From positions 5,622-69,621 of the forward strand of contig JBEBGG010000001.1 of the NCBI GenBank assembly GCA_040081555.1: 64,000 nucleotides of DNA. Direction: 5' to 3'. Positions within the stretch are counted from its first letter, which is position 1. Every line of letters starts with the position of its first letter. Source of the stretch: Vicinamibacterales bacterium (GTDB lineage Bacteria > Acidobacteriota > Vicinamibacteria > Vicinamibacterales > CAVVIG01). The notes under the pieces were generated by a model that saw nothing but the letters and a program-made list of their open reading frames with translations, did not search any database and was not told where the DNA came from. Positions 1 to 64,000 of the stretch are shown here, in pieces. Made by a program: the position numbers and the translations under genes.

Positions 1-3000
1 GGCCGGTGCCTTCATCGTGCGAGTGCAGCGACCGGGCTTCAATACGGCGCTGACGCAGGTCGACGTGCCCGGTGTCGTGACGGCGCAGGACGTGCCGGTG
101 GCGATCGCTGCGGTGGTCGTGCCGTTTGGCACGGTGCAGCTCCAGGTGAACACCGCGAACGGGTCGCCGGTGCCGAGCGCCGTTGTCCAGAGTGACTACG
201 CGTCGACGACCGGTTCGTTCTCGAGCTTCACGGCCGATGCCAATGGCGCGCTCACGTTCCCGTCGGTGGCGGGTTTCCGCGACTTCAGGGTGCGCGCCTC
301 GCTGGCGTCGAACACGTCGGACTACCGCGAGGTCACCGCGCGCATCACCAGTGAAGGCCAGGTGCTGCCGATCACCATTGGGGTTGGTACCAGCGGATCG
401 GTGTCGGGACGCATTGTGGATAAGGCAGGCGCGCCGCTGTCAGGCATCAGCGTGCTCGCCTACAGCTCGAGCCCGCAGGTCACTCATTCCGGCACGACGG
501 ATGCGGACGGCGCCTACAGCATCACGGATGTGCCGGTTGGTGACTTCCGCCTGATGGTCACCAGCGGGCCAAATGGGACTGGCGGATCGACGCTGGCGCG
601 CATGGCGCAGCACGGCGACGCCATGACGATCGACCTGGCGCTGACCCAGGTCAGACAGCCCGTGACATTCAGCGACGCCAACGGCTACAGCTACTACATC
701 GACCAGGAGGGAAGAGTCGGCAACTTCAGGAGCACCGACGCCTTCTACACGATGTTCCGCCTGGCCGCGACCGTCTCGGGCGGTTCGAATGCCACGTTTA
801 GCGGCGACTCGCTGATGACGCCGCAGCTTGACGGGCGCCAGTTGGAGGTCAAGGACTTCGGCAACAGCGGTCCGACGCGCAAGGTCATCAGCGGCACGTC
901 GGTCTACATCACGCGGCGCGTCTATGTGCCGACGTCGGGTTACTTCGTTCGCTATCTCGACATTCTCGAGAACACGGGCGTGGCGGCGGCGTCGATCGAT
1001 CTCCAGATCTCGGGCACGCTCTCGAGTTCGACCATCGCGGCATCGTCTGACGGCGACACCACACTGGCGACGACGGACGGGTGGGTGGTGACGCACACAC
1101 CGAACAGTATTGTGATCCCGCCTGCCGGTTTGGTGCTGGTCGGTCCCGGTGCGCGGACCGGCCTCAGCACGGCCACGACGACGCTCAGCGTCAACCGGCT
1201 GCAGCCGACGCTGGCATGGAAGAACATCGTCGTGCCCGCCGGTGGCCGCGCTATCGTCATGCACTTCGGCACCCAGGAGCCGACGGTCGCTGCGGCGCAG
1301 GCGGCGGCGGAGCGTCTGGTGCAGTTGCCGCCCGAGGCGCTGACCGGCCTGTCGGCGGCCGATGCTGAGGCGATCGTCAACTTCGCGGTGCCCGTTGATT
1401 TGTCGAGCAACCAGACGGCGTTCGGCACGATCTCCGGCCAGGTGCGGCTCGGTGACGGGGTGACGCCGGCGGCCGGCGCCGTAGTGACAGTCACCGGCAG
1501 TACCACGCCGATCTTCAAGCCGTCGGTCACCGTCACCGCTGGCGCTGACGGTCAGTACTCGATTTCCACGCTGGCCGTTGGCGTCGGCACGGTGCAGGCG
1601 AAGGATGCGGTGTCGGCGGCCACCTCGCCCGTGTCGAACTTTGCGCTGTCTCAACCCGAGCTGCCGCTCACGCAGGACCTGGTCCTCGGCGGCGGCGTCC
1701 TCTCCGGCATCGTCACGGTCGGCGCCAACGCGGTGCCGCCCGGTGCAGCGATATTGATCACGGGTGGGTCGCCCGCAGTGAACCTCTCGCCGGCCGTGTC
1801 GAATGGCACCTATCGGATCAGCCTGCCGACGGGCACCTACAACGTCAGATTCACGATGACCGGCCGGACGTTCACGATGAACAACGTCGAGGTGCTGGAC
1901 GGGCAGGTGACGACGGCCAGCTATCGCTTCCCGGCGATCGCCACGGTGCGGGTCACCGTCAAGACCGCCACTGGTGCCATCCTGCCAAGCGCGAAGGTGA
2001 CGCTGACCGACGTCGGTTCGACGCACGTTGTGGCGAATGCCAATTCACTCGGTGTGGCGCTCGTGCCCACCGTGCTCGAGGGGCCGATCACGGTGACTGC
2101 CCGCACGTTCAACGGCAGCCTCGTGGCGATTGTCACTAGCCAGGTCCGTCCAGAAGACAACGGGCTCATCGTCGATGTCCTCGGGCAGGCCGCCAACGGG
2201 GGGGTGCTCGGAGTCGTGACCGCCCTTGATGGCCAGACAGGTGTGCCGTTTGCCCGCGTCAGGGTGTACGACGTCGAGCGGAACGTGCAGATCGACAACG
2301 ACTTCACGGCCAGCGACGGCAGTTACAGCTTCCCGTCGGTCTCGGTGATTGGCAGTCAAGGCTTCCTGGTTCGGGTCTTCTCGCCGTTCGACACGTCCCT
2401 CACGTCAGAGCAGACCGGATCCTTTGCCGATGGCCTGGCGCAGACCCTGAACTTCTCGCTGCCGATTGGTGTCCTGCGCGGCACGGTGACGCTCGACGGC
2501 ACGGAGCCGATCCCCGGGGCGACCGTGCGCCTGTATCAGGAACTGGCTGGCTTCGTCGACGTTCAGTCGGCGACCGCAAATCCGCAAGGGGAGTATGCGT
2601 TTGTGGGCCAGGGACCTGGCAACTTCGAACTCGTCGCCACAGAACCTTCCCAGATTCAGATTCCAGAGGACTGGGCTGGAGAGCCACTGCCGCCCGAACG
2701 GTTGCTCAACGCCACCGTGACGGGCACGATTCCGGCGTCGCCTGCCGTCGTCACGGCGAACGTGCAGATGCCGCCGTTTGGCACGGTGGTCGTGGAGGTC
2801 CAGGACTCAGACGGCTCGACGCTCGATGAGGTGTCGGCCGGACTGGCCAGCGGCGGTGTTGTCACCCGCGCGGCCACTTACTACGACCCTGATAGTGGGG
2901 GAAGTTCTTCGGTGACGTTCGAACACGTGCCGCTTGGCCCGTTCACGGTTCAGGGCTGCTGGATCGTCGACGTATCACGCTGCGGGACGGCGGTCGGCAC

Positions 3001-4051
3001 GATGACTTCGCCCAACCAGATCGTGCACATGACGGTGCAGGTGCGCGACGGCGTTCACGTCTACGGCCAAGCTCAGAATGCCGATGATTCGGCGCGGGCG
3101 AACTCCAGGGTGGTGCTCAAGGCCGGTACCGATGGCGTCCTCGAGCCCTGGACGGACACCTACGACACCGACGACAGCGGCTTCTTCGACTTCGGCTATA
3201 TCCCGTCAGGGCCCTTCACGCTGGTCCTCGAGGATCAGAGCGACGGGATTCCCATCGGCGTCGTCCAGGCGACGGGGGCCCCTGATGGCGACCTCGAAGT
3301 GAACATCAGGGCGTCGGCAGGCGTGGTCGGATGCAACCCCTCGCTGACCACCACTGACACGTTCCGCTACGACGTGTCGTGCGTCGGTGAGTTGCGGACG
3401 GGCGGAACGACGGATGACCGATTGGCACCCGCGTACGCACCGGCAGCGTCTCTGCTGACCGTGCAGGGAGTGTCGCCGACAGCAGAACCGGCGGCGCAGC
3501 TCGAGGTCGGCGATCGACAGGTCGCGCATGGCCCACGAGGGGTTGGCGCGGTTACCGTCACGCGCCGGGCCTACGTGCCTGAGGCGGGCGGGTTTGCCAG
3601 GTTCCTCGAGACGTTGACGAACAACAGCAGCACGGCGCTGACGGTTGAGGTGCGCGTCGACTCGGTGCTGGCCGGCCCAATCCACACGCTTGTCGAGCCG
3701 ACAGCCACCGGGAACACCTACGCCGTCACGCTGGCGACGCCGGTCCTGTCCGAGGACGGGAATCTCGCTCGGCCGATGCTGGCCCATGTGTTTGCCGGAC
3801 CCTCGGCCGCGGTCGGTGTCGCGAACACGCACTTCCAGTGGCTCAGTGGTCCGTCGTACTACACGTGGACGGTGACCATCCCGGCGGGCGAGTCCGTATC
3901 ACTGATGCACTTCGCGGTGCAGGGCGAGCCTGACAACCTCGCGGCGACTGACGCGCTCGCGCAGAGCCTCGCGAACCTCTCGAACGCTGACGCGCTGAAC
4001 GGATTGTCGGTGGAGGAGAAGGCCGGCGTGGTGAACTTCAATATCCCCTAG
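1..4051 (+). CDS. Giant secreted/surface protein, 5' end off the window. Contains many carboxypeptidase-regulatory-like (CarboxypepD_reg) beta-sandwich repeats and two copies of an uncharacterised ~250-aa domain.
   Basis: ORF 17..4051 stays open in frame back to nt 2 (GAFIVRV...). Recurrent motif G-x-V-x-D-x-x-G-x-P...DG-x-Y-x-(I/L)...G-x-(Y/F)-x-(L/V). Stop TAG at 4049-4051. Confidence 0.8.
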   Translation, partial: AGAFIVRVQRPGFNTALTQVDVPGVVTAQDVPVAIAAVVVPFGTVQLQVNTANGSPVPSAVVQSDYASTTGSFSSFTADANGALTFPSVAGFRDFRVRASLASNTSDYREVTARITSEGQVLPITIGVGTSGSVSGRIVDKAGAPLSGISVLAYSSSPQVTHSGTTDADGAYSITDVPVGDFRLMVTSGPNGTGGSTLARMAQHGDAMTIDLALTQVRQPVTFSDANGYSYYIDQEGRVGNFRSTDAFYTMFRLAATVSGGSNATFSGDSLMTPQLDGRQLEVKDFGNSGPTRKVISGTSVYITRRVYVPTSGYFVRYLDILENTGVAAASIDLQISGTLSSSTIAASSDGDTTLATTDGWVVTHTPNSIVIPPAGLVLVGPGARTGLSTATTTLSVNRLQPTLAWKNIVVPAGGRAIVMHFGTQEPTVAAAQAAAERLVQLPPEALTGLSAADAEAIVNFAVPVDLSSNQTAFGTISGQVRLGDGVTPAAGAVVTVTGSTTPIFKPSVTVTAGADGQYSISTLAVGVGTVQAKDAVSAATSPVSNFALSQPELPLTQDLVLGGGVLSGIVTVGANAVPPGAAILITGGSPAVNLSPAVSNGTYRISLPTGTYNVRFTMTGRTFTMNNVEVLDGQVTTASYRFPAIATVRVTVKTATGAILPSAKVTLTDVGSTHVVANANSLGVALVPTVLEGPITVTARTFNGSLVAIVTSQVRPEDNGLIVDVLGQAANGGVLGVVTALDGQTGVPFARVRVYDVERNVQIDNDFTASDGSYSFPSVSVIGSQGFLVRVFSPFDTSLTSEQTGSFADGLAQTLNFSLPIGVLRGTVTLDGTEPIPGATVRLYQELAGFVDVQSATANPQGEYAFVGQGPGNFELVATEPSQIQIPEDWAGEPLPPERLLNATVTGTIPASPAVVTANVQMPPFGTVVVEVQDSDGSTLDEVSAGLASGGVVTRAATYYDPDSGGSSSVTFEHVPLGPFTVQGCWIVDVSRCGTAVGTMTSPNQIVHMTVQVRDGVHVYGQAQNADDSARANSRVVLKAGTDGVLEPWTDTYDTDDSGFFDFGYIPSGPFTLVLEDQSDGIPIGVVQATGAPDGDLEVNIRASAGVVGCNPSLTTTDTFRYDVSCVGELRTGGTTDDRLAPAYAPAASLLTVQGVSPTAEPAAQLEVGDRQVAHGPRGVGAVTVTRRAYVPEAGGFARFLETLTNNSSTALTVEVRVDSVLAGPIHTLVEPTATGNTYAVTLATPVLSEDGNLARPMLAHVFAGPSAAVGVANTHFQWLSGPSYYTWTVTIPAGESVSLMHFAVQGEPDNLAATDALAQSLANLSNADALNGLSVEEKAGVVNFNIP

Positions 4052-4054
4052 ACG

Positions 4055-4094
4055 GGTTCCAGGTTCCGAGATTCCGAGATTCCGAGATTCCACC
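4055..4094. repeat. Short tandem repeat of an 8-nt unit (ATTCCGAG), two perfect and about three degenerate copies
   Basis: Read directly: ggttccag gttccgag attccgag attccgag attccacc. It lies just after the stop of the giant ORF, in a convergent intergenic region. Confidence 0.8.
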
Positions 4095-4131
4095 GTGCGG
4101 TGGAGTGGTTTGGACGTGCCCGGAGGAGCGC

Positions 4132-4149
4132 GGACGGCGGCAGCCGTCC
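4132..4149 (+). terminator. Possible terminator hairpin (GGACGGC-ggca-GCCGTCC) between convergent genes. There is no clear U-tract.
   Basis: Perfect 7-bp inverted repeat with a 4-nt loop, followed by gttctgg. Confidence 0.3.
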
Positions 4150-4232
4150 GTTCTGGGATCGAGCAGGCTTGGGCCGGCAGTGCGCGAACGGACTACGGCG
4201 CGGGTCCGCCGTAAAGTACTGAGACGTTCGGC

Positions 4233-6122
4233 TTACGGGAGCGCTGGCGCTGAAGGGGAAGCCACGCCAAGCAGGCGGCGCAGTTCTTCGCCCTCAATCA
4301 CTTCCACATCCAACAGGCGCCGGGTAATGGTTTCGAGTTGGAGATGGTGGTCGGTGAGAATCGTTCGGGCCTTGCTGTGCGCATCGTTGAGCAGCCGAGA
4401 AACTTCTGAGTCGATTCTCTGAGCGGTCTCTTCGCCATAGAGGCCGCGCTCTGCGCTGAGGCCGATGTCGAGAAACCGCGGACGCTTGCCGCCGTCGTAG
4501 TTGATGGCGCCAATCTCGTCGCTCATCCCATACTCGGTGACCATCGCGCGAGCCATCTCGGTGGCCCGCTGTAGGTCGTTGTGGGCGCCCGTAGAAATCT
4601 CGCCGAGCGCAATCTCCTCGGCGGTGCGTCCGCCCATCAGGATCGCCAGTTCGATGAGCATGTGCGAGCGTGTCTTCAGATACCGGTCCTCGCTCGGCAG
4701 GTGCAGCGTGTAGCCGAGGGCGCCAAACCCTCGCCCGACGATCGAAACCTTGTGCACCGGGTCCGGGCTCTCGAGAATCGTCGCCACGATGGCATGGCCG
4801 GTCTCGTGGTAGGCCACCGTCTCCCGTTCCTTGGTGGTCATTACGCGCTTACGCTCGAGTCCGGCGACGAGGCGCTCGATGGCGTTCTCGAAGTCCGCCG
4901 CGCCTACCGCGGTCTTGTCGCCGCGGGCCGCGAGCAGAGCTGCTTCGTTGACCAGATTGGCGAGGTCGGCGCCGGCAAATCCACCGGTGCGTCCGGCTAC
5001 CAGTTTGAAGTCGACATCTTCGGCCAACTTCACGTTCTGTGCGTGGATGCGCAAGATCTGCTCGCGCCCGCGCACGTCCGGCTTGTCGACCAAGACCTGG
5101 CGATCAAAACGACCAGGGCGGAGCAGCGCCGCATCCAGCACCTCAGGGCGGTTGGTCGCCGCCATGATGATGACGCCCTTGCGCGAGTCGAAGCCGTCCA
5201 TTTCCGCGAGCAACTGGTTGAGGGTCTGCTCCCGCTCCTCGTGGCTGCCGACCGGGCCCTGGACGCGTGCCTTGCCGAGCGCGTCGAGCTCGTCGATGAA
5301 CACGATGCAGGGGGCCTTGGCCTCGGCCTGCTGGAACAGATCTCTGATGCGTGCGGCGCCGACGCCGACAAACATCTCGACAAATTCTGAGCCGCTCAAG
5401 CTGAAGAACGGCACTGACGCTTCACCTGCCACGGCGCGGGCCAGCAGGGTCTTGCCCGTGCCTGGAGGACCGACAAGCAGGACCCCTTTGGGAATCCTGC
5501 CGCCCAGGTTGGTGTACTTCTTGGGATTCTTGAGGAACTCGACGATCTCCATGAGTTCCTCGCGCGCTTCGTCGACGCCAGCGACGTCCTTGAAGCGCAC
5601 CTTCACTTCGTCTTCTGCGTAGGCTTTGGCGCGGCTCTTGGCAAAGGACATGACGCCGCCCTCCGCACCCCCCATGCGCCGGAAGAACAGTCCCCAGAGG
5701 GCCACGACAAAGACCAGTGGCAGGAGCCATCCCATGAGCTCGCCGACCCAGCGATTGACCGCCTCGCCGCTGTACTTCACGCCGCGTGCTTCAAGCTCCT
5801 CGGTGAGCTTCGGGTCGTCCACCCGGGTCACGACAAACTGCTTGCTCTGCTTCGGGTCGCCGGGGAACGGTACCTTCAGCGTCCCGGTGACAAGTTCCTC
5901 GCCGATCTTGATCTCGTCGACCGCGCCCTCTTTCACGAGCGACTTGAACTCGCTATAGGGAATCGAGCGTCCGGTGGGCACGAGAAAATAGACCTGACCC
6001 ACCCCCAGCAACAGCAGCAGCGCGACGCCATACCACGCTGTGGATCCCGGACGGCCAAGAAAACCCGGCCGGCGGTCCTTGCCGCGTGGCTTGAGGGGGT
6101 TGGTTGGGGCAGGCGTTGACAT
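4233..6122 (-). CDS. ftsH: ATP-dependent zinc metalloprotease FtsH
   Basis: Two N-terminal TM segments, Walker [19 protein letters not shown], and the HETGHA zinc motif. ATG at 6122. Confidence 0.97.
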
Positions 6123-6131
6123 ACGTTTTCA

Positions 6132-8693
<2,562 letters not shown>

Positions 8694-8749
8694 GGTCGTT
8701 GCCCTACGGAGGAATGCGCGTTCGCGGAGGCGCGGAGATGAGCGTGTGG

Positions 8750-9715
8750 CTATAGACCTGACTTCACCAGTTCTTCGAAACTGCGTCGTTGTTCGTCCGT
8801 CAGTGTTCTGGGGAGTTGGACATCCGCGGTTGCGTAGAGATCCCCGGGCTCCTCCGGTTTGTTACTGACCGGCATCCCTTGGCCTTTCAGCCGAAACACC
8901 TGGCCGTTCTGAGTTCCCGGTGGCACTTTGAGGCGCAGCGACTTGCCGGCCAGCGTCACGACGTCAGCCTCGCCGCCAAGAACCGCGGTCGTGAGCGGGA
9001 GGGCCACGCGCGTGTAGAGATCCCGGCCCTTGCGCTCGAACTTCGGGTGCGGCGCGAGGCGAATACGCAGGAAGAGATCGCCCGACTTTGCGCCCGACGT
9101 GCCGGGTTCACCTTCGCCAGCAATTCGCACCCGTGACCCATCGCCCACGCCCGCCGGAATCCTGACGTCGACCGTGCGAGCCTGTCCACCGTGGGTTAAC
9201 TGCAGTCGCTGCGTCGTGCCATTGAGGGCGTCTTCAAGTGTGAGTTCGAGTTCGTGCTCGGCGTCTCGCCCTGGCCGCGGTGCACGGGTGCGCCCGCCCA
9301 TGTCCGCGGACGGGCCGCCTCCACCGCCGAAGAACGTCTGGAAGAAGTCCGAGAAATCGACGCCGCCTCCGGCGCGGCCGCCACCAAACATCTGCTCGAA
9401 CTCTTCCGGCGTCACCGTGCGCGAGCCACCCGGGGCGCGTCCGCCACCAAAGGGATGGCCGGACTGGCCGGCGGGACCCGCCTGTTCGTAGTTGCGCCAG
9501 TTGGCGCCAAGTTCGTCGTACTTGCGGCGTTTGTCAGCGTCGCCTAGCACTTCGTAGGCCTCGTTGAGTTCCTTGAACCTCGACTCAGCAGATTTATCAC
9601 CCGGGTTCACGTCCGGGTGGTGCTTCCGCGCCAGCTTCCGAAAGGCCGCCTTGAGCTCCTTGTCGGTCGCCGTCTTCGAGACACCGAGCGTCTTGTAGTA
9701 GTCCTTGAAGTCCAT
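8750..9715 (-). CDS. J-domain co-chaperone lacking the Cys-rich zinc finger (CbpA/DnaJ-like)
   Basis: KDYYKTLGV...[10 protein letters not shown]-domain, a G-rich linker, a DnaJ C-terminal domain, and no CxxCxGxG repeats. ATG at 9715. An alternative TTG at 9733 abuts the hspR stop. Confidence 0.9.
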
Positions 9716-9729
9716 GTCCGTCGATGCCG

Positions 9730-10071
9730 TCAATCGAAACCGAGAAGTGCGGAGAGCTGGTCGAGATCCTGTATCAGGCGCCGAAGTTCCCGCTTGGGGG
9801 CATCGTCGCGCGCCATCGGCCGCATGCGTTGCACGACTTCGGCGATCGAGAGCAGGCGCTGCACCCCGGCGAGGTTGATGCCGGCGTCGTCTACCAATCG
9901 CTTGATGAGGCGAAGCCGCTCGAGCTCGTCGCGGGAGTACAGGCGCATGCTGCCGATGGTGCGGTTGGGTCGAACGAGCCCGAGCCGCTCGTACTTACGC
10001 AGCGTCTGAGGGTGCATGCCGAGCATGCGGGCCGCGACGCTGATCAGAAACAGTTCATCGGAGATGGTCAT
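9730..10071 (-). CDS. hspR: MerR-family heat-shock regulator, HspR-like
   Basis: N-terminal MerR HTH (ISVAARMLGMHPQTLRKYERLGLV). It is the first gene upstream of the J-protein, clpB and ftsH. Confidence 0.8.
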   Translation of the reverse strand: MTISDELFLISVAARMLGMHPQTLRKYERLGLVRPNRTIGSMRLYSRDELERLRLIKRLVDDAGINLAGVQRLLSIAEVVQRMRPMARDDAPKRELRRLIQDLDQLSALLGFD

Positions 10072-10092
10072 ACCTGAAATTGCGCCAAGTCG

Positions 10093-10121
10093 AGTATAGG
10101 TATTGATACGTACCGTGTCAA
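10093..10121 (-). promoter_or_regulatory. Near-consensus sigma70-type promoter for the hspR operon: TTGACA-N17-TATACT on the minus strand
   Basis: Plus-strand tgtcaa at 10116-10121 is the -35 and agtata at 10093-10098 is the -10, with a 17-nt spacer. It lies about 22 nt upstream of the hspR ATG (10071). Confidence 0.55.
10103..10121. promoter_or_regulatory. Imperfect inverted repeat TTGATAC-N5-GTGTCAA overlapping the -35 element. Candidate HspR/MerR-type operator.
   Basis: Read directly. It is nested inside a perfect outer inverted repeat, AGTATAGG (10093-10100) and CCTATACT (10131-10138). Confidence 0.4.
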
Positions 10122-10146
10122 CGTTTAAATCCTATACTGGCTGAAC

Positions 10147-10884
10147 ATGGATGCCCTGCTGTCAGCGTTTTCAGACGTGCACGTGTCGGACTTTGTCACC
10201 GTTGGCCTGCTGGTCGTCCTGGAAGGGCTGCTGAGCGCGGACAATGCGATGGTGCTGGCTGTCCTGGTGCTGGGGCTCCCAAAGGTCGAGCAGCAGAAGG
10301 CGCTGCGCTACGGCATTCTGGGTGCGTTCGCGTTTCGCTCGGTGGCGACGCTGGCTGCTGCCTACCTGATCAGCCTGGGCTGGGTGAAACTGGCCGGGGC
10401 CGCATACCTGCTCTATCTCACCGTGCACCACTTCACACAGCAGAGAGGGGACGAGGTACGTCGAACACCCAGGAAGGCCGCGGGCCTTCTGGGGCTGTCG
10501 CCGTTCTGGACGACCGTGGTGAAGGTGGAGTTCACGGACATCGTGTTTGCCATCGATTCGATTCTGGTGGCGGTCGCCATGTCCCCCAAGCTGTGGGTGA
10601 TCCTTACCGGTGGCATCCTCGGCATCGTGATGATGCGGATGGTCATCGGCCGGCTGCTGGCGATCGTCGAGCGGTATCCGCCGCTGGTGGACGGCGCATT
10701 CATCATCATCGCGTGGGTCGGCATTCGGCTGCTGGTGGAATACCTGCACGCTGGGCACTACATCAGCTTCGAGATCCCGGAGTGGCTGTCGCTTGGCCTG
10801 ATCGTGGTGATCTTCGTCTCGTCCTATGTCTACGCGCGATCGGCTGCCGCCGGTGACCCAAGGCCCCCACAGGTGGAACGGTGA
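10147..10884 (+). CDS. TerC-family integral membrane protein
   Basis: Polytopic membrane protein with the TerC signature LLSADNAMVLAV. ATG at 10147. Confidence 0.88.
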   Translation: MDALLSAFSDVHVSDFVTVGLLVVLEGLLSADNAMVLAVLVLGLPKVEQQKALRYGILGAFAFRSVATLAAAYLISLGWVKLAGAAYLLYLTVHHFTQQRGDEVRRTPRKAAGLLGLSPFWTTVVKVEFTDIVFAIDSILVAVAMSPKLWVILTGGILGIVMMRMVIGRLLAIVERYPPLVDGAFIIIAWVGIRLLVEYLHAGHYISFEIPEWLSLGLIVVIFVSSYVYARSAAAGDPRPPQVER

Positions 10885-12887
10885 CCCGGCGCGGCCGACT
10901 CCTGCGCCGCGTCATCGTCGCGGGCGCGGCCGTCGGGCTCGCGGGGGGCGGAGTGCTCGGATGGCTCGGTGTCCGGTACTCAGGCGCTGTCCGGACGCTC
11001 ACGCGGGGTGTGGGCGACACCACATTCCTTTCAGCGGACGGGAAGCCCTGGTTTCGGCTCGACGAGATGCGACACGACGTGCCGCTGTCTGCGATCGCGG
11101 CAGATCTGCAGCATGCCGTCGTTGCCGTTGAAGATCGCCGGTTCTATTTGCATCCGGGCATCGACCCCATCGGTGTGACACGAGCGATCGTCCGGGATCT
11201 GCGAGCGGGTGGAAAGGCCGAGGGCGGCAGCACGCTGACGCAGCAGCTTGCCCGTACGCTGTTTCTTTCCAACGCGCGCACGGCCGGTCGCAAGGTGAAG
11301 GAAGCGGCCATCGCGCTCACCATTGAGGTGCAGCTGACCAAGCCTCAGATTCTGGAGCTGTACCTCAATCGCATTTATCTGAGTGCGGGCGTCTACGGGG
11401 TGCAGGCGATGTCCGAGAGCCTGTTCCGCAAACCGGCGAGTGCCGTCACGTTGTCTGAGGCGGCGATGATCGCAGGGCTCATTCGTGCGCCGGCGACGCT
11501 CTCGCCGTGGACCAACTACGATGCGTCGATACGGCGCAGCCACGTGGTGCTGGCGCAGATGCGCCAGCAGGGATTCATCACTGCTGCGCAGGAGGCGGAC
11601 GCGCGCGCGGCGCGTCCAGTGGTTCAGGCGTACAAGCGGGCCGCCGAAGGCGCGAGTGGTTGGGCGAAGGACTACCTGCGGCAGCAGTTTCGAAACGAGT
11701 TCGGCGGTGACCACCCACCGGACTGGACCGTGCAGACCACGTTCGATCGCCATCTGCAGTCGGTGGGTGAGCAGGCCGTCGCCAACGGTCTGAAGCGCGT
11801 CGGGCGGCCGGGGCTGCAGGCCGCGTTTGTGGCGATTGACCCGCGGAACGGTCATATTCTGGCGATGGTCGGCGGGGCCGACTATCGCGCCAGCACGTTC
11901 AATCGGGCGGTGCGCTCGGAGCGGCAACCCGGGTCGGCCTTCAAGCCGCTGGTCTATGCGGCAGCGCTCGGGCACGGCTACTCGCCGGTCTCGATGCTCA
12001 CGGGGCTGTCGCGGTCGTCGGCGCCCGGCGATCCCGAATGGGTGCCAAGGAACGCCTCGACGAGAGAAGTGGCCGATGCGCTGACCCTGCGCGACGCGCT
12101 CGCCGAATCCAACAACGCGGCCGCCGCGCTGCTCATGCAGAAGCTGACGGCGCGGCCGGTGCTCGAGTTGGCCAACAACGCGGGCCTCGCCGGCCTGCCT
12201 GATGTGCCGTCCCTCGCACTAGGTACCGGCGAGGTAACGCCTCTGGCGCTGACCTCCGCTTACGCGGCATTCGTGAATGGCGGCGCTTGGTCCCTGCCAC
12301 GGTCGGTCATGTCGGTCAGGGACGCGGAGGGCAGCGAGGTCTACGCAACGACCATCACGCAAAAGGTGGTGATGTCGCCTGGCGTCGCATACCAGATGGT
12401 CAGCATGTTGCGCGACGTCGTCGATCGGGGCACCGGCGTCTCAGCGCGGGCGCTAGGAGTGGCTGGGCCGGTGGGTGGAAAGACCGGCACGACCAACGAC
12501 TATCACGATGCGTGGTTTGTCGGCTTCTCGACCGCGGTGGTGGCCGGCGTGTGGGTGGGGTTCGATACCCCTCAATCAATCGGCCGCGATGCCTATGGCG
12601 CGAGCATCGCACTGCCGATCTGGGCGGAGTTCATGAAGAAGTCCGGATTGCCCGCGGCGGAGTTTCCACGGCCCGACGGGATTGAGCCGGTCGCGTTGTG
12701 CAGCCTGTCGCATGAGCGTCCTGTGGACGGTTGCCCGGTCTATACGGAGTACTTCAAGGACGGTGACCAGGTGCCGTCAGACCAGTGCCATGTGCATCAG
12801 GGGTCCTTGCGGCAGCAGGTGGCACGCGTTGTTGGCGGGTTTTTTAAGGAGATCGGCGGACGGCTGCGCGGAATCTTCGGGAGGTAG
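10881..12887 (+). CDS. Bifunctional class A penicillin-binding protein (transglycosylase/transpeptidase), PBP1A family
   Basis: GT51 motifs AVVAVEDRRFYLHPGIDP and GGSTLTQQLAR, transpeptidase motifs SAFKP and KTGTTND. The GTG start overlaps the TerC stop (GTGA). Confidence 0.93.
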   Translation: MTRRGRLLRRVIVAGAAVGLAGGGVLGWLGVRYSGAVRTLTRGVGDTTFLSADGKPWFRLDEMRHDVPLSAIAADLQHAVVAVEDRRFYLHPGIDPIGVTRAIVRDLRAGGKAEGGSTLTQQLARTLFLSNARTAGRKVKEAAIALTIEVQLTKPQILELYLNRIYLSAGVYGVQAMSESLFRKPASAVTLSEAAMIAGLIRAPATLSPWTNYDASIRRSHVVLAQMRQQGFITAAQEADARAARPVVQAYKRAAEGASGWAKDYLRQQFRNEFGGDHPPDWTVQTTFDRHLQSVGEQAVANGLKRVGRPGLQAAFVAIDPRNGHILAMVGGADYRASTFNRAVRSERQPGSAFKPLVYAAALGHGYSPVSMLTGLSRSSAPGDPEWVPRNASTREVADALTLRDALAESNNAAAALLMQKLTARPVLELANNAGLAGLPDVPSLALGTGEVTPLALTSAYAAFVNGGAWSLPRSVMSVRDAEGSEVYATTITQKVVMSPGVAYQMVSMLRDVVDRGTGVSARALGVAGPVGGKTGTTNDYHDAWFVGFSTAVVAGVWVGFDTPQSIGRDAYGASIALPIWAEFMKKSGLPAAEFPRPDGIEPVALCSLSHERPVDGCPVYTEYFKDGDQVPSDQCHVHQGSLRQQVARVVGGFFKEIGGRLRGIFGR

Positions 12888-12914
12888 TCCCGGCCGTGGT
12901 GTCGCTCCTTTACG

Positions 12915-13310
12915 TCAGCCGCCTTCCTTCAGCTTCCTGAGTGCGCGCCGGTCTCGTTTGTCGGGCGCCTTGGCCGGCGTCGCGGCCCTGAACAGGCGCT
13001 CGGCGCGCCGCATCTCGATTTCTTCTGGCGTCGGCGGCGTGGTGAGGTCCTCGTACAGCGTGCGAGCGTCGGCTCGAGCGACGTGCTGGTCTGTGAGCCC
13101 GCGGACGAGCAGGCGTTGTTTGCGGCCGAACTGGCGCGAAATCAGCAGTTCGTCGCCGACCTTCAGCGCGCGATGCGCTTTCACGATATCGCCGTTCACC
13201 ATCACCTTGCCCAGCTTGAGGGCCTGCTGCGCCTCGGAGCGCGTCTTGAACAGACACGACACATCGAGCCAGATATCAATGCGAACCGCGACGGGAGCAG
13301 GGGAGGGCAT
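12915..13310 (-). CDS. S4-domain ribosome-associated heat-shock protein, Hsp15-like
   Basis: RIDIWLDVSCLFKTRSEAQQALKLGKVMVNG S4 motif with a basic C-terminal tail. Internal ATG at 13310 chosen. The longer ORF to 13499 adds a Cys/Arg-rich non-protein-like extension. Confidence 0.85.
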   Translation of the reverse strand: MPSPAPVAVRIDIWLDVSCLFKTRSEAQQALKLGKVMVNGDIVKAHRALKVGDELLISRQFGRKQRLLVRGLTDQHVARADARTLYEDLTTPPTPEEIEMRRAERLFRAATPAKAPDKRDRRALRKLKEGG

Positions 13311-13485
13311 GTAAGGTCGGCAGTTAATCGTCGTTGGTCGGTCTCGGTTTGCTGACTTCCGATCATACCGCCGCCCTTTCGTGTATAACTTCCGCGCCGC
13401 CCGCGGACATCCGCGGCATTCGGCCTGAGCCGTCCAGGCGGATGTGGCCGGCGACAGTCGGATCGACCTGGGGAGCCGAACCACG

Positions 13486-15171
13486 ATGTGGCAGCACAAC
13501 TACCAGCCGATTGGCGGAAGCCTCGCGTTGTCCGCGGTCGTGGCCGCGATTCCAATTGTCTTGCTGGCGCTCATGCTCGGGGCCTGGCGCAAGCCTTCGT
13601 GGATGGCCTCCCTGTCGGCGCTGGGCTCGGCACTTGTGATCGCCCTGGCGGTCTACGGCATGCCCGCGCAGCTTGCGCTGGTCTCGGCGCTCTACGGCGC
13701 GGCTTACGGTCTATTTCCGATCGCGTGGGTCGTCTTCAGTTCAATCATGCTGTATCGGCTCGCCGTCGACACCGGCAAGTTCGAGATCATCAAGGACTCA
13801 GTCGGCGGGCTGACTGAGGATCGCCGGCTACAGGCAATGTTTATTGCCTTCTCGTTCGGCGCGTTCATCGAGGGAGCCGCCGGGTTTGGCGCGCCTGTGG
13901 CGGTGGCTGGCGCGATGCTCGCTGGCCTCGGCTTCGATCCGTTCTACGCCGCCGGTATCTGTCTCCTCGCCAACACGGCCCCGGTGGCCTTTGGCTCCAT
14001 TGGTATCCCGGTGGTCACGCTGGCCAATGTGACAGGATTGCCGCTTCAGTCGCTCAGTGCGATGGTCGGCCGACTGTGCTCACTGATATCGGTGTTCATC
14101 CCTGGCTACCTGATCATGGTCATGGCGGGGCGAAAGGGCGCCATTGAGATCTGGCCGGCGATTGTGGCCTGCGGCGCGTCGTTTGCCGGCATGCAGTTTG
14201 TCGTCTCCAACTACATAGGTGCCGAACTCACTGACATCGTCAGCGCCCTGACCTGCATCGTCGTGATGGTGGCGGTGCTGAAGCTGTGGAAGCCGAAATC
14301 GATCATGCGCCTCGAAGGCGACGGTGCAATGACGCTCGCTACGAAGCGTCACGACACAGCGACGGTATTTAGGGCGTGGCTACCGTACTTGCTGCTGGTC
14401 GTGTTCGTGTTGGCGTGGGGCGAGCCCTCCGTCAAGGGCGCCATCGACCGCTTCACCCATCGACTGCTGCCCGGGTGGCTGCCACGCAGCGCGACAACGC
14501 TGAACGGGTTGAATGTGCCGGGGCTGCACAACCTGATCACGCGCGTGCCGCCAGTCACGGCCGCACCGGCGGCCTATGGCGCGACCTTCACCTTCAACTG
14601 GCTGAGTGCCTCGGGCACAGCGTGCCTGTTGGCGACGTTGACGGCGGCGCTGCTGATGGGGGGCGGACCGGGTCCTGTCGTCAGGGCCTACGTCTCGACC
14701 TTCAGACAGCTGAAGCTTGCGATGGTCACTATCGCGTCGATGCTCGGCCTGGCATATCTGATGAACTACTCGGGGATGACCTCCACGCTTGGTCTGATGC
14801 TCGCCTCGACGGGTGCAGCGTTTCCGTTCTTCAGTGCCGTTGTCGGTTGGCTCGGTGTGTTTCTCACCGGGAGCGATACATCGGCCAACGCGCTCTTCGG
14901 CAACCTTCAGGTCGTGACGGCCAACGCGCTCGGGCTGAACCCGATTCTCATGGCATCTGTGAATTCTGCGGCCGGCGTGATGGGGAAGATGATCTCGGTG
15001 CAGAGCATCGCGGTGGCCGTGGCGGCGACCGGAATGACCGCGGCGGACGAGAGCCGTTTGTTCCGCTTCACCATCCGCCACAGCGTGCTACTGATGGTTG
15101 TGATGGGGCTCTTTTCGCTGTTTTTTGCCTACGTGGCGCCTGGGTGGGTGCCGGCCGCGCCTGTCAGGTAA
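13486..15171 (+). CDS. lldP: L-lactate permease (LctP/LldP family)
   Basis: Recognisable along its full length as E. coli LldP-like: MWQHNYQP..., GFGAPVAVAGAML, TGSDTSANALFG, GKMISVQSIAVA. Confidence 0.93.
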   Translation: MWQHNYQPIGGSLALSAVVAAIPIVLLALMLGAWRKPSWMASLSALGSALVIALAVYGMPAQLALVSALYGAAYGLFPIAWVVFSSIMLYRLAVDTGKFEIIKDSVGGLTEDRRLQAMFIAFSFGAFIEGAAGFGAPVAVAGAMLAGLGFDPFYAAGICLLANTAPVAFGSIGIPVVTLANVTGLPLQSLSAMVGRLCSLISVFIPGYLIMVMAGRKGAIEIWPAIVACGASFAGMQFVVSNYIGAELTDIVSALTCIVVMVAVLKLWKPKSIMRLEGDGAMTLATKRHDTATVFRAWLPYLLLVVFVLAWGEPSVKGAIDRFTHRLLPGWLPRSATTLNGLNVPGLHNLITRVPPVTAAPAAYGATFTFNWLSASGTACLLATLTAALLMGGGPGPVVRAYVSTFRQLKLAMVTIASMLGLAYLMNYSGMTSTLGLMLASTGAAFPFFSAVVGWLGVFLTGSDTSANALFGNLQVVTANALGLNPILMASVNSAAGVMGKMISVQSIAVAVAATGMTAADESRLFRFTIRHSVLLMVVMGLFSLFFAYVAPGWVPAAPVR

Positions 15172-15274
15172 CACGAGGTGTGTCGCGGTACGCCGCCGCA
15201 ATCCGACCAAGTCATGAGATATTGACGAGCGTTAAGACATGGGTGATAGCTGCATGAGCCTGGAGGCGTGACGT

Positions 15275-16531
15275 ATGGGAATGGTTGATCGCGTCAAGAA
15301 CATCTGCCTGAGTCCGAACACTGAGTGGCCTGTGATTGCCGCAGAATCTGCGACGGCGGGGGGACTGATCACCGGGTACGCCTTGCCACTGATCGGAGTG
15401 AGTGCTATTGCAGGGTTCATCGGCAGCACGATGATTGGGGTCTCCGTCTTTGGTTCGACGTACCGGACTGGCTTTGGGGCCGGACTCGTCGGTGCGGCCT
15501 TTTCTGTGATCGTCGGTGTCGTCGGACTGTTCATCCTGTCGTTTCTGATCAACGCGCTTGCGCCGACCTTCGGCGGGCAGCAGGACAGCACGCAAGCGAT
15601 GAAGGTGGCTGTGTATTCCTATACCCCGGCCTGGGTCGCCGGGATGCTCGGCATCATCCCGTTTCTCGGGATGCTGGCCATTCTCGGGGGCCTCTACGGC
15701 CTCTACCTGCTGTACCTCGGCCTACCGACATTGATGAAATCGCCGGCGGACAAGTCCATGGGCTATACGGTGGTGGTCGTGGTGGCGGCAATCATCATCC
15801 AATTGGTACTCGGTGGCATCGTCGCAATGGCGGGGATCGGTGCGGTTGGCGCCGGTGTGCTCGGTGGGGCCGCCCTGGGAAGCGGTTCCTCATCGTCGGA
15901 GGACGTGCAGTTTGACAAGGACAGCCCGCTCGGCAAACTCCAGGAGCTCGGCAAGGCGATGGAGAAGAGCGGAAAGGAAATGGAGACCGCGCAGAACAGC
16001 GGCGACAGCGCTGCCGCCGCCGCAGCGGCCACCAACATGCTCGGTACTCTCTTCGGCGGCGGCAAGAAAGTCGATCCACTCGAGCTTGATCAGCTCAAGG
16101 CCTTTATTCCCGACTCCTTCGCGGGGCTCGCCAAGGAAGGCTCAGGCCGCGCCGAGAAGAATGGGATGGGCGGCATGATGATCTCGAAGGCGGAGGCCAA
16201 CTACGGCGAGGGTAGTCTCAAGAAGGCCAATCTGGAGATCACCGACGCGGGCGCCGCCAGCGGGCTGATGGGATTGGCCAGTTGGGCTGCGGCGGGATCC
16301 GTCAAGGAAGACGAGGACGGCTCAGAGAAGACGACAAAGGTGGGAGGCAGGCTGGTACACGAGCGGCGATCCAAGAGCGGCACTGACGAGTACAGCGTCA
16401 TGATCGCGGACCGCTTCATGGTCACGGCGAAGAGCTCCGACATGGACGTCGATGCGCTCAGGGCTGCCGTGTCGAAACTGGATCTCGCGAAGCTTGAATC
16501 GATGAAGGACGTCGGCGTTCAGAAGCCGTAG
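15275..16531 (+). CDS. Yip1-domain membrane protein with a ~200-aa soluble C-terminal extension
   Basis: N-terminal five-TM Yip1-like region. GGAGG lies 8 nt upstream of the ATG. The C-terminal half is hydrophilic and Ala/Gly/Lys-rich. Confidence 0.7.
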   Translation: MGMVDRVKNICLSPNTEWPVIAAESATAGGLITGYALPLIGVSAIAGFIGSTMIGVSVFGSTYRTGFGAGLVGAAFSVIVGVVGLFILSFLINALAPTFGGQQDSTQAMKVAVYSYTPAWVAGMLGIIPFLGMLAILGGLYGLYLLYLGLPTLMKSPADKSMGYTVVVVVAAIIIQLVLGGIVAMAGIGAVGAGVLGGAALGSGSSSSEDVQFDKDSPLGKLQELGKAMEKSGKEMETAQNSGDSAAAAAAATNMLGTLFGGGKKVDPLELDQLKAFIPDSFAGLAKEGSGRAEKNGMGGMMISKAEANYGEGSLKKANLEITDAGAASGLMGLASWAAAGSVKEDEDGSEKTTKVGGRLVHERRSKSGTDEYSVMIADRFMVTAKSSDMDVDALRAAVSKLDLAKLESMKDVGVQKP

Positions 16532-16533
16532 GG

Positions 16534-16881
16534 TCAGACTGACGAAGTGGCTGTGTTTGACGGCGTCAGACACAGCAGCACTTCACCGTCTTCTATGCGC
16601 GTCTCGTAGGTGTGGACGCACGCCTTTTGGCTGCCAGGCCGCTCCACGCATCCGCTCTCGAGGTTGATCTTCCAGGAGTGCAGTCGGCACACGACGGTGT
16701 TGCCAGAGACGATGCCATCGCTCAGCGGGCCGCCCTGGTGGGGGCAGGCGTCATCGACCGCCAGGAACCGATCGCCGAGGTTGAAGACAGCCACGTCACG
16801 GTCGGCGAGAGCGACGGCCCGACCGGCCTGCGGTGGGATGTGCTCGCACGGTCCGATCCGAATCCATTGCCGTTGGTTCAC
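16534..16881 (-). CDS. Small Rieske [2Fe-2S] protein, NirD-like
   Basis: CPHQGGPL ... CRLHSW (CxH...CxxH ligands all present). GTG at 16881 is preceded by GGAGG. The upstream part of ORF 16534..17175 overlaps the neighbouring gene and is not protein-like. Confidence 0.8.
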   Translation of the reverse strand: MNQRQWIRIGPCEHIPPQAGRAVALADRDVAVFNLGDRFLAVDDACPHQGGPLSDGIVSGNTVVCRLHSWKINLESGCVERPGSQKACVHTYETRIEDGEVLLCLTPSNTATSSV

Positions 16882-16951
16882 TGCACCACCTCCTCGATCG
16901 TAGACCGGGTCCTTGATGGTTGCCAGCGCGAACGAGTCGTAGTTGTGGCGG

Positions 16952-17659
16952 TTACGCGACCGTCGAGATGAGGCCGCCGCGCTGGCGCTTGACGCGCATC
17001 GTGAGGAATTGCACGCCGACTTCCCAGCCATTCTGCGCTGCGGGCTTTTGATGCGCGCTGCGGACGATGGCAACCGCACTGCAGAACTCGGTTTCGATGA
17101 GGAGCCGATCATCGATGCCCACGGGGCTGGATGTGACAAACCGCATGCCGGCGAGCGAGACGTCCTGCGTGACACCGCGGCACGGCGCGTCGTTTGGGCT
17201 TGGGCGCGCGAAGACGACCATCATGTTGCGGGGCAGTCGCGCCAGCGCGCGTCTGGACTCTTCGTCGGTCTCAAATCGTTGCACGGGGTAGAGTGCTCCG
17301 CCACAGGACCGGCAGGCACTATCGGGGTGCCTCTCGTAACCAGTCTCGTAGGGCGTGCTACAGAAGGCGCACAGGGCGATGGAGGGGTCGGGCTGCGCGT
17401 CGCGAGGGGCTTGTGGGGTCGCGGCGGCCTGCGCTGGCGACTCCAGCGGTGTCTCCAGCCACTGGTCGTAAGCGGCTCGCCGGTCGGGATGGCCGAGGGT
17501 TCGAAACGCCTCGTTGATGAGCGTCGCAGTGGCGTGGTCGCCGCCCAGATCAGGATGCATCTTCAGCCGCTGCATGAGGGTGCGGTAGCTGACTTTGATG
17601 ATCTCGTCTGGCGCGTCAGGGTGGACGTGCAGGACACGGTAGTAGTCGCGGCGAGGCAT
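16952..17659 (-). CDS. J-domain / CxxC-CxxC zinc-ribbon / PilZ-domain fusion protein
   Basis: RDYYRVLHV...MHPDLGGD (HPD motif), CAFC...CRSC, then RRALAR (RxxxR) and QDVSLAG (DxSxxG) about 25 aa apart. ATG at 17659. Confidence 0.8.
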   Translation of the reverse strand: MPRRDYYRVLHVHPDAPDEIIKVSYRTLMQRLKMHPDLGGDHATATLINEAFRTLGHPDRRAAYDQWLETPLESPAQAAATPQAPRDAQPDPSIALCAFCSTPYETGYERHPDSACRSCGGALYPVQRFETDEESRRALARLPRNMMVVFARPSPNDAPCRGVTQDVSLAGMRFVTSSPVGIDDRLLIETEFCSAVAIVRSAHQKPAAQNGWEVGVQFLTMRVKRQRGGLISTVA

Positions 17660-18033
17660 CACCTGACGTGCTCCCGCTCGGCCTTTGCTGGAACCTTCAC
17701 CTAGCGTGTATCGACCTCGCGGACGAAACCTTGAACCGTCGTCGAGCACAGCGCGGGGCATCGTCTGTAACCTATTGTGTTCGAGCTACTTCGCTACCAC
17801 GAGCCCTCTCCTTGAGGACGGTGACAATCGGCCGATTGGGCGTTCCGGCTCCTCCCGGTTCGGGACGCGGTCAAGGCCCGTGGACGGCACGTCGCGCCCA
17901 TCAGCGGGCCTGCTCACGTCCTTGACGTATGCTCGTCGCGGCTGCTTCCTCGCTCCGTCTCGGACCACGACGGACGGCGACGCGGGCCAGGCCCCATAGT
18001 GCGGGGCCTTTCGAACCTGAGGAGCGACGCGGA

Positions 18034-19785
18034 GTGGTGAAGGACCAATCGCTGGCACGGCAGATTCAACGTCGCGGTCGGTGGCTCTTGACGCTGGTGG
18101 CGGCGGTTGAGGTTGGAACCGCGGCCTACGTCGCGCTGTTTGGCGGTTTCTTCGTCATGTTCGGCCCGCTGCGGGTGTCGGCGGGCGATCCGGTCCGGCC
18201 GTTTGTTCTCGGGGGCGTCAGCGCCTGCGCAGCGATGGTGTTGCACGATGGCCACGCGCGCGATACGACGTGGAACTGGGTAGGGAGATGGTCGAGCGCG
18301 CTGGCCGTCGCTGCTGCGATCGCGACGCTGGCCGGAGCACTCGTGCTCGGCGCAACGGCGGCAGGCGCGTCCGACATGTATGGCTACGTCAGTCAGGCGG
18401 TGTTTCTGGCCGGTGGTCATGTTCGCATCGCCGAACCGCTGGCCGTGATTGACCCGGCGATTGCGGCGGCGGCGTCTCCGCTCGGCTACCGGCTCTCGGG
18501 GCCCGATTCAATCGCCCCGATCTATTCGCCAGGCCTGCCGCTGCTGATGGTGCCGTTCTACTTCCTTGGTGGTGAACGCGGGGTTTACTACGTCGTGCCC
18601 ATCCTGGGCGCCATCGCGGTCTGGCTGACCTTTGTGTTGGGCCGGCGGACGTGGGACGGTCGCGTCGGGTGCCTCGCGGCTGCCAGCCTCGCGTGCAGTC
18701 CAGTCTTTCTGCACCAGTTGTTTCTGCCGATGAGCGACGTGCCGGTGACGGCGCTCTGGCTTGCGGCGCTGGTGTGGGCGCTGTCGGACGGCGAGAGGGC
18801 ACCGCTGCTGGCGGGACTCGCGTCGGCGGTGGCGCTCCTCATTCGTCCGAATCTCGTGCCAGTGGCGGCCGGCGTGGCGGCGCTGATCTGGCTCGAACGA
18901 CGCCGGCTGTCCAGCCTCGCGGCCTTCGGACTCGGACTTCTGCCAGCGCCAATCGCCATCGGCGTTCTCTACAGCTCCTTGTACGGATCCGCGGTGTCGT
19001 CCGGTTACGGCTCACTGGCAACGCTGTTTCGTGTCGAGTGGCTCACGAGCAATGTTGCCGACTATTCGCGCCGCCTGGTGGAGACGCAATCGATGGTGAT
19101 GGTGCTTGCGCCAGTCGCCCTCGCTATACGTCCCTCGGCCCGCATGTTCGCACTCGCGGTGTTCTGCCTGCTGGTTTGCGCCTGCTACGCCTTCTACGTT
19201 CCATTCGAGGGGTGGCACTACCTGCGGTTCTTGCTGCCGGCGATTCCTGTGTTCTTGATCATGACCGCGGGGGTGGTGGTGTGGAGCATCAACAGGCTCG
19301 CCGAAGCCTGGCGTGGCGCGACCTACGGCGCGGTGTGCGGCATGATGATGATCACCTATCTTCCAAACGCCCAACTGCACGGTGCGTTTCATGTGGGCAA
19401 GGACCAACGCCGGTACCTCTCGGTCGGGACCTTTCTGGGACGGCACCTACCGACCAACGCTCTGGTGCTGGCGGGCCTCCACAGTGGCAGCGTTCGTCTG
19501 TATGGACACCGGCCGACGCTGCTGTGGACACAGTTGGCGTCCACCGACCTCGACCGATCTGCAGCTCTCCTGACAGCGAAGGGGTACGCGTTGTATGTGC
19601 TGCTTGAACCCGACGAGGAGCGGGATTTTCGGCGGTGGTTCGCTTCGTCGAGCTCACTTGGCGCACTCGACTGGGGGCCAGAATACGAATACATGGGCCA
19701 TCCAGGTGCCCGGGTGTACGCGTTGAAGAGAGACGCGTCGGTGACGGCCGGGGCAGCGGTGCCCACGGTGATTCCGGAGTCGTGA
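18034..19785 (+). CDS. Polytopic membrane protein, putative GT-C-fold (ArnT/PMT_2-like) glycosyltransferase
   Basis: More than 10 predicted TM helices, a first-loop SDMYGYVSQA motif, and a soluble C-terminal domain. GTG start at 18034 chosen because of GAGGAG 10 nt upstream. The ORF is open from 17929. Confidence 0.6.
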   Translation: MVKDQSLARQIQRRGRWLLTLVAAVEVGTAAYVALFGGFFVMFGPLRVSAGDPVRPFVLGGVSACAAMVLHDGHARDTTWNWVGRWSSALAVAAAIATLAGALVLGATAAGASDMYGYVSQAVFLAGGHVRIAEPLAVIDPAIAAAASPLGYRLSGPDSIAPIYSPGLPLLMVPFYFLGGERGVYYVVPILGAIAVWLTFVLGRRTWDGRVGCLAAASLACSPVFLHQLFLPMSDVPVTALWLAALVWALSDGERAPLLAGLASAVALLIRPNLVPVAAGVAALIWLERRRLSSLAAFGLGLLPAPIAIGVLYSSLYGSAVSSGYGSLATLFRVEWLTSNVADYSRRLVETQSMVMVLAPVALAIRPSARMFALAVFCLLVCACYAFYVPFEGWHYLRFLLPAIPVFLIMTAGVVVWSINRLAEAWRGATYGAVCGMMMITYLPNAQLHGAFHVGKDQRRYLSVGTFLGRHLPTNALVLAGLHSGSVRLYGHRPTLLWTQLASTDLDRSAALLTAKGYALYVLLEPDEERDFRRWFASSSSLGALDWGPEYEYMGHPGARVYALKRDASVTAGAAVPTVIPES

Positions 19786-19817
19786 ACGCGTCCGGGTGTG
19801 CCGGAGATTGAACGGGG

Positions 19818-20300
19818 CTAGCGAGCCCGTACTTTGGGTCTGACGGGAAGGGAGGCCTTCAACATCTTTGGGCCACTCTTGGTTCGCGCGGCTTGGACGT
19901 CGAGCACAATCTCGATACGTGGCGCGCCGGCGTGAGATTGGGGCTCCTGCGCCGTAGAGTCATCGGCTCCGCCAGTGGATAGTTCGTCGGCCTGCCACAC
20001 GGCCCAGATCCTGACCACTTGCGCCTTGGCCCTGTAGTTCACAACGAGGGAGGTCTTGCCGTTGACGCTGGCCGATGGATCCATCGGTCGCCCGGACGTC
20101 TTGCATACCTTCACGTCCCACGGGTCGGCCGCGAGTCTGGGGTCGACGCGTCGAATGCTGCCGGGGAACGTGGGGCAGTGTTGCGCGATGGCGGTGGCGA
20201 TCTCCATGGCGAGATTCATGGCCATGGTCTCGGCGGAAGGTGACGAAACCCCGTAGCTTTGGAAGACCGGTGCGATCTTTTCGTGCAACGCCTCCAGCAT
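19818..20300 (-). CDS. Hypothetical protein
   Basis: ORF 19818..20456 trimmed to the ATG at 20300 (MLEALHEKIAPV...). No recognisable motif. Confidence 0.45.
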   Translation of the reverse strand: MLEALHEKIAPVFQSYGVSSPSAETMAMNLAMEIATAIAQHCPTFPGSIRRVDPRLAADPWDVKVCKTSGRPMDPSASVNGKTSLVVNYRAKAQVVRIWAVWQADELSTGGADDSTAQEPQSHAGAPRIEIVLDVQAARTKSGPKMLKASLPVRPKVRAR

Positions 20301-20469
20301 CGGGGGCGCGGCAACCTGGGCAGGAGCGAGCTCAGGTCTTCGACCTAGGTGGAGCTGGGCCCGGGGGCGGTCGGACACGAGGGAAACGGTAGCAGTACCG
20401 CTGGGCGAAGTGCGGGTGAAGGCGCTAGATGGGATGCAGCGCTGTGCAGTCTGCAAGGAGAGGAGGAGA

Positions 20470-20545
20470 TGGTGGCGAAGGACAGAATCGAACTGTCGAC
20501 ACTACGATTTTCAGTCGTATGCTCTACCAACTGAGCTACTTCGCC
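20470..20545 (-). tRNA. tRNA-Phe (GAA anticodon), CCA encoded
   Basis: The reverse complement reads GGCGAAGTAGCTCAGTTGGTAGAGCATACGACTGAAAATCGTAGTGTCGACAGTTCGATTCTGTCCTTCGCCACCA. It has a cloverleaf with GAA in the anticodon loop and a GTTCGATTC T-loop. Confidence 0.95.
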
Positions 20546-20731
20546 ACGCAGGAACCGCGTGTGGCCTGAACGGACCGTTCGAGCCGGAATGACCCCCAAG
20601 CATAGCACGGAGGTTGCGCGCACCCTCCGTTGTCGTGGCCGAAGGGGGAGGGCCCGGCACAAGCCGGGACCTGACTGGACAGCCGACGGACCCCACAGAA
20701 CAGCGGACCTGCGCCCTACATCTAACAGCCT

Positions 20732-21808
20732 CTATGCCTCGCCGTCGCGAGCCAAGCCGAGTTCCTTGCGAACCCGCTCTTCGATGGCCTTGAAGATCTC
20801 CGGGTTGTCCTTGAGGAACTGCTTCGCGTTTTCGCGTCCCTGACCGAGGCGCTCGCCGCCGTACGCGAACCAGGCACCGCTCTTCTCGATGATGCGTTTG
20901 TCGACAGCGAGATCGAGCAGGTCTCCCGTGCGCGAGATGCCCTCACCATACATGATGTCGAACTCGGCTTCCCGGAAGGGGGGCGCCACCTTGTTCTTGA
21001 CGATCTTGACGCGCGTGCGTCCACCAACCACGGCGTCGCCGTCCTTGATGCTGGCAATGCGCCGGATGTCCACACGCACCGACGCGTAGAACTTGAGCGC
21101 GCGGCCACCGGTGGTCGTTTCCGGATTGCCGAACATGACGCCGATCTTTTCGCGCAGCTGGTTGATGAAGATAAGGCAGGTGTTCGACTTCGAGACCGCA
21201 CCCGTGAGTTTGCGCAGTGCCTGCGACATCAGACGCGCCTGCAGACCCATTTGCGCTTCGCCCATCTCGCCTTCGATTTCCGCCTTGGGCACAAGCGCTG
21301 CCACCGAGTCGACCACGACGACGTCGACCGCGTTGGAGCGGATGAGCACCTCGACGATTTCGAGCGCCTGCTCGCCGTTGTCCGGCTGAGAGACGAGGAG
21401 GTTGTCGATGTCGACCCCGAGCTTCTGCGCGTAGGTCGCGTCAAGCGCGTGCTCAGCATCGACAAACGCCGCCGTGCCGCCGCGCTTCTGTGACTCCGCA
21501 ATCACCTGTAGCGCCAGCGTGGTCTTGCCCGACGACTCCGGACCAAAAACCTCGATCACGCGGCCCTTCGGGAAGCCGCCGACCCCAAGCGCGAAGTCGA
21601 TGCTGATCGCGCCGGTCGGAATCGACTCGATCGGCTGAATGGCACCCTTCTGGCCGAGGCGCATGATGGCGCCCTTGCCAAACTGTTTCTCGATCTGGCC
21701 AAAGGCCAGTTCCACGGCCTTTTGTTTCTCCCGGTCGAGTTTCTCGTCTTTTTCCACGTTTCGCTCTGCGTTCTTGTCTGCGTTTCTGTCAACCAAGGCT
21801 GGCGGCAT
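20732..21808 (-). CDS. recA: Recombinase RecA
   Basis: [19 protein letters not shown] Walker A and full-length RecA similarity. AAGGAG lies 6 nt upstream of the ATG at 21808. Confidence 0.98.
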
Positions 21809-22008
21809 TGATGCTCCTTCAATTCCAGGACGGCGTCATCGCCATCCCATCCGGCGCGCGCCTCGCGCGTCGGGTCACGACGACTGGAAGCTCGGTCATG
21901 GTAAAAACGTGCCGAGCGAAAGTCAAGCGAAAATTCGTGCAATCACATTGTGTAAATGGTTCTAAATCATGTCCTTACGTAGGTCAGACACTTTCGCCTC
22001 TGCTGCTC

Positions 22009-22614
22009 ATGTCGGCAGAATCTGCCATCATGAGCGGCGACATGCCGAGTCCGATTGGTCACGCGTTGGCTGGTGCCAGCCTGGCTTTCATCCTGGAACC
22101 GATGGCCGCCTCCCACACCGGCTCCGGGAGGCGCTGGCTTTGGCCCGGCCTCGGCGCCGCACTTGCGGCGCTGCCTGACGCTGACCTCCTGATTCCACAC
22201 TTCCATCGAGCCGGCACGCACAGTTTCGTCGCGACCGCCGCTGTTCTAATTGTCGCGATGGGTGTGACAAGGCAGGTCACAGGGAGAATCGACCTGCCGT
22301 TGTCGTGCATGCTCGCCGCGGCGCAGGCTTCGCACCTGCTGCTCGACTGGCTGGGCATCGACCACAATCCGCCTTCGGGCATCGAGGCATGGTGGCCATT
22401 CAGCCGTCAGTTCTATGTGTCGGGGCTTGATTGGTTTCCGCCCGTCGACCGCCGGTTTGCCAATCCAGACTTCTTGCGCGTCAACCTCCGCGCGCTGTTC
22501 ACCGAACTTGCCGCAGTGGGGCCGATCACCGTGATGTCGTGGTGGATTATGCGTAGACGTAGAAGCCGCGTCCCGACTTCCGTCCGAGGTACCCCGCCGC
22601 AACCATCCGCTTGA
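22009..22614 (+). CDS. Membrane-bound metal-dependent hydrolase, YdjM/DUF457-like
   Basis: PSPIGHALAG start motif, several TM segments, conserved His/Asp (HLLLDWLG). Start uncertain: ATG at 22009, 22030 or 22042. Confidence 0.65.
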   Translation: MSAESAIMSGDMPSPIGHALAGASLAFILEPMAASHTGSGRRWLWPGLGAALAALPDADLLIPHFHRAGTHSFVATAAVLIVAMGVTRQVTGRIDLPLSCMLAAAQASHLLLDWLGIDHNPPSGIEAWWPFSRQFYVSGLDWFPPVDRRFANPDFLRVNLRALFTELAAVGPITVMSWWIMRRRRSRVPTSVRGTPPQPSA

Positions 22615-23398
22615 GGAGTGGGCAGGGGCGGTACTTGGGGTCGCCCAGGCCGTCGTGGAGCACGTTGAGGATCGCCAGGCAGACGTCCAGCCCAATGAAG
22701 TCGGCGAGCGTGAGCGGGCCCATCGGGTGGTTCATGCCGCCCTTCATCACCGCGTCGATCGCATCCGGCGTGCCGACGCCTTCCATCAGCGCAAAGAACG
22801 CTTCGTTCAGCATCGGCATCAGAATGCGATTGGCAATGAATCCAGGGTAGTCGGCGGCCTCGACGCCGTTCTTCCCAAGTCTGGTGCACAGTGTGGTGGC
22901 CGCCTGCATCGTGGCATCCGACGTGGCCTGGCCGCGAATCAGTTCCACCAGGGACATCAACGGCACCGGATTCATGAAGTGCATGCCGAGGACTCTGTCT
23001 GGTCGGCGCGTGACGGCGGCGAGGGTGGTGATGGAGATGCTCGACGTGTTGGAGGCAAGCAGCGCGTCCGGCTTGGTGATGGTGTCGAGGCTGCGCAAGA
23101 GCGAGCACTTCATCTCGAGGTTCTCGACAATCGCCTCAACGACCAGACCGGCGTTGCTCAAGTCGTCCACCTTGGAGCTGAGCGCCAGGCGTGCCAGTGC
23201 GGTGTCGCGATCCGAGGCAGAGATCTTCTGTTTTTCGACGAACTTCGTGAGGCTCTTCTCAATCGCCGCTCGCGCGCGATCGAGCGCCGGCTTCGCGATG
23301 TCGACGAGTGTCACTTCGTAGCCGGCCTGCGCGAACACCTGCGCAATGCCGTTGCCCATGGTTCCCGCTCCGACGACCCCGATTGTCTGGATGTCCAT
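22547..23398 (-). CDS. hbd: 3-hydroxybutyryl-CoA dehydrogenase
   Basis: IGVVGAGTMGNGIAQ Rossmann motif and a 3HCDH C-terminal domain. ATG at 23398 with GAGGA upstream. Confidence 0.93.
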   Translation of the reverse strand: MDIQTIGVVGAGTMGNGIAQVFAQAGYEVTLVDIAKPALDRARAAIEKSLTKFVEKQKISASDRDTALARLALSSKVDDLSNAGLVVEAIVENLEMKCSLLRSLDTITKPDALLASNTSSISITTLAAVTRRPDRVLGMHFMNPVPLMSLVELIRGQATSDATMQAATTLCTRLGKNGVEAADYPGFIANRILMPMLNEAFFALMEGVGTPDAIDAVMKGGMNHPMGPLTLADFIGLDVCLAILNVLHDGLGDPKYRPCPLLKRMVAAGYLGRKSGRGFYVYA

Positions 23399-23469
23399 CG
23401 CCTGTCCTCGCGGCGGCATACTACCTCCTCACCAAGAGCCGCACGTCACCAAGCGCTGATCATGTCGGC

Positions 23470-24651
23470 TCATGCTCGCTCCACCGCCAACGCGAGTCCG
23501 TTACCGCCGCCCATGCAGAGTGTTGCGATGCCGCGTGTGACGTGGCGTCGCTTCATGGCGTAGAGCAGCGTCGTCAGGATGCGCGATCCTGAGGAGCCGA
23601 TCGCGTGACCGAGCGCGACCGCGCCACCGTGGACGTTGACCTTCGCCTCATCGAATCCGAGCTCCTGGAGCACTGCGACTGATTGAACGGCGAATGCCTC
23701 GTTCAGCTCCATGATGCCGACGTCGTGGCCCGACCAGCCGGCCTTGGCAAGGACGCGGGTCACGGCGTCCACCGGGGACATGAGCACCATCTTCGGGGCC
23801 AGCCCGCTGGTCGCGTGCGCAACGATGCGCGCCAGTGGTGTGACGTCGAGTGCCCGCGCGCGAGCGCCAGACATGAGCACAAGCGCAGAGGCGCCGTCGT
23901 TGACGGGCGGGGCATTGCCCGCCGTGACCGTACCGTCTTTGGTGAATGCCGGCCTCAACGCGCCGAGGGCATCGAGGCTGGTGTGCGCGCGCACGGATTC
24001 GTCGTGCGCGAAGATGAGCGAGTCGGATCCCTTCTGCGGAATCTCGATCGGCAGGATCTCGTCAGTGAACCATCCGCTGGCGGCGGCATGCGCCGCTTTG
24101 GCGTGGCTGCGGACAGCGTACGCGTCCTGTGTCTCACGGCTCACGTGGTAGCGCTCTGCGACGACCTCGCCGGCGTTGCCCATGTGATGGTCCTCGAATG
24201 GACACCAGAGGCCGTCGTTGAGCATCGAGTCCACAAGGGCACCGTCGCCCAGGCGCAGGCCCTCGCGCACGCGGGGGAGCAGATAGGGCGCATTGCTCAT
24301 GGACTCCATGCCACCCGCCACCGCAATCTCCATGTCGCCTGTGGCGATGCCTTGCGCCGCGAGCATGACCGCCTTCAGACCCGAGCCGCAGACCATATTG
24401 ACCGTGACGGCGCTGACCCGCTCCGGGAGTCCCGCGCCCAGGGCGGCCTGCCGAGCTGGATTCTGGCCGAGTCCTGCGCTGATGACGTTGCCGAGGACAC
24501 AATCATCCACCACCGCGGGTTCAATGCCGGCGCGGCGCACGGCTTCCGCCACGACCAGCGCGCCCAGTCGGGTGGCGCGGAGGCCTTTCAACGTGCCGAG
24601 GAATCTGCCGGTCGGCGTCCGCACCGCTGAGACAATCATCACCTCATGCAC
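23470..24651 (-). CDS. Acetyl-CoA acetyltransferase (thiolase II)
   Basis: IVSAVRTP, the VNMVCGSGLKAV active-site Cys region, and C-terminal NVHGGAVALGHAIGSSG...LCMGGG. Start is GTG at 24651 or ATG at 24639. Confidence 0.95.
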   Translation of the reverse strand: MHEVMIVSAVRTPTGRFLGTLKGLRATRLGALVVAEAVRRAGIEPAVVDDCVLGNVISAGLGQNPARQAALGAGLPERVSAVTVNMVCGSGLKAVMLAAQGIATGDMEIAVAGGMESMSNAPYLLPRVREGLRLGDGALVDSMLNDGLWCPFEDHHMGNAGEVVAERYHVSRETQDAYAVRSHAKAAHAAASGWFTDEILPIEIPQKGSDSLIFAHDESVRAHTSLDALGALRPAFTKDGTVTAGNAPPVNDGASALVLMSGARARALDVTPLARIVAHATSGLAPKMVLMSPVDAVTRVLAKAGWSGHDVGIMELNEAFAVQSVAVLQELGFDEAKVNVHGGAVALGHAIGSSGSRILTTLLYAMKRRHVTRGIATLCMGGGNGLALAVERA

Positions 24652-24919
24652 GAATCGAGATCTCTTGAACGGTGTCCGCGCCGAGCATGGCGTTCAAACG
24701 ACGAATGATGAGTCCAGACGATCGGCGGACTTCCTGCGTCCAACTGGGGGTGTCGCCCTCGATGAGGAGGAGGTGCCCTTCGAGGCGCACGCGTGTCATT
24801 CGCCCCATCGCCGGGCCGACGACCGCCTTCCAGGCAAATTCCACCTTGCCAGGAGAATGCGGCGTGCTGCGCAACAGTTCCGTGAGGACTTTTGGAATCG
24901 CCTGCGAGAGCGGCTGCAT
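24644..24919 (-). CDS. DUF721 (DciA-like) small protein
   Basis: 91 aa with the pattern W..vvG......t....l..g.L.i.....sW..el, typical of DUF721 as I recall it. ATG at 24919. Confidence 0.65.
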   Translation of the reverse strand: MQPLSQAIPKVLTELLRSTPHSPGKVEFAWKAVVGPAMGRMTRVRLEGHLLLIEGDTPSWTQEVRRSSGLIIRRLNAMLGADTVQEISIRA

Positions 24920-24943
24920 GTTTGTGCGATCCTATCATTCGAG

Positions 24944-25537
24944 ATGCGCATGATTCTGGCGTCAGCGTCGCCCCGCCGAGCGGAACTTCTCACAGCCGCC
25001 GGCTATGCCTTTGAGGTCCTCGCCGTGGACGTCGATGAGCGCCTGCGGCCCGGGGAAGCGCCGCTCGCTTACGTGCAGCGACTCGCCGAGGGAAAGTCTG
25101 CGCGGGCCCTCGAACTGCTGACCGCCGGCGACGGCTACATTGTGCTCGCGGCCGACACGGCGGTCGTGGTCGGCGAACAGATCCTCGGCAAACCGCGCGA
25201 TGCGGAAGACGCCGCGCGCATGCTGCGGCTTCTGGCTGGCCGCGTGCACGTGGTGCTCACAGGCGTCAGCGCACGTTCTGCGGCGCAGGAACTGGTCATC
25301 GTCGAACGCACGGTGGTCGAGTTTGCTCAATTGACCGAGGATCAAATCGCCTGGTACGTGTCGAGCGGAGAAGGCAGCGACAAGGCCGGAGCGTATGGCA
25401 TCCAGGGACTGGCGTCCAGGTTCATTCCCCGAATTGAAGGGTCCTATTCCAATGTGGTGGGCTTGCCGATTGCCGCGGTCGACCACCTGATTCAGCGCCT
25501 CACCCGCCCCCCGCGCGCGCTTGCATCGCCAGGGTAA
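24944..25537 (+). CDS. maf: Maf-family nucleoside triphosphate pyrophosphatase
   Basis: MILASASPRRAELL..., KAGAYGIQG. ATG at 24944. ORF 24293..25537 upstream of this point is antisense to the thiolase gene. Confidence 0.92.
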   Translation: MRMILASASPRRAELLTAAGYAFEVLAVDVDERLRPGEAPLAYVQRLAEGKSARALELLTAGDGYIVLAADTAVVVGEQILGKPRDAEDAARMLRLLAGRVHVVLTGVSARSAAQELVIVERTVVEFAQLTEDQIAWYVSSGEGSDKAGAYGIQGLASRFIPRIEGSYSNVVGLPIAAVDHLIQRLTRPPRALASPG

Positions 25538-25577
25538 GCAGGCTATTCTCACGAGTAGAAAACACCCGGAAGTCCTT

Positions 25578-25994
25578 ATGACACATCGATATATAAAAGT
25601 AGGTATCACCGCGTTGGTCCTCGCTGCCGCGTTTTCCGGCCTGCTCTGGAAGTCGCTCGCCGAGGGTACCGAGTTCTATAAGCACGTCGATGAAGTGATG
25701 GCGACTCCCGAGCAGTGGGAAGGCAAGAAGCTGCAAATGCACGGCTTCGTCGTGGCCAACTCCATTCTCGTGAGGCCCGACACGCTTGAATACAAGTTCA
25801 AGGTGCAGAGCAACGGCAAGGTGATGGACGCCACCTACAAAGGCATCGTGCCCGACACGTTCAAGGATCGTCCGGGCGAAGAGGCGGAGGTCGTGCTGCG
25901 GGGTGAACTCACGCCGGCAGGTTTTCACGTCGCGCCCAACGGCGTGACGGCGAAGTGCCCGTCGAAGTACGAGGCCGCGAAGAAGGTCGGCTAG
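25578..25994 (+). CDS. ccmE: Cytochrome c maturation heme chaperone CcmE, CxxxY variant
   Basis: N-terminal TM anchor and an OB-fold region (KLQMHGFVV...). The C-terminal motif AKCPSKYEA sits where canonical CcmE has HDExY. Confidence 0.88.
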   Translation: MTHRYIKVGITALVLAAAFSGLLWKSLAEGTEFYKHVDEVMATPEQWEGKKLQMHGFVVANSILVRPDTLEYKFKVQSNGKVMDATYKGIVPDTFKDRPGEEAEVVLRGELTPAGFHVAPNGVTAKCPSKYEAAKKVG

Positions 25995-25996
25995 CG

Positions 25997-28498
25997 ATGG
26001 CCTCCCTGGGGTCGTTTCTTCTTCTCTCGGCGTTTGTCATCTGCTCGTACGCCGCGGTGGCGTCGTTGGTTGGCGCGCGCCGCCGCTCCCAGGGGCTGAT
26101 CGAGAGTGGCACCGGGGCCTTCTATCTCGTGTGTGCGCTGATGGTCTGTGCGTCGGCCGTGATGGTCAACGCGTTTCTCACCGACGACTTCTCGATCAAG
26201 TACGTCGCGCACTACTCGGACTCGATGCAGCCGTTGTTCTACAAGATCACCGCCTACTGGGGCGGGCTCGACGGCTCGATCATGTTCTGGGTGCTGCTGC
26301 TGTCGATCTTCGGGTCTTCGGCGGTCTATCTGAACCGCGAACGCTACCGCGAACTGATTCCGTATGTGGTGTCGACGATCGCGACGGTGCAGATGTTCTT
26401 CCTGTACCTGATGGTCGCGCACAAGAATCCGTTCGGCACCTTTCTCGCGAACATTCCGCCGGACGGGGAGGGGCTCAATCCGCTCCTTCAGAACTACTGG
26501 ATGGTGATCCATCCGCCCTCGCTCTACACCGGCTTTGTGGGCATGACGATCCCGTTCGCTTTCGGCATTGCCGCGCTGGCCACCGGGCATCTCGACGACT
26601 CGTGGCTGCGTGGCGTGCGCCGCTGGACGATGGTGAGCTGGTTGTTCCTCACGTTCGGTTTGACGCTCGGCATGATTTGGGCCTACGAGGAGCTCGGATG
26701 GGGCGGCTACTGGGCGTGGGATCCGGTTGAGAACGCGGCGTTGCTTCCCTGGTTTACCGCCACGGCATTTCTGCACTCGGTGATGGTGCAGGAGCGGCGC
26801 AACATGCTCCGGATCTGGAACGTCACGCTCGTCATCGTCACGTTCTTCCTGACGATCTTCGGGACGTTCATGACGCGCTCTGGTGTCGTGCAGTCGGTGC
26901 ACGCCTTTGGTGACGACCCGGTGCTTGCCAAGCTGTTCACCGCGTTCATGGTCTTCATTCTCGTCGTGAGCTTCGGCTTGGTGATCTGGCGCCTGCCGCT
27001 GCTTCGCTCGCGTAACGAACTCGACTCGTGGGCTTCGCGCGAGGCGGCGTTCCTCGTCAATAACTGGATCTTGCTGTTCTCGGCGTTCTTCGTCCTGTTT
27101 GCCACGATGTTCCCCACGCTCAGTGAGGCGGTCACGGGAAACCGCATCACGGTGGCGCAGCCGTTCTTTGAGAAGTGGATGGTGCCCGTTGGGCTCATCC
27201 TGCTGTTCCTTACTGGCTCCGGACCGCTGCTGGCGTGGCGGAAGTCGACGCTCACCAACCTGCGCGACTCGTTCGTCGTGCCGGTCACGTGCGGTGTTCT
27301 GACCGCGGTCACGCTGAAGGCATTCGGGCTCAATCTCTGGGCCTCAGGCCTCTGCTTCTCCCTGTGTGCGTTTGTCGCCGGGACAATCGGCCAGGAGTTC
27401 TGGCGCGGCGTACGGATCCGGAAGAAGAATTCCGGCACAGATGTCTTTACCGCCATGGTCGGCTTGGTCGGGCGCAACAAGCGGCGCTATGGTGGGTACA
27501 CGGTCCATCTCGGCATCGTCCTGATGTGTCTGGGCTTTGCCGGCAACGCCTACAAGATCGACCAGCAGGTGGCCCTCAAGCAGGGGGAGTCCGTCACCGT
27601 CGGTCGTTATACGCTGCGCAACGATGGGATCAAGCTGCATGACGATGGTCAGAAACAGATGACCACGGCCTACATCGCAGTGTTCGAGGGCGGTGTGCAG
27701 ATCGACACGCTCTATCCCGCGAAGTGGGCGTTTCACAATCACGACGACTCGCCGACCACTGAGGTCGGGATCCGCCGACGCTTCAACGAAGACCTCTACA
27801 TCGTGATGCCGTCAAACGATCCGCGCACCGTCGCCTCGCAGACAGCGCCGCTACAGATCGTGATCAATCCGCTCGTGAACTGGATCTGGTTCGGCTTCGG
27901 CATCATTGCCTTCGGCACTGGCATTGCGTTGTTGCCAGAACGGACGTTCTCGTTTGCGTTGGCGAAGATGCCGGCCGAGGCCGTGACAACACTGGTCGTG
28001 TTGCTGGCGGTGGTGTTTGGCTCGGGCGTGCGTCTCCACGCACAGAAGGGCATGCCGACGCTCGAAGGTGTTGACACCCAGACCTCGTACTACGCACGCA
28101 ACGCCTTCGAGAAGGAGATGCAACACCAGATTGTGTGCACGTGCGGTTGCGGGTTTATCAGCATCGCCGAGTGCCGCAAGGATCCGTGCCTACTCTCGCA
28201 CCAGATGCGTGGCGAGTTGGCTGTTCTGGTGGATGAGGGCAAGACTCGTGAGCAGATCATTGCCTCCTTTGTCGAGCGCTACGGCAACGAGCAGATGATT
28301 GGCGCGCCGCTCGACAAGGGCTTTAGCCGCCTGGCGTGGCTTCTGCCGCTCACCGTGGGTGGTGCGGCCGCGGCAGTGGTAGGGCTCGTGGCCGTGCGCT
28401 GGTCGCGGCAGAATGCGCTGGCCGAGCCCGAACGAGCGACGGCGGGCGATGCCGCGCTCGACCAACGTCTGGACGATGAACTGCGCGATCTGGATTAG
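25997..28498 (+). CDS. ccmF: Cytochrome c heme lyase CcmF fused to a C-terminal CcmH-like domain
   Basis: WGGYWAWDPVEN WWD motif and a polytopic CcmF body. The C-terminal ~130 aa, VCTCGCGFISIAEC...REQIIASFVERYGNEQM...WLLP, resemble CcmH and are followed by a TM helix. Confidence 0.9.
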   Translation: MASLGSFLLLSAFVICSYAAVASLVGARRRSQGLIESGTGAFYLVCALMVCASAVMVNAFLTDDFSIKYVAHYSDSMQPLFYKITAYWGGLDGSIMFWVLLLSIFGSSAVYLNRERYRELIPYVVSTIATVQMFFLYLMVAHKNPFGTFLANIPPDGEGLNPLLQNYWMVIHPPSLYTGFVGMTIPFAFGIAALATGHLDDSWLRGVRRWTMVSWLFLTFGLTLGMIWAYEELGWGGYWAWDPVENAALLPWFTATAFLHSVMVQERRNMLRIWNVTLVIVTFFLTIFGTFMTRSGVVQSVHAFGDDPVLAKLFTAFMVFILVVSFGLVIWRLPLLRSRNELDSWASREAAFLVNNWILLFSAFFVLFATMFPTLSEAVTGNRITVAQPFFEKWMVPVGLILLFLTGSGPLLAWRKSTLTNLRDSFVVPVTCGVLTAVTLKAFGLNLWASGLCFSLCAFVAGTIGQEFWRGVRIRKKNSGTDVFTAMVGLVGRNKRRYGGYTVHLGIVLMCLGFAGNAYKIDQQVALKQGESVTVGRYTLRNDGIKLHDDGQKQMTTAYIAVFEGGVQIDTLYPAKWAFHNHDDSPTTEVGIRRRFNEDLYIVMPSNDPRTVASQTAPLQIVINPLVNWIWFGFGIIAFGTGIALLPERTFSFALAKMPAEAVTTLVVLLAVVFGSGVRLHAQKGMPTLEGVDTQTSYYARNAFEKEMQHQIVCTCGCGFISIAECRKDPCLLSHQMRGELAVLVDEGKTREQIIASFVERYGNEQMIGAPLDKGFSRLAWLLPLTVGGAAAAVVGLVAVRWSRQNALAEPERATAGDAALDQRLDDELRDLD

Positions 28499-28511
28499 CC
28501 TTACCCATATT

Positions 28512-28531
28512 GGTCGGGCCCAAGCCCGACC
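28512..28531 (+). other. GC-rich hairpin (GGTCGGGC-ccaa-GCCCGACC) between ccmF::H and the next gene
   Basis: Perfect 8-bp stem with a 4-nt loop, 14 nt after the ccmF stop. No U-tract, so its role (attenuator, processing or stability element) is open. Confidence 0.35.
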
Positions 28532-28543
28532 GCCACTTCTGCT

Positions 28544-29092
28544 GTGAAATCAGACACTACACTCGACACGATCAGGCCATGGCAGTTCTTTCTATTGGCG
28601 GCCCTCGGCTGTGCCACGGCAATCACCTTTGTTGTTCGTGCGCAGGGCGTCACCGCGGTGATCCTCGTGTCGCTCATCATCGCGGCAGCCGGGGTTGTCG
28701 GCCTTGGCGTTCTCCGCATGGTCAGGCCGCTGCTGTCGCCGCATGATGAACGGATGGTGGTGATCGGGCAACGGACGCGGGCAGGTCTCGAGCAGGAGAA
28801 GGCGCTGGCGCTTCGGACCATCAAGGAGCTGGAGTTCGACCGCGCAATGGGGAAGCTGTCTGACGCGGATTTCAACGAGATGTCGGTGCGTCTGCGGGCG
28901 CGCGCTTCACGACTCATCAAACAGCTCGATGCCGCTGAAGGGTTCCGGCCGCAGATCGAGCGCGACCTGGCGCGGCGGCTGGGTGACCTGACGGAGACGA
29001 TGCCGGCCACAACGGAGTGCCTATCCTGTCACGCGGCCAACGACCGCGAAGCGAAGTTCTGTAAGCACTGCGGCGCCCGGGTCGAGTCTTGA
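28544..29092 (+). CDS. Two-TM membrane protein with a cytoplasmic coiled-coil and a C-terminal zinc ribbon. Possible CcmI-like accessory factor.
   Basis: GTG start. Two TM helices, then LEFDRAMGKLSDADFNEMSVRLRARA, then CLSC...CKHC at the C terminus. Confidence 0.65.
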   Translation: MKSDTTLDTIRPWQFFLLAALGCATAITFVVRAQGVTAVILVSLIIAAAGVVGLGVLRMVRPLLSPHDERMVVIGQRTRAGLEQEKALALRTIKELEFDRAMGKLSDADFNEMSVRLRARASRLIKQLDAAEGFRPQIERDLARRLGDLTETMPATTECLSCHAANDREAKFCKHCGARVES

Positions 29093-30336
29093 TGACGGTC
29101 CTGCCGCGCCACGACCCGCGCCACCACACCACGGGCGCCCGACGGCTGAATCGCCGCCGCCGACTCCTGTTTGCGTGCCTCTGCATCACCCTGAGCCTGC
29201 CCTTGGTCGGCGTGGCGCAGATGCCGGATCCAAAACAGATGTCAGGCATTCCGCGCCCGGTGACCGACCTGCCAAACGGGAGCGTGTCGGTGCGCCTCAT
29301 CAGAGGTGCCCTCACCAATAACATTGCGGATCACCAGGTCGAGCTCCACGTCGACGGCAAGGTGCAGACCGTCAAGACAGATGCCAACGGTCGAGCGCAG
29401 TTCGACGGGCTGCCTGCCGGGGCGTCGCTGAAGGCGGTGGCGGTCGTCGATGGCGAGCGACTCGAGTCGGAGGAGTTTCCGGCGCCAGGGCAAGGTGCGA
29501 TTCGCCTGATGCTGGTGGCCACCGACACGACGACGGCCGGGCGGGCCGCAGCTGCTGCGGCCGCTGAGCCGGCGGTGCCAGGCGCGGTGGTCTTGGCCGG
29601 CAGCTCGCGCATCGTGATCGAGCCTGGGGAGGAGACGCTTTCGGTCTTCTACATCCTCGACATCGTCAACAACGCGTCAGGGCCAGTGATGCCGCCGGTA
29701 CCGTTCCAGTTCGACATGCCAGCGGCCATGCTTAACGTCGGCGTATTGCCGGGGTCGTCGCCGCTGGCTTCGAACAAGGGCCACCATGTCACGGTCAGCG
29801 GACCATTTCCTCCAGGTAGGACGTCGGTCGAGGTGGGCGGCTCGTTGCCGGTGACCAGTGGATCCCTTTCGTTGACTCAGTCGTTTCCAGCGGACTTTGA
29901 ACAGCCGGTGTTTATTGCGAAGAAGGAGCGAGCGCTGGCGGTGTCGTCGCCACAGTTCGTCCGACAGCAGGAGACAGACGTCCAGGGCACACCGGTCATC
30001 ATTGGTGCGGCGAACCCGATTGCTGCAGGAACGCCGATCACGTTGAATATCTCTGGCTTGCTCTACCAGAGCAGTACGCCGCGATTCGTGGCGCTTGGTT
30101 TGGCGCTGGCGATTGCGGTGGCCGGGATGCTCGCCTCCCTGAGGCGTGTGGACGTGTCGGCGCAGTCGGCCGCAGCGCAGAAGCTGGCCGGGCGTCGAGA
30201 GAAACTGATGCAGGAGCTGACGCGCCTTGAGCAGGACCATCGTCGTGGCACTGTGGAAGAGTCACGTTTCGCGGCCCGCCGTGAGGAGCTCATGAGTGCT
30301 CTTGAACGTGTCTACGCCGCGCTCACTGCCTCATGA
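29092..30336 (+). CDS. Exported protein with a carboxypeptidase-regulatory-like domain, a C-terminal TM anchor and a cytoplasmic coiled-coil tail
   Basis: The ATG overlaps the preceding stop (TGATG). Signal-like N terminus, VELHVDGKVQTVKTDANGRAQFDGLPAG, a late TM helix, and the tail LEQDHRRGTVEESRFAARREELM. Confidence 0.65.
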   Translation: MTVLPRHDPRHHTTGARRLNRRRRLLFACLCITLSLPLVGVAQMPDPKQMSGIPRPVTDLPNGSVSVRLIRGALTNNIADHQVELHVDGKVQTVKTDANGRAQFDGLPAGASLKAVAVVDGERLESEEFPAPGQGAIRLMLVATDTTTAGRAAAAAAAEPAVPGAVVLAGSSRIVIEPGEETLSVFYILDIVNNASGPVMPPVPFQFDMPAAMLNVGVLPGSSPLASNKGHHVTVSGPFPPGRTSVEVGGSLPVTSGSLSLTQSFPADFEQPVFIAKKERALAVSSPQFVRQQETDVQGTPVIIGAANPIAAGTPITLNISGLLYQSSTPRFVALGLALAIAVAGMLASLRRVDVSAQSAAAQKLAGRREKLMQELTRLEQDHRRGTVEESRFAARREELMSALERVYAALTAS

Positions 30337-31049
30337 CCGCCACCGCGCAGGGCGGTTTTGACCGGGTCGAGATTCGAGACGTCTCCCGGCACTTTGGACG
30401 ACGCAAGGCGGTCTCGCGTGTGTCGCTGACGCTGCGCCGCGGCGATATTCTCGGTTTGCTCGGACCCAACGGCGCCGGGAAGTCCACGCTCCTGTCCATG
30501 CTGGCGACACTTGTGACACCCTCGAGTGGTGCGATCGCCTACGGTCAGTGGGCGGCCAAAGAGCATGGTCCGATCGTACGGGGTTGCATCGGTGTCCTTG
30601 GGCACGAACTCCACCTTTACCCGGAACTGAGCGCGCGGCAGAACCTGGAGTTCTTCGCCAGTCTCTACGCGCTTGACGTGCCCAGTGTGGTGCCGCGGGC
30701 GTTGGTCGCCGCGGGACTGGTGGACCGTGCCGACGACCTTGTCTCGTCATTTTCTCGAGGCATGCGCCAGCGTCTTGCCCTTGAGCGATCACTCATGCAC
30801 GCGCCGACGTTGGTGCTCCTCGACGAGCCGTTCACCGGCCTCGACGACCGTGCCGTTGGCATCGTGGCCGCCAGGTTCAGACAGCTCGCGTCGACTGGGG
30901 CCATGCTCGTGGTTGCCACGCACGACCTCGACGTTGCCGACGGGCTGATCACGCGGATGGCCGTGATGCAGTCTGGCAAGTTGCTGCAGACCTCGGATTC
31001 CGCCACCAACGTCAGGCAACAGTACCGGGCGCTGGTAGGAGCCGCGTAG
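30333..31049 (+). CDS. ccmA: Heme exporter ATP-binding protein CcmA
   Basis: ABC ATPase (GPNGAGKST, LSRGMRQRLAL-like signature, LLDEP). ATGA overlap upstream. Lies directly upstream of ccmB and ccmC. Confidence 0.88.
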   Translation: MTATAQGGFDRVEIRDVSRHFGRRKAVSRVSLTLRRGDILGLLGPNGAGKSTLLSMLATLVTPSSGAIAYGQWAAKEHGPIVRGCIGVLGHELHLYPELSARQNLEFFASLYALDVPSVVPRALVAAGLVDRADDLVSSFSRGMRQRLALERSLMHAPTLVLLDEPFTGLDDRAVGIVAARFRQLASTGAMLVVATHDLDVADGLITRMAVMQSGKLLQTSDSATNVRQQYRALVGAA

Positions 31050-31726
31050 TGTTTGCCCGCGTGGCGCTGCTCGTGCTCAAGAAGGACGTGGCGATTGAGC
31101 TGCGCAGCTACGAAATCATTTCGACGACCGTGTTCTTCGCCGCCGCGTGCGTCACGATCTTTTCCTTTGCCTTTGCGCGCGACGACGAAGCGATGAAGTT
31201 CTCGGCGGCTGGCATCCTGTGGATTGCGGTGGCCTTCTCAGGCACGCTCGCCCTGAGCCGCACGTTCGAGCGCGAGCGCTACGGGGAGACGCTGAAGGCG
31301 TTGCTGATGGCGCCGGCGCCTCGCCCCGCCATCTATCTCGGCAAGCTGCTCGGGGTCATCGCGCTGCTCCTGGCCACAGAAGTGCTGGTGGTGCCGATGG
31401 TGGCGCTGTTGTTTCATTCGCCGTTGTTCGAGCGTCCCTGGTTGTTTGTTGGGCTGCTGGTCACCGGCACTGTTGGCTATGCGGCAGTTGGGACACTGTT
31501 TGCGGCCATGCTCGTCCGCGCGCGGACACGCGACGTGATGCTGCCGATTCTGTTGTATCCAATCACTATTCCGGTGATTATTGCTGGCGTCGAAGGGACC
31601 ACGGCACTGCTGCAATCGCCGATCGACGATGCCATGGCGACGCTCTGGCTGGCGTTGCTGGCGTTCTTCGACGTCGTGTTCATCACGCTGTCGCTCTGGA
31701 TGTTCGAACCCCTGATGACCGAATAG
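31049..31726 (+). CDS. ccmB: Heme exporter permease CcmB
   Basis: Six-TM protein with a CcmB-like N terminus (LVLKKDVAIELRS). The GTG start overlaps the ccmA stop. Confidence 0.88.
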   Translation: MFARVALLVLKKDVAIELRSYEIISTTVFFAAACVTIFSFAFARDDEAMKFSAAGILWIAVAFSGTLALSRTFERERYGETLKALLMAPAPRPAIYLGKLLGVIALLLATEVLVVPMVALLFHSPLFERPWLFVGLLVTGTVGYAAVGTLFAAMLVRARTRDVMLPILLYPITIPVIIAGVEGTTALLQSPIDDAMATLWLALLAFFDVVFITLSLWMFEPLMTE

Positions 31727-31765
31727 CACGCTGTGTCCGGCTTTCGCCGGACGAGAGAGTCGACC

Positions 31766-32437
31766 ATGCGCACACTGTTTGTTCCACTCGTCGCCGTCAC
31801 TGCCGCGATGTTCGTGTATTCGCCGATCTATATCGCGAATGTGCCATACGAATCGACGATGTTGCTGGTGCAGAAGATCTTCTACTACCACTTTCCGACG
31901 TGGATCGCTGGAGCCGTTGCTGTGCTTCTCTGCGGTGCGGCCAGCGCGTGGTATCTGTTCAAGGGGTCGGCGGTCGCCGACCGTGTGGCTGTGGCCTCCG
32001 CCGAACTTGGCGTCGTCTTCGGCGCCTTCGGACTCGTCAGCGGCACCCTGTGGGGGCGGAAGGCCTGGGGCACCTGGTGGGCAGGTGATGCGCGGACCTC
32101 GATGGCTCTGGTCGCGGAACTGATCTTCTTCGGCTACCTGCTGGTCAGAAGATACGGCGGTCCCGGTTCAGAGAAGCTCGCGGCGGCCATGGGCATCTTT
32201 GGTGCAGCGACCGCGCCGTTCATCTACAAGTCAGTGGACTGGTGGCGCACGATTCATCCCAAGACGAGTGTGATGGGATCGTTGACCGCCACTGAAGGCG
32301 GCACGATCATGTGGGGTGCCGTGATGTATTGCACCGTCACCTTCATGCTGCTGCTCGTGGTCGTGCTCCAGGCGCGTGTCCGTCTCGAAGAATTGCGGGC
32401 CCGGGTCGATCAGCTCTATCTCTCGCTCGAGGACTGA
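31766..32437 (+). CDS. ccmC: Heme exporter/heme-handling protein CcmC
   Basis: Trp-rich motif WGRKAWGTWWAGDARTS with flanking conserved His. ATG at 31766. The ORF is open from a GTG at 31733. Confidence 0.9.
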   Translation: MRTLFVPLVAVTAAMFVYSPIYIANVPYESTMLLVQKIFYYHFPTWIAGAVAVLLCGAASAWYLFKGSAVADRVAVASAELGVVFGAFGLVSGTLWGRKAWGTWWAGDARTSMALVAELIFFGYLLVRRYGGPGSEKLAAAMGIFGAATAPFIYKSVDWWRTIHPKTSVMGSLTATEGGTIMWGAVMYCTVTFMLLLVVVLQARVRLEELRARVDQLYLSLED

Positions 32438-32440
32438 ATC

Positions 32441-32710
32441 ATGCTGCGACGTCTTGCGACCACGTTCACCGCTTTGTTGTTCGCGACCGCATCGGCGCTG
32501 GCGCAGTCGCCTGCCGGTCAAGACGGCTTTGTGCCGGCCAGTTCGCTTCCCCCCGGGCAGGAGATCCCCGCCGCGCCGTTGCTCATCGGGTCCTACGCAA
32601 CGTTCTTGCTTCTGATGATGTTCTACCTGTGGACGATCTGGCGAAGGATTGGCCGGGTCGAAAAAGAGTTGCACGAGCTGCAGCGTCGTCAGGGGGCCGC
32701 AGGCCGTTGA
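32441..32710 (+). CDS. CcmD-like small membrane protein (alternative CcmD family)
   Basis: Single TM helix followed by WRRIGRVEKELHELQRR. Lies immediately after ccmC. Confidence 0.6.
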   Translation: MLRRLATTFTALLFATASALAQSPAGQDGFVPASSLPPGQEIPAAPLLIGSYATFLLLMMFYLWTIWRRIGRVEKELHELQRRQGAAGR

Positions 32711-32862
32711 CCGCCGGGCACTTCCTTTTCATCCCGTCGGTCCTGATGGTGGGGATCGTCATTGGCTGGATTCTTGGTTCACGCGCCGCCAGAGACGCCT
32801 ATGCGATGGAGTTGAAGCGGCGAGAGGAACGGGCCGAAAAAGCGAAGGTCCGATCCAGCTGA
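32707..32862 (+). CDS. Possible small single-TM protein (38-51 aa)
   Basis: The TTG at 32707 overlaps the ccmD-like stop (TTGA). An alternative ATG is at 32746. Sequence VLMVGIVIGWILGS followed by a basic tail. Weak evidence. Confidence 0.3.
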   Translation: MTAGHFLFIPSVLMVGIVIGWILGSRAARDAYAMELKRREERAEKAKVRSS

Positions 32863-32898
32863 AGCCGGACCTTCCACCGGTAGTACACTTTCCCGCGC

Positions 32899-34908
32899 GT
32901 GGACCGTCTCACTAAACTCGCACTGACGGCCTGGATGTGTGCGGCCTTGGCGTTTCAGGTCTGGCTGTTGCGGGACGCCTGGCCTGAGCTGCCATGGGTC
33001 GCGCTCGGCACCACCGCCGCTTTCGCGCTTGCCGCATTGTTCGACCGACGAGTGCTCGCGGTGGTGCTGAGCACGGCGTACGTGTTCCCAGTCATCATCT
33101 TCGCGCTCCGTGGCGTGGTCGCCTGGGACTTTGACGCCTTGTGGTTCGCCGCGCTATTTGGCGTGCTGTTGCCCGATCTCCTGCGGACGCCATGGCGGAT
33201 CCCGCGCCAATGGCGGGCGCCCCTTGTCTATTCAGGACTGGTCATCGCCGTGGCGGTGACGGTGGTGATTGTGCGGGAAGTGGATGGCCATCCCAGCCTG
33301 TACGCCGGCCGGCGGTTGGCCTTCTGGCCCGACACGTATTGGTACGCGGCTCGCTGGACCATGTACGTGGGCGTCTGGTCAGTGCTCGGTCTGTTGTTCC
33401 TTGACACGTTGTTCGTGCAGTCCGCAGACGTTGAAGCCACGATGGCGCCCGCGCTGGGCGCGAGCGCGTTGGTCATGGCTACGGTGGCGGCCTATCAGCG
33501 GCTGGTCGACCCTGCGTTCATGAACGGCACCATGTTCGAAAAGTTCGGAAGAGCGACCGGCACCATGTACGACGCTAACGCGATGGGCATGGTGGCGGCG
33601 CTGTGGCTCGCCGGTGTCGGTCTGTGGGCAGCAGCATCCCAGGAGGGATGGCGACGAGCGGCGGCGGTACCCGCTCTGGTGCTGCTCAGCACGGCGGTCT
33701 GGGCGTCGGGTTCACGTACGGCGTTTGCGGTCGCCGTGGCGATCGGGCTGTGCGGCGGGTTCAGCGCGGTGATTCGCCGCGGCAGCCCCTGGTGGCACAC
33801 CCATCGCTGGCAGGCCCTGGTTGCGGTAATCGGGGCGGTGGTCGTGCTTGCGGGGGTGATCGGCACGGGCCGTGAAGCTCGCCTCGCTCCGCGAAAGGAC
33901 GCGCGTCACCGCCGCAACAATCCCGTGAAGAGGATTGGGGAACTCCTGAGGAATGCGACGCCTCGAACGCTTGCCGAAGAACTGTGGCGGCGTAATGGCT
34001 ATGGAGAGATCGCGACCGAGATCATTCGGCAGTGGCCGGTGGCCGGAGTGGGCGTGGGTGCCTTCAACGGCATGTCCGAGGACCTTAGCGGCATTCAACT
34101 CGGCCATCCGATTGCTCCCGACAATGCGCAGAATTGGCTGCGCCATCAAGTGGCGGAGCTCGGATGGCTCGGTGCGCTTGGATGGATCGTGTGGGTCGTG
34201 CTGTTCACTCAGGTTCTCTGTCGACCAAGAGTGGGGCAGCCGCCGCGCATCTGGGTCCTTCGAGGCGCGCTCGTCGCCTTCGGGTTGATCTCCCTGGTGG
34301 GGATGCCGGCCCAGAATCCCATGATCGCCATCACCTTCTGGGTCTTCGTTTACTGGTACTCCCGACTTTTCGCCGTGCCAGCAACGCCGATGCCGATGGG
34401 GCGATGGACGTGGATGGGCCTTGTCGCGCTGGTAGTGCTCTTTGCCGGAGCGTCAATCTCGGCCGCGCGGACGACGCTCCGGCCCCCGGTTCGGGCCCGG
34501 CAGTTGCACGTCGCGTTCTCCTATGGCTTCGGGCCGACCCTTGAGCGGGCGCCGCAGGCGGGCTTTCGAGCGATCAACGCGGATGCGGCGATGCTGGTCG
34601 CTCCGGATGGGCAGTGGATGACGATCAGCCTGCAGCGTGTGTCTCAGGCGGCCTCCTCATCGCCGGTCGAGGTACGGGTGTGGGCGAATGGCGTGGTGTT
34701 GCTGAAGGCACGCCTCGAACGCGCGGGCGCGTTCACATCGGATGTGCGGCTGCCGGTTGGTGAACGACCAATGCTGCTCGAGGCCCGCGTCCGTGGGGAG
34801 GGCGGCCGATGGTCACTCAGCCAAGAGACTGACGTGCTCATGAACTGGTCCTTCGGAGATGTGCCCCACTCCGGTGTTCGAGGTTACGAGTCAGCCCGGC
34901 CTCGCTGA
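32899..34908 (+). CDS. O-antigen ligase-like (Wzy_C) polytopic membrane protein with a C-terminal soluble domain
   Basis: More than 10 TM helices, the VWASGSRTAFAVAV motif typical of O-antigen ligase/polymerase family loops, and a ~150-aa C-terminal non-membrane domain. Confidence 0.7.
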   Translation: MDRLTKLALTAWMCAALAFQVWLLRDAWPELPWVALGTTAAFALAALFDRRVLAVVLSTAYVFPVIIFALRGVVAWDFDALWFAALFGVLLPDLLRTPWRIPRQWRAPLVYSGLVIAVAVTVVIVREVDGHPSLYAGRRLAFWPDTYWYAARWTMYVGVWSVLGLLFLDTLFVQSADVEATMAPALGASALVMATVAAYQRLVDPAFMNGTMFEKFGRATGTMYDANAMGMVAALWLAGVGLWAAASQEGWRRAAAVPALVLLSTAVWASGSRTAFAVAVAIGLCGGFSAVIRRGSPWWHTHRWQALVAVIGAVVVLAGVIGTGREARLAPRKDARHRRNNPVKRIGELLRNATPRTLAEELWRRNGYGEIATEIIRQWPVAGVGVGAFNGMSEDLSGIQLGHPIAPDNAQNWLRHQVAELGWLGALGWIVWVVLFTQVLCRPRVGQPPRIWVLRGALVAFGLISLVGMPAQNPMIAITFWVFVYWYSRLFAVPATPMPMGRWTWMGLVALVVLFAGASISAARTTLRPPVRARQLHVAFSYGFGPTLERAPQAGFRAINADAAMLVAPDGQWMTISLQRVSQAASSSPVEVRVWANGVVLLKARLERAGAFTSDVRLPVGERPMLLEARVRGEGGRWSLSQETDVLMNWSFGDVPHSGVRGYESARPR

Positions 34909-34927
34909 GGCTGAGGCGGCCGAAAGG

Positions 34928-35671
34928 TCAGCGTCCCGCTGACAGCCGCCTGGCGAGCGGTTCTGGCAATCCCGCCTTCGACATCTTTTGCTGGGTCGCG
35001 GCGATGTCGTACGGGGTGCGCAGCATGTCGATGCGTTGCGCGGCGGTATCAAAGATCGCATAGGCCGCACGGGGATCGCCATCGCGCGGCTGACCGACCG
35101 ATCCCGGATTCACCAGATACTTGGCCGACGGATCAAGCAGGAGCACGGTATCGCCGTCGGCGGCGGGCCCAACGACATCGAGTGAGTCGCCTCGCATGCG
35201 GAACGCCACGGCGAAGTGGGTGTGCCCGTAGAAGGTGACGAGCTCGCTGGCTGCGTCGAACGCCTGACGAGCGTCGAGTTCGTCAAAGATGTAGGCGTCT
35301 TCATCGAAGGGCGCCCCATGGCAGATCTCGACGCCTCCATCGACGATGGCTGGTCCCATCGGCAGCTCCACCAGCCATTGCCGGTTGGCCGGTGTCAGCG
35401 TCTCGAGCATCCATGTCGCGGCAGCCCGCGCCGTTGCGTGAAACCCTTCTGCCTGATTCAGCCCCATGGCGACTTTGTCGTGATTGCCGCGGACGATGCC
35501 AACCGGCTTCAGTTGACGAACACGCTCGACGACAGCGTTGGGGTCGGGGCCGTAACCGACGATGTCGCCGAGCACGAGGACCTCGTCGTAGGCGTGGCGT
35601 GACGCGTCGGCCAGACAGGCCTCGAGCCCTTCGAGATTGGCGTGGATGTCGGTCAGAATCAGGTAACGCAT
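34928..35671 (-). CDS. Metallophosphoesterase family protein
   Basis: MRYLILTDIHAN, LGDIVGYGP, RGNHD and GHTH motifs. ATG at 35671. Confidence 0.88.
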   Translation of the reverse strand: MRYLILTDIHANLEGLEACLADASRHAYDEVLVLGDIVGYGPDPNAVVERVRQLKPVGIVRGNHDKVAMGLNQAEGFHATARAAATWMLETLTPANRQWLVELPMGPAIVDGGVEICHGAPFDEDAYIFDELDARQAFDAASELVTFYGHTHFAVAFRMRGDSLDVVGPAADGDTVLLLDPSAKYLVNPGSVGQPRDGDPRAAYAIFDTAAQRIDMLRTPYDIAATQQKMSKAGLPEPLARRLSAGR

Positions 35672-35726
35672 GAGGGTGCTTCGGCTGGCAAAGGTGCGAA
35701 GAGAAGAGCTTAAGAGCGTATCGGTG

Positions 35727-36227
35727 TTACGTTTCGAGCCAATGGACGATCTCCTCGACGATAGCCGGGATACGCAGGTGGCCGGCGTCAACTCGATAAT
35801 GTGCCTGTGCGTAGGCGCCTCTGCGGACTTGAAACAGGCGCTCGAATTCGGACCGGTCTGCGGCCAGAGGACGGCGCCCATCGGCCGGCACTCGGGCGAT
35901 CAGTCGTTCAATCGGCACATCGAGCCAGACCGAGAGGCCGTCGCCGTTGATGACGGCCCGATTGTCGGGGTCGACGAATGTGCCACCTCCGGTCGAGACC
36001 ACAAGATGGCGATGGGCGACCTGGTCCAGCAAGACGTCTCGCTCCACCGCTCGGAAGTGCGGCTCGCCGTGACGCGCGAAAATCGAGGAGACCGTCAGGT
36101 GCTCACGTTGTTCGATCATGTCGTCGACATCGACCGCGCGCCAATCGAGGCGGCGAGCCAGTGCGCGTGCGACCGACGTCTTGCCCGCGCCCATGAAGCC
36201 CACGAGATACACCTTGTCGGTCTTCAC
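35727..36227 (-). CDS. aroK: Shikimate kinase
   Basis: VYLVGFMGAGKTSVARALARRL Walker A. The size fits and it overlaps the aroA stop. Confidence 0.92.
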   Translation of the reverse strand: MKTDKVYLVGFMGAGKTSVARALARRLDWRAVDVDDMIEQREHLTVSSIFARHGEPHFRAVERDVLLDQVAHRHLVVSTGGGTFVDPDNRAVINGDGLSVWLDVPIERLIARVPADGRRPLAADRSEFERLFQVRRGAYAQAHYRVDAGHLRIPAIVEEIVHWLET

Positions 36228-37510
36228 GCGACGAGCCGCTGCAGTGTCGTGAAGAACGTGGGGTAGGAAATCGCCACGACGTCGGCGCCTTCGATGCGCG
36301 ACTCCTGTTGGGCGGCGAGTGCCGCGATGGCGAAGGCCATGGCCATGCGGTGGTCCCCGTGCGCATCGGCCACGCCGCCACGGTGGGTGCCTGTGCCGCG
36401 CACGACAAAGCCGTCGGGACGTTCCTCGGCGTCGATTCCCAGGCCGCGGAACCCGTTGACGAGCACCGTGATGCGATCGCTCTCCTTGACGCGAAGCTCC
36501 TTGGCGCCGCTCACCGTCACCTCGCCGCCGTGCGCGGCCAGCGCCCCAATGGCCGGGAGTTCATCGATGATGCCGGGGACCTCTTCCGGAGAGATGATCA
36601 CCGAACCCGTACGCTCTCCGGTGACGGTGATGCTGCCGATGGGTTCTCCCGCCTGGCCCCCCGTTTCTTGCACGTCCACTCGTGCACCGAAGCGACGCAG
36701 CACATCAATGAGCCCGGTTCGCGTCGGATTCAGGCCGACGTCGTCGATCCGGACCTCCGAGCCTGGAATGGCCGCCGCGGCCACCATCCAGAACGCGGCC
36801 GACGAGAAGTCGCCAGGCACAAGTAGCGATTGGCCATAGCCGCGCTGGCCGCCGGCGATCGAGACGGTGCGCCCGTCCACGCCGACGCTGAAGCCAAACG
36901 CGGTCAACGCTCGCTCAGTGTGGTCGCGGGTCTGCGCAGGCTCTGTCACGCGGGTGGTTCCTTCCGTGTGCAAACCGGCGAGAATCACGGCGCTTTTGAC
37001 TTGTGCGCTCGGGATGTCAGGTGAGTAGTCAATGGGATGTAGTGTCGTGCCATGCACAGTCAGGGGTGGCCGACCGTCGACAGCGTCGATCCGTGCACCC
37101 ATGCGCGCCAGCGGCTCGATGACCCGTCGCATTGGACGCCGCGACAGTGATTGGTCGCCGAACATCGTGGACGTGAACGGCTGGGCCGCCAGTATCCCCG
37201 CGAGCATGCGTATGGTTGTTCCGGAGTTGCCGGCATCGAGGGGGGCGGCGGGGGAACGGAATTGATGCAGGCCTCGCCCCAAGATTGTGACGACGTCATC
37301 GCGGATCTCAACCTCAACACCGAGGCCCTTGAGGCAGGCGAGGGTGGAGTGGCAGTCGGCTCCAGCCGAGAAGTCACGGAGTTCAGACCGTCCCTCCGAG
37401 AGGGCCGCCAGTAGCGCGTAGCGGTGGGAAATCGACTTGTCGCCAGGGACGCGCAGTCGGCCGTGCACTCGTCGCGCGGGCGACACCATGGCAATACTCT
37501 GTGGACGCAT
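36224..37510 (-). CDS. aroA: 3-phosphoshikimate 1-carboxyvinyltransferase (EPSP synthase)
   Basis: VPGDKSISHRYALLAAL and full-length EPSP synthase similarity. Confidence 0.96.
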   Translation of the reverse strand: MRPQSIAMVSPARRVHGRLRVPGDKSISHRYALLAALSEGRSELRDFSAGADCHSTLACLKGLGVEVEIRDDVVTILGRGLHQFRSPAAPLDAGNSGTTIRMLAGILAAQPFTSTMFGDQSLSRRPMRRVIEPLARMGARIDAVDGRPPLTVHGTTLHPIDYSPDIPSAQVKSAVILAGLHTEGTTRVTEPAQTRDHTERALTAFGFSVGVDGRTVSIAGGQRGYGQSLLVPGDFSSAAFWMVAAAAIPGSEVRIDDVGLNPTRTGLIDVLRRFGARVDVQETGGQAGEPIGSITVTGERTGSVIISPEEVPGIIDELPAIGALAAHGGEVTVSGAKELRVKESDRITVLVNGFRGLGIDAEERPDGFVVRGTGTHRGGVADAHGDHRMAMAFAIAALAAQQESRIEGADVVAISYPTFFTTLQRLVA

Positions 37511-37575
37511 CCGACCGATCTTACGACAGTCGGCTTGACATCAATCAACAGATGGGATGGTATTCATTCGCGCCC

Positions 37576-38046
37576 ATGGCCCCTAAGTATCCCTTGAGCA
37601 TTCGCCTCGAGTTCACGAGCACGTTTGACATGGTCGATTTCGTGGAAACGGTGGGCGGACACGTCAGCCGGGACATCGGACTCGACGACGATTCGATCCA
37701 CTGGGTCAACGTCGCCATTCGCGAGTGCGTGATTAACGCGATCAAGCATGGCAATCGGCACGATGTCTCGAAGCGTGTCTTCGTTGAATTCGAGACGGTC
37801 GTGGCCGACGTGCCCGAGATGCTGATTCGGATTCGCGACCAAGGGCTGGGTTTCGATCCCGAGGACGTCGCCGATCCGCTGGCGCCGGAGAACCTGCTCA
37901 AAGGGAGCGGGCGCGGCATCTTCCTCATTCGAACGTTCATGGACGACGTGCAACTGCAACGCGCACCCCAAGGGGGCATGGAAGTCCGCATGATCAAGCG
38001 GGTGCAACCCGCCGAAACGACCGACGGTTCCGTCAGTAGCTCGTGA
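37576..38046 (+). CDS. Anti-sigma regulatory factor / Ser-Thr kinase of the RsbW-SpoIIAB (HATPase_c_2) type
   Basis: VAIRECVINAIKHGN (N box), IRDQGLGFDP (G1), GSGRGIFLIRTFMD (G2). Start uncertain (ATG at 37552 or 37576). Confidence 0.78.
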   Translation: MAPKYPLSIRLEFTSTFDMVDFVETVGGHVSRDIGLDDDSIHWVNVAIRECVINAIKHGNRHDVSKRVFVEFETVVADVPEMLIRIRDQGLGFDPEDVADPLAPENLLKGSGRGIFLIRTFMDDVQLQRAPQGGMEVRMIKRVQPAETTDGSVSSS

Positions 38047-38846
38047 GCGCTCTTCCTCCACAATTCCTGACGACGGCGATCGAGGCCGTTGTCCTCGCCG
38101 GCGACACGATGATGGCCAAGTTCGGCGGCGCCATGCGTGTCGACAAGAAGGGTGAGATCGATCTCGTCACCGAGGTCGACATCGCGATTGAACGGGCCTT
38201 TCGCACGATGATCGGCCAGCGCTTTCCGGATCACGCGGTCCTCGGGGAGGAGATGGGCGGCAGTGCGGCCATCCCCGAAGGACCGTGCTGGGTCTTCGAC
38301 CCGATCGACGGCACGACCAACTTCGCGCACGGCGTGCCGATCTTCTGTTCATCGTTGGCGCTTGAGATCGACGGCGTGCCGCAGATTGCGGCCATCTATG
38401 ACCCGAATCGTCAGGAACTGTTCACCGCGCAACGTGACGGCGGCGCCTTTCTCAACGGCACGCCGATGCGGGTCTCCTCGTCCACGCCGCTCATCAATGC
38501 GCTGCTGGTGACCGGATTTCCCTACGACGTGCAGGCGCGCCTCGAAGAAGTGATCGGACTCTTCAGTGCGTTTGTCGGGCGAGCGCGGGGGATCCGCCGC
38601 CTTGGGTCGGCGGCCATTGACCTCTGCTACGTGGCATCAGGGCGGCTCGACGGGTTCTGGGAGGGCGGTCTCAAGCCGTGGGATATTGCGGCAGGCGCAC
38701 TGTTGGTAGAAGAGGCCGGCGGGCGCGTCACAGGTCTGGCGGGCGGGCCATTCCAGAGCCGTGGCAACGAGGTGCTTGCCACCAATGCGCTCGTTCACGA
38801 CGAGATGCTCGACGTGATCGAGCGCTGTCGTAACGCGGCGCGCTAG
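38043..38846 (+). CDS. Inositol monophosphatase family protein (SuhB-like)
   Basis: VTEVD, WVFDPIDGTTNF and WDIAAG motifs. The GTG start overlaps the preceding stop (GTGA). Confidence 0.92.
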   Translation: MSALPPQFLTTAIEAVVLAGDTMMAKFGGAMRVDKKGEIDLVTEVDIAIERAFRTMIGQRFPDHAVLGEEMGGSAAIPEGPCWVFDPIDGTTNFAHGVPIFCSSLALEIDGVPQIAAIYDPNRQELFTAQRDGGAFLNGTPMRVSSSTPLINALLVTGFPYDVQARLEEVIGLFSAFVGRARGIRRLGSAAIDLCYVASGRLDGFWEGGLKPWDIAAGALLVEEAGGRVTGLAGGPFQSRGNEVLATNALVHDEMLDVIERCRNAAR

Positions 38847-38876
38847 TCCCAGACGGCCGGCACTGTTGACCTGCGC

Positions 38877-39413
38877 CTAGGTGACCTCGCCCGTTGGACT
38901 CGGGTGCGCCGTGTTGTATCCAAACCAACTCCAGTTCCAGCTCTGATTGCGGTTCGTCCAGTCCGAGTCGCGGTTGTCAGGCCGCGCGCCAATGTAGCCG
39001 TCGGACGTGCCCGTGAGCATCAGGTTGTCCTGTACGTCGAGCTCGTACATGCCTGGGTGCATGGCGTCGAGAATGGCGAAGGCCTGCTTCATGGCCTGCG
39101 GATCCCGCGGATCGTAGGTCTGCAGGAGGTTGTATGCGTCGTATTTCAGCGATCCGATTGCGGACTGAGCGCGGGATGCGTCGAATCCAAGGAACGACGG
39201 CGTGAACCCGAGCGCAGTCTTCCCAAGTGCCTTAGGAGTTCCTCCCGTCGACGGCGCAGAAACAAGTTCGGACTTGCCCTGCAGCACGTCGCGGAGGAAG
39301 TTTCCGAACTCGGCGACCGATACCTGGCCGTCGTGGTTGGTATCGATGCCGGTGGCGATCTGGCGCGCGAGGGCGTCGGTCTGTGACGAGGTGTTGACTG
39401 GGGAAATTGACAT
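38877..39413 (-). CDS. EF-hand-containing hypothetical protein
   Basis: Canonical 12-residue Ca-binding loop DTNHDGQVSVAE. The remainder is unrecognised and Trp/Asn-rich at the C terminus. Confidence 0.65.
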   Translation of the reverse strand: MSISPVNTSSQTDALARQIATGIDTNHDGQVSVAEFGNFLRDVLQGKSELVSAPSTGGTPKALGKTALGFTPSFLGFDASRAQSAIGSLKYDAYNLLQTYDPRDPQAMKQAFAILDAMHPGMYELDVQDNLMLTGTSDGYIGARPDNRDSDWTNRNQSWNWSWFGYNTAHPSPTGEVT

Positions 39414-39563
39414 GAATGTCCTCGTGGCGCGTCGGACCTAGCGGAGCGCGCACCCGAGGACACCTGGGAGCAAGGCCAGTGCCAGGAGATGTGGCGTTCT
39501 TAACGCGCGTGCCTTCGCACTTTGGCGGGCGCGGCGCACATCGCATGTCGACCTGCCGACATC

Positions 39564-41924
39564 ATGGGCGGCCGTCCGGCCGCGTCGGCCGACCGAGGCG
39601 CCGGGTTCGGCCGGCGAAGGGCAACGAGCCGCAATCGGCGGAAAGTCTGGGATACTGGCGCCGTGCTCGCTGTCCAGCCGCCCGGCCGGCCGACGCGCCC
39701 TGATGGCCTGGCCTACTCGACCGGCGACCGCATCGCTGGCGTCGTAGTGATTGCCGTCGTTGGTGTCATGCTCGGGGCCACACGGTGGCTCGGCTCTGGC
39801 AGTCTGGATCTACTGGCTGAGGCCCCCCCCTTTACGTATCTGCTGGTCACAGCCTCGAAGGGTGCGTTGGTCCGCGACATCGTCACCAGCCTGCTGGTGT
39901 TGATCGCGGGGCATGCGCTCCTCAGCTACCGCCTCCGGCAGAGGGCTCCCGGATTCGGATTCGGAGAGATCCGATATCTCTTGCCGCTGGTACTCGCCTC
40001 GTCCGCTCTTGTCGTCACGACCCTGGTTCTCGCGTTCCCGGGCATGTCGTGGTGGGCGCCCCTGGTGTTTGTTGGCGTTGATCTCCATGTGCTCGTGGTC
40101 ATTCTGGCCGTCGCGTTTTGTGCGCAGCGGTTCGACCAGTCGGTCGGTGACCAAGTCTCGGCCGCGATTCGGCGTCGTGTGGAGGGCTGGTGGAATCAGT
40201 GGCCGGCTGTGGATCCGTCGTTCCGCGTTGAAGTCTTCGTTGCTGTTGTCTCGCTGATCGTGGTGGTTCTCTCGTCACCCCTCGTCAGGTTCACGGAGCG
40301 CACACGGGGCGATGAGCCCAAGTATCTTCGCTACGCCGAGAACTGGTGGCAGGGGCACGGCATGGAAATGAGCAATGTCCTCGAGGTGTCGGCCCTGCCG
40401 CGCGACGCACGTCCGCAGATCGGGCGCAACCTGGCGATGTTGGGACCGGCGTTACGGGACGACGTGCGCGCGATGGTGAAGGACGCCATCTATCTCGGGA
40501 ACTACAAGCACTGGAGGCATAAGTTCAACAAGGCGCACTACGCCGGCAACTGGGTCGTGCAGGGCAAAGATGGCGGACTGTATTTGATGCACGGGCCTGG
40601 TCTGTCCATGGTCATCCTGCCGGCCTACCTGATCGACCGCTGGTTGTTCGATCGGGGGCGTCTGATGTTCTCTGACGACCTCTTCACGACCAACCTGACC
40701 ATGCTCGTGATCTATGTGCTGCTGGGGGCAGCCTGTGTCCGCATGCTGACCGCGGCCGGTGTCTCAATGGGCAACGCGGCGCTGGTCACGCTGGCGTGCG
40801 TTCTCTCGTTGCCTGTTCCGGCCTTTGCGTTCCAGTTCTATCCGGAGACGCTGGCCGCGTTGATCGTGTGCCTGTTCATGCCGACGATCCTGGACCCGTC
40901 GCCCTCGTCCTCGCGTGCGGCGCTCCTTGTGGGACTCGGGCTTGGATCGCTTGGTTGGCTCCATGTCAGGTTCCTGGGCGTAGGAGCGGTGTGCCTTGCA
41001 TGGTACGTGTGGGTCCATCGACGAGAATCCCGACGTCTTGCCGCCACATTCGTAGGCTTCGGCGTCGTGATGGCCGCGTTGTGCCTCTACACCTATCACG
41101 TGACCGGAAGCCTCGTCGTGACCGCGATCTTCACCGCCGAAGGGGGCCACGGTACCTTTGCAGCCCACTGGGTCCCTCGCGGACTGATCGGGTATCTATT
41201 CGACCGCGAGAGTGGTCTTCTGCCCCTGGCCCCGATGTACCTGCTGGCGCCGTTTGGGATAGGACTGATGACCCGACGTCCGTTGCCGTTGCTCATGGTG
41301 GGCTCGATCATGTTGGCGCTGCTCATTCCGGCAGCCGGACACGGCTTCGAAAATAATGGTGCATCGCCACTGCGGTTGGTGCTGGCGGTGGTGCCGCTGG
41401 CGACCGTTCCCGTGGCTGAGTTCTTCGCGTGGGCGCGCGGGCGTCGGTTCGCGCTGATTGTGGGTCTTGGCGTTCTGGCGCTCTCGGTGCGGCAGGCGAT
41501 CGCCTACAACTTGGGCAACGACAAGGAGATTCTCAGCACTGTTGCCAGGAGCGTTTCTGGATGGGATCCAACGCTGATGTTTCCCTTGCTTCGCCGGGCA
41601 GAGGGCTGGGGAACCTTTGATGGTGGGGCGCTGGTGGCGTGGGAGGCTGCGGTCGTGCTGCTCATCGTCTCCGGTGTGTTGATGCGGAACTCTGCCGGCA
41701 TCGTGTCGCGTCACCAAGATTGGGTTCCCCCGCATGCGATCGGGGCTGTGGTCCTGGGATTGTTGTCTCTCGGCACCGCGGCGATTCTTGCCGGCGGTCC
41801 CGCTTACGAAACACGTTTGCTCAAGGAACCGCTGGCGGAGTGGCAAGGAGCGCCGGATACTCCACGGCTTCCCGGTGGCTGGCTAACGTTCGGACCGTCG
41901 CCCGCCCGATCGCCCGACGATTAA
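39564..41924 (+). CDS. Large polytopic membrane protein, putative ArnT/PMT_2-like GT-C glycosyltransferase
   Basis: First-loop motif RGDEPKYLRYAENWWQGHG resembles the ArnT DE-x-x-Y-(a/l) loop. More than 12 TM helices. Start uncertain (TTG 39522, ATG 39564, GTG 39663). Confidence 0.6.
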   Translation: MGGRPAASADRGAGFGRRRATSRNRRKVWDTGAVLAVQPPGRPTRPDGLAYSTGDRIAGVVVIAVVGVMLGATRWLGSGSLDLLAEAPPFTYLLVTASKGALVRDIVTSLLVLIAGHALLSYRLRQRAPGFGFGEIRYLLPLVLASSALVVTTLVLAFPGMSWWAPLVFVGVDLHVLVVILAVAFCAQRFDQSVGDQVSAAIRRRVEGWWNQWPAVDPSFRVEVFVAVVSLIVVVLSSPLVRFTERTRGDEPKYLRYAENWWQGHGMEMSNVLEVSALPRDARPQIGRNLAMLGPALRDDVRAMVKDAIYLGNYKHWRHKFNKAHYAGNWVVQGKDGGLYLMHGPGLSMVILPAYLIDRWLFDRGRLMFSDDLFTTNLTMLVIYVLLGAACVRMLTAAGVSMGNAALVTLACVLSLPVPAFAFQFYPETLAALIVCLFMPTILDPSPSSSRAALLVGLGLGSLGWLHVRFLGVGAVCLAWYVWVHRRESRRLAATFVGFGVVMAALCLYTYHVTGSLVVTAIFTAEGGHGTFAAHWVPRGLIGYLFDRESGLLPLAPMYLLAPFGIGLMTRRPLPLLMVGSIMLALLIPAAGHGFENNGASPLRLVLAVVPLATVPVAEFFAWARGRRFALIVGLGVLALSVRQAIAYNLGNDKEILSTVARSVSGWDPTLMFPLLRRAEGWGTFDGGALVAWEAAVVLLIVSGVLMRNSAGIVSRHQDWVPPHAIGAVVLGLLSLGTAAILAGGPAYETRLLKEPLAEWQGAPDTPRLPGGWLTFGPSPARSPDD

Positions 41925-42334
41925 CGTGTGGCTCTGTGTGCGCCTTGCCACTCAAGCGAGGCCTGGATCGCTTGCGCGATACTTGCGCGGGCTTCTTCAG
42001 GCGTGGCGCCCGCGGCGCGGCTTTCCATGTAGTGATGCAACCAGCCGGCGACGGCCGCTTGGTCAATGTGGCCGTCGAGGACCAGCCCGGCCGGTCGAGC
42101 GAGGCCTTCAGGCGCGCGATAGAAGTCGTCAAGCCAGCGAACAACCTCGTTCAGTTCCTCCACACCGAGTGTCTGAACGTTGACGGTCGGTGATGGCGGC
42201 TGGTCTAGCCGCCGGTCGCCCCGAGCGAGCGTGGTGATGGCGTGAACGGCGATGGTGATGACCGTGGCCACGGCAAGGAGAAGGGCGCGGGCTACGAGCG
42301 GCCTGGACATCGTAAGAAGGGGAGGTGCTAGCAT
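41921..42334 (-). CDS. Small signal-anchored hypothetical protein (weak DUF4214-like pattern)
   Basis: ATG at 42334 with AGGAG 6 nt upstream. Hydrophobic N terminus, then FYRAPEGLARP...GWLHHYMES...ASLEW. Confidence 0.5.
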   Translation of the reverse strand: MLAPPLLTMSRPLVARALLLAVATVITIAVHAITTLARGDRRLDQPPSPTVNVQTLGVEELNEVVRWLDDFYRAPEGLARPAGLVLDGHIDQAAVAGWLHHYMESRAAGATPEEARASIAQAIQASLEWQGAHRATR

Positions 42335-42523
42335 GCCATGCTCCTGTTCCCAAGGCCACAGGCCCGCGTCGTCGCGCGGCCACGCCAGGCCGTCCCGCTG
42401 TAGAGAAAACCGGACCAATTGATACCTGCCGACGACAACCCGACACGCCCTCTGCGATTTTTCTAGATAAACTGGCCGCCCGATTGGCATTTCTCCTGCT
42501 CATGCCCGAGGGCAGAGGTAATC

Positions 42524-43228
42524 ATGCGACGACTGACGATAACGATATGTGGTCTGGCGGTGGCCGCCGTGCTGACAGCTCCTGCCGCAAGCTATGCGCA
42601 GCAAAGCCTCAGCTTCTCGCTCGGCGGCTTTGTACCCCAGGGCGAAGACTCGCGCGGCCAGATTGATGGCGGCGACGTACTGGTCAACAACCTCGACTTC
42701 CTGGCTTTCAACATCAAGGACTTCAACGGCGGTTCTGCGGGCGTCGAGTATCTGGTCGCGCTCAATGACTTCGTGGAGGCCGGTCTCGGCGTGGGCACCT
42801 ATCGACGCACCGTGCCAAGCGTCTATGCTGACCTGGTCGCTCAAAATGGCAGTGAGATCGAACAGGACCTGAAGTTGCGCATCGTGCCGTTTACCGCGAC
42901 GGTTCGGTTTCTGCCGGCGGGCCGTGGCGCCGCGGTGCAGCCATACATCGGCGCGGGCGTTGGTGTGCTCAACTGGCGCTACGTGGAGACCGGCGACTGG
43001 GTCGACAGCAATCGGGACATCTATTCCGGAACGTTCAAGGGGGCAGGAACCGCCACCGGGCCGGTCATCCTCGGCGGACTGCGCATCCCGGTTGGCACGT
43101 GGGATATCGGCGGGGAGGTGCGCTGGCAGAAAGCCACGGGCGCCCTCCCAGCGTCTGAGGACTTCTCAGCCGATGCGATCAATCTCGGCGGCGTGACCTA
43201 CTCGGTCACCTTCAACGTGCACTTCTAG
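42524..43228 (+). CDS. Small outer-membrane beta-barrel protein (OmpW/OMP_b-brl-like)
   Basis: Signal peptide ending AASYAQQ, alternating amphipathic strands, and a C-terminal ...TFNVHF with terminal Phe. Confidence 0.78.
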   Translation: MRRLTITICGLAVAAVLTAPAASYAQQSLSFSLGGFVPQGEDSRGQIDGGDVLVNNLDFLAFNIKDFNGGSAGVEYLVALNDFVEAGLGVGTYRRTVPSVYADLVAQNGSEIEQDLKLRIVPFTATVRFLPAGRGAAVQPYIGAGVGVLNWRYVETGDWVDSNRDIYSGTFKGAGTATGPVILGGLRIPVGTWDIGGEVRWQKATGALPASEDFSADAINLGGVTYSVTFNVHF

Positions 43229-43261
43229 CGCTGGTGAATCGTTGTCGACTCGTCTCGATGC

Positions 43262-44770
43262 TCAGTCGACAGGCGAGAGGTGGTGGCCTGGCGCAACCCC
43301 GGCCGGATGGCGCCGGTAGAGCGCCAGGCCAGCCCCGTCGCAGACACGCGAGAACTCCTCGAGAAAGGCCGGCTTTTCCCGGGCGATGCGGGCCAGCATG
43401 TCTCCGCCTTCTGCCTTTTCCTCAATCAGCATCCATCCGGCAAAGGGTGCCGGATGTTGCAGTGCGCTCAGCCAGATGTCCCCGTTGCCTTCGTGCAGAA
43501 AGTCGCGTAGGTCAAATCCAGCGCGCGACAGATCCTGCATGTAGTGCCCGAGCGATCCCATGCTGGCCATGATGCTGGTGCCGTCGTAGTCGCGGGCCAG
43601 GCACGGGGTCACGGTCGCGTCTCGCTCGATGATGTTGGGACGGTCCCACCTGGCCTCTGCAATCATCGGCGCGTTGGCGTCAAGCGGGCGCAGTTCGACA
43701 CAGACGAGCACCAGGAGCGCGACCGCGCCAACCGGCCGGAAGCGTCGCGGCAGAATCGCCACGGCCGCACCCGCACAGGCGGCCTCAATCGCCATCAGCG
43801 GAACCATGTAGCGGATGCGATAGGGGTGGCCGCCGAGAAATGCCACCCACGGAACGGCTGCCGTCGTCAGCAGTGTCAGCGGCAGCCACGAGAGGCCGCG
43901 GTCCTTTCCGCCCCGCCACAGGAGCCATATCATTCCCGTGACGGCGGTGCCGACCAGTAGGGCGCCGCTGAGCGTCCTGGCCCCCCACACGATTTCTGAC
44001 AGCGCTTCGAAGGGCCGTCCTTGCGCGGGGTTCTCCGGCACGAAGAAGTCGTCGGCGAACCAACTGCCAACCACGATCCGGCTGAACATCGTGAAGGCGA
44101 CGATCGCCGCCGCGGGGTAGATGGCAATTCGAACAGTGCGACGCGCTGCCTCGCTGAAGCTCCAGGTACGCCAGGCCAGAATCGCCCCGATGGCCAGTGC
44201 CGAGGCCACTACCGGCCACGCCTCATAACGGGTGAGGCATGCGAGGGCGAGTGTCCATCCCACCGCGCGCGCGCTGGTCGCCTCGCCGGTGGACCACCGC
44301 ATCACCAGCACCACCGAGAGGAGGACGAGGGCGAGCAGCAGCGGCTCCGTCATCGGCGTCGACTGCAGATACAGTACGTTGGGATTGAGCGCGAACACTG
44401 CGGTGGCGGCCACCGCCGTCATTGCTGACTGTGTGAGCCGGTCGGTGATCCAGGCGATGCACGCGCAGGCCATCGCGAAGCTCGCCACCGAGATCGCCAC
44501 GGCGGAGGCGCCGGTGCGGTAGAGCGCGTCGATCTGCACCGGTAGTGCGTTGAGCAGATGCGGCAGCGGCAGCCAGACCGCCCCAATCTGCTGCCAGCCA
44601 GGCGTGATGCGGTCGAAGATTCTGCGGGCGACGATCAGGTGCCCGCGCGCATCGTAGTGGGTGAGGGTGAGTCCGAGGCGGGCGTACTGAAGGGCGATGC
44701 CCGCACCGCCTATCGCCGCCGCGATCGCGACCGTGCGCGTCAACGCGCGCTGCGGCAACGGTATAATCAC
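43262..44770 (-). CDS. Polytopic membrane protein, possible GT-C-fold glycosyltransferase
   Basis: About 11 TM helices, first loop THYDARGHLIVARRIFD, and a C-terminal soluble domain. The family assignment is tentative. GTG start at 44770. Confidence 0.55.
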   Translation of the reverse strand: MIIPLPQRALTRTVAIAAAIGGAGIALQYARLGLTLTHYDARGHLIVARRIFDRITPGWQQIGAVWLPLPHLLNALPVQIDALYRTGASAVAISVASFAMACACIAWITDRLTQSAMTAVAATAVFALNPNVLYLQSTPMTEPLLLALVLLSVVLVMRWSTGEATSARAVGWTLALACLTRYEAWPVVASALAIGAILAWRTWSFSEAARRTVRIAIYPAAAIVAFTMFSRIVVGSWFADDFFVPENPAQGRPFEALSEIVWGARTLSGALLVGTAVTGMIWLLWRGGKDRGLSWLPLTLLTTAAVPWVAFLGGHPYRIRYMVPLMAIEAACAGAAVAILPRRFRPVGAVALLVLVCVELRPLDANAPMIAEARWDRPNIIERDATVTPCLARDYDGTSIMASMGSLGHYMQDLSRAGFDLRDFLHEGNGDIWLSALQHPAPFAGWMLIEEKAEGGDMLARIAREKPAFLEEFSRVCDGAGLALYRRHPAGVAPGHHLSPVD

Positions 44771-44781
44771 CCGTTTATTCT

Positions 44782-45381
44782 ATGGGCAGATTCGTTGGTC
44801 GGGTTCAGGCGTTGGCGCTGGCCCTCGGTGGTCTTGGTTTGTTCCTCACGTCCTTCATGGACGCGTTGTTCCTGCCACCGGAGGTCAATGACCTCTTGCT
44901 CGTCTGGATGGTGACGCAGCACAAGTCGCGGATGCTGTACTACGCCGCGAGCGCCACGCTCGGGTCCACGGCGGGATGTCTGGTGCTCTACTACATCGGT
45001 CGACGCGCCGATGGATGGGTGAGGCGTCGATTCAGTGCGGCTCGGGTGGCAAAGGCGATGCAAACGCTGCAGCGCTACGGTCTGCTCGCGGTGCTGATTC
45101 CCTCGTTACTGCCGCCGCCCGCGCCGTTCAAGATCTTCGTGCTCATGTCGGGAGTCGCCGGTATCTCCCCGGCGCGATTTACGGTGGCGATCTTGATCGG
45201 TCGCGGTATTCGCTACTTCGGGCTGGGCACGCTGGCGCTTTACTACGGCGATCAGGCCGTGGACTTCCTGCGTGACAACGGGCGCGGGATCTCTCTGGGG
45301 CTGATCGGATTGATCGTGGTTGGCAGCCTGGCCTACCTGGTGGTCAAGCGCATCCGCCAGCAGAGAACGACGGTAAACTAG
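44782..45381 (+). CDS. DedA/YqaA-family (SNARE-associated) membrane protein
   Basis: FMDALFLPPEVNDLLL...YGLLAVLIPSLLPPPAPFKIF...GRGIRYF pattern. ATG at 44782. Confidence 0.85.
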   Translation: MGRFVGRVQALALALGGLGLFLTSFMDALFLPPEVNDLLLVWMVTQHKSRMLYYAASATLGSTAGCLVLYYIGRRADGWVRRRFSAARVAKAMQTLQRYGLLAVLIPSLLPPPAPFKIFVLMSGVAGISPARFTVAILIGRGIRYFGLGTLALYYGDQAVDFLRDNGRGISLGLIGLIVVGSLAYLVVKRIRQQRTTVN

Positions 45382-45400
45382 GGCCGCCTGTTCGGCCATC

Positions 45401-46375
45401 ATGCACCCGATGCTCGATCTCACTGTCGTCATACCGATCCACAACGAGGCCGCCAGCCTCCTCGACTTGCACCGCGAACTCAATGCGGCGCTTGCACCGT
45501 GGGGGCGCTCCTACGAGATCATCCTCGTCGACGACGGCAGTACGGACGACAGTTTTCCCATTCTCGCGCGCTTGCAGACCGACGACCCGCGCGTGCGGGT
45601 GATTCGTTTTCGCAGAAATTTCGGACAAACGGCGGCGTTTTCGGCGGGCTTCGCGCATGCGCGCGGCCGCCTGATCGTGACGTCTGACGGCGACCTTCAG
45701 AACGACCCCAAAGACATCCCGGCCATGATTCGGAAGCTCGAAGATGAGCAACTCGACATCGTCTGCGGCTGGCGGAAGAATCGCCAAGACGCGTTCATGT
45801 CGCGCCTGTTGCCGTCGATGCTCGCCAACCGCCTGATCTCATGGTCGACCGGCGTTCGCCTGCACGACTACGGGTGTTCGTTAAAGGTGTTTCGATCCGA
45901 GGTGGTGAAGCCACTGCGTCTCTACGGCGAGATGCATCGCTTCATTCCGGCCATCGCCAGCGAACAGGGGGTCGCCATCGCCGAAGCGGTGGTGAATCAT
46001 CGCGCCAGGAAGTACGGCACGTCGAAATACGGCATCTCGAGAACGATTCGCGTGGTGCTGGATCTAATCACCGTGAAGTTCTTGCTGAACTACGCGACCC
46101 GCCCGTTGCAGATCTTTGGTCTCGTGGGTCTGGCGCTGGCCGTACCCGGGATGGCGATTGCCGCCTATCTGGCATGCATTCGGCTGTTTGGGAATCAGTC
46201 GATTGGCAACCGACCGTTGCTGCTCTTCGCGATCCTGCTGGTGTCCACGGGCGTGCAGTTGATCACCATCGGCTTGTTGGCAGAATTGCAGTCGCGCACC
46301 TACCACGAGTCGCAGAGCAAGCCGACCTACGTCATCCGCGAGATCCGCGAGCACGCAGACACGACGGCGGGCTAA
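45401..46375 (+). CDS. GT2 polyprenyl-phosphate glycosyltransferase (ArnC/GtrB/DPM1-like) with two C-terminal TM helices
   Basis: VVIPIHNE, ILVDDGSTDDS, RNFGQTAAFSAG, SDGDLQNDP, GWRKNRQD, then two TM helices. Confidence 0.92.
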   Translation: MHPMLDLTVVIPIHNEAASLLDLHRELNAALAPWGRSYEIILVDDGSTDDSFPILARLQTDDPRVRVIRFRRNFGQTAAFSAGFAHARGRLIVTSDGDLQNDPKDIPAMIRKLEDEQLDIVCGWRKNRQDAFMSRLLPSMLANRLISWSTGVRLHDYGCSLKVFRSEVVKPLRLYGEMHRFIPAIASEQGVAIAEAVVNHRARKYGTSKYGISRTIRVVLDLITVKFLLNYATRPLQIFGLVGLALAVPGMAIAAYLACIRLFGNQSIGNRPLLLFAILLVSTGVQLITIGLLAELQSRTYHESQSKPTYVIREIREHADTTAG

Positions 46376-46380
46376 GTCGC

Positions 46381-48066
46381 ATGGCGGTACGCGAGCTCGA
46401 TTCGACCAGAACGATCGCGCGTCCACCCAAGGCCATGGCCTGGGTCCTGATTCTGGCGTCGTCTGCGGCAGTGATGGCCGTTGGTCTCCTGGCGACGGCG
46501 CTGGTCTTTGGCAGCGTGGGCGAATGGCCGGAGCCTCCCGCGGCCTTCTGGCCCAGACTCGCGGTGGCCTGCGGGTTGACGGTGGCCAGCCTCGGGCTGC
46601 GCAGTCTGCGGTGGATCTTCCTGCTGCGCCGTGCCGAGACACGGATTCCTTTGCGCGACGCGTACATCGGCTATCTCGCCGGCTTCAGCCTGCTGCTCAC
46701 GCCGCTGCTCATGGGTGAATCGGTAGTCCGCGCGATGGTCAACCGCCGGCGCGGCGGGGTTCCGGTACTGACGACGCTGGTGGTGAATGTCTGGGAGCGC
46801 GCCCTCGATGTCGTGGCACTGCTGGCCATTGCTGCCACCGCGTCTCTGGTGCTCGGTCGCGGTGACGTCTGGGCACTCAGTGTCCTGACGCTGTGCGCGG
46901 CGACGCTCGTGCCGGCGACGCGTCGGCTGGCGCTCCGCGTGGTGACCGGTGTGCTTGATCCGGTGGCCAGGCTGTTTGAGCCGTCTCGCCCACGCGACTT
47001 CCGTCGTCTCTCTTCCCAGAGCGCCTGGCTTGCGGCATTCGCCACCAGCATCGTGGCCTGGCTGTTGCCCGGCGTCGGGCTGTACGCGATTGCGGGCAGT
47101 TGGCCTGGAGCCGTGAGCCTGGTTCAGGCGCACCTGGCGTACACGCAATCGGCCACCCTCGGTGCCGTGACCTTCGCGCCGGGCGGCGTGCTGGTCGTCG
47201 GCCGCCAGATGCTGCAGGCGCTGGAGACCTTCGCCACACCACTCGGCGCGGCGGCGCTCATCGTGCTTGGGATCCGTCTGGCGACCGTGGGCGTGTCGAC
47301 GGCGCTTGGCGTGGTGTTTGTCGTACTGCACGTGCGGACGTTGCCGGCTCGCAGCGACACCCATTTCGACGACATTGCCGACGCGTATGACGTGCAGATT
47401 CCCGAGGCGCGTCGAGAGGCCTTGCTCGAGCTGAAGACGACGTTGATGAAGGACGTCATCGAGCAGCGGGGTGCGGGACGCGTCGGCCTTGATGTCGGCT
47501 GCGGGCAGGGCAGCTACGTCGCGCGTATGCGGGAGTTGGGTTTCGATGTCAGCGGCATCGATTTCTCCTCCGGGCAGATTCGCCTCGCAGCCAGGAAGGT
47601 TGGCGATGCCAGGCTTGTTCGCGTGGGATCAGCGCTTGATATTCCTGCGGCCTCCGGCACCTACGATTTCCTGTACACGATCAATGTGCTGCACCATCTC
47701 GGATCATTCGAGGAGCAGCAGCGTGCATTTCGCGAACTGTTCCGGGTGCTCAAACCTGGTGGACTGCTATTTGTGCACGAGATCAACACCAGAAATGCGC
47801 TCTTCCGTTTCTACATGGGCTATGTCTTTCCGTCGCTCAATTGCATCGATGAAGGCACGGAGCGTTGGCTGTTGCCGGATCGTCTGGCGACGTACACGGA
47901 TGCGCCGACGCTCGAGGTGCGCTACTTCACGTTTCTCCCGGACTTTGTGCCCAGGATGATCGCCCGCCTGCTGCGCCCGCTCGAACGAGCGCTCGAGCAG
48001 TCGTCGCTCGCGCCGTATTCGGCCCATTACATGGCCGTGCTCCAGAAGAGGCCCGAGCCTTTGTGA
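46381..48066 (+). CDS. Fusion of a UPF0104 / lysyl-PG-synthase-TM-like (flippase-like) membrane domain with a class I SAM methyltransferase
   Basis: N-terminal ~330 aa polytopic region with LRSLRWIFLLR. C-terminal LDVGCGQGSY...LKPGGLLFVHE. ATG at 46381. The upstream part of the ORF overlaps the GT2 gene. Confidence 0.82.
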   Translation: MAVRELDSTRTIARPPKAMAWVLILASSAAVMAVGLLATALVFGSVGEWPEPPAAFWPRLAVACGLTVASLGLRSLRWIFLLRRAETRIPLRDAYIGYLAGFSLLLTPLLMGESVVRAMVNRRRGGVPVLTTLVVNVWERALDVVALLAIAATASLVLGRGDVWALSVLTLCAATLVPATRRLALRVVTGVLDPVARLFEPSRPRDFRRLSSQSAWLAAFATSIVAWLLPGVGLYAIAGSWPGAVSLVQAHLAYTQSATLGAVTFAPGGVLVVGRQMLQALETFATPLGAAALIVLGIRLATVGVSTALGVVFVVLHVRTLPARSDTHFDDIADAYDVQIPEARREALLELKTTLMKDVIEQRGAGRVGLDVGCGQGSYVARMRELGFDVSGIDFSSGQIRLAARKVGDARLVRVGSALDIPAASGTYDFLYTINVLHHLGSFEEQQRAFRELFRVLKPGGLLFVHEINTRNALFRFYMGYVFPSLNCIDEGTERWLLPDRLATYTDAPTLEVRYFTFLPDFVPRMIARLLRPLERALEQSSLAPYSAHYMAVLQKRPEPL

Positions 48067-50747
48067 TCGGCGCCATTCGCCGAAGCGCACGGACCCTGGA
48101 CGGCGTGTGCGCGCTGTTGCTGTGTGAAGGCCTCGCCGTCGGACTCTGGCTCCTGCCAGCGTCTGCCCACATCGTGCAATGGCCGGCGTCTGGGCCGGTG
48201 CGACTGGCGCTGCTGGCGCCGCTCTGGCAGCTGAAGATCGCCGTCACTGTCGGCGCGGCCGTGGCCGGGGCGCTGTGGTGGAGCGGTCTGGCCGTGCGGC
48301 GGTACGCGGCGTTGCTCGTCGTGTGGTTGTGGGCGGTGCCCTACTTGCCGTGGTTACCAGATCGATGGCCGTTGCTGCTGGTCCTTGCCGGACCGCTACG
48401 ATGGATGCTGCTCGGTCTGGCCGCGGCATCCCTGGTTCCCGCGTCTTGGTTCGGCGCTGTGACGTCGAGGCTTTCTCGGTTGACCCGTGCGTCGGTCTTT
48501 GTCATCAGTCTGGTTGTGTTTGCGGCGTGTGGCCTGTCGGCGGCTCACGTCCACGGACTGGTCGGCGACGAGCCCCACTATCTGGTGATCAGCGAGAGCC
48601 TCCTCAAAGATCAGGATCTCCAGATCGAGAACAACCATCAGCGCAAGGACTACGCGTCGTTTTTCGGCGGCGTCCTGCACCCCGACTTCATGCAGCGGGG
48701 CACCAACGGCGAGATCTATTCGATACACGCCCCTGGCCTGCCGGCCATAAGCCTGCCCGCATACGCAGTGTTTGGCTATAGGGGCGTGATCGTCTTCGTG
48801 GCCTTGCTGGCGGCACTCACCGCGCTCGCCATCTTCGATCTCGCGATGACGCTTGCCGGACGGCCGGCGGCGATCTTCACCTGGGTGGTGACGTGCGCGA
48901 CGGCGCCGTTCATTCCCTATGCGTGGTCGATCTTTCCAGAGATGCCTGGCGCCTGGATCGTGGCGTACGGTGCGCGTTGGCTCTGGGAGAGGGAATCCCG
49001 CCCGGCGCGTACCTGGATGCTGCGAAGCGCTGCCTTTGGGCTCTTGCCGTGGGTGCACACGAAGTTTGTGATCTTCGCGGTCGTCTTTGGGCTCGCACTT
49101 GCGCTGCACCTGCTGCGCCGGCCCAAGGCGCTGCTGGCCTTTGCGATCCCGGCGACCCTATCCGCCGTGGCTTGGCTCTATTCGTTCTACGCGATCTACG
49201 GCGTCTGGAATCCCGAGGCGCCATACGGCGCCTATGCCACCGAGTTCGTGCGGATGCAATTCGTGTTTCACGGCCTGGTCGGCATCCTGTTCGATCAGAA
49301 GTTCGGTTTGTTGTTCTACAGTCCGATCTATCTGGCCGCTCCGCTTGGATGTTGGTGGCTCCTGAAGGACCGTGCCTCTCGATTTCCTGCCCTCGTGTTG
49401 CTGATCGCGGTTGTCGCCTATGTCGGCAGCACGGCGCGCCTCTGGATGTTCTGGGGAGGTGCGAGCGCGCCGGCGCGGTTCCTTGTGCCGATCGTGCCGT
49501 GCCTTGCCCCAATGGTGGCGCTGTCCGTTGCTCGTGCACGTCATCCGCTGTGGCGTGGCTGCATCTCGCTCTGGGCCGCGATCGGTGTGGGCATCGCCAT
49601 CCTGTCGGTGATTGAGCCGAGTCGTCTGATTCTCTATAGCGTGCCGCACGGTCGGGCGCGGATTCTTGAGATGTTGCAGGCCGGCTCGCCCCTCGCGCTA
49701 TCGGTGCCGACATTCACCGATCCTGACTGGGCGCAGTTTCTCCCTTCGCTTGGGTGGTGGCTGGTGCTGGCCGTCCTGTCGACGGGAATCGTGGTCCTGG
49801 TCGCTCGTCGCGTCGCGCTCACGGCCTGGCGGACGACGGCTCTTGTCGTGGGCCTCTTTGCGCTCGGTGGTGCGGTGCTGACATCGCATCCAGAGGCGTC
49901 TGTTCGTCGAGAGACGGCTCAGCGTGGTGCGCTGGAGTTGCTCGAACGATTCGATGGCCCCCGGCATCGTGTCGCCAACTACCGTACGCTCGCGTTGGCA
50001 TCGCCAGAGGCGATGCGTCTACTGACCACGGTATCGATGACGCCGGAGAACCCGGTACCAGAAGACGGCACGCTCCTTGGTCCACTCACCGTTGCGCCAG
50101 GGCGATACGAGGCCCGGATCTGGTTTGGCGGCAGCGGCCAACATCGTGGGGAAGTGTCTGTTGGAGCGCTGGGCCAGGCGACCTTCGCGACGGTGGACGG
50201 TGTCCTCTCGAACCCGACGACGATGGCCTTCGATCTTCCCATCACCGTTGGCCGTCTGATCGTGCGGTCGTCACACGCAGACGTGGCCGCGGCAGTGTCG
50301 AGGGTGGAGATCGTACCGGTCTCGGTTGTGCCAGCCAGTGAGCGCGATCCGTCGCCTGTCTATGCGGTTGAATCGTTGCCGGCGCGCCCAGGCGCACTCA
50401 TTGCCTACGTGGATGAATGGTCGTACCCCGAGCACGGCACGTTCTGGACGCGTGGGACAGCCCGCGCCAGGATCCTGGTGGCCCCGGCTGGCGCGGCGAA
50501 CATGACGATGTTTGTATCCGCAGGGCCGAACACGAGTCGCGTGACCTGGCGAATTGGTCTCGACGCGCCGCAGACCGTGACCGTGCCTGCCGGGGAAGAG
50601 ATCTCGCTGGTTGTACCTCTGGTGACAACGGCGACGCTTGTGGCGATTGAGCTGCAGTCGAGCACCGAGTTTCGTCCGGGGGAAGTGGATGTGGCCTCGA
50701 CGGATATGCGTCGGTTGGGATGCCGGGTGCGGATCGAGTTCGAGTAG
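48063..50747 (+). CDS. Large ArnT/PMT_2-like GT-C membrane glycosyltransferase with a ~300-aa C-terminal periplasmic domain
   Basis: The GTG start overlaps the preceding stop (GTGA). First-loop motif VGDEPHYLVISESLLKDQDLQIENN. More than 12 TM helices. Confidence 0.68.
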   Translation: MIGAIRRSARTLDGVCALLLCEGLAVGLWLLPASAHIVQWPASGPVRLALLAPLWQLKIAVTVGAAVAGALWWSGLAVRRYAALLVVWLWAVPYLPWLPDRWPLLLVLAGPLRWMLLGLAAASLVPASWFGAVTSRLSRLTRASVFVISLVVFAACGLSAAHVHGLVGDEPHYLVISESLLKDQDLQIENNHQRKDYASFFGGVLHPDFMQRGTNGEIYSIHAPGLPAISLPAYAVFGYRGVIVFVALLAALTALAIFDLAMTLAGRPAAIFTWVVTCATAPFIPYAWSIFPEMPGAWIVAYGARWLWERESRPARTWMLRSAAFGLLPWVHTKFVIFAVVFGLALALHLLRRPKALLAFAIPATLSAVAWLYSFYAIYGVWNPEAPYGAYATEFVRMQFVFHGLVGILFDQKFGLLFYSPIYLAAPLGCWWLLKDRASRFPALVLLIAVVAYVGSTARLWMFWGGASAPARFLVPIVPCLAPMVALSVARARHPLWRGCISLWAAIGVGIAILSVIEPSRLILYSVPHGRARILEMLQAGSPLALSVPTFTDPDWAQFLPSLGWWLVLAVLSTGIVVLVARRVALTAWRTTALVVGLFALGGAVLTSHPEASVRRETAQRGALELLERFDGPRHRVANYRTLALASPEAMRLLTTVSMTPENPVPEDGTLLGPLTVAPGRYEARIWFGGSGQHRGEVSVGALGQATFATVDGVLSNPTTMAFDLPITVGRLIVRSSHADVAAAVSRVEIVPVSVVPASERDPSPVYAVESLPARPGALIAYVDEWSYPEHGTFWTRGTARARILVAPAGAANMTMFVSAGPNTSRVTWRIGLDAPQTVTVPAGEEISLVVPLVTTATLVAIELQSSTEFRPGEVDVASTDMRRLGCRVRIEFE

Positions 50748-50760
50748 CGCGGCGGGCTGC

Positions 50761-50774
50761 ACTCATTAATGAGT
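50761..50774. promoter_or_regulatory. Perfect 14-bp palindrome ACTCATTAATGAGT in an AT-rich intergenic region. Candidate operator.
   Basis: Read directly. It lies 67 nt upstream of the ATG at 50841 of a putative ribbon-helix-helix protein. Confidence 0.45.
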
Positions 50775-50840
50775 AATAAATGCCGGAATGGCAATTTCTG
50801 ATTGAAAACTACCGTTGCGGCGTTGTCTAATGGTCACTCC

Positions 50841-51410
50841 ATGAGCGAGGCGCGCACTCGGTCGACCCCGGGCCTGCCACACCGACGCGGTCGGCCGCAG
50901 AAGTTTGGCCGTCCCGGCCACGTCGTGTCAGTGACACTTCCAGAAGATGCGTTGGAGTCCTTGAGCCGTGTCGACCCGGACACCGGCTGGGCCATTGTCA
51001 AACTCCTCGAGCGCGCTCCTCGGGGGGGCCGCAAGGAGGTCCTTCCGCGCGATGTCGAGCTGGCGCGAATTTCGGGACGGCGTTCACTCATTGTGGTCAG
51101 TCGCGCAGCCTTCAGAAACCTGCAGGGCGTGAGCCTTGTCCCGATCGACGAGCGGCGGGCGTTTGTGGCGCTCGAAGTCGGTCGTGGGATGGGCGATCTG
51201 GAATTGGCGGTGATTGACGGGCTCTCGGACGGACGGGTCCTTCCGCAAGAGCGCAAGGCGCTCGAGGGCCTGCGCAGACAGCTCGCTGCCTGGCGTCGCG
51301 ACCGGCGTCTGGTGTTTCACACGCGGTCGATTATCGTGGTCGAGGAAGAGGGCCCGGCCCGTCGTCCACCACGCCGTGGGGCGCGAGAGACCTCTGTGGC
51401 AGCCTCTTAG
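50841..51410 (+). CDS. Hypothetical protein with a possible N-terminal ribbon-helix-helix DNA-binding motif
   Basis: RRGRPQKFGRPGHVVSVTLPEDALESLSRV resembles RHH (CopG/Arc-type) N termini. The rest is unrecognised. Confidence 0.5.
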   Translation: MSEARTRSTPGLPHRRGRPQKFGRPGHVVSVTLPEDALESLSRVDPDTGWAIVKLLERAPRGGRKEVLPRDVELARISGRRSLIVVSRAAFRNLQGVSLVPIDERRAFVALEVGRGMGDLELAVIDGLSDGRVLPQERKALEGLRRQLAAWRRDRRLVFHTRSIIVVEEEGPARRPPRRGARETSVAAS

Positions 51411-51478
51411 CGTAGGCCCGACTGTTGTTTGCCCGCTCGCGTCGTCAAGGACGACTGGTTCTCAGAATGTACATGTCA

Positions 51479-52678
51479 ATGCATAGACGGTTTTCGACAC
51501 TCGTGATTGCTGGGGCGGTGGTTGGTGTGACGACGGGTTGTACCACGTCGGCGGTGCAACCGTCCGGGAAGATCTCCGTAGCAGCGCCGAGCGGTGTTCT
51601 GCCGGCCCAGAATGCGACCCTCCGGTTCATCGATCAGCCGATCACGCTGTCGATCAACAACGGCGTGGTGGCGGAGCCCAGCGCGACGACCTATACGTTC
51701 GAGGTGTCGACCGACGTGAGCTTCTCCAACAAGGTTCAGACAAAGAGCGGCATTGCTCAGTCGGCCGGCAGTGTGACAAGCGTCAAGCTCGATCCCCTGG
51801 CCGGCAGCACGGATTACTACTGGCATGCGCGAACCGAGGCTGGGGGCACCGTCGGGGTGTTTAGTCCGACATTTGCCTTCAAGGTCGGACCGCCAATCAG
51901 TGTGAGTGCCGTCACGCTGGTCTCGCCAGCCGCTGCGGCTGAGACCGGATCTCTGGTGACGTTTGTCGTCAATAACGCACAGCGCACTGGTCCGGCCGGC
52001 CCAATCACGTATCGTCTCGAGGTCTCGACATCGCCGACCTTTGGCTCGCTGGTGTTTGATCAAACAGTGGCAGAGGGGGGCGGCGGCCGCACCAGCTTTT
52101 TGTCTGACGAACTGCCGGCTGAGACCAACCTCTACTGGCGGGTAACGCCGAGGGACGACGCCAACGACATTACCGGCCAACCGAGTGCCACCTCGCAGCT
52201 GTTCACCAAGTTTGCGATCGACCTGACGAAGGTGGTGTACCTCAAGGCCCCGAACATCTCCGGTTGGAAGCGCACGGGATTTCTCTTTCCGGTCGAGCAG
52301 GACGGAGCCACGGGTGATATGTGCACCAGGTTTACCGATCCGGGCTGGCCAGATGTGATCTTTCCGTACCTCGGGCCCGACGACGATCCAAACTTTGGCG
52401 TCTACGCCAACCAGTGGTATTTCGCAAAGATCGGCGGCACGTGGTACGGCGGTGCAGGCGAGTGGATCTACCGCGCGGCTCTCAGCGTCTGCAAGGGCGG
52501 ACAGCTCACCGACCACATCGGCCCGGACTCCGGTTTTGGTGAACCGTTCAAGTCATGGCGACCCACTGTTGGCGAACTGGTGGGCTACGCCATTACGTCG
52601 ATCGCGCGCAACGGTTATCGGTCGGTGGATCAGCGCACGCAGGTACTGGTGCAGCCGTGGCACGACAGCTCGCGCTAA
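51479..52678 (+). CDS. Probable lipoprotein with two FN3/Ig-like repeats and an unrecognised ~180-aa C-terminal domain
   Basis: Signal peptide plus VTTGC. Repeats carry TYTFEVSTDVSF...TDYYWHAR and ITYRLEVSTSPTF...TNLYWRV. Confidence 0.68.
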   Translation: MHRRFSTLVIAGAVVGVTTGCTTSAVQPSGKISVAAPSGVLPAQNATLRFIDQPITLSINNGVVAEPSATTYTFEVSTDVSFSNKVQTKSGIAQSAGSVTSVKLDPLAGSTDYYWHARTEAGGTVGVFSPTFAFKVGPPISVSAVTLVSPAAAAETGSLVTFVVNNAQRTGPAGPITYRLEVSTSPTFGSLVFDQTVAEGGGGRTSFLSDELPAETNLYWRVTPRDDANDITGQPSATSQLFTKFAIDLTKVVYLKAPNISGWKRTGFLFPVEQDGATGDMCTRFTDPGWPDVIFPYLGPDDDPNFGVYANQWYFAKIGGTWYGGAGEWIYRAALSVCKGGQLTDHIGPDSGFGEPFKSWRPTVGELVGYAITSIARNGYRSVDQRTQVLVQPWHDSSR

Positions 52679-52758
52679 CCTGGGTGTTTCGGTCCACGCC
52701 GGAATCTCACCCGCTTGGGAGCACCGCCTCCAGGCGGTCAACGCAGAGGGACGAGTAG

Positions 52759-53406
52759 ATGAGATTGTGTGTCGCGGGAGTACTGGGGATCTTGGGGCTC
52801 TCGAGCGTCGCGTCGGCGCAACCGGCAACGACGGACGCGAGAGGCTACGTGGCCGTTGTGGCGCAGTCGGCAGTTGGCGACGTCACCAGCCAGTCGTTCG
52901 GGCTTGAGGGCGGCTGGTACCGGACGCCGAACTTGGCGATCTTCGTGGAGCTGGGTGCCGTTCGAGATACCGCGCCAGCGACCATCGGGCCGGCAGCCCA
53001 GCTCATCGCCGGGCATCTGGCACGGAATCAATCTGCACCCGTCAGCTATTCGGTGAAGCAGCCGGTCGGATTTATCAGCGGCGGTGTGAGATATGAGCGT
53101 GGCGGGCAGCGCAAGATTCGCCCGTACGTGCTTGGGGCAGTTGGTGTCGCGAGAGTGACGCGCGATGTCACCTTTGCCCTGGGCGGTAAGGACGTGACCG
53201 GAGCATTGGCGACCTACGGCGTGGTGCTCGGCACGGACCTCGCAGGGTCGACCTCGAATCCGATGGTCACCTTTGGGGGCGGCGCGGCGTGGAAACCCCG
53301 GGGGGCCTGGGTATTCGACGCCGGCTACCGCTTCTCTCGGATCATCATCGACACGGCCAGCACCAGCCTGAGTCGGATCGGTCTCGGCATCGGCTACACG
53401 TTCTAA
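52759..53406 (+). CDS. Small outer-membrane beta-barrel protein
   Basis: Signal peptide ending SVASAQP, amphipathic strands, and C-terminal GLGIGYTF. Confidence 0.78.
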   Translation: MRLCVAGVLGILGLSSVASAQPATTDARGYVAVVAQSAVGDVTSQSFGLEGGWYRTPNLAIFVELGAVRDTAPATIGPAAQLIAGHLARNQSAPVSYSVKQPVGFISGGVRYERGGQRKIRPYVLGAVGVARVTRDVTFALGGKDVTGALATYGVVLGTDLAGSTSNPMVTFGGGAAWKPRGAWVFDAGYRFSRIIIDTASTSLSRIGLGIGYTF

Positions 53407-53519
53407 GGGCTGCCTCCTGCTGGGCGACCTAGCCCATCGACAGGTGCCGTGCATCATCGATACTCTTGGCTCTGGTGAAGCTCTTTCCGCTCGGCCTGTC
53501 GCCGTCTCTGAGCCCGCGT

Positions 53520-54569
53520 ATGCGGCATGGCGGGATCGTGGTGCTGTTGTCGGCACTCTCCGTCACCAAATGCGGCGATTCGCCTGTGACACCCACGCCA
53601 CCGCCGACCGACCCGCCGGCGATTTCGTGTCCCGCTTCGCAGCAGGTCTCAACGCTTCTCGGACAGCCGGTGTCGGTCGTCTATGGGACTCCGACCGTCG
53701 TCGGAGGGACGACCCCGGTGGCCGTCTCGTGTGTTCCGTCGAGCGGATCGACGTTCCCGATCGGCGCTACGTCGGTCACGTGCACGGCCACTGACGCGAA
53801 ACAGCGGGCCTCGTCCTGCTCCCTGACCGTCACCGTGACGGCGCCTGCTCAACTCAGCCTGACGCGATTTGCGGCCTTTGGCGACAGCATCACACTGGGG
53901 GAAGACGGCACGGCCGCGGTGACCGCATCCGTGGGTGGCAAGCTGATCTTTGGCGAGCATATCGTGCTCACCGGGCTCGAGTATCCGTCGGACTTGCAGT
54001 TGGCTCTGCGGTCTCGGTATCCGACGCAAGCCTGTGTGACTTTCGTTCAGAATCTGGGCAGGGGCGGTGAGCAGGTGGGTGTGCCCCCCGGTGATCCAGA
54101 TGGCGGTCTGGCGCGCTTTTCGGCCACGGTTCTTGGAGGTGGTTACCAGGCGGTGCTGATCATGGAGGGAAGTAATGACGCCTACTGGGCGTTCTTCAAT
54201 GGCCCTGGGAATCTACCGCTCGTCACCACCAACCTGCGGACGATGATTACGCAAGCGAAAGCCGCAGGCATCCGTCCGTATCTGGCCACCTTGCCCCCGG
54301 CCCTTCTGCAGTCGGCGTGCATCCCGTCGTGCCGTGGCTATGGCGAAGCGTTTATTCCCGGACTGAACTCGCAGATCCGGAATCTCGCGCAGACTGAGGG
54401 CGTGACGCTGGTCGACGTGAGCCAGGCGTTCGGCGGCGACCTGACGTTGTTGTCGACCGACGGTTTGCACCCCAATGCCGCCGGTTTTCAGCGCATCGCC
54501 GACACGTTCCTGGCAGCGATTCGTTCGACGCTCGAACGCTCAACGCCGGGTCCCTCCGCCTGCAGCTAG
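53520..54569 (+). CDS. Exported HYR-domain + SGNH/GDSL hydrolase
   Basis: HYR-like ISCPASQQV...VSCVPSSGSTFPIGATSVTCTATD...CSLTVTV, then FGDSIT (block I), MEGSNDA (block III) and DGLHPN (block V). The Cys after the hydrophobic N terminus (VTKC) is a non-canonical lipobox. Confidence 0.82.
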   Translation: MRHGGIVVLLSALSVTKCGDSPVTPTPPPTDPPAISCPASQQVSTLLGQPVSVVYGTPTVVGGTTPVAVSCVPSSGSTFPIGATSVTCTATDAKQRASSCSLTVTVTAPAQLSLTRFAAFGDSITLGEDGTAAVTASVGGKLIFGEHIVLTGLEYPSDLQLALRSRYPTQACVTFVQNLGRGGEQVGVPPGDPDGGLARFSATVLGGGYQAVLIMEGSNDAYWAFFNGPGNLPLVTTNLRTMITQAKAAGIRPYLATLPPALLQSACIPSCRGYGEAFIPGLNSQIRNLAQTEGVTLVDVSQAFGGDLTLLSTDGLHPNAAGFQRIADTFLAAIRSTLERSTPGPSACS

Positions 54570-54578
54570 CCGGCGGCC

Positions 54579-55907
54579 TCACTGTGGTGGGTCAGCGGCA
54601 CCGTGTCGTCTCGACGTACCTGCGAGTCTGATGAGGATGGCACCAACGGTGCCGGCCACGACCGACCCCGCCAGAATGCCGACCTTCGCGGAATCAAGCA
54701 GCGGCGTGCCCTGAAACGCCAGCGTCCCTATGAAGAGGGACATCGTGAATCCGATGCCACCGAGCCACGCACAGCCGTGCAGGGCCTGCCAGGTGACACC
54801 TTGAGGAAGCGCGCCGATGCGTGCCCGGACCGCTCCGTAGGCGGCCAACGTAATGCCCAGAGGTTTGCCGACGATCAGCCCGAGCATCACCGCCATCGTC
54901 ACGCCGCTTGGGGATGAGCCACCGAGCAGGACACCGGCGTTCGACAGAGCAAACAGCGGCATCACGACGAACCCCGAAAATCTCTGCAGGGCGTGCTCGA
55001 GCCCGAGCAGAGGCGCGGTCACGCTTTCGCTCGCCCGCTCGAGGCCAATGATGGCTTCCTGTTGTCCCTTACTTGTCAGGACCAGGAGATCGCCCGTTTC
55101 TGTTCGGTCGAATTCGTCCAGCAGCATTCTGGCCCGCGCCGAGTATTGGGCGGCATTGATGCGCGTGCGTGTCGGAATGGTGAATGCGAGCACGACCCCC
55201 GCAATTGTTGCGTGGATGCCTGATTGGTGGACGAAGAACCACAGCAGGGCGCCGAGAACGAGGTACGGCGTCAGCCTGCGAACGCCGAGCGCGTTTAGTG
55301 AAATCAGCACACCGACAATGGCCGCCGCAAACACGAGCGCTTGCCACACGATTGTTGAGGTGTAGAAGAGAGCGATCACGGCGACGGCTCCCATGTCGTC
55401 GACAATGGCGAGGGCCGCCAGGAACACCTTGAGCCCTGCCGGTGCCCCAGGTGCGACCAATGCGAGGACGCCCAGCGCGAAGGCGATATCAGTGGCCATG
55501 GGAATGGCCCAGCCGTCCGCTGCCTGGCCGCCACCACTGGCCAGCGCGTAGACGAGTGCAGGCACAACCATCCCTCCGATGGCGCCCGCGATCGGCAGGG
55601 CGGCCTGGCGCGGGGACGCCAGCTCTCCCGCGACTGCCTCGCGTTTGATCTCCAGACCGACCAACAGGAAGAAGATCGCCATCAGCCCGTCGTTGATCCA
55701 CTGGTGCGCGGTTAGCGACAGTCCGTGTCCATTTGCAGACACCGCAAGGGGCATGGCCAGCAGGTGGTGATACGCCTCGGCCCAAGGGGAGTTGGCGACC
55801 ACGAGAGCGAGCGCTGCGCACGCCACCAACAACGCGCCGCCGGCAGCTTCAGTGCGAAAGAACTCCTGGAACGCGCTCGTCGAATTGGTGTCTCGGGCGT
55901 CAATCAT
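54579..55907 (-). CDS. nhaA: Na+/H+ antiporter NhaA
   Basis: Full-length NhaA-like sequence, including FFLLVGLEIKRE and ALAIVDDMGAV. Confidence 0.94.
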   Translation of the reverse strand: MIDARDTNSTSAFQEFFRTEAAGGALLVACAALALVVANSPWAEAYHHLLAMPLAVSANGHGLSLTAHQWINDGLMAIFFLLVGLEIKREAVAGELASPRQAALPIAGAIGGMVVPALVYALASGGGQAADGWAIPMATDIAFALGVLALVAPGAPAGLKVFLAALAIVDDMGAVAVIALFYTSTIVWQALVFAAAIVGVLISLNALGVRRLTPYLVLGALLWFFVHQSGIHATIAGVVLAFTIPTRTRINAAQYSARARMLLDEFDRTETGDLLVLTSKGQQEAIIGLERASESVTAPLLGLEHALQRFSGFVVMPLFALSNAGVLLGGSSPSGVTMAVMLGLIVGKPLGITLAAYGAVRARIGALPQGVTWQALHGCAWLGGIGFTMSLFIGTLAFQGTPLLDSAKVGILAGSVVAGTVGAILIRLAGTSRRHGAADPPQ

Positions 55908-55913
55908 CAGCGT

Positions 55914-57566
55914 TTACGGGAGCACGTTCCCCTCGCGCGCGGGCTCAGTCGAGCCCACGATCTCATAGAGCAGAAAATCAGGGGCCCGGTAGAGCTCCTT
56001 CAGGGCCGGCGCAAATTGGTCGAGGCGGTCGAACAGGGACTGACGCATGGCCGGGTCGTCGTATGCGTCGAGGTGAATCACGGCGTAGCGCACCGAATCG
56101 CGCCGCAGGTCCTGTAGCGAGTCGGCGCTGGGAAAGTCGGCCAGGATGACCGACCGCGCTTCGAATTCCTCAGGGATCGAGTCGCTGTAGGCATCAACGA
56201 GCGGCATCCAGTGCGTCGTCGAATCCATCATGTAACGCGAGCGGCGGAAGCCGAGTCGTCTCGAGTAGATGGGCAACTCGAGCACTGGACCTCGGGGCAT
56301 GGTGGCGAGAACGTGGTAGCCGCTGTGCGGGAGCAGGGCCGGTTCGAATGTGATGCTGATCCACGATTCGGCGAGGGCCGCCGTCAAGAGTACGGCGCCG
56401 ACCACCAGGGGCCGTCGACTTCGGGCGCGCAGGTGTGCGATCCCCAGCGATGCGAGGACGGAGAGCCCGAAGATGACGATCAGACCAAAGCGAACCGGGG
56501 CCCGCATCACTGAAAACAGCGGAATCGTCTGGTAGAGAAGCGGGTACAGGCCCGCATCTGGTCCGAAGGAGGCCCAGGCACCGAGCACGACCATCGCCAG
56601 ATAGACGATGACCGTTTCCCGTGGCCGCCCTTGCGACCGCCAGCCGGAGGCAACGCCAATGGCACCGGCGCCGATCGTGAGAAATCCTGGAAAGAGCACC
56701 TCTTTCCAGTGGCCAAGATAGGGGAGCATCCAGGCGTGAAGCATGTGCCCCGACGCGAGATAGGCCCTCCAATCCGCTGAGTACTGCCGTGCCGCGTCCA
56801 ACGGGCGCTCGTAGCCGTTGTCGCGGAGGACGAAATAGCCAAGGGCTGTAGGTAGGCTTGCCACGACGGCCACGACTGCGCCGGTCGCGAGCATGAGCCA
56901 GAACTGCCGTGTGGTCCAGAGCGAACGGATGGAGGCGACCGCCATCACCGCTGTGCCGATCATCAGCACGACGAAGACCGAATAGTAGGCACAGGCCAGC
57001 GACTGAAATCCCATGGCGAGGCCAAGAACCGCGCCGCGGGCAGCCGTCGGCTGTTGAACGGCGCGATGGAAGGCCAGGAGGCTCAACGGCAGACCGGCGG
57101 TCATCAGGAGTTGGATGTGCAGGAGGTGCGCAAATGCGAACGGGCAGAAACCGAAGATGATCGCGCCGATGATCGACGCCGTGCGATCGCCCGTGAGATG
57201 GCGGCACAAGTAGTACATGCTGCTGCTGCCGAGCACGAACGACGCCAGGACGGCGAAGTTGAGCGCGGCATACGCGCTATGGGTTGCCCAGTAGGCTGGT
57301 ACTGCGATCGCTCCGGCTGCCAGATTCATCTCCGAGTAGGCCAACGCCCACCGATGAGGATGGAAAATATTGGCGTCGAAGAGTTGGCGGGGCTCAGCGA
57401 TCAGTGTGCGTGCGACCCAGGCGACGTTCCACACCGAAAACTGCCCGTCGCCATTTTCCACGTTGTACGCCAGCGTCGACAGACGGAACGAGAGTGGAAA
57501 GAAGATGGCGGCGGTAAGTGCCGAGAAACCCGAGACGACGAGGCCAAGCTCGCGCAGTGGCCTCAT
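55914..57566 (-). CDS. Polytopic membrane protein, possible GT-C-type glycosyltransferase
   Basis: About 12 TM helices, first loop NGDGQFSVWNVAWVART...LFDANIFHP, and a C-terminal soluble domain. The ATG overlaps the upstream methyltransferase stop (ATGA). Family tentative. Confidence 0.55.
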   Translation of the reverse strand: MRPLRELGLVVSGFSALTAAIFFPLSFRLSTLAYNVENGDGQFSVWNVAWVARTLIAEPRQLFDANIFHPHRWALAYSEMNLAAGAIAVPAYWATHSAYAALNFAVLASFVLGSSSMYYLCRHLTGDRTASIIGAIIFGFCPFAFAHLLHIQLLMTAGLPLSLLAFHRAVQQPTAARGAVLGLAMGFQSLACAYYSVFVVLMIGTAVMAVASIRSLWTTRQFWLMLATGAVVAVVASLPTALGYFVLRDNGYERPLDAARQYSADWRAYLASGHMLHAWMLPYLGHWKEVLFPGFLTIGAGAIGVASGWRSQGRPRETVIVYLAMVVLGAWASFGPDAGLYPLLYQTIPLFSVMRAPVRFGLIVIFGLSVLASLGIAHLRARSRRPLVVGAVLLTAALAESWISITFEPALLPHSGYHVLATMPRGPVLELPIYSRRLGFRRSRYMMDSTTHWMPLVDAYSDSIPEEFEARSVILADFPSADSLQDLRRDSVRYAVIHLDAYDDPAMRQSLFDRLDQFAPALKELYRAPDFLLYEIVGSTEPAREGNVLP

Positions 57567-58255
57567 TGCCGTGCCGCGCCTCCCTTGGTGGCTCTGACGT
57601 AGAGATTGGTCCGGAAGCGCAGGGGTAGGCGATCAGGGTTCACGAGGTGAAGCAACGCCAGTCCGAGCGGCCCGAGGTGCTGTCTGACTTTGGCGCGGAA
57701 GAAGTCGTTGACCACCGGGATGTCGAAGGCCTCGATGTCGACGAAGCCGTGACGGGTGAAGCGGGCGATCAGTTCGCCAAGCGAGTGCAACGAGCAATGG
57801 TCGTCGCGCCAGCCCAGACCGCGCCAGCGGATCGTTTCGAAGACGGCATTGGTCCACTTGTTTGGCGTCTGGATCAAATAGGAACCGCCGTCTCTCAGCA
57901 CGCGAGTCACCTCTCGGAGGTGCGCATCAGAGTCTTTGATGTGTTCGAATACGTCGAAGCTCAGGACGGTGTCGAATGACTTGTCGGCGAAGGGCAGCGC
58001 TGTACCTTCGACCCTGGTGATCGAGAGAGGCCCATAGCGGGCGAGAGCCTGTTCGATAAATTCCTGCCGACGCTCCACACCCGCAACCCGGTGTCCGCGT
58101 TCGTGAAGACGGTGCAGCAAGGTGCCCATCCCGGTGCCAATTTCCAGCACATCGGCCGGCGTCTTGAGCACGCCGGTGTCGTCGATGAATCGGAGATTTG
58201 CGTCGAGATTGCCGAACTGTTTCGGGCGGGAGTCGGCGTCGGTGGTGGGCATCAT
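57563..58255 (-). CDS. Class I SAM-dependent methyltransferase
   Basis: VLEIGTGMGTLL motif I and LRDGGSYLIQTPN. The ATG at 58255 overlaps the flippase stop (ATGA). Confidence 0.87.
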   Translation of the reverse strand: MMPTTDADSRPKQFGNLDANLRFIDDTGVLKTPADVLEIGTGMGTLLHRLHERGHRVAGVERRQEFIEQALARYGPLSITRVEGTALPFADKSFDTVLSFDVFEHIKDSDAHLREVTRVLRDGGSYLIQTPNKWTNAVFETIRWRGLGWRDDHCSLHSLGELIARFTRHGFVDIEAFDIPVVNDFFRAKVRQHLGPLGLALLHLVNPDRLPLRFRTNLYVRATKGGAARQ

Positions 58256-59499
58256 GCGCGACTCGGGAGATGTCGCCACAGTTGAGCGACCAGCAGGGCG
58301 ACGGTCACGGCTTCGGCAGCGACGGTGGCTGAGGCCGCACCAGTGATTCCCCAGCGGGGAATCAGCACCAGATTCAACACGACATTGGTGGCGAGCCCAA
58401 TGGCCGTGGTCAGCAGCAGGCGACGGTCGAGATTGGTGGCCACCGCCACGCCGTGCAGGATCCAGGTGCAGAAAATGAAGAGCGCGCCGCCAGAGAGCAC
58501 GCGTAGCGGCGCGACCGCCTCTTCAAACGCGTCACCAAACAAGACATGCACGATCGGTCTGGCGGCCAGCGCCACGGTGCCACCCAGGACGATGCCCAGG
58601 AGCGCGGCTGCCGCGACAGACCGATTCACCATGGCGCGGACTCGACTCCTGTCGTGAACGAACAGATACGACAGACGCGGAGTGACCAGGGCAGCGACGA
58701 TCGAAGGTGGGTAGGTAATGCCTTCGTAGATGCGATACGCCGCGCTGTACCAGCCCGTTTCGACGTTGCTCCGTGTCGCGCCGAGAATCACCGTGTCGAC
58801 GTAGTTGTAGAGATTCAGCGAAATCATGAAGAACCCGAGTGGGAGCGCGGCCGCCTGGAGGTCCTTCCAGATCTGGCGGTCGAAGGTCGGCCTCGCGCCT
58901 CCAGCGTTAGCGGTCAGGCGTCCCAACAATAGCGTGACGCCGGCCCCCATGACGATGCGCGCGACGACAAAGGCAATCCCGAGCGCAACGACGTTATGGT
59001 ACGCGGCCAAGGCGAACACGCCCAGCCCCAACAGCAGGACGCGATCGGAGACGACCACGAGTGCCTCGAGGTCGAACCGATTGAGCCCCTGGAGGTAGCC
59101 GCGTGCGGTCAGAAAGTACGAACGAATGGCCGCGGAGATGCCGAGGGCGTAGCACAGCCGGGCGACGACCAGGTCCGTTCGCAGCAGCGTCGGTACGGTG
59201 GCGATGAGCACCAGCCCACCCGCAATCCACGCCAGTTTCAGGCCGAGGACGTGGCGCAGCAGCGCAGGCGCGCCGCCGTGATCGCGCGCCACCTCACGCA
59301 CCGTGACGTGCGCCAGCCCGATATCCATCACGGTTTCAATCACCGTGGCGATGGCCAACGCGTACGAGAAACGCCCGTAGTCGTCGACGCTGAGGAACCG
59401 GCCCGCCACCAGCAAGAGCACCAAGAGCAGTCCCGCGCTTCCCGCGCTCGCGGTTGCGTAGAGCCCGTTTGCCATGTCGCGCGTTGACAGCGTTCCCAC
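58252..59499 (-). CDS. MOP-superfamily oligosaccharide/polysaccharide flippase (Wzx-like)
   Basis: About 12 TM helices with a Wzx/polysaccharide-biosynthesis-protein-like N terminus. GTG at 59499 lies next to the GT2 stop. An alternative ATG is at 59475. Confidence 0.8.
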   Translation of the reverse strand: MGTLSTRDMANGLYATASAGSAGLLLVLLLVAGRFLSVDDYGRFSYALAIATVIETVMDIGLAHVTVREVARDHGGAPALLRHVLGLKLAWIAGGLVLIATVPTLLRTDLVVARLCYALGISAAIRSYFLTARGYLQGLNRFDLEALVVVSDRVLLLGLGVFALAAYHNVVALGIAFVVARIVMGAGVTLLLGRLTANAGGARPTFDRQIWKDLQAAALPLGFFMISLNLYNYVDTVILGATRSNVETGWYSAAYRIYEGITYPPSIVAALVTPRLSYLFVHDRSRVRAMVNRSVAAAALLGIVLGGTVALAARPIVHVLFGDAFEEAVAPLRVLSGGALFIFCTWILHGVAVATNLDRRLLLTTAIGLATNVVLNLVLIPRWGITGAASATVAAEAVTVALLVAQLWRHLPSRA

Positions 59500-59500
59500 C

Positions 59501-60553
59501 TCAGGTCCGGAGTACGGTCGAACGCAAGAGGCGCCAGTAGCCGTTCAGGAAGGCCTCGTAGGCGTTCTTGCCGATCCTGACGAGCGGATGCGAGGACAGA
59601 TCATCGCGGATGATCAGCGAGCCGCTCTGCAGCAGTGCGGCGTCGTTGCAGGTCCGTATCCGCCGTGTCAGCCGGCGATCGCGCGGCAGTGCCGGCAACA
59701 TCGCGAGCAGCCCCCACACGGCCCTGGCGTAGGTTCGACCGTGGCCCTTGGCCAGCAGCACGGCCAACTGCAGCGGCTCGTGGATGAGCAGGCAGGGGAG
59801 GATCAGCAGCAGCGTGCGCTTCTGATAGTTCTTCAGCATGAAGTGCCAGCGGTTTCTGATCTGAAAGTAGAACAGCCACGTGCCGCGCGGCCGGCTGCGA
59901 TGCTGCACCAGTGCGTCGGGCAGTTCGCGAATCAGGAACCCCGCGAGGCAGATCCGGTGCGTGAAGTCTCCGTCCTCCTTGCCGATGAAGTAGCGCTCGT
60001 CAAAGAGACCGACATCGATGGCGACGGCGCGATCCAGAAGCAGAGCGCAGGTCGGCGCCGCGAGGATGTTGGCCGGCACCGTTCCCCGGTCCGAAAGCTT
60101 TCGATCCAGCCAGGGGTTGATCGCCTCGCAGATGAAATGAATCGCGCCGCCTGCGTACTGGATCACGTCTGGCTGACCGACGTGCACGACGATCGGGCTG
60201 CCGACCGCGATGCGGCGGTCGGCCACCATGGCCGCGTGCAGGCGCTGCGTGGCGTCTGGACTGACCGTCACGTCCGCGTCCATCAGCAACACGAAGGGGG
60301 TGGTCGCCTCGACGATGCCGACATTGCGGCCAGGACTCGGTCCGTCGTTGCGCGTCAATCGCCGCACGCGCACGTCAGGCCAGTGCGTGGCCAGCCATTG
60401 GCCTGTGCCGTCCGTACTGGCGACGTCGACGACCGTGATGGCAGAAGCGCTGCAACCCGCTGCGGCCAGCGAGGCCAGGGTGCCCGGGAGCGATGCCAGG
60501 TTGTTGTGAGAGACGATGGCAACGCCGACGTCTTCGGGGAACGATCCGTTCAT
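59501..60553 (-). CDS. GT2-family glycosyltransferase (soluble, WbbL/rhamnosyltransferase-like)
   Basis: VAIVSHNN, VVDVASTDGT, NDGPSPGRN and LLMDADV (DxD) motifs. Confidence 0.86.
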   Translation of the reverse strand: MNGSFPEDVGVAIVSHNNLASLPGTLASLAAAGCSASAITVVDVASTDGTGQWLATHWPDVRVRRLTRNDGPSPGRNVGIVEATTPFVLLMDADVTVSPDATQRLHAAMVADRRIAVGSPIVVHVGQPDVIQYAGGAIHFICEAINPWLDRKLSDRGTVPANILAAPTCALLLDRAVAIDVGLFDERYFIGKEDGDFTHRICLAGFLIRELPDALVQHRSRPRGTWLFYFQIRNRWHFMLKNYQKRTLLLILPCLLIHEPLQLAVLLAKGHGRTYARAVWGLLAMLPALPRDRRLTRRIRTCNDAALLQSGSLIIRDDLSSHPLVRIGKNAYEAFLNGYWRLLRSTVLRT

Positions 60554-60611
60554 CGTGGTTGGGTCGCCTTGTGGCTGCCCGCCAGCCGGTCACTGTGGCG
60601 CAAGGTATTAC

Positions 60612-60617
60612 TATAAT
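60612..60617 (+). promoter_or_regulatory. Perfect TATAAT hexamer 6 nt upstream of the proposed GTG start at 60624. Possible -10 of a leaderless transcript.
   Basis: Read directly (ctataatcggttggtg). The -35 position reads GTCACT, a poor match. Confidence 0.35.
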
Positions 60618-60623
60618 CGGTTG

Positions 60624-62525
60624 GTGACCGCACATACGTCGGCAGGGTCAGCGGGCTCGCCGCCATTCGTCAGGCTCGCCGGCGTTCTGCTGGTCACAGT
60701 CCTCATCGCCGCCGCCCTGTCGATTGACGTCCCTCGCACCGCCTACAAGATCAAGAGCGACGAGGCGACGTATGTCGCGATGACGCTCAGCGTGGCGTTT
60801 GATCACGACTTTGCCTACGAGCGGCGGGATCTCGAACGTTTCTGGAAACTCTACGAACAGGGGCCTGAGGGCATTTTCCTGAAGCGGGGCAAGCATCTCG
60901 GCGCGAGCGTGGACGCCCGGCCGCCGTTTGTGCATCTCGAGACCGCGAATGACTCGCGCGGCGACCGGCTGTACTTTGGCAAGTCGATGACCTACGCCGT
61001 TGTGGCGGCGCCGTTGGTCCGACTGTTTGGCCTGAACGGTTTCTATGTGCTCCATGTGCTGCTGCTGGCTCTGGTCGGCGCCTGCGGCTACACGTTTCTC
61101 TCCGCCACCTCTGAACCAGGTCCCGCGCTGGCGTTCACGCTCGCGTTCGTCGCTGCCTCCGCGATGCTGATCTATGGCGTGTTTCTCATGCCGGACCTGC
61201 TGAACGCGGCCTTGGTGTTTGTGGCCTACTTCCTCTGGCTATACAAGGAGTCCCGGCTTCCTCGATGGAGGATCTGCGGCGGAGACATATCCGACCTGTT
61301 GGCGGCGGGTCTCCTGGCCGCGGCGACCTATTCGAAGCCGACCAACGCGCCATTGATCGCGCCGTTGGTCCTCCTGCTGGCATTCCGTCAGCGGTGGCGC
61401 CACGCGTGTGTGACCGGTACCGTGTTTGTCGTCGCGACGGGGCTCCTGTTTGGGCTGAACGCGGCGGTGTCCGGCGAATTCAACTATCAGGGGGGCGATC
61501 GGAAGACGTTCTACGGCTCATTTCCGTTCGAGACCTCGCGCGATGTCTGGGCCGAGAAGACCGATCTCGCCTCCACCAACAACGCCGACACGGAGAACGT
61601 GCTCGAGACCTCGGGACTGGCGAGCCGGTTCCTTCACAACGTCGAGTACTTCATGGTCGGTCGGCACTTCGGTTTTGTGCCGTACTACTTTCCTGGCGTT
61701 GTCGCGCTGCTGGCGTTGGCGCTGTCCCGCCGGCGATTCGAGTCCCATCGGGTGCTCGTGGTCGGTGGTGCGGTGGTGGCGGTGGTGGTGCTCTTGCTGT
61801 TTCTGCCGTACACGTGGAGCGGTGGCGGTGGGCCTCCGGGCAATCGCTACTTTCTAAGCATCTACCCCGTGCTGTTTTTCGTCATCCCGAAGGTCAGCAC
61901 TTGGCACGTGGTGCTGGCGTGGGTGGGCGGCGCGCTCTTCACGGCAAAGATCCTGGTGAGCCCCTTCGCTTTGGCCCGGAACACGTGGGAGATCGCGGAG
62001 CACGGCTTTGCCAGGTATCTGCCCGTCGAGTTGACGATGTCGAACGACTTGCCGTTAATGCTGGCGCAGCCGCCGCGGGGAAGGATCCCGTACCGGGTCG
62101 GCTCCGAGGTGTTTCTGTATTTTCTGGACGGCAATGCCTATCCGCCTGAACCGGTGGACACTCGGGCCGATGGCTCAGTGGTCTACGGCATGTGGGTCAG
62201 TGGTCATGGGCGCGCCGACATCCTCGTCAGGACCGATTACCCAGTGCAGGCGCTGGCGTTTGAAGCGAGTTCCCCTATTCGCACTCGGCTCGTCGTGTCG
62301 GTCGGCGGACCGTCCGTGGCCGTGGCCATTGAAGCGGGGAAGACCGCGGTGTTCACGGTTCCCGTGCGCGGGGTGCCCGGGTGGCACGACTTCAACTACT
62401 TGATGAGCGCTCGTTCCGAGGAGGGCTTTGTCCCTCGACTGATCGACCCTTCGAGCGGGGACTCCAGAAATCTTGGTGTCAACGTCAGGTTTCGACCCAT
62501 TGGCTCCCAGGAGGGCGCGCGCTAG
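60624..62525 (+). CDS. ArnT/PMT_2-like GT-C membrane glycosyltransferase
   Basis: First-loop motif KSDEATYVAMTLSVAFDHDF, more than 10 TM helices and a C-terminal soluble domain. Start set at GTG 60624 (TTG at 60621 also possible). The ORF upstream of this overlaps the divergent GT2 gene. Confidence 0.62.
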   Translation: MTAHTSAGSAGSPPFVRLAGVLLVTVLIAAALSIDVPRTAYKIKSDEATYVAMTLSVAFDHDFAYERRDLERFWKLYEQGPEGIFLKRGKHLGASVDARPPFVHLETANDSRGDRLYFGKSMTYAVVAAPLVRLFGLNGFYVLHVLLLALVGACGYTFLSATSEPGPALAFTLAFVAASAMLIYGVFLMPDLLNAALVFVAYFLWLYKESRLPRWRICGGDISDLLAAGLLAAATYSKPTNAPLIAPLVLLLAFRQRWRHACVTGTVFVVATGLLFGLNAAVSGEFNYQGGDRKTFYGSFPFETSRDVWAEKTDLASTNNADTENVLETSGLASRFLHNVEYFMVGRHFGFVPYYFPGVVALLALALSRRRFESHRVLVVGGAVVAVVVLLLFLPYTWSGGGGPPGNRYFLSIYPVLFFVIPKVSTWHVVLAWVGGALFTAKILVSPFALARNTWEIAEHGFARYLPVELTMSNDLPLMLAQPPRGRIPYRVGSEVFLYFLDGNAYPPEPVDTRADGSVVYGMWVSGHGRADILVRTDYPVQALAFEASSPIRTRLVVSVGGPSVAVAIEAGKTAVFTVPVRGVPGWHDFNYLMSARSEEGFVPRLIDPSSGDSRNLGVNVRFRPIGSQEGAR

Positions 62526-62703
62526 CCGACAGGGCAACGTCGACCGACGGCCGACTGGGGACAAACGTCTCCGTTCACGCCATGTTCCAGTTATACTGGC
62601 TGCGCTAAATTCAACGGAATTTTACTATCCCACACTGCGGCGTGTGATTGCGTCGCTGGCGATGCGGTTCGAATGCGTGTGGTAGGCCGCCGTCCTGGAG
62701 ACC

Positions 62704-63390
62704 ATGATGATCTGTGTTCGAAGAAAGGCCGCCCTCGTGGTGGCTGGGCTTGTGTTCTGTGGCTTGATGGAGCGGGAGGCTCAGGCGCAGGTGGTGCCAG
62801 ACGGGCCATATTCCGCTCAGGTGGACGCTGGCCTGACAGTCGGCAACCACGAGGCCTTGGCGTCCGGATTTGAGCTGGGGTGGTGGCTGAGGAAGGATCT
62901 CAAGATCTTCGCTGAAGCGAACTGGATGCTGAACGTCGCCTCCAGTGATCTGGACGCACGCGCCGGCATCATCGCCGAGGCGATCGGCGGCACGGCAGCG
63001 ATGGAAGCGCATGTGACCATTGTTGACCTGGGCGTCCGCTACGCGTTCCGCGCTCCGTCATTCCTCAGTCTCGACACCCTACAGCCGTTCGTGCTGGCGG
63101 GTGCAGGGATCGCCCGATTCGAGGCTCGTCCGTCATTCACCGTCGGCGGCACGGACGTGACCAGTACCCTGTTTGACACCTACCGCGCCCGGTTGGGTCT
63201 TGACCTCGATGGTTACCTCACCAAGGCGGTGTTTGTGGTCGGTGGCGGCGCCACGATGCCGCTGACGTCCAGATATTTCATCGAGGGCAGCGTCCGGTAC
63301 GGCCACATCTTCCCGAGGAAGGCCGTCATCGCCAACGACACGGCGACCCCAACCACGCGGTTTCAGGCGAGTTTTGGAGCCAGATTTTGA
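62704..63390 (+). CDS. Small outer-membrane beta-barrel protein, paralog of 52759..53406
   Basis: Signal peptide ending EAQAQ and C-terminal ASFGARF. Shared blocks QPFVLAGAGIARF / RPYVLGAVGVARV and TVGGTDVTSTL / ALGGKDVTGAL. Confidence 0.78.
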   Translation: MMICVRRKAALVVAGLVFCGLMEREAQAQVVPDGPYSAQVDAGLTVGNHEALASGFELGWWLRKDLKIFAEANWMLNVASSDLDARAGIIAEAIGGTAAMEAHVTIVDLGVRYAFRAPSFLSLDTLQPFVLAGAGIARFEARPSFTVGGTDVTSTLFDTYRARLGLDLDGYLTKAVFVVGGGATMPLTSRYFIEGSVRYGHIFPRKAVIANDTATPTTRFQASFGARF

Positions 63391-63419
63391 CTCTCCGTTC
63401 CAGTCGAGGGAATTTCGGA

Positions 63420-64000
63420 ATGACCAAATTCGTGAGCAACGCACCACTCTCGTATCTTGTGATGTTGGTGCTGGTGGGGGCCACGGCCTGTACTAGCACG
63501 ACGCAGCCAGATCCAGGATCGTCCACGTCAGTCGCCAAGCCGACGGTCTCCGCGACGACGCCGTCGCTGACATCGCCGCCCTCGGAGGCCCAGCTCTCGT
63601 TTGCGAGCCAGCCAATTACGCTCACTGTCGGCAATGCGGTCTCGACGGCCGAGGGCGCTCCCACCTACATCTTCGAGGTGTCCACCAATCCGGCGTTTTC
63701 GTCGTTTGTTTCGCGAACGACCGGCGTTGCGGAGGGAGCGGGTGGGCGCACGTCCCTGACCCTGAGCAAGCTGGCTGGTGCGACGACATATTACTGGCGC
63801 GCCCTGATTACCGCCGCAGGCGAATCAGGCCCCGTTTCGTCTGTGGCCGTGTTCACAATTGGTCCAGAGGTCGTGCTACAGGCGCCCGAACTGCTCACGC
63901 CGAACGCGGGAAGTAATGTGTCGGACCGCCCCGTTTTGGTGTTGAAGAATGCCCAACGTACCGGCCCGGCCGGTGAGCTGCTCTACGAGGTCGAGGTCTC
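63420..64000 (+). CDS. Probable lipoprotein, paralog of 51479..52678. The 3' end runs off the window.
   Basis: Absent from the ORF track because no stop lies within the window. ATG at 63420, signal peptide plus GATAC, then PTYIFEVSTNPAFSS...TTYYWRA and NAQRTGPAGELLYEVEV, matching the two repeats of the earlier lipoprotein. Confidence 0.7.
   Translation, partial: MTKFVSNAPLSYLVMLVLVGATACTSTTQPDPGSSTSVAKPTVSATTPSLTSPPSEAQLSFASQPITLTVGNAVSTAEGAPTYIFEVSTNPAFSSFVSRTTGVAEGAGGRTSLTLSKLAGATTYYWRALITAAGESGPVSSVAVFTIGPEVVLQAPELLTPNAGSNVSDRPVLVLKNAQRTGPAGELLYEVEV

Follow-up and report, generated by a model that had tools for sequence, protein, structure and literature searches.

A probable cell-envelope glycan cluster in a Vicinamibacterales genome carrying inserted FN3 lipoprotein and beta-barrel genes

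Genes of the locus

We analysed a window of 64,000 nucleotides from a Vicinamibacterales bacterium, in which a sequence-only reading had pointed to three large polytopic proteins (A1–A3), three barrels (B1–B3) and two lipoproteins (L1, L2). All open reading frames that it had named were found where it had placed them. The genes from A1 to the end of the window are:

39564..41924, plus strand: A1, polytopic GT-C-like protein, 786 aa, motif RGDEPKYL
41921..42490, minus strand: small membrane-anchored protein, convergent with A1 and its conserved partner
42524..43228, plus strand: B1, small OmpW-like outer-membrane beta-barrel with signal peptide and C-terminal Phe
43262..44770, minus strand: G43, polytopic protein, 502 aa, convergent with B1, position conserved
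44782..45381, plus strand: DedA/VTT-domain protein (PF09335, E 2.7e-12), conserved upstream of GT2
45401..46375, plus strand: ArnC/GtrB-type polyprenyl-phosphate GT2 (PF00535, E 1e-32) with two C-terminal TM helices
46381..48066, plus strand: fusion of LPG_synthase_TM (flippase-like; PF03706, E 9e-20) and class I SAM methyltransferase (PF08241, E 6e-22)
48063..50747, plus strand: A2, GT-C-fold glycosyltransferase, 894 aa, motif VGDEPHYL
50802..51410, plus strand: X202, small cytoplasmic protein with conserved RGRPxKFGRP motif
51425/51467..52678, plus strand: L1, lipoprotein carrying two FN3 domains and, at its C-terminus, a conserved domain of ~150 aa
52759..53406, plus strand: B2, small outer-membrane beta-barrel, conserved partner of L
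53466..54569, plus strand: secreted SGNH/GDSL esterase with HYR, in most other genomes usually found immediately downstream of A2
55914..57566, minus strand: G55, polytopic GT-C-like protein, 550 aa, weak DUF6044 match
57563..58279, minus strand: SAM methyltransferase, member of the Wzx sub-cluster
58252..59499, minus strand: Wzx-type polysaccharide flippase (PF01943, PF13440)
59501..60553, minus strand: cytoplasmic GT2 glycosyltransferase (PF00535, E 2e-19), divergent from A3
60624..62525, plus strand: A3, GT87-like GT-C, 633 aa, motif KSDEATYV
62704..63390, plus strand: B3, small outer-membrane beta-barrel, B2 paralogue (OMP_b-brl, E 1.9e-5)
63420..64000, plus strand: L2, L1 paralogue, cut by the window end

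The polytopic proteins and the GT-C fold

The pattern [GS]DE[PA]xY[LV] matched exactly three times in the six-frame translation, compared with 0.015 matches expected (mean of 200 codon shuffles), confirming the shared first-loop signature that had been noticed in A1–A3. A1 and A2 were similar in BLASTP (E 2e-12) and hhalign (probability 99.9%, E 4.5e-36, 544 columns), while the alignment of A2 with A3 (hhalign probability 98.6%, E 1.4e-15) began at the DE motif. Judged by sequence, the three are true homologues, with their motifs aligned in the profile-profile comparison. A2 has extra TM helices at the N-terminus and beta-sandwich domains at the C-terminus; A3, in which KSDEATYV is placed after the first TM helix, has the C-terminal beta domain in common with A2 (BLASTP of that domain, E 3e-4), and A1 is without it. 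The A1 family is rare (28 database matches). A2 has more than 900 homologues, and no significant Pfam domain was found in any of them. Conservation in this family peaks at GDEPHYL, with D169 invariant and E170 kept in at least 90% of the sequences.

In Foldseek, the AF2 model of A2 (pLDDT 84) matched ArnT (5f15; E 1.8e-6, 520 columns) and further EmbA/B, AglB, STT3, ALG12/3/9 and AftB/D. Since the model matched ArnT, Emb, STT3 and ALG, we assigned A2 to the GT-C fold; PDB searches by sequence or profile gave no match. TM-scores against solved GT-Cs were moderate (0.43–0.46 on target), and A1 and A2 reached the cut-off of no Pfam or NCBIfam family, as might be expected of transporters or polymerases that merely resemble GT-C enzymes. 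We nevertheless consider it very improbable that the A proteins are such other polytopic proteins. The membrane-protein matches of the A2 model were GT-C enzymes only, the Asp-Glu pair lies invariant in the loop behind core TM1, the operon with an ArnC/GtrB-type donor synthase is conserved, and A3, aligned with A2 from the motif on, exceeds the cut-off of Pfam GT87 (PF09594; 28.7 bits, cut-off 25). The earlier assignment of A1–A3 as GT-C-type proteins with a conserved Asp-Glu loop is thus upheld by the Foldseek matches, D169, the GT87 match of A3 and the aligned motifs, although PMT_2 (PF13231), the family suggested for checking it, matched none of the three.

Conserved gene orders in related loci

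Gene order was compared across 113 related loci from Vicinamibacterales and metagenomes (L001–L113), a non-random set picked via L or A2 and including many short contigs. A1 orthologues are surrounded by housekeeping genes (gyrase, glyoxalase), and the small convergent gene is the only neighbour that they retain. In L111, L112 and L113, a 120-aa homologue of this gene likewise converges with the orthologue of A1; the true start of 41921..42490 is probably internal, giving a product of ~120–137 aa.

B1 adjoined the G43/DedA block in 15/15 loci, and in all 15 its conserved partners were the opposite-strand GT-C (G43), DedA and GT2. G43 matched Pfam PMT (PF02366) only weakly, at E 6e-4 and below the cut-off (19.8 bits versus 22.7), and gave an hhalign probability of 71% with G55; it is a probable PMT/ArnT-like GT-C. 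The GT2 (45401..46375) aligned over its full length with 9hwj, a structure of ArnC (E 2.8e-62), and also with GtrB (5ekp, E 6.5e-31), but stayed below the cut-off of the NCBIfam ArnC equivalog (223 bits versus 529). The TM/methyltransferase fusion, likewise below the cut-off of TIGR00374 'flippase-like domain' (35.6 bits versus 43.2), starts a few nucleotides past the GT2 stop codon, ends overlapping the A2 start and is kept between GT2 and A2 across loci. The order DedA-GT2-fusion-A2(-SGNH), with B1 and the minus-strand G43 ahead, recurred in L029–L037, L040, L043, L046 and L055, with SGNH immediately after A2 in L030, L032, L034–L037, L040 and L055. Start and stop codons of the operon overlap or almost touch in the window, and the genes are presumably co-transcribed. 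The unit corresponds to a classical "three-component" operon, in which periplasmic glycosylation draws on a polyprenyl-phosphate sugar.

Around A3, the order methyltransferase-Wzx-GT2 is conserved, in a unit that runs divergently from A3 and from a further GT-C. The cytoplasmic GT2 was divergent from A3 also in L002, L005, L006, L014, L015 and L017, and in many loci G55 was found beside A3 or A2 paralogues, as their usual neighbour. Matches of the Wzx-type flippase to NCBIfam Wzx-like models were weak and below cut-off.

The initial reading had placed a same-strand barrel after each GT-C and proposed that the arrangement is a repeated module. The pattern does occur three times in the window, but a GT-C directly adjoins its barrel only in the case of A3 and B3 (gap of 178 nt): the conserved opposite-strand gene 41921..42490 separates A1 from B1, and X202 and L1 separate A2 from B2. 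In other genomes, a barrel followed 0/72 A1/A2-type and 1/9 A3-type genes, and the module interpretation fails because of this synteny. A dedicated trans-envelope module of a GT-C with its downstream barrel (and lipoprotein), triplicated here, would account for the threefold pattern, the paralogous pairs B2/B3 and L1/L2, and an additional adjacency of an A3-like GT-C and a barrel in L029. However, no similarity was found between B1 and B3, B1 representing a different barrel family whose conserved partners are G43/DedA rather than A1; moreover, the A1–B1 interval holds a convergent gene, A3 usually neighbours G55, and X202, L1 and B2 keep A2 apart from SGNH, two genes that directly adjoin each other in most other genomes. 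Such a module is therefore hardly credible and has already been largely refuted by synteny. The order "GT-C, barrel, lipoprotein" is instead probably a by-product of unit packing in this single genome.

The lipoprotein/barrel triad

The three barrels, each of ~215–235 aa, were rightly recognised as outer-membrane beta-barrels: B1 orthologues matched OmpW in 9/11 and OMP_b-brl in 7/11 cases (best 4e-8), B2 itself matched OMP_b-brl with E 2.8e-3 and its family in 9/10 members (best 4.8e-9), and B3 did so as well. The paralogy proposed for B2 and B3 (27% identity, E 7e-14) and for L1 and L2 (41% identity, E 1e-35) also held, as did the two FN3 repeats, since the L1 model (AF2, pLDDT 82; Foldseek matches to FN3 tandems) has two FN3 domains. 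L1 has at least 347 homologues, and Cys39 is kept in at least 90% of the family. The ~150-aa C-terminal domain of L1 had no Pfam or PDB match; elsewhere, this domain of the L family is accompanied by Ig/FN3/TIG, polysaccharide-lyase-14 and FG-GAP segments, so that an extracytoplasmic, glycan-related role of L would fit.

A B2/B3-type barrel adjoined the L gene in 13/14 loci. X202, possibly a regulator, had no Pfam or NCBIfam match and adjoined the L/B pair, on either side, in ~10 loci. In seven loci (L001, L003, L004, L009, L011, L012, L013) X202-L-B stood free, with GT-C absent within 10 kb; in L001 it is embedded among housekeeping genes, in synteny with the upstream part of the window. X202, the FN3 lipoprotein and the barrel form an autonomous triad, which is sometimes alone and often within a glycan cluster.

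L-family genes occurred in ~15–17 of 82 A2-centred loci, often directly beside GT2 or A2, and their proximity to A2, GT2 and SGNH is far commoner than expected by chance, an estimate that assumes a copy number per genome. Because of this enrichment, speaking of independent units may understate a real functional link. The FN3 lipoproteins and/or barrels could be substrates or working partners of periplasmic glycosylation, linked to it at the level of the cluster rather than as one GT-C per barrel. A GT-C might O-glycosylate the lipoprotein with a polyprenyl-phosphate sugar, comparable to actinobacterial Ppm1/Pmt, or the lipoprotein might bind or process glycan at the outer membrane. In line with this, L genes lie directly beside ArnC-like GT2 genes in L010, L014, L016, L017, L035, L067, L078 and L086, beside A2-type genes in L038, L039, L054, L067, L078, L079, L086 and L107, and beside SGNH in L002, L015, L016, L018, L019, L030 and L034. 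Altogether, 11 of ~18 full-length L loci lie within a glycan cluster, and the weak PMT match of G43 and the partner segments of the L C-terminal domain point in the same direction. Against it stand the seven loci with a triad but no glycan gene within reach, the assumed copy number behind the enrichment figure, and the search of L for glycosylation sequons and for known carbohydrate-binding or catalytic families, which found none; envelope genes also commonly cluster without direct interaction. We consider such a link rather unlikely. The reading that we favour, and regard as likely, is that 42.5–64 kb represents a Vicinamibacterales-typical cluster for assembly and decoration of cell-envelope glycans, in which several independent units with known kinds of parts are packed together. 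It is a fairly ordinary envelope sugar-decoration set of a soil acidobacterium, with an uncharacterised lipoprotein and barrel gene pair inserted.

Proposed pathway and related systems

In the pathway that we propose, the ArnC/GtrB-type GT2 would load a sugar onto polyprenyl phosphate at the cytoplasmic face, and the adjoining TM/methyltransferase fusion is the candidate flippase for the lipid-linked sugar. Its transfer to an acceptor in the periplasm would fall to two GT-C enzymes, A2 and the PMT-like G43 (encoded divergently), acting through the conserved Asp-Glu loop behind the first core TM helix; for sugar, acceptor and membrane orientation of this loop, the prediction draws solely on homology. 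The released polyprenyl phosphate would be returned by DedA, a putative polyprenyl-phosphate recycling flippase, and the product may be modified further by the SGNH esterase. A second unit would comprise the Wzx-dependent sub-cluster (GT2, Wzx, methyltransferase), divergent from the GT-Cs A3 and G55. The third, X202 and L with the 8-stranded-type barrel of the B2/B3 family, would be an outer-membrane pair moving around the genome as a unit; here it is found between A2 and its usual neighbour SGNH, and a second time after A3. A1 and its small convergent partner may represent a fourth, unrelated insertion beside B1.

Actinobacterial protein O-mannosylation, in which the GT2 Ppm1 and the GT-C Pmt act on secreted proteins and lipoproteins, resembles the cluster in its GT2 donor synthase, a PMT-like protein (G43, below the PMT cut-off) and nearby lipoproteins with Ser/Thr/Pro-rich linkers. 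The host here, however, is a diderm, and glycosylation of L would be hypothetical. The Arn pathway of lipid A modification (ArnC / ArnE-F / ArnT), to which Bordetella Lgm and Francisella Flm are related, provides the best solved-structure match of GT2 (ArnC) and the best structural match of A2 (ArnT). In contrast to it, GT2 falls short of the ArnC equivalog cut-off, we noted no gene for ArnA, ArnB or ArnD in the cluster, and ArnT is without the additional N-terminal helices and C-terminal beta domains of A2. DedA fits the recycling of periplasmically released Und-P; the family is described as Und-P flippases, and Und-P is released in Ara4N-type pathways (PMC12826051). Three-component periplasmic glycosylation systems (GtrA/GtrB/GtrC O-antigen glucosylation; Citrobacter GT136; PMC11127046, which also provides the definition of GT-C enzymes) likewise combine a GtrB/ArnC-family synthase, a membrane protein with a flippase-like domain and a GT-C in one operon, and their GT-C carries extra periplasmic beta-sandwich (CBM-like) domains. 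Here, by contrast, the candidate flippase is an LPG_synthase_TM-like domain fused to a SAM methyltransferase instead of GtrA/SMR or MATE, DedA is also present, and one locus holds several GT-Cs.

Similarity to the PimE-type polyprenyl-phosphate-mannose-dependent mannosyltransferases (GT87) is borderline and restricted to A3. A1 and A2 form a family of their own without a significant Pfam match. With scores of 34–56 bits, far under the 200-bit cut-off, the NCBIfam LA_3751/LA_3752 putative glycosyltransferase family was matched by A2, A3 and a PMT_2 protein at 17929.

A family of GT-C-type membrane proteins

All ORFs named in the sequence-only reading were recovered at their positions. Three of them encode the large polytopic proteins that it had taken for GT-C glycosyltransferases, here termed A1 to A3:

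39564..41924: A1
48063..50747: A2
60624..62525: A3

Indeed, exactly three matches to the signature [GS]DE[PA].Y[LV], which they had been said to share, were present among all six reading frames of the 64 kb, one per large polytopic protein, while 200 codon shuffles gave a mean of 0.015. A1 and A2 were related by BLASTP (E 2e-12), and profile–profile alignment with hhalign joined A1 to A2 (99.9% probability, E 4.5e-36, 544 columns) as well as A2 to A3 (98.6% probability, E 1.4e-15, 490 columns). The A2/A3 alignment starts at the DE motif (A2 D169 = A3 D46) and extends into a common C-terminal beta domain, and the DE motifs of all three proteins lie in register. These alignments indicate that A1, A2 and A3 are true homologues. 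Among 26 A2 homologues, D169 was invariant and E170 was kept in at least 90%; conservation within the family peaked at GDEPHYL. In an AlphaFold2 model of A2 built with 26 homologues as input (pLDDT 84, pTM 0.78), the motif is located between helix 142–164 and the loop helices 170–193. Since four or five extra N-terminal helices precede the equivalent of helix 142–164 in A1 and A2, the motif loop is the first of the GT-C core and not of the whole protein. The acidic DE loop would face the periplasm.

Foldseek aligned the A2 model with ArnT (5f15; E 1.8e-6, 520 columns, TM-score on target 0.43) and also with EmbA/B, AglB, STT3, ALG12/3/9, AftB and AftD; the significant membrane-protein matches were exclusively GT-C enzymes. 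The GT-C assignment was thus borne out, for A2 by the fold of the model and for A1 and A3 by their hhalign ties to A2. The C-terminal third of the A2 model forms a beta-sandwich resembling the carbohydrate-binding modules that some GT-Cs carry (PMC11127046). The more specific proposal of a PMT_2 domain (PF13231) did not hold, as none of the three proteins matched this model at E values up to 0.01. A3 barely passed the Pfam model GT87 (PF09594; 28.7 bits versus a cut-off of 25, profile positions 7–237 of 237), a match absent from A1 and A2, neither of which reached the threshold of any Pfam or NCBIfam family. NCBIfam LA_3751/LA_3752 (NF047440) scored 56 bits with A2 and 34 bits with A3, both under its 200-bit cut-off, and did not match A1. 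Sequence and profile searches of A2 and A3 against PDB sequences returned nothing significant, so that the GT-C fold emerged from structure comparison only. With more than 900 clusters, no significant Pfam match and an invariant GDEPHYL loop, the A2-type enzymes of about 895 aa represent a candidate new GT-C family.

Glycan genes and gene order

Between and around the three proposed modules lie the usual components of lipid-linked glycan pathways, and two further polytopic proteins are encoded upstream:

17929..19785, plus strand: polytopic PMT_2 protein (PF13231, 32.6 versus 26.1 bits), upstream of the proposed modules
32899..34908, plus strand: Wzy_C/O-antigen-ligase-like polytopic protein, 669 aa, upstream of the proposed modules
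43262..44770, minus strand: G43, a PMT-like polytopic protein
44782..45381, plus strand: DedA protein
45401..46375, plus strand: GT2 of the ArnC/GtrB type, with a full-length match to solved ArnC (E 2.8e-62) and a match to GtrB (E 6.5e-31)
46381..48066, plus strand: fusion of a flippase-like LPG_synthase_TM domain (MprF-type) with a class I SAM methyltransferase, its stop overlapping the A2 start
53466..54569, plus strand: HYR domain with SGNH esterase
55914..57566, minus strand: G55, a polytopic GT-C-like protein
57563..60553, minus strand: methyltransferase, Wzx flippase and second GT2, divergent from A3

In total, the window carries at least seven GT-C/Wzy-like proteins. The GT2 at 45401..46375 was rejected on score as a true ArnC equivalog. 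At the fusion site, the longest ORF (45841..48066, 741 aa) is an artefact overlapping the GT2 gene. Promoter and terminator scans were uninformative on co-transcription, with sites no commoner than in shuffled sequence.

According to the sequence-only reading, each A gene headed a module, repeated three times, with a small outer-membrane (OM) beta-barrel and, in two cases, an FN3 lipoprotein. The genes concerned, together with three small ORFs lying among them, are as follows:

38877..39413, minus strand: 178-aa ORF with a weak EF-hand match, between an inositol-phosphatase-like gene and A1
41921..42490, minus strand: small convergent protein with one TM helix, overlapping the A1 end; a 120-aa gene lies beside A1 orthologues on three unrelated contigs
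42524..43228: barrel B1
50802..51410, plus strand: X202, a cytoplasmic protein of 202 aa with a conserved, AT-hook-like RGRPxKFGRPxxVVxxTLPED, then a possible DNA-binding segment
51467..52678: lipoprotein L1
52759..53406: barrel B2
62704..63390: barrel B3
63420 to the end of the window: lipoprotein L2

Neither X202 nor the small convergent protein matched a Pfam or NCBIfam family. We compared gene order in 28 loci centred on L homologues, 82 on A2 homologues and three on A1 homologues. Loci were annotated by tblastn and family HMMs, and the neighbour counts leave out the window itself. The A1 HMM also caught A2-type proteins, and A1/A2 labels are therefore pooled in metagenome loci; the small convergent partner marks the true A1 orthologues (L111–L113). 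On five long-read MAG contigs (L002, L008, L015, L017 and L019), several genes were broken into two to six successive tblastn pieces lying in different frames, more likely through assembly frameshifts than because they are pseudogenes; gene counts are lowered there as a consequence.

The repeated module was not conserved. A barrel followed none of the 72 A1/A2-type genes with a readable downstream flank and one of nine A3-type genes (L029). Seen from the barrels, all 15 loci with a readable flank around a B1-type gene had minus-strand G43 or DedA as a neighbour and none had an A-type gene upstream, and 13 of 14 readable B2/B3-type barrels adjoined an L gene. The adjacency of GT-C and barrel is thus not kept in relatives, a result that the sequence-only reading had itself named as refuting its module. 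Striking repetition within one genome can arise from dense packing of envelope genes and not from a functional module.

Each A gene instead had surroundings of its own. A2 orthologues showed the fixed order B1, G43 (minus strand), DedA, GT2, LPG_synthase_TM/methyltransferase fusion, A2, mostly followed directly by the SGNH esterase (L029–L037, L040, L043, L046 and L055); the segment from DedA to A2 was kept in more than 12 loci. In the window, X202, L1 and B2 sit between A2 and the SGNH esterase. A1 orthologues had gyrase, glyoxalase or kinase genes on their flanks. The one neighbour they kept was the small convergent gene, which in the window lies between A1 and B1. In L029 and L030, B1 directly follows the inositol-phosphatase gene, and for this reason the EF-hand ORF, A1 and the small convergent gene look like an insertion in this lineage. 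The usual neighbours of A3 were G55 and the divergent GT2–Wzx–methyltransferase block. The conserved operon with an ArnC/GtrB-type GT2 provides genomic context that supports a lipid-phosphate-linked sugar as the putative donor of the A-type GT-Cs. In this operon the GT-C family of about 895 aa has a fixed place beside DedA, the ArnC-like synthase and the flippase-like/methyltransferase fusion. In many genomes this fusion separates the ArnC-like GT2 from A2; as a candidate flippase and modifier of a polyprenyl-phosphate sugar, it would be unusual.

Barrels, lipoproteins and X202

The predicted barrels B1, B2 and B3 all carry a signal peptide and a terminal Phe, as does every complete family member examined. 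Against the OMP_b-brl model (PF13505, cut-off 28.7 bits), the window copies scored 18.3 bits (B2) and 25.3 bits (B3), with no match for B1. At the family level, nine of ten B2/B3 members (best 4.8e-9) and seven of 11 B1 members (best 4e-8) matched OMP_b-brl, and nine of the 11 B1 members matched OmpW (PF03922). B2 and B3 proved paralogous, as had been proposed (27% identity, E 7e-14). B1 showed no similarity to B3 and, judged by sequence, appears to represent a different barrel family. Neither family had a significant match in sequence and profile searches of PDB sequences. A role of B1 as a PagL-like lipid A deacylase was considered and rejected, given a faint match in one of 11 members and no invariant His or Ser.

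The paralogy of L1 and L2 was likewise confirmed (41% identity, E 1e-35). The AlphaFold2 model of L1 (pLDDT 82) contains two beta-sandwich domains, best matched in the PDB by FN3 tandems (Foldseek), in agreement with the two FN3-like repeats read from the sequence; the Pfam fn3 model did not match L, which gave weak PhoD_N and Ig_Rha78A_N matches only. Cys39 follows a hydrophobic signal segment and is kept in at least 90% of sequences. From lipobox Cys and fold, L is predicted to be an FN3-repeat lipoprotein. Its C-terminal domain (52196..52675, plus strand, in L1) comprises about 150 highly conserved, Trp/Gly-rich residues with the consensus NQWYFAxIGGxWYGGAGEW...CK and two conserved Cys. Sequence and profile searches found no Pfam, NCBIfam or PDB relative of this domain, and it was not classifiable from the Foldseek search with whole L1 because FN3 matches swamped the result. 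The domain forms about 339 clusters at 50% identity in several phyla and is usually C-terminal in proteins with Ig, FN3, TIG, FG-GAP or polysaccharide-lyase-like segments; it also occurs in lipoproteins of Myxococcales, Solibacteraceae and Ilumatobacteraceae, where different N-terminal domains and Pro-rich linkers accompany it. The conserved lipoprotein/barrel pair includes this uncharacterised C-terminal domain, which is spread over several phyla.

In about 10 genomes, X202 adjoins this pair on either its upstream or its downstream side, and it may regulate the two genes. The triad of X202, lipoprotein and barrel has many paralogues and is often embedded among ArnC-like GT2, GT-C enzymes and SGNH esterase. 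About 11 of 18 full-length L loci lay inside a glycan cluster, and 15–17 of the 82 A2-centred loci, many of them on short contigs, contained an L gene, often directly adjoining the ArnC-like GT2, A2 or the SGNH esterase. By our estimate, for which the copy number was assumed, the chance of L falling within 10 kb of A2 is about 1% in a genome of about 5 Mb with a few L copies. In seven loci (L001, L003, L004, L009, L011, L012 and L013), the triad stood with no glycan gene in reach; in L001 it lies beside a lactate permease, the rest of the region being syntenic with the upstream part of the window. The placement of the L family is non-random, which makes a cluster-level functional link plausible, with L as a putative acceptor or as a glycan binder/processor. 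A further reading would make the triad a previously undescribed OM device linked, in Vicinamibacterales, to the polyprenyl-phosphate-sugar pathway, in which the C-terminal domain of L would bind or process the GT-C glycan, or L would be a glycosylated acceptor anchored or exposed by the barrel; we consider this unlikely.

A probable envelope glycosylation cluster

The locus is probably a three-component or Wzx-type envelope glycosylation cluster of a known kind, combined with a GT-C family still without classification and with the uncharacterised lipoprotein/barrel pair. The protein identities in the sequence-only reading stood, while its repeated module fell. The components of a three-component system, namely a synthase (the ArnC/GtrB match), a GT-C enzyme (A2) and a candidate flippase, are encoded together; we infer the flippase role for the LPG_synthase_TM domain or DedA. 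Vicinamibacterales are abundant soil bacteria, and to our knowledge nothing is known about their envelope glycans; a literature search linking Vicinamibacter to glycosyltransferases and the outer membrane yielded no relevant paper.

Following the logic of three-component periplasmic glycosylation (PMC11127046), the ArnC/GtrB-type GT2 would produce a polyprenyl-phosphate sugar. This lipid would then be flipped, with the LPG_synthase_TM-like domain as the obvious candidate flippase and its fused methyltransferase as a possible modifier of the sugar, which A2 and G43 would transfer in the periplasm. As in the Ara4N pathway, Und-P would be freed at the outer face; DedA would bring it back, a role described for the DedA family (PMC12826051). 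The SGNH esterase might add or remove acyl groups, and the Wzx block, A3 and G55 might build or decorate an Und-PP-linked unit. Possible acceptors are LPS or lipid A, some other glycan of the envelope, and a protein. The A2 operon offers a clean place to study Und-P-sugar flipping and recycling in Acidobacteriota.

Outside the glycan genes, the window (G+C 64%) contains a single 847-aa ORF (25955..28498, plus strand) that joins CcmF (Cytochrom_C_asm and CcmF_C) to a C-terminal CcmH, representing a fused cytochrome c maturation protein.
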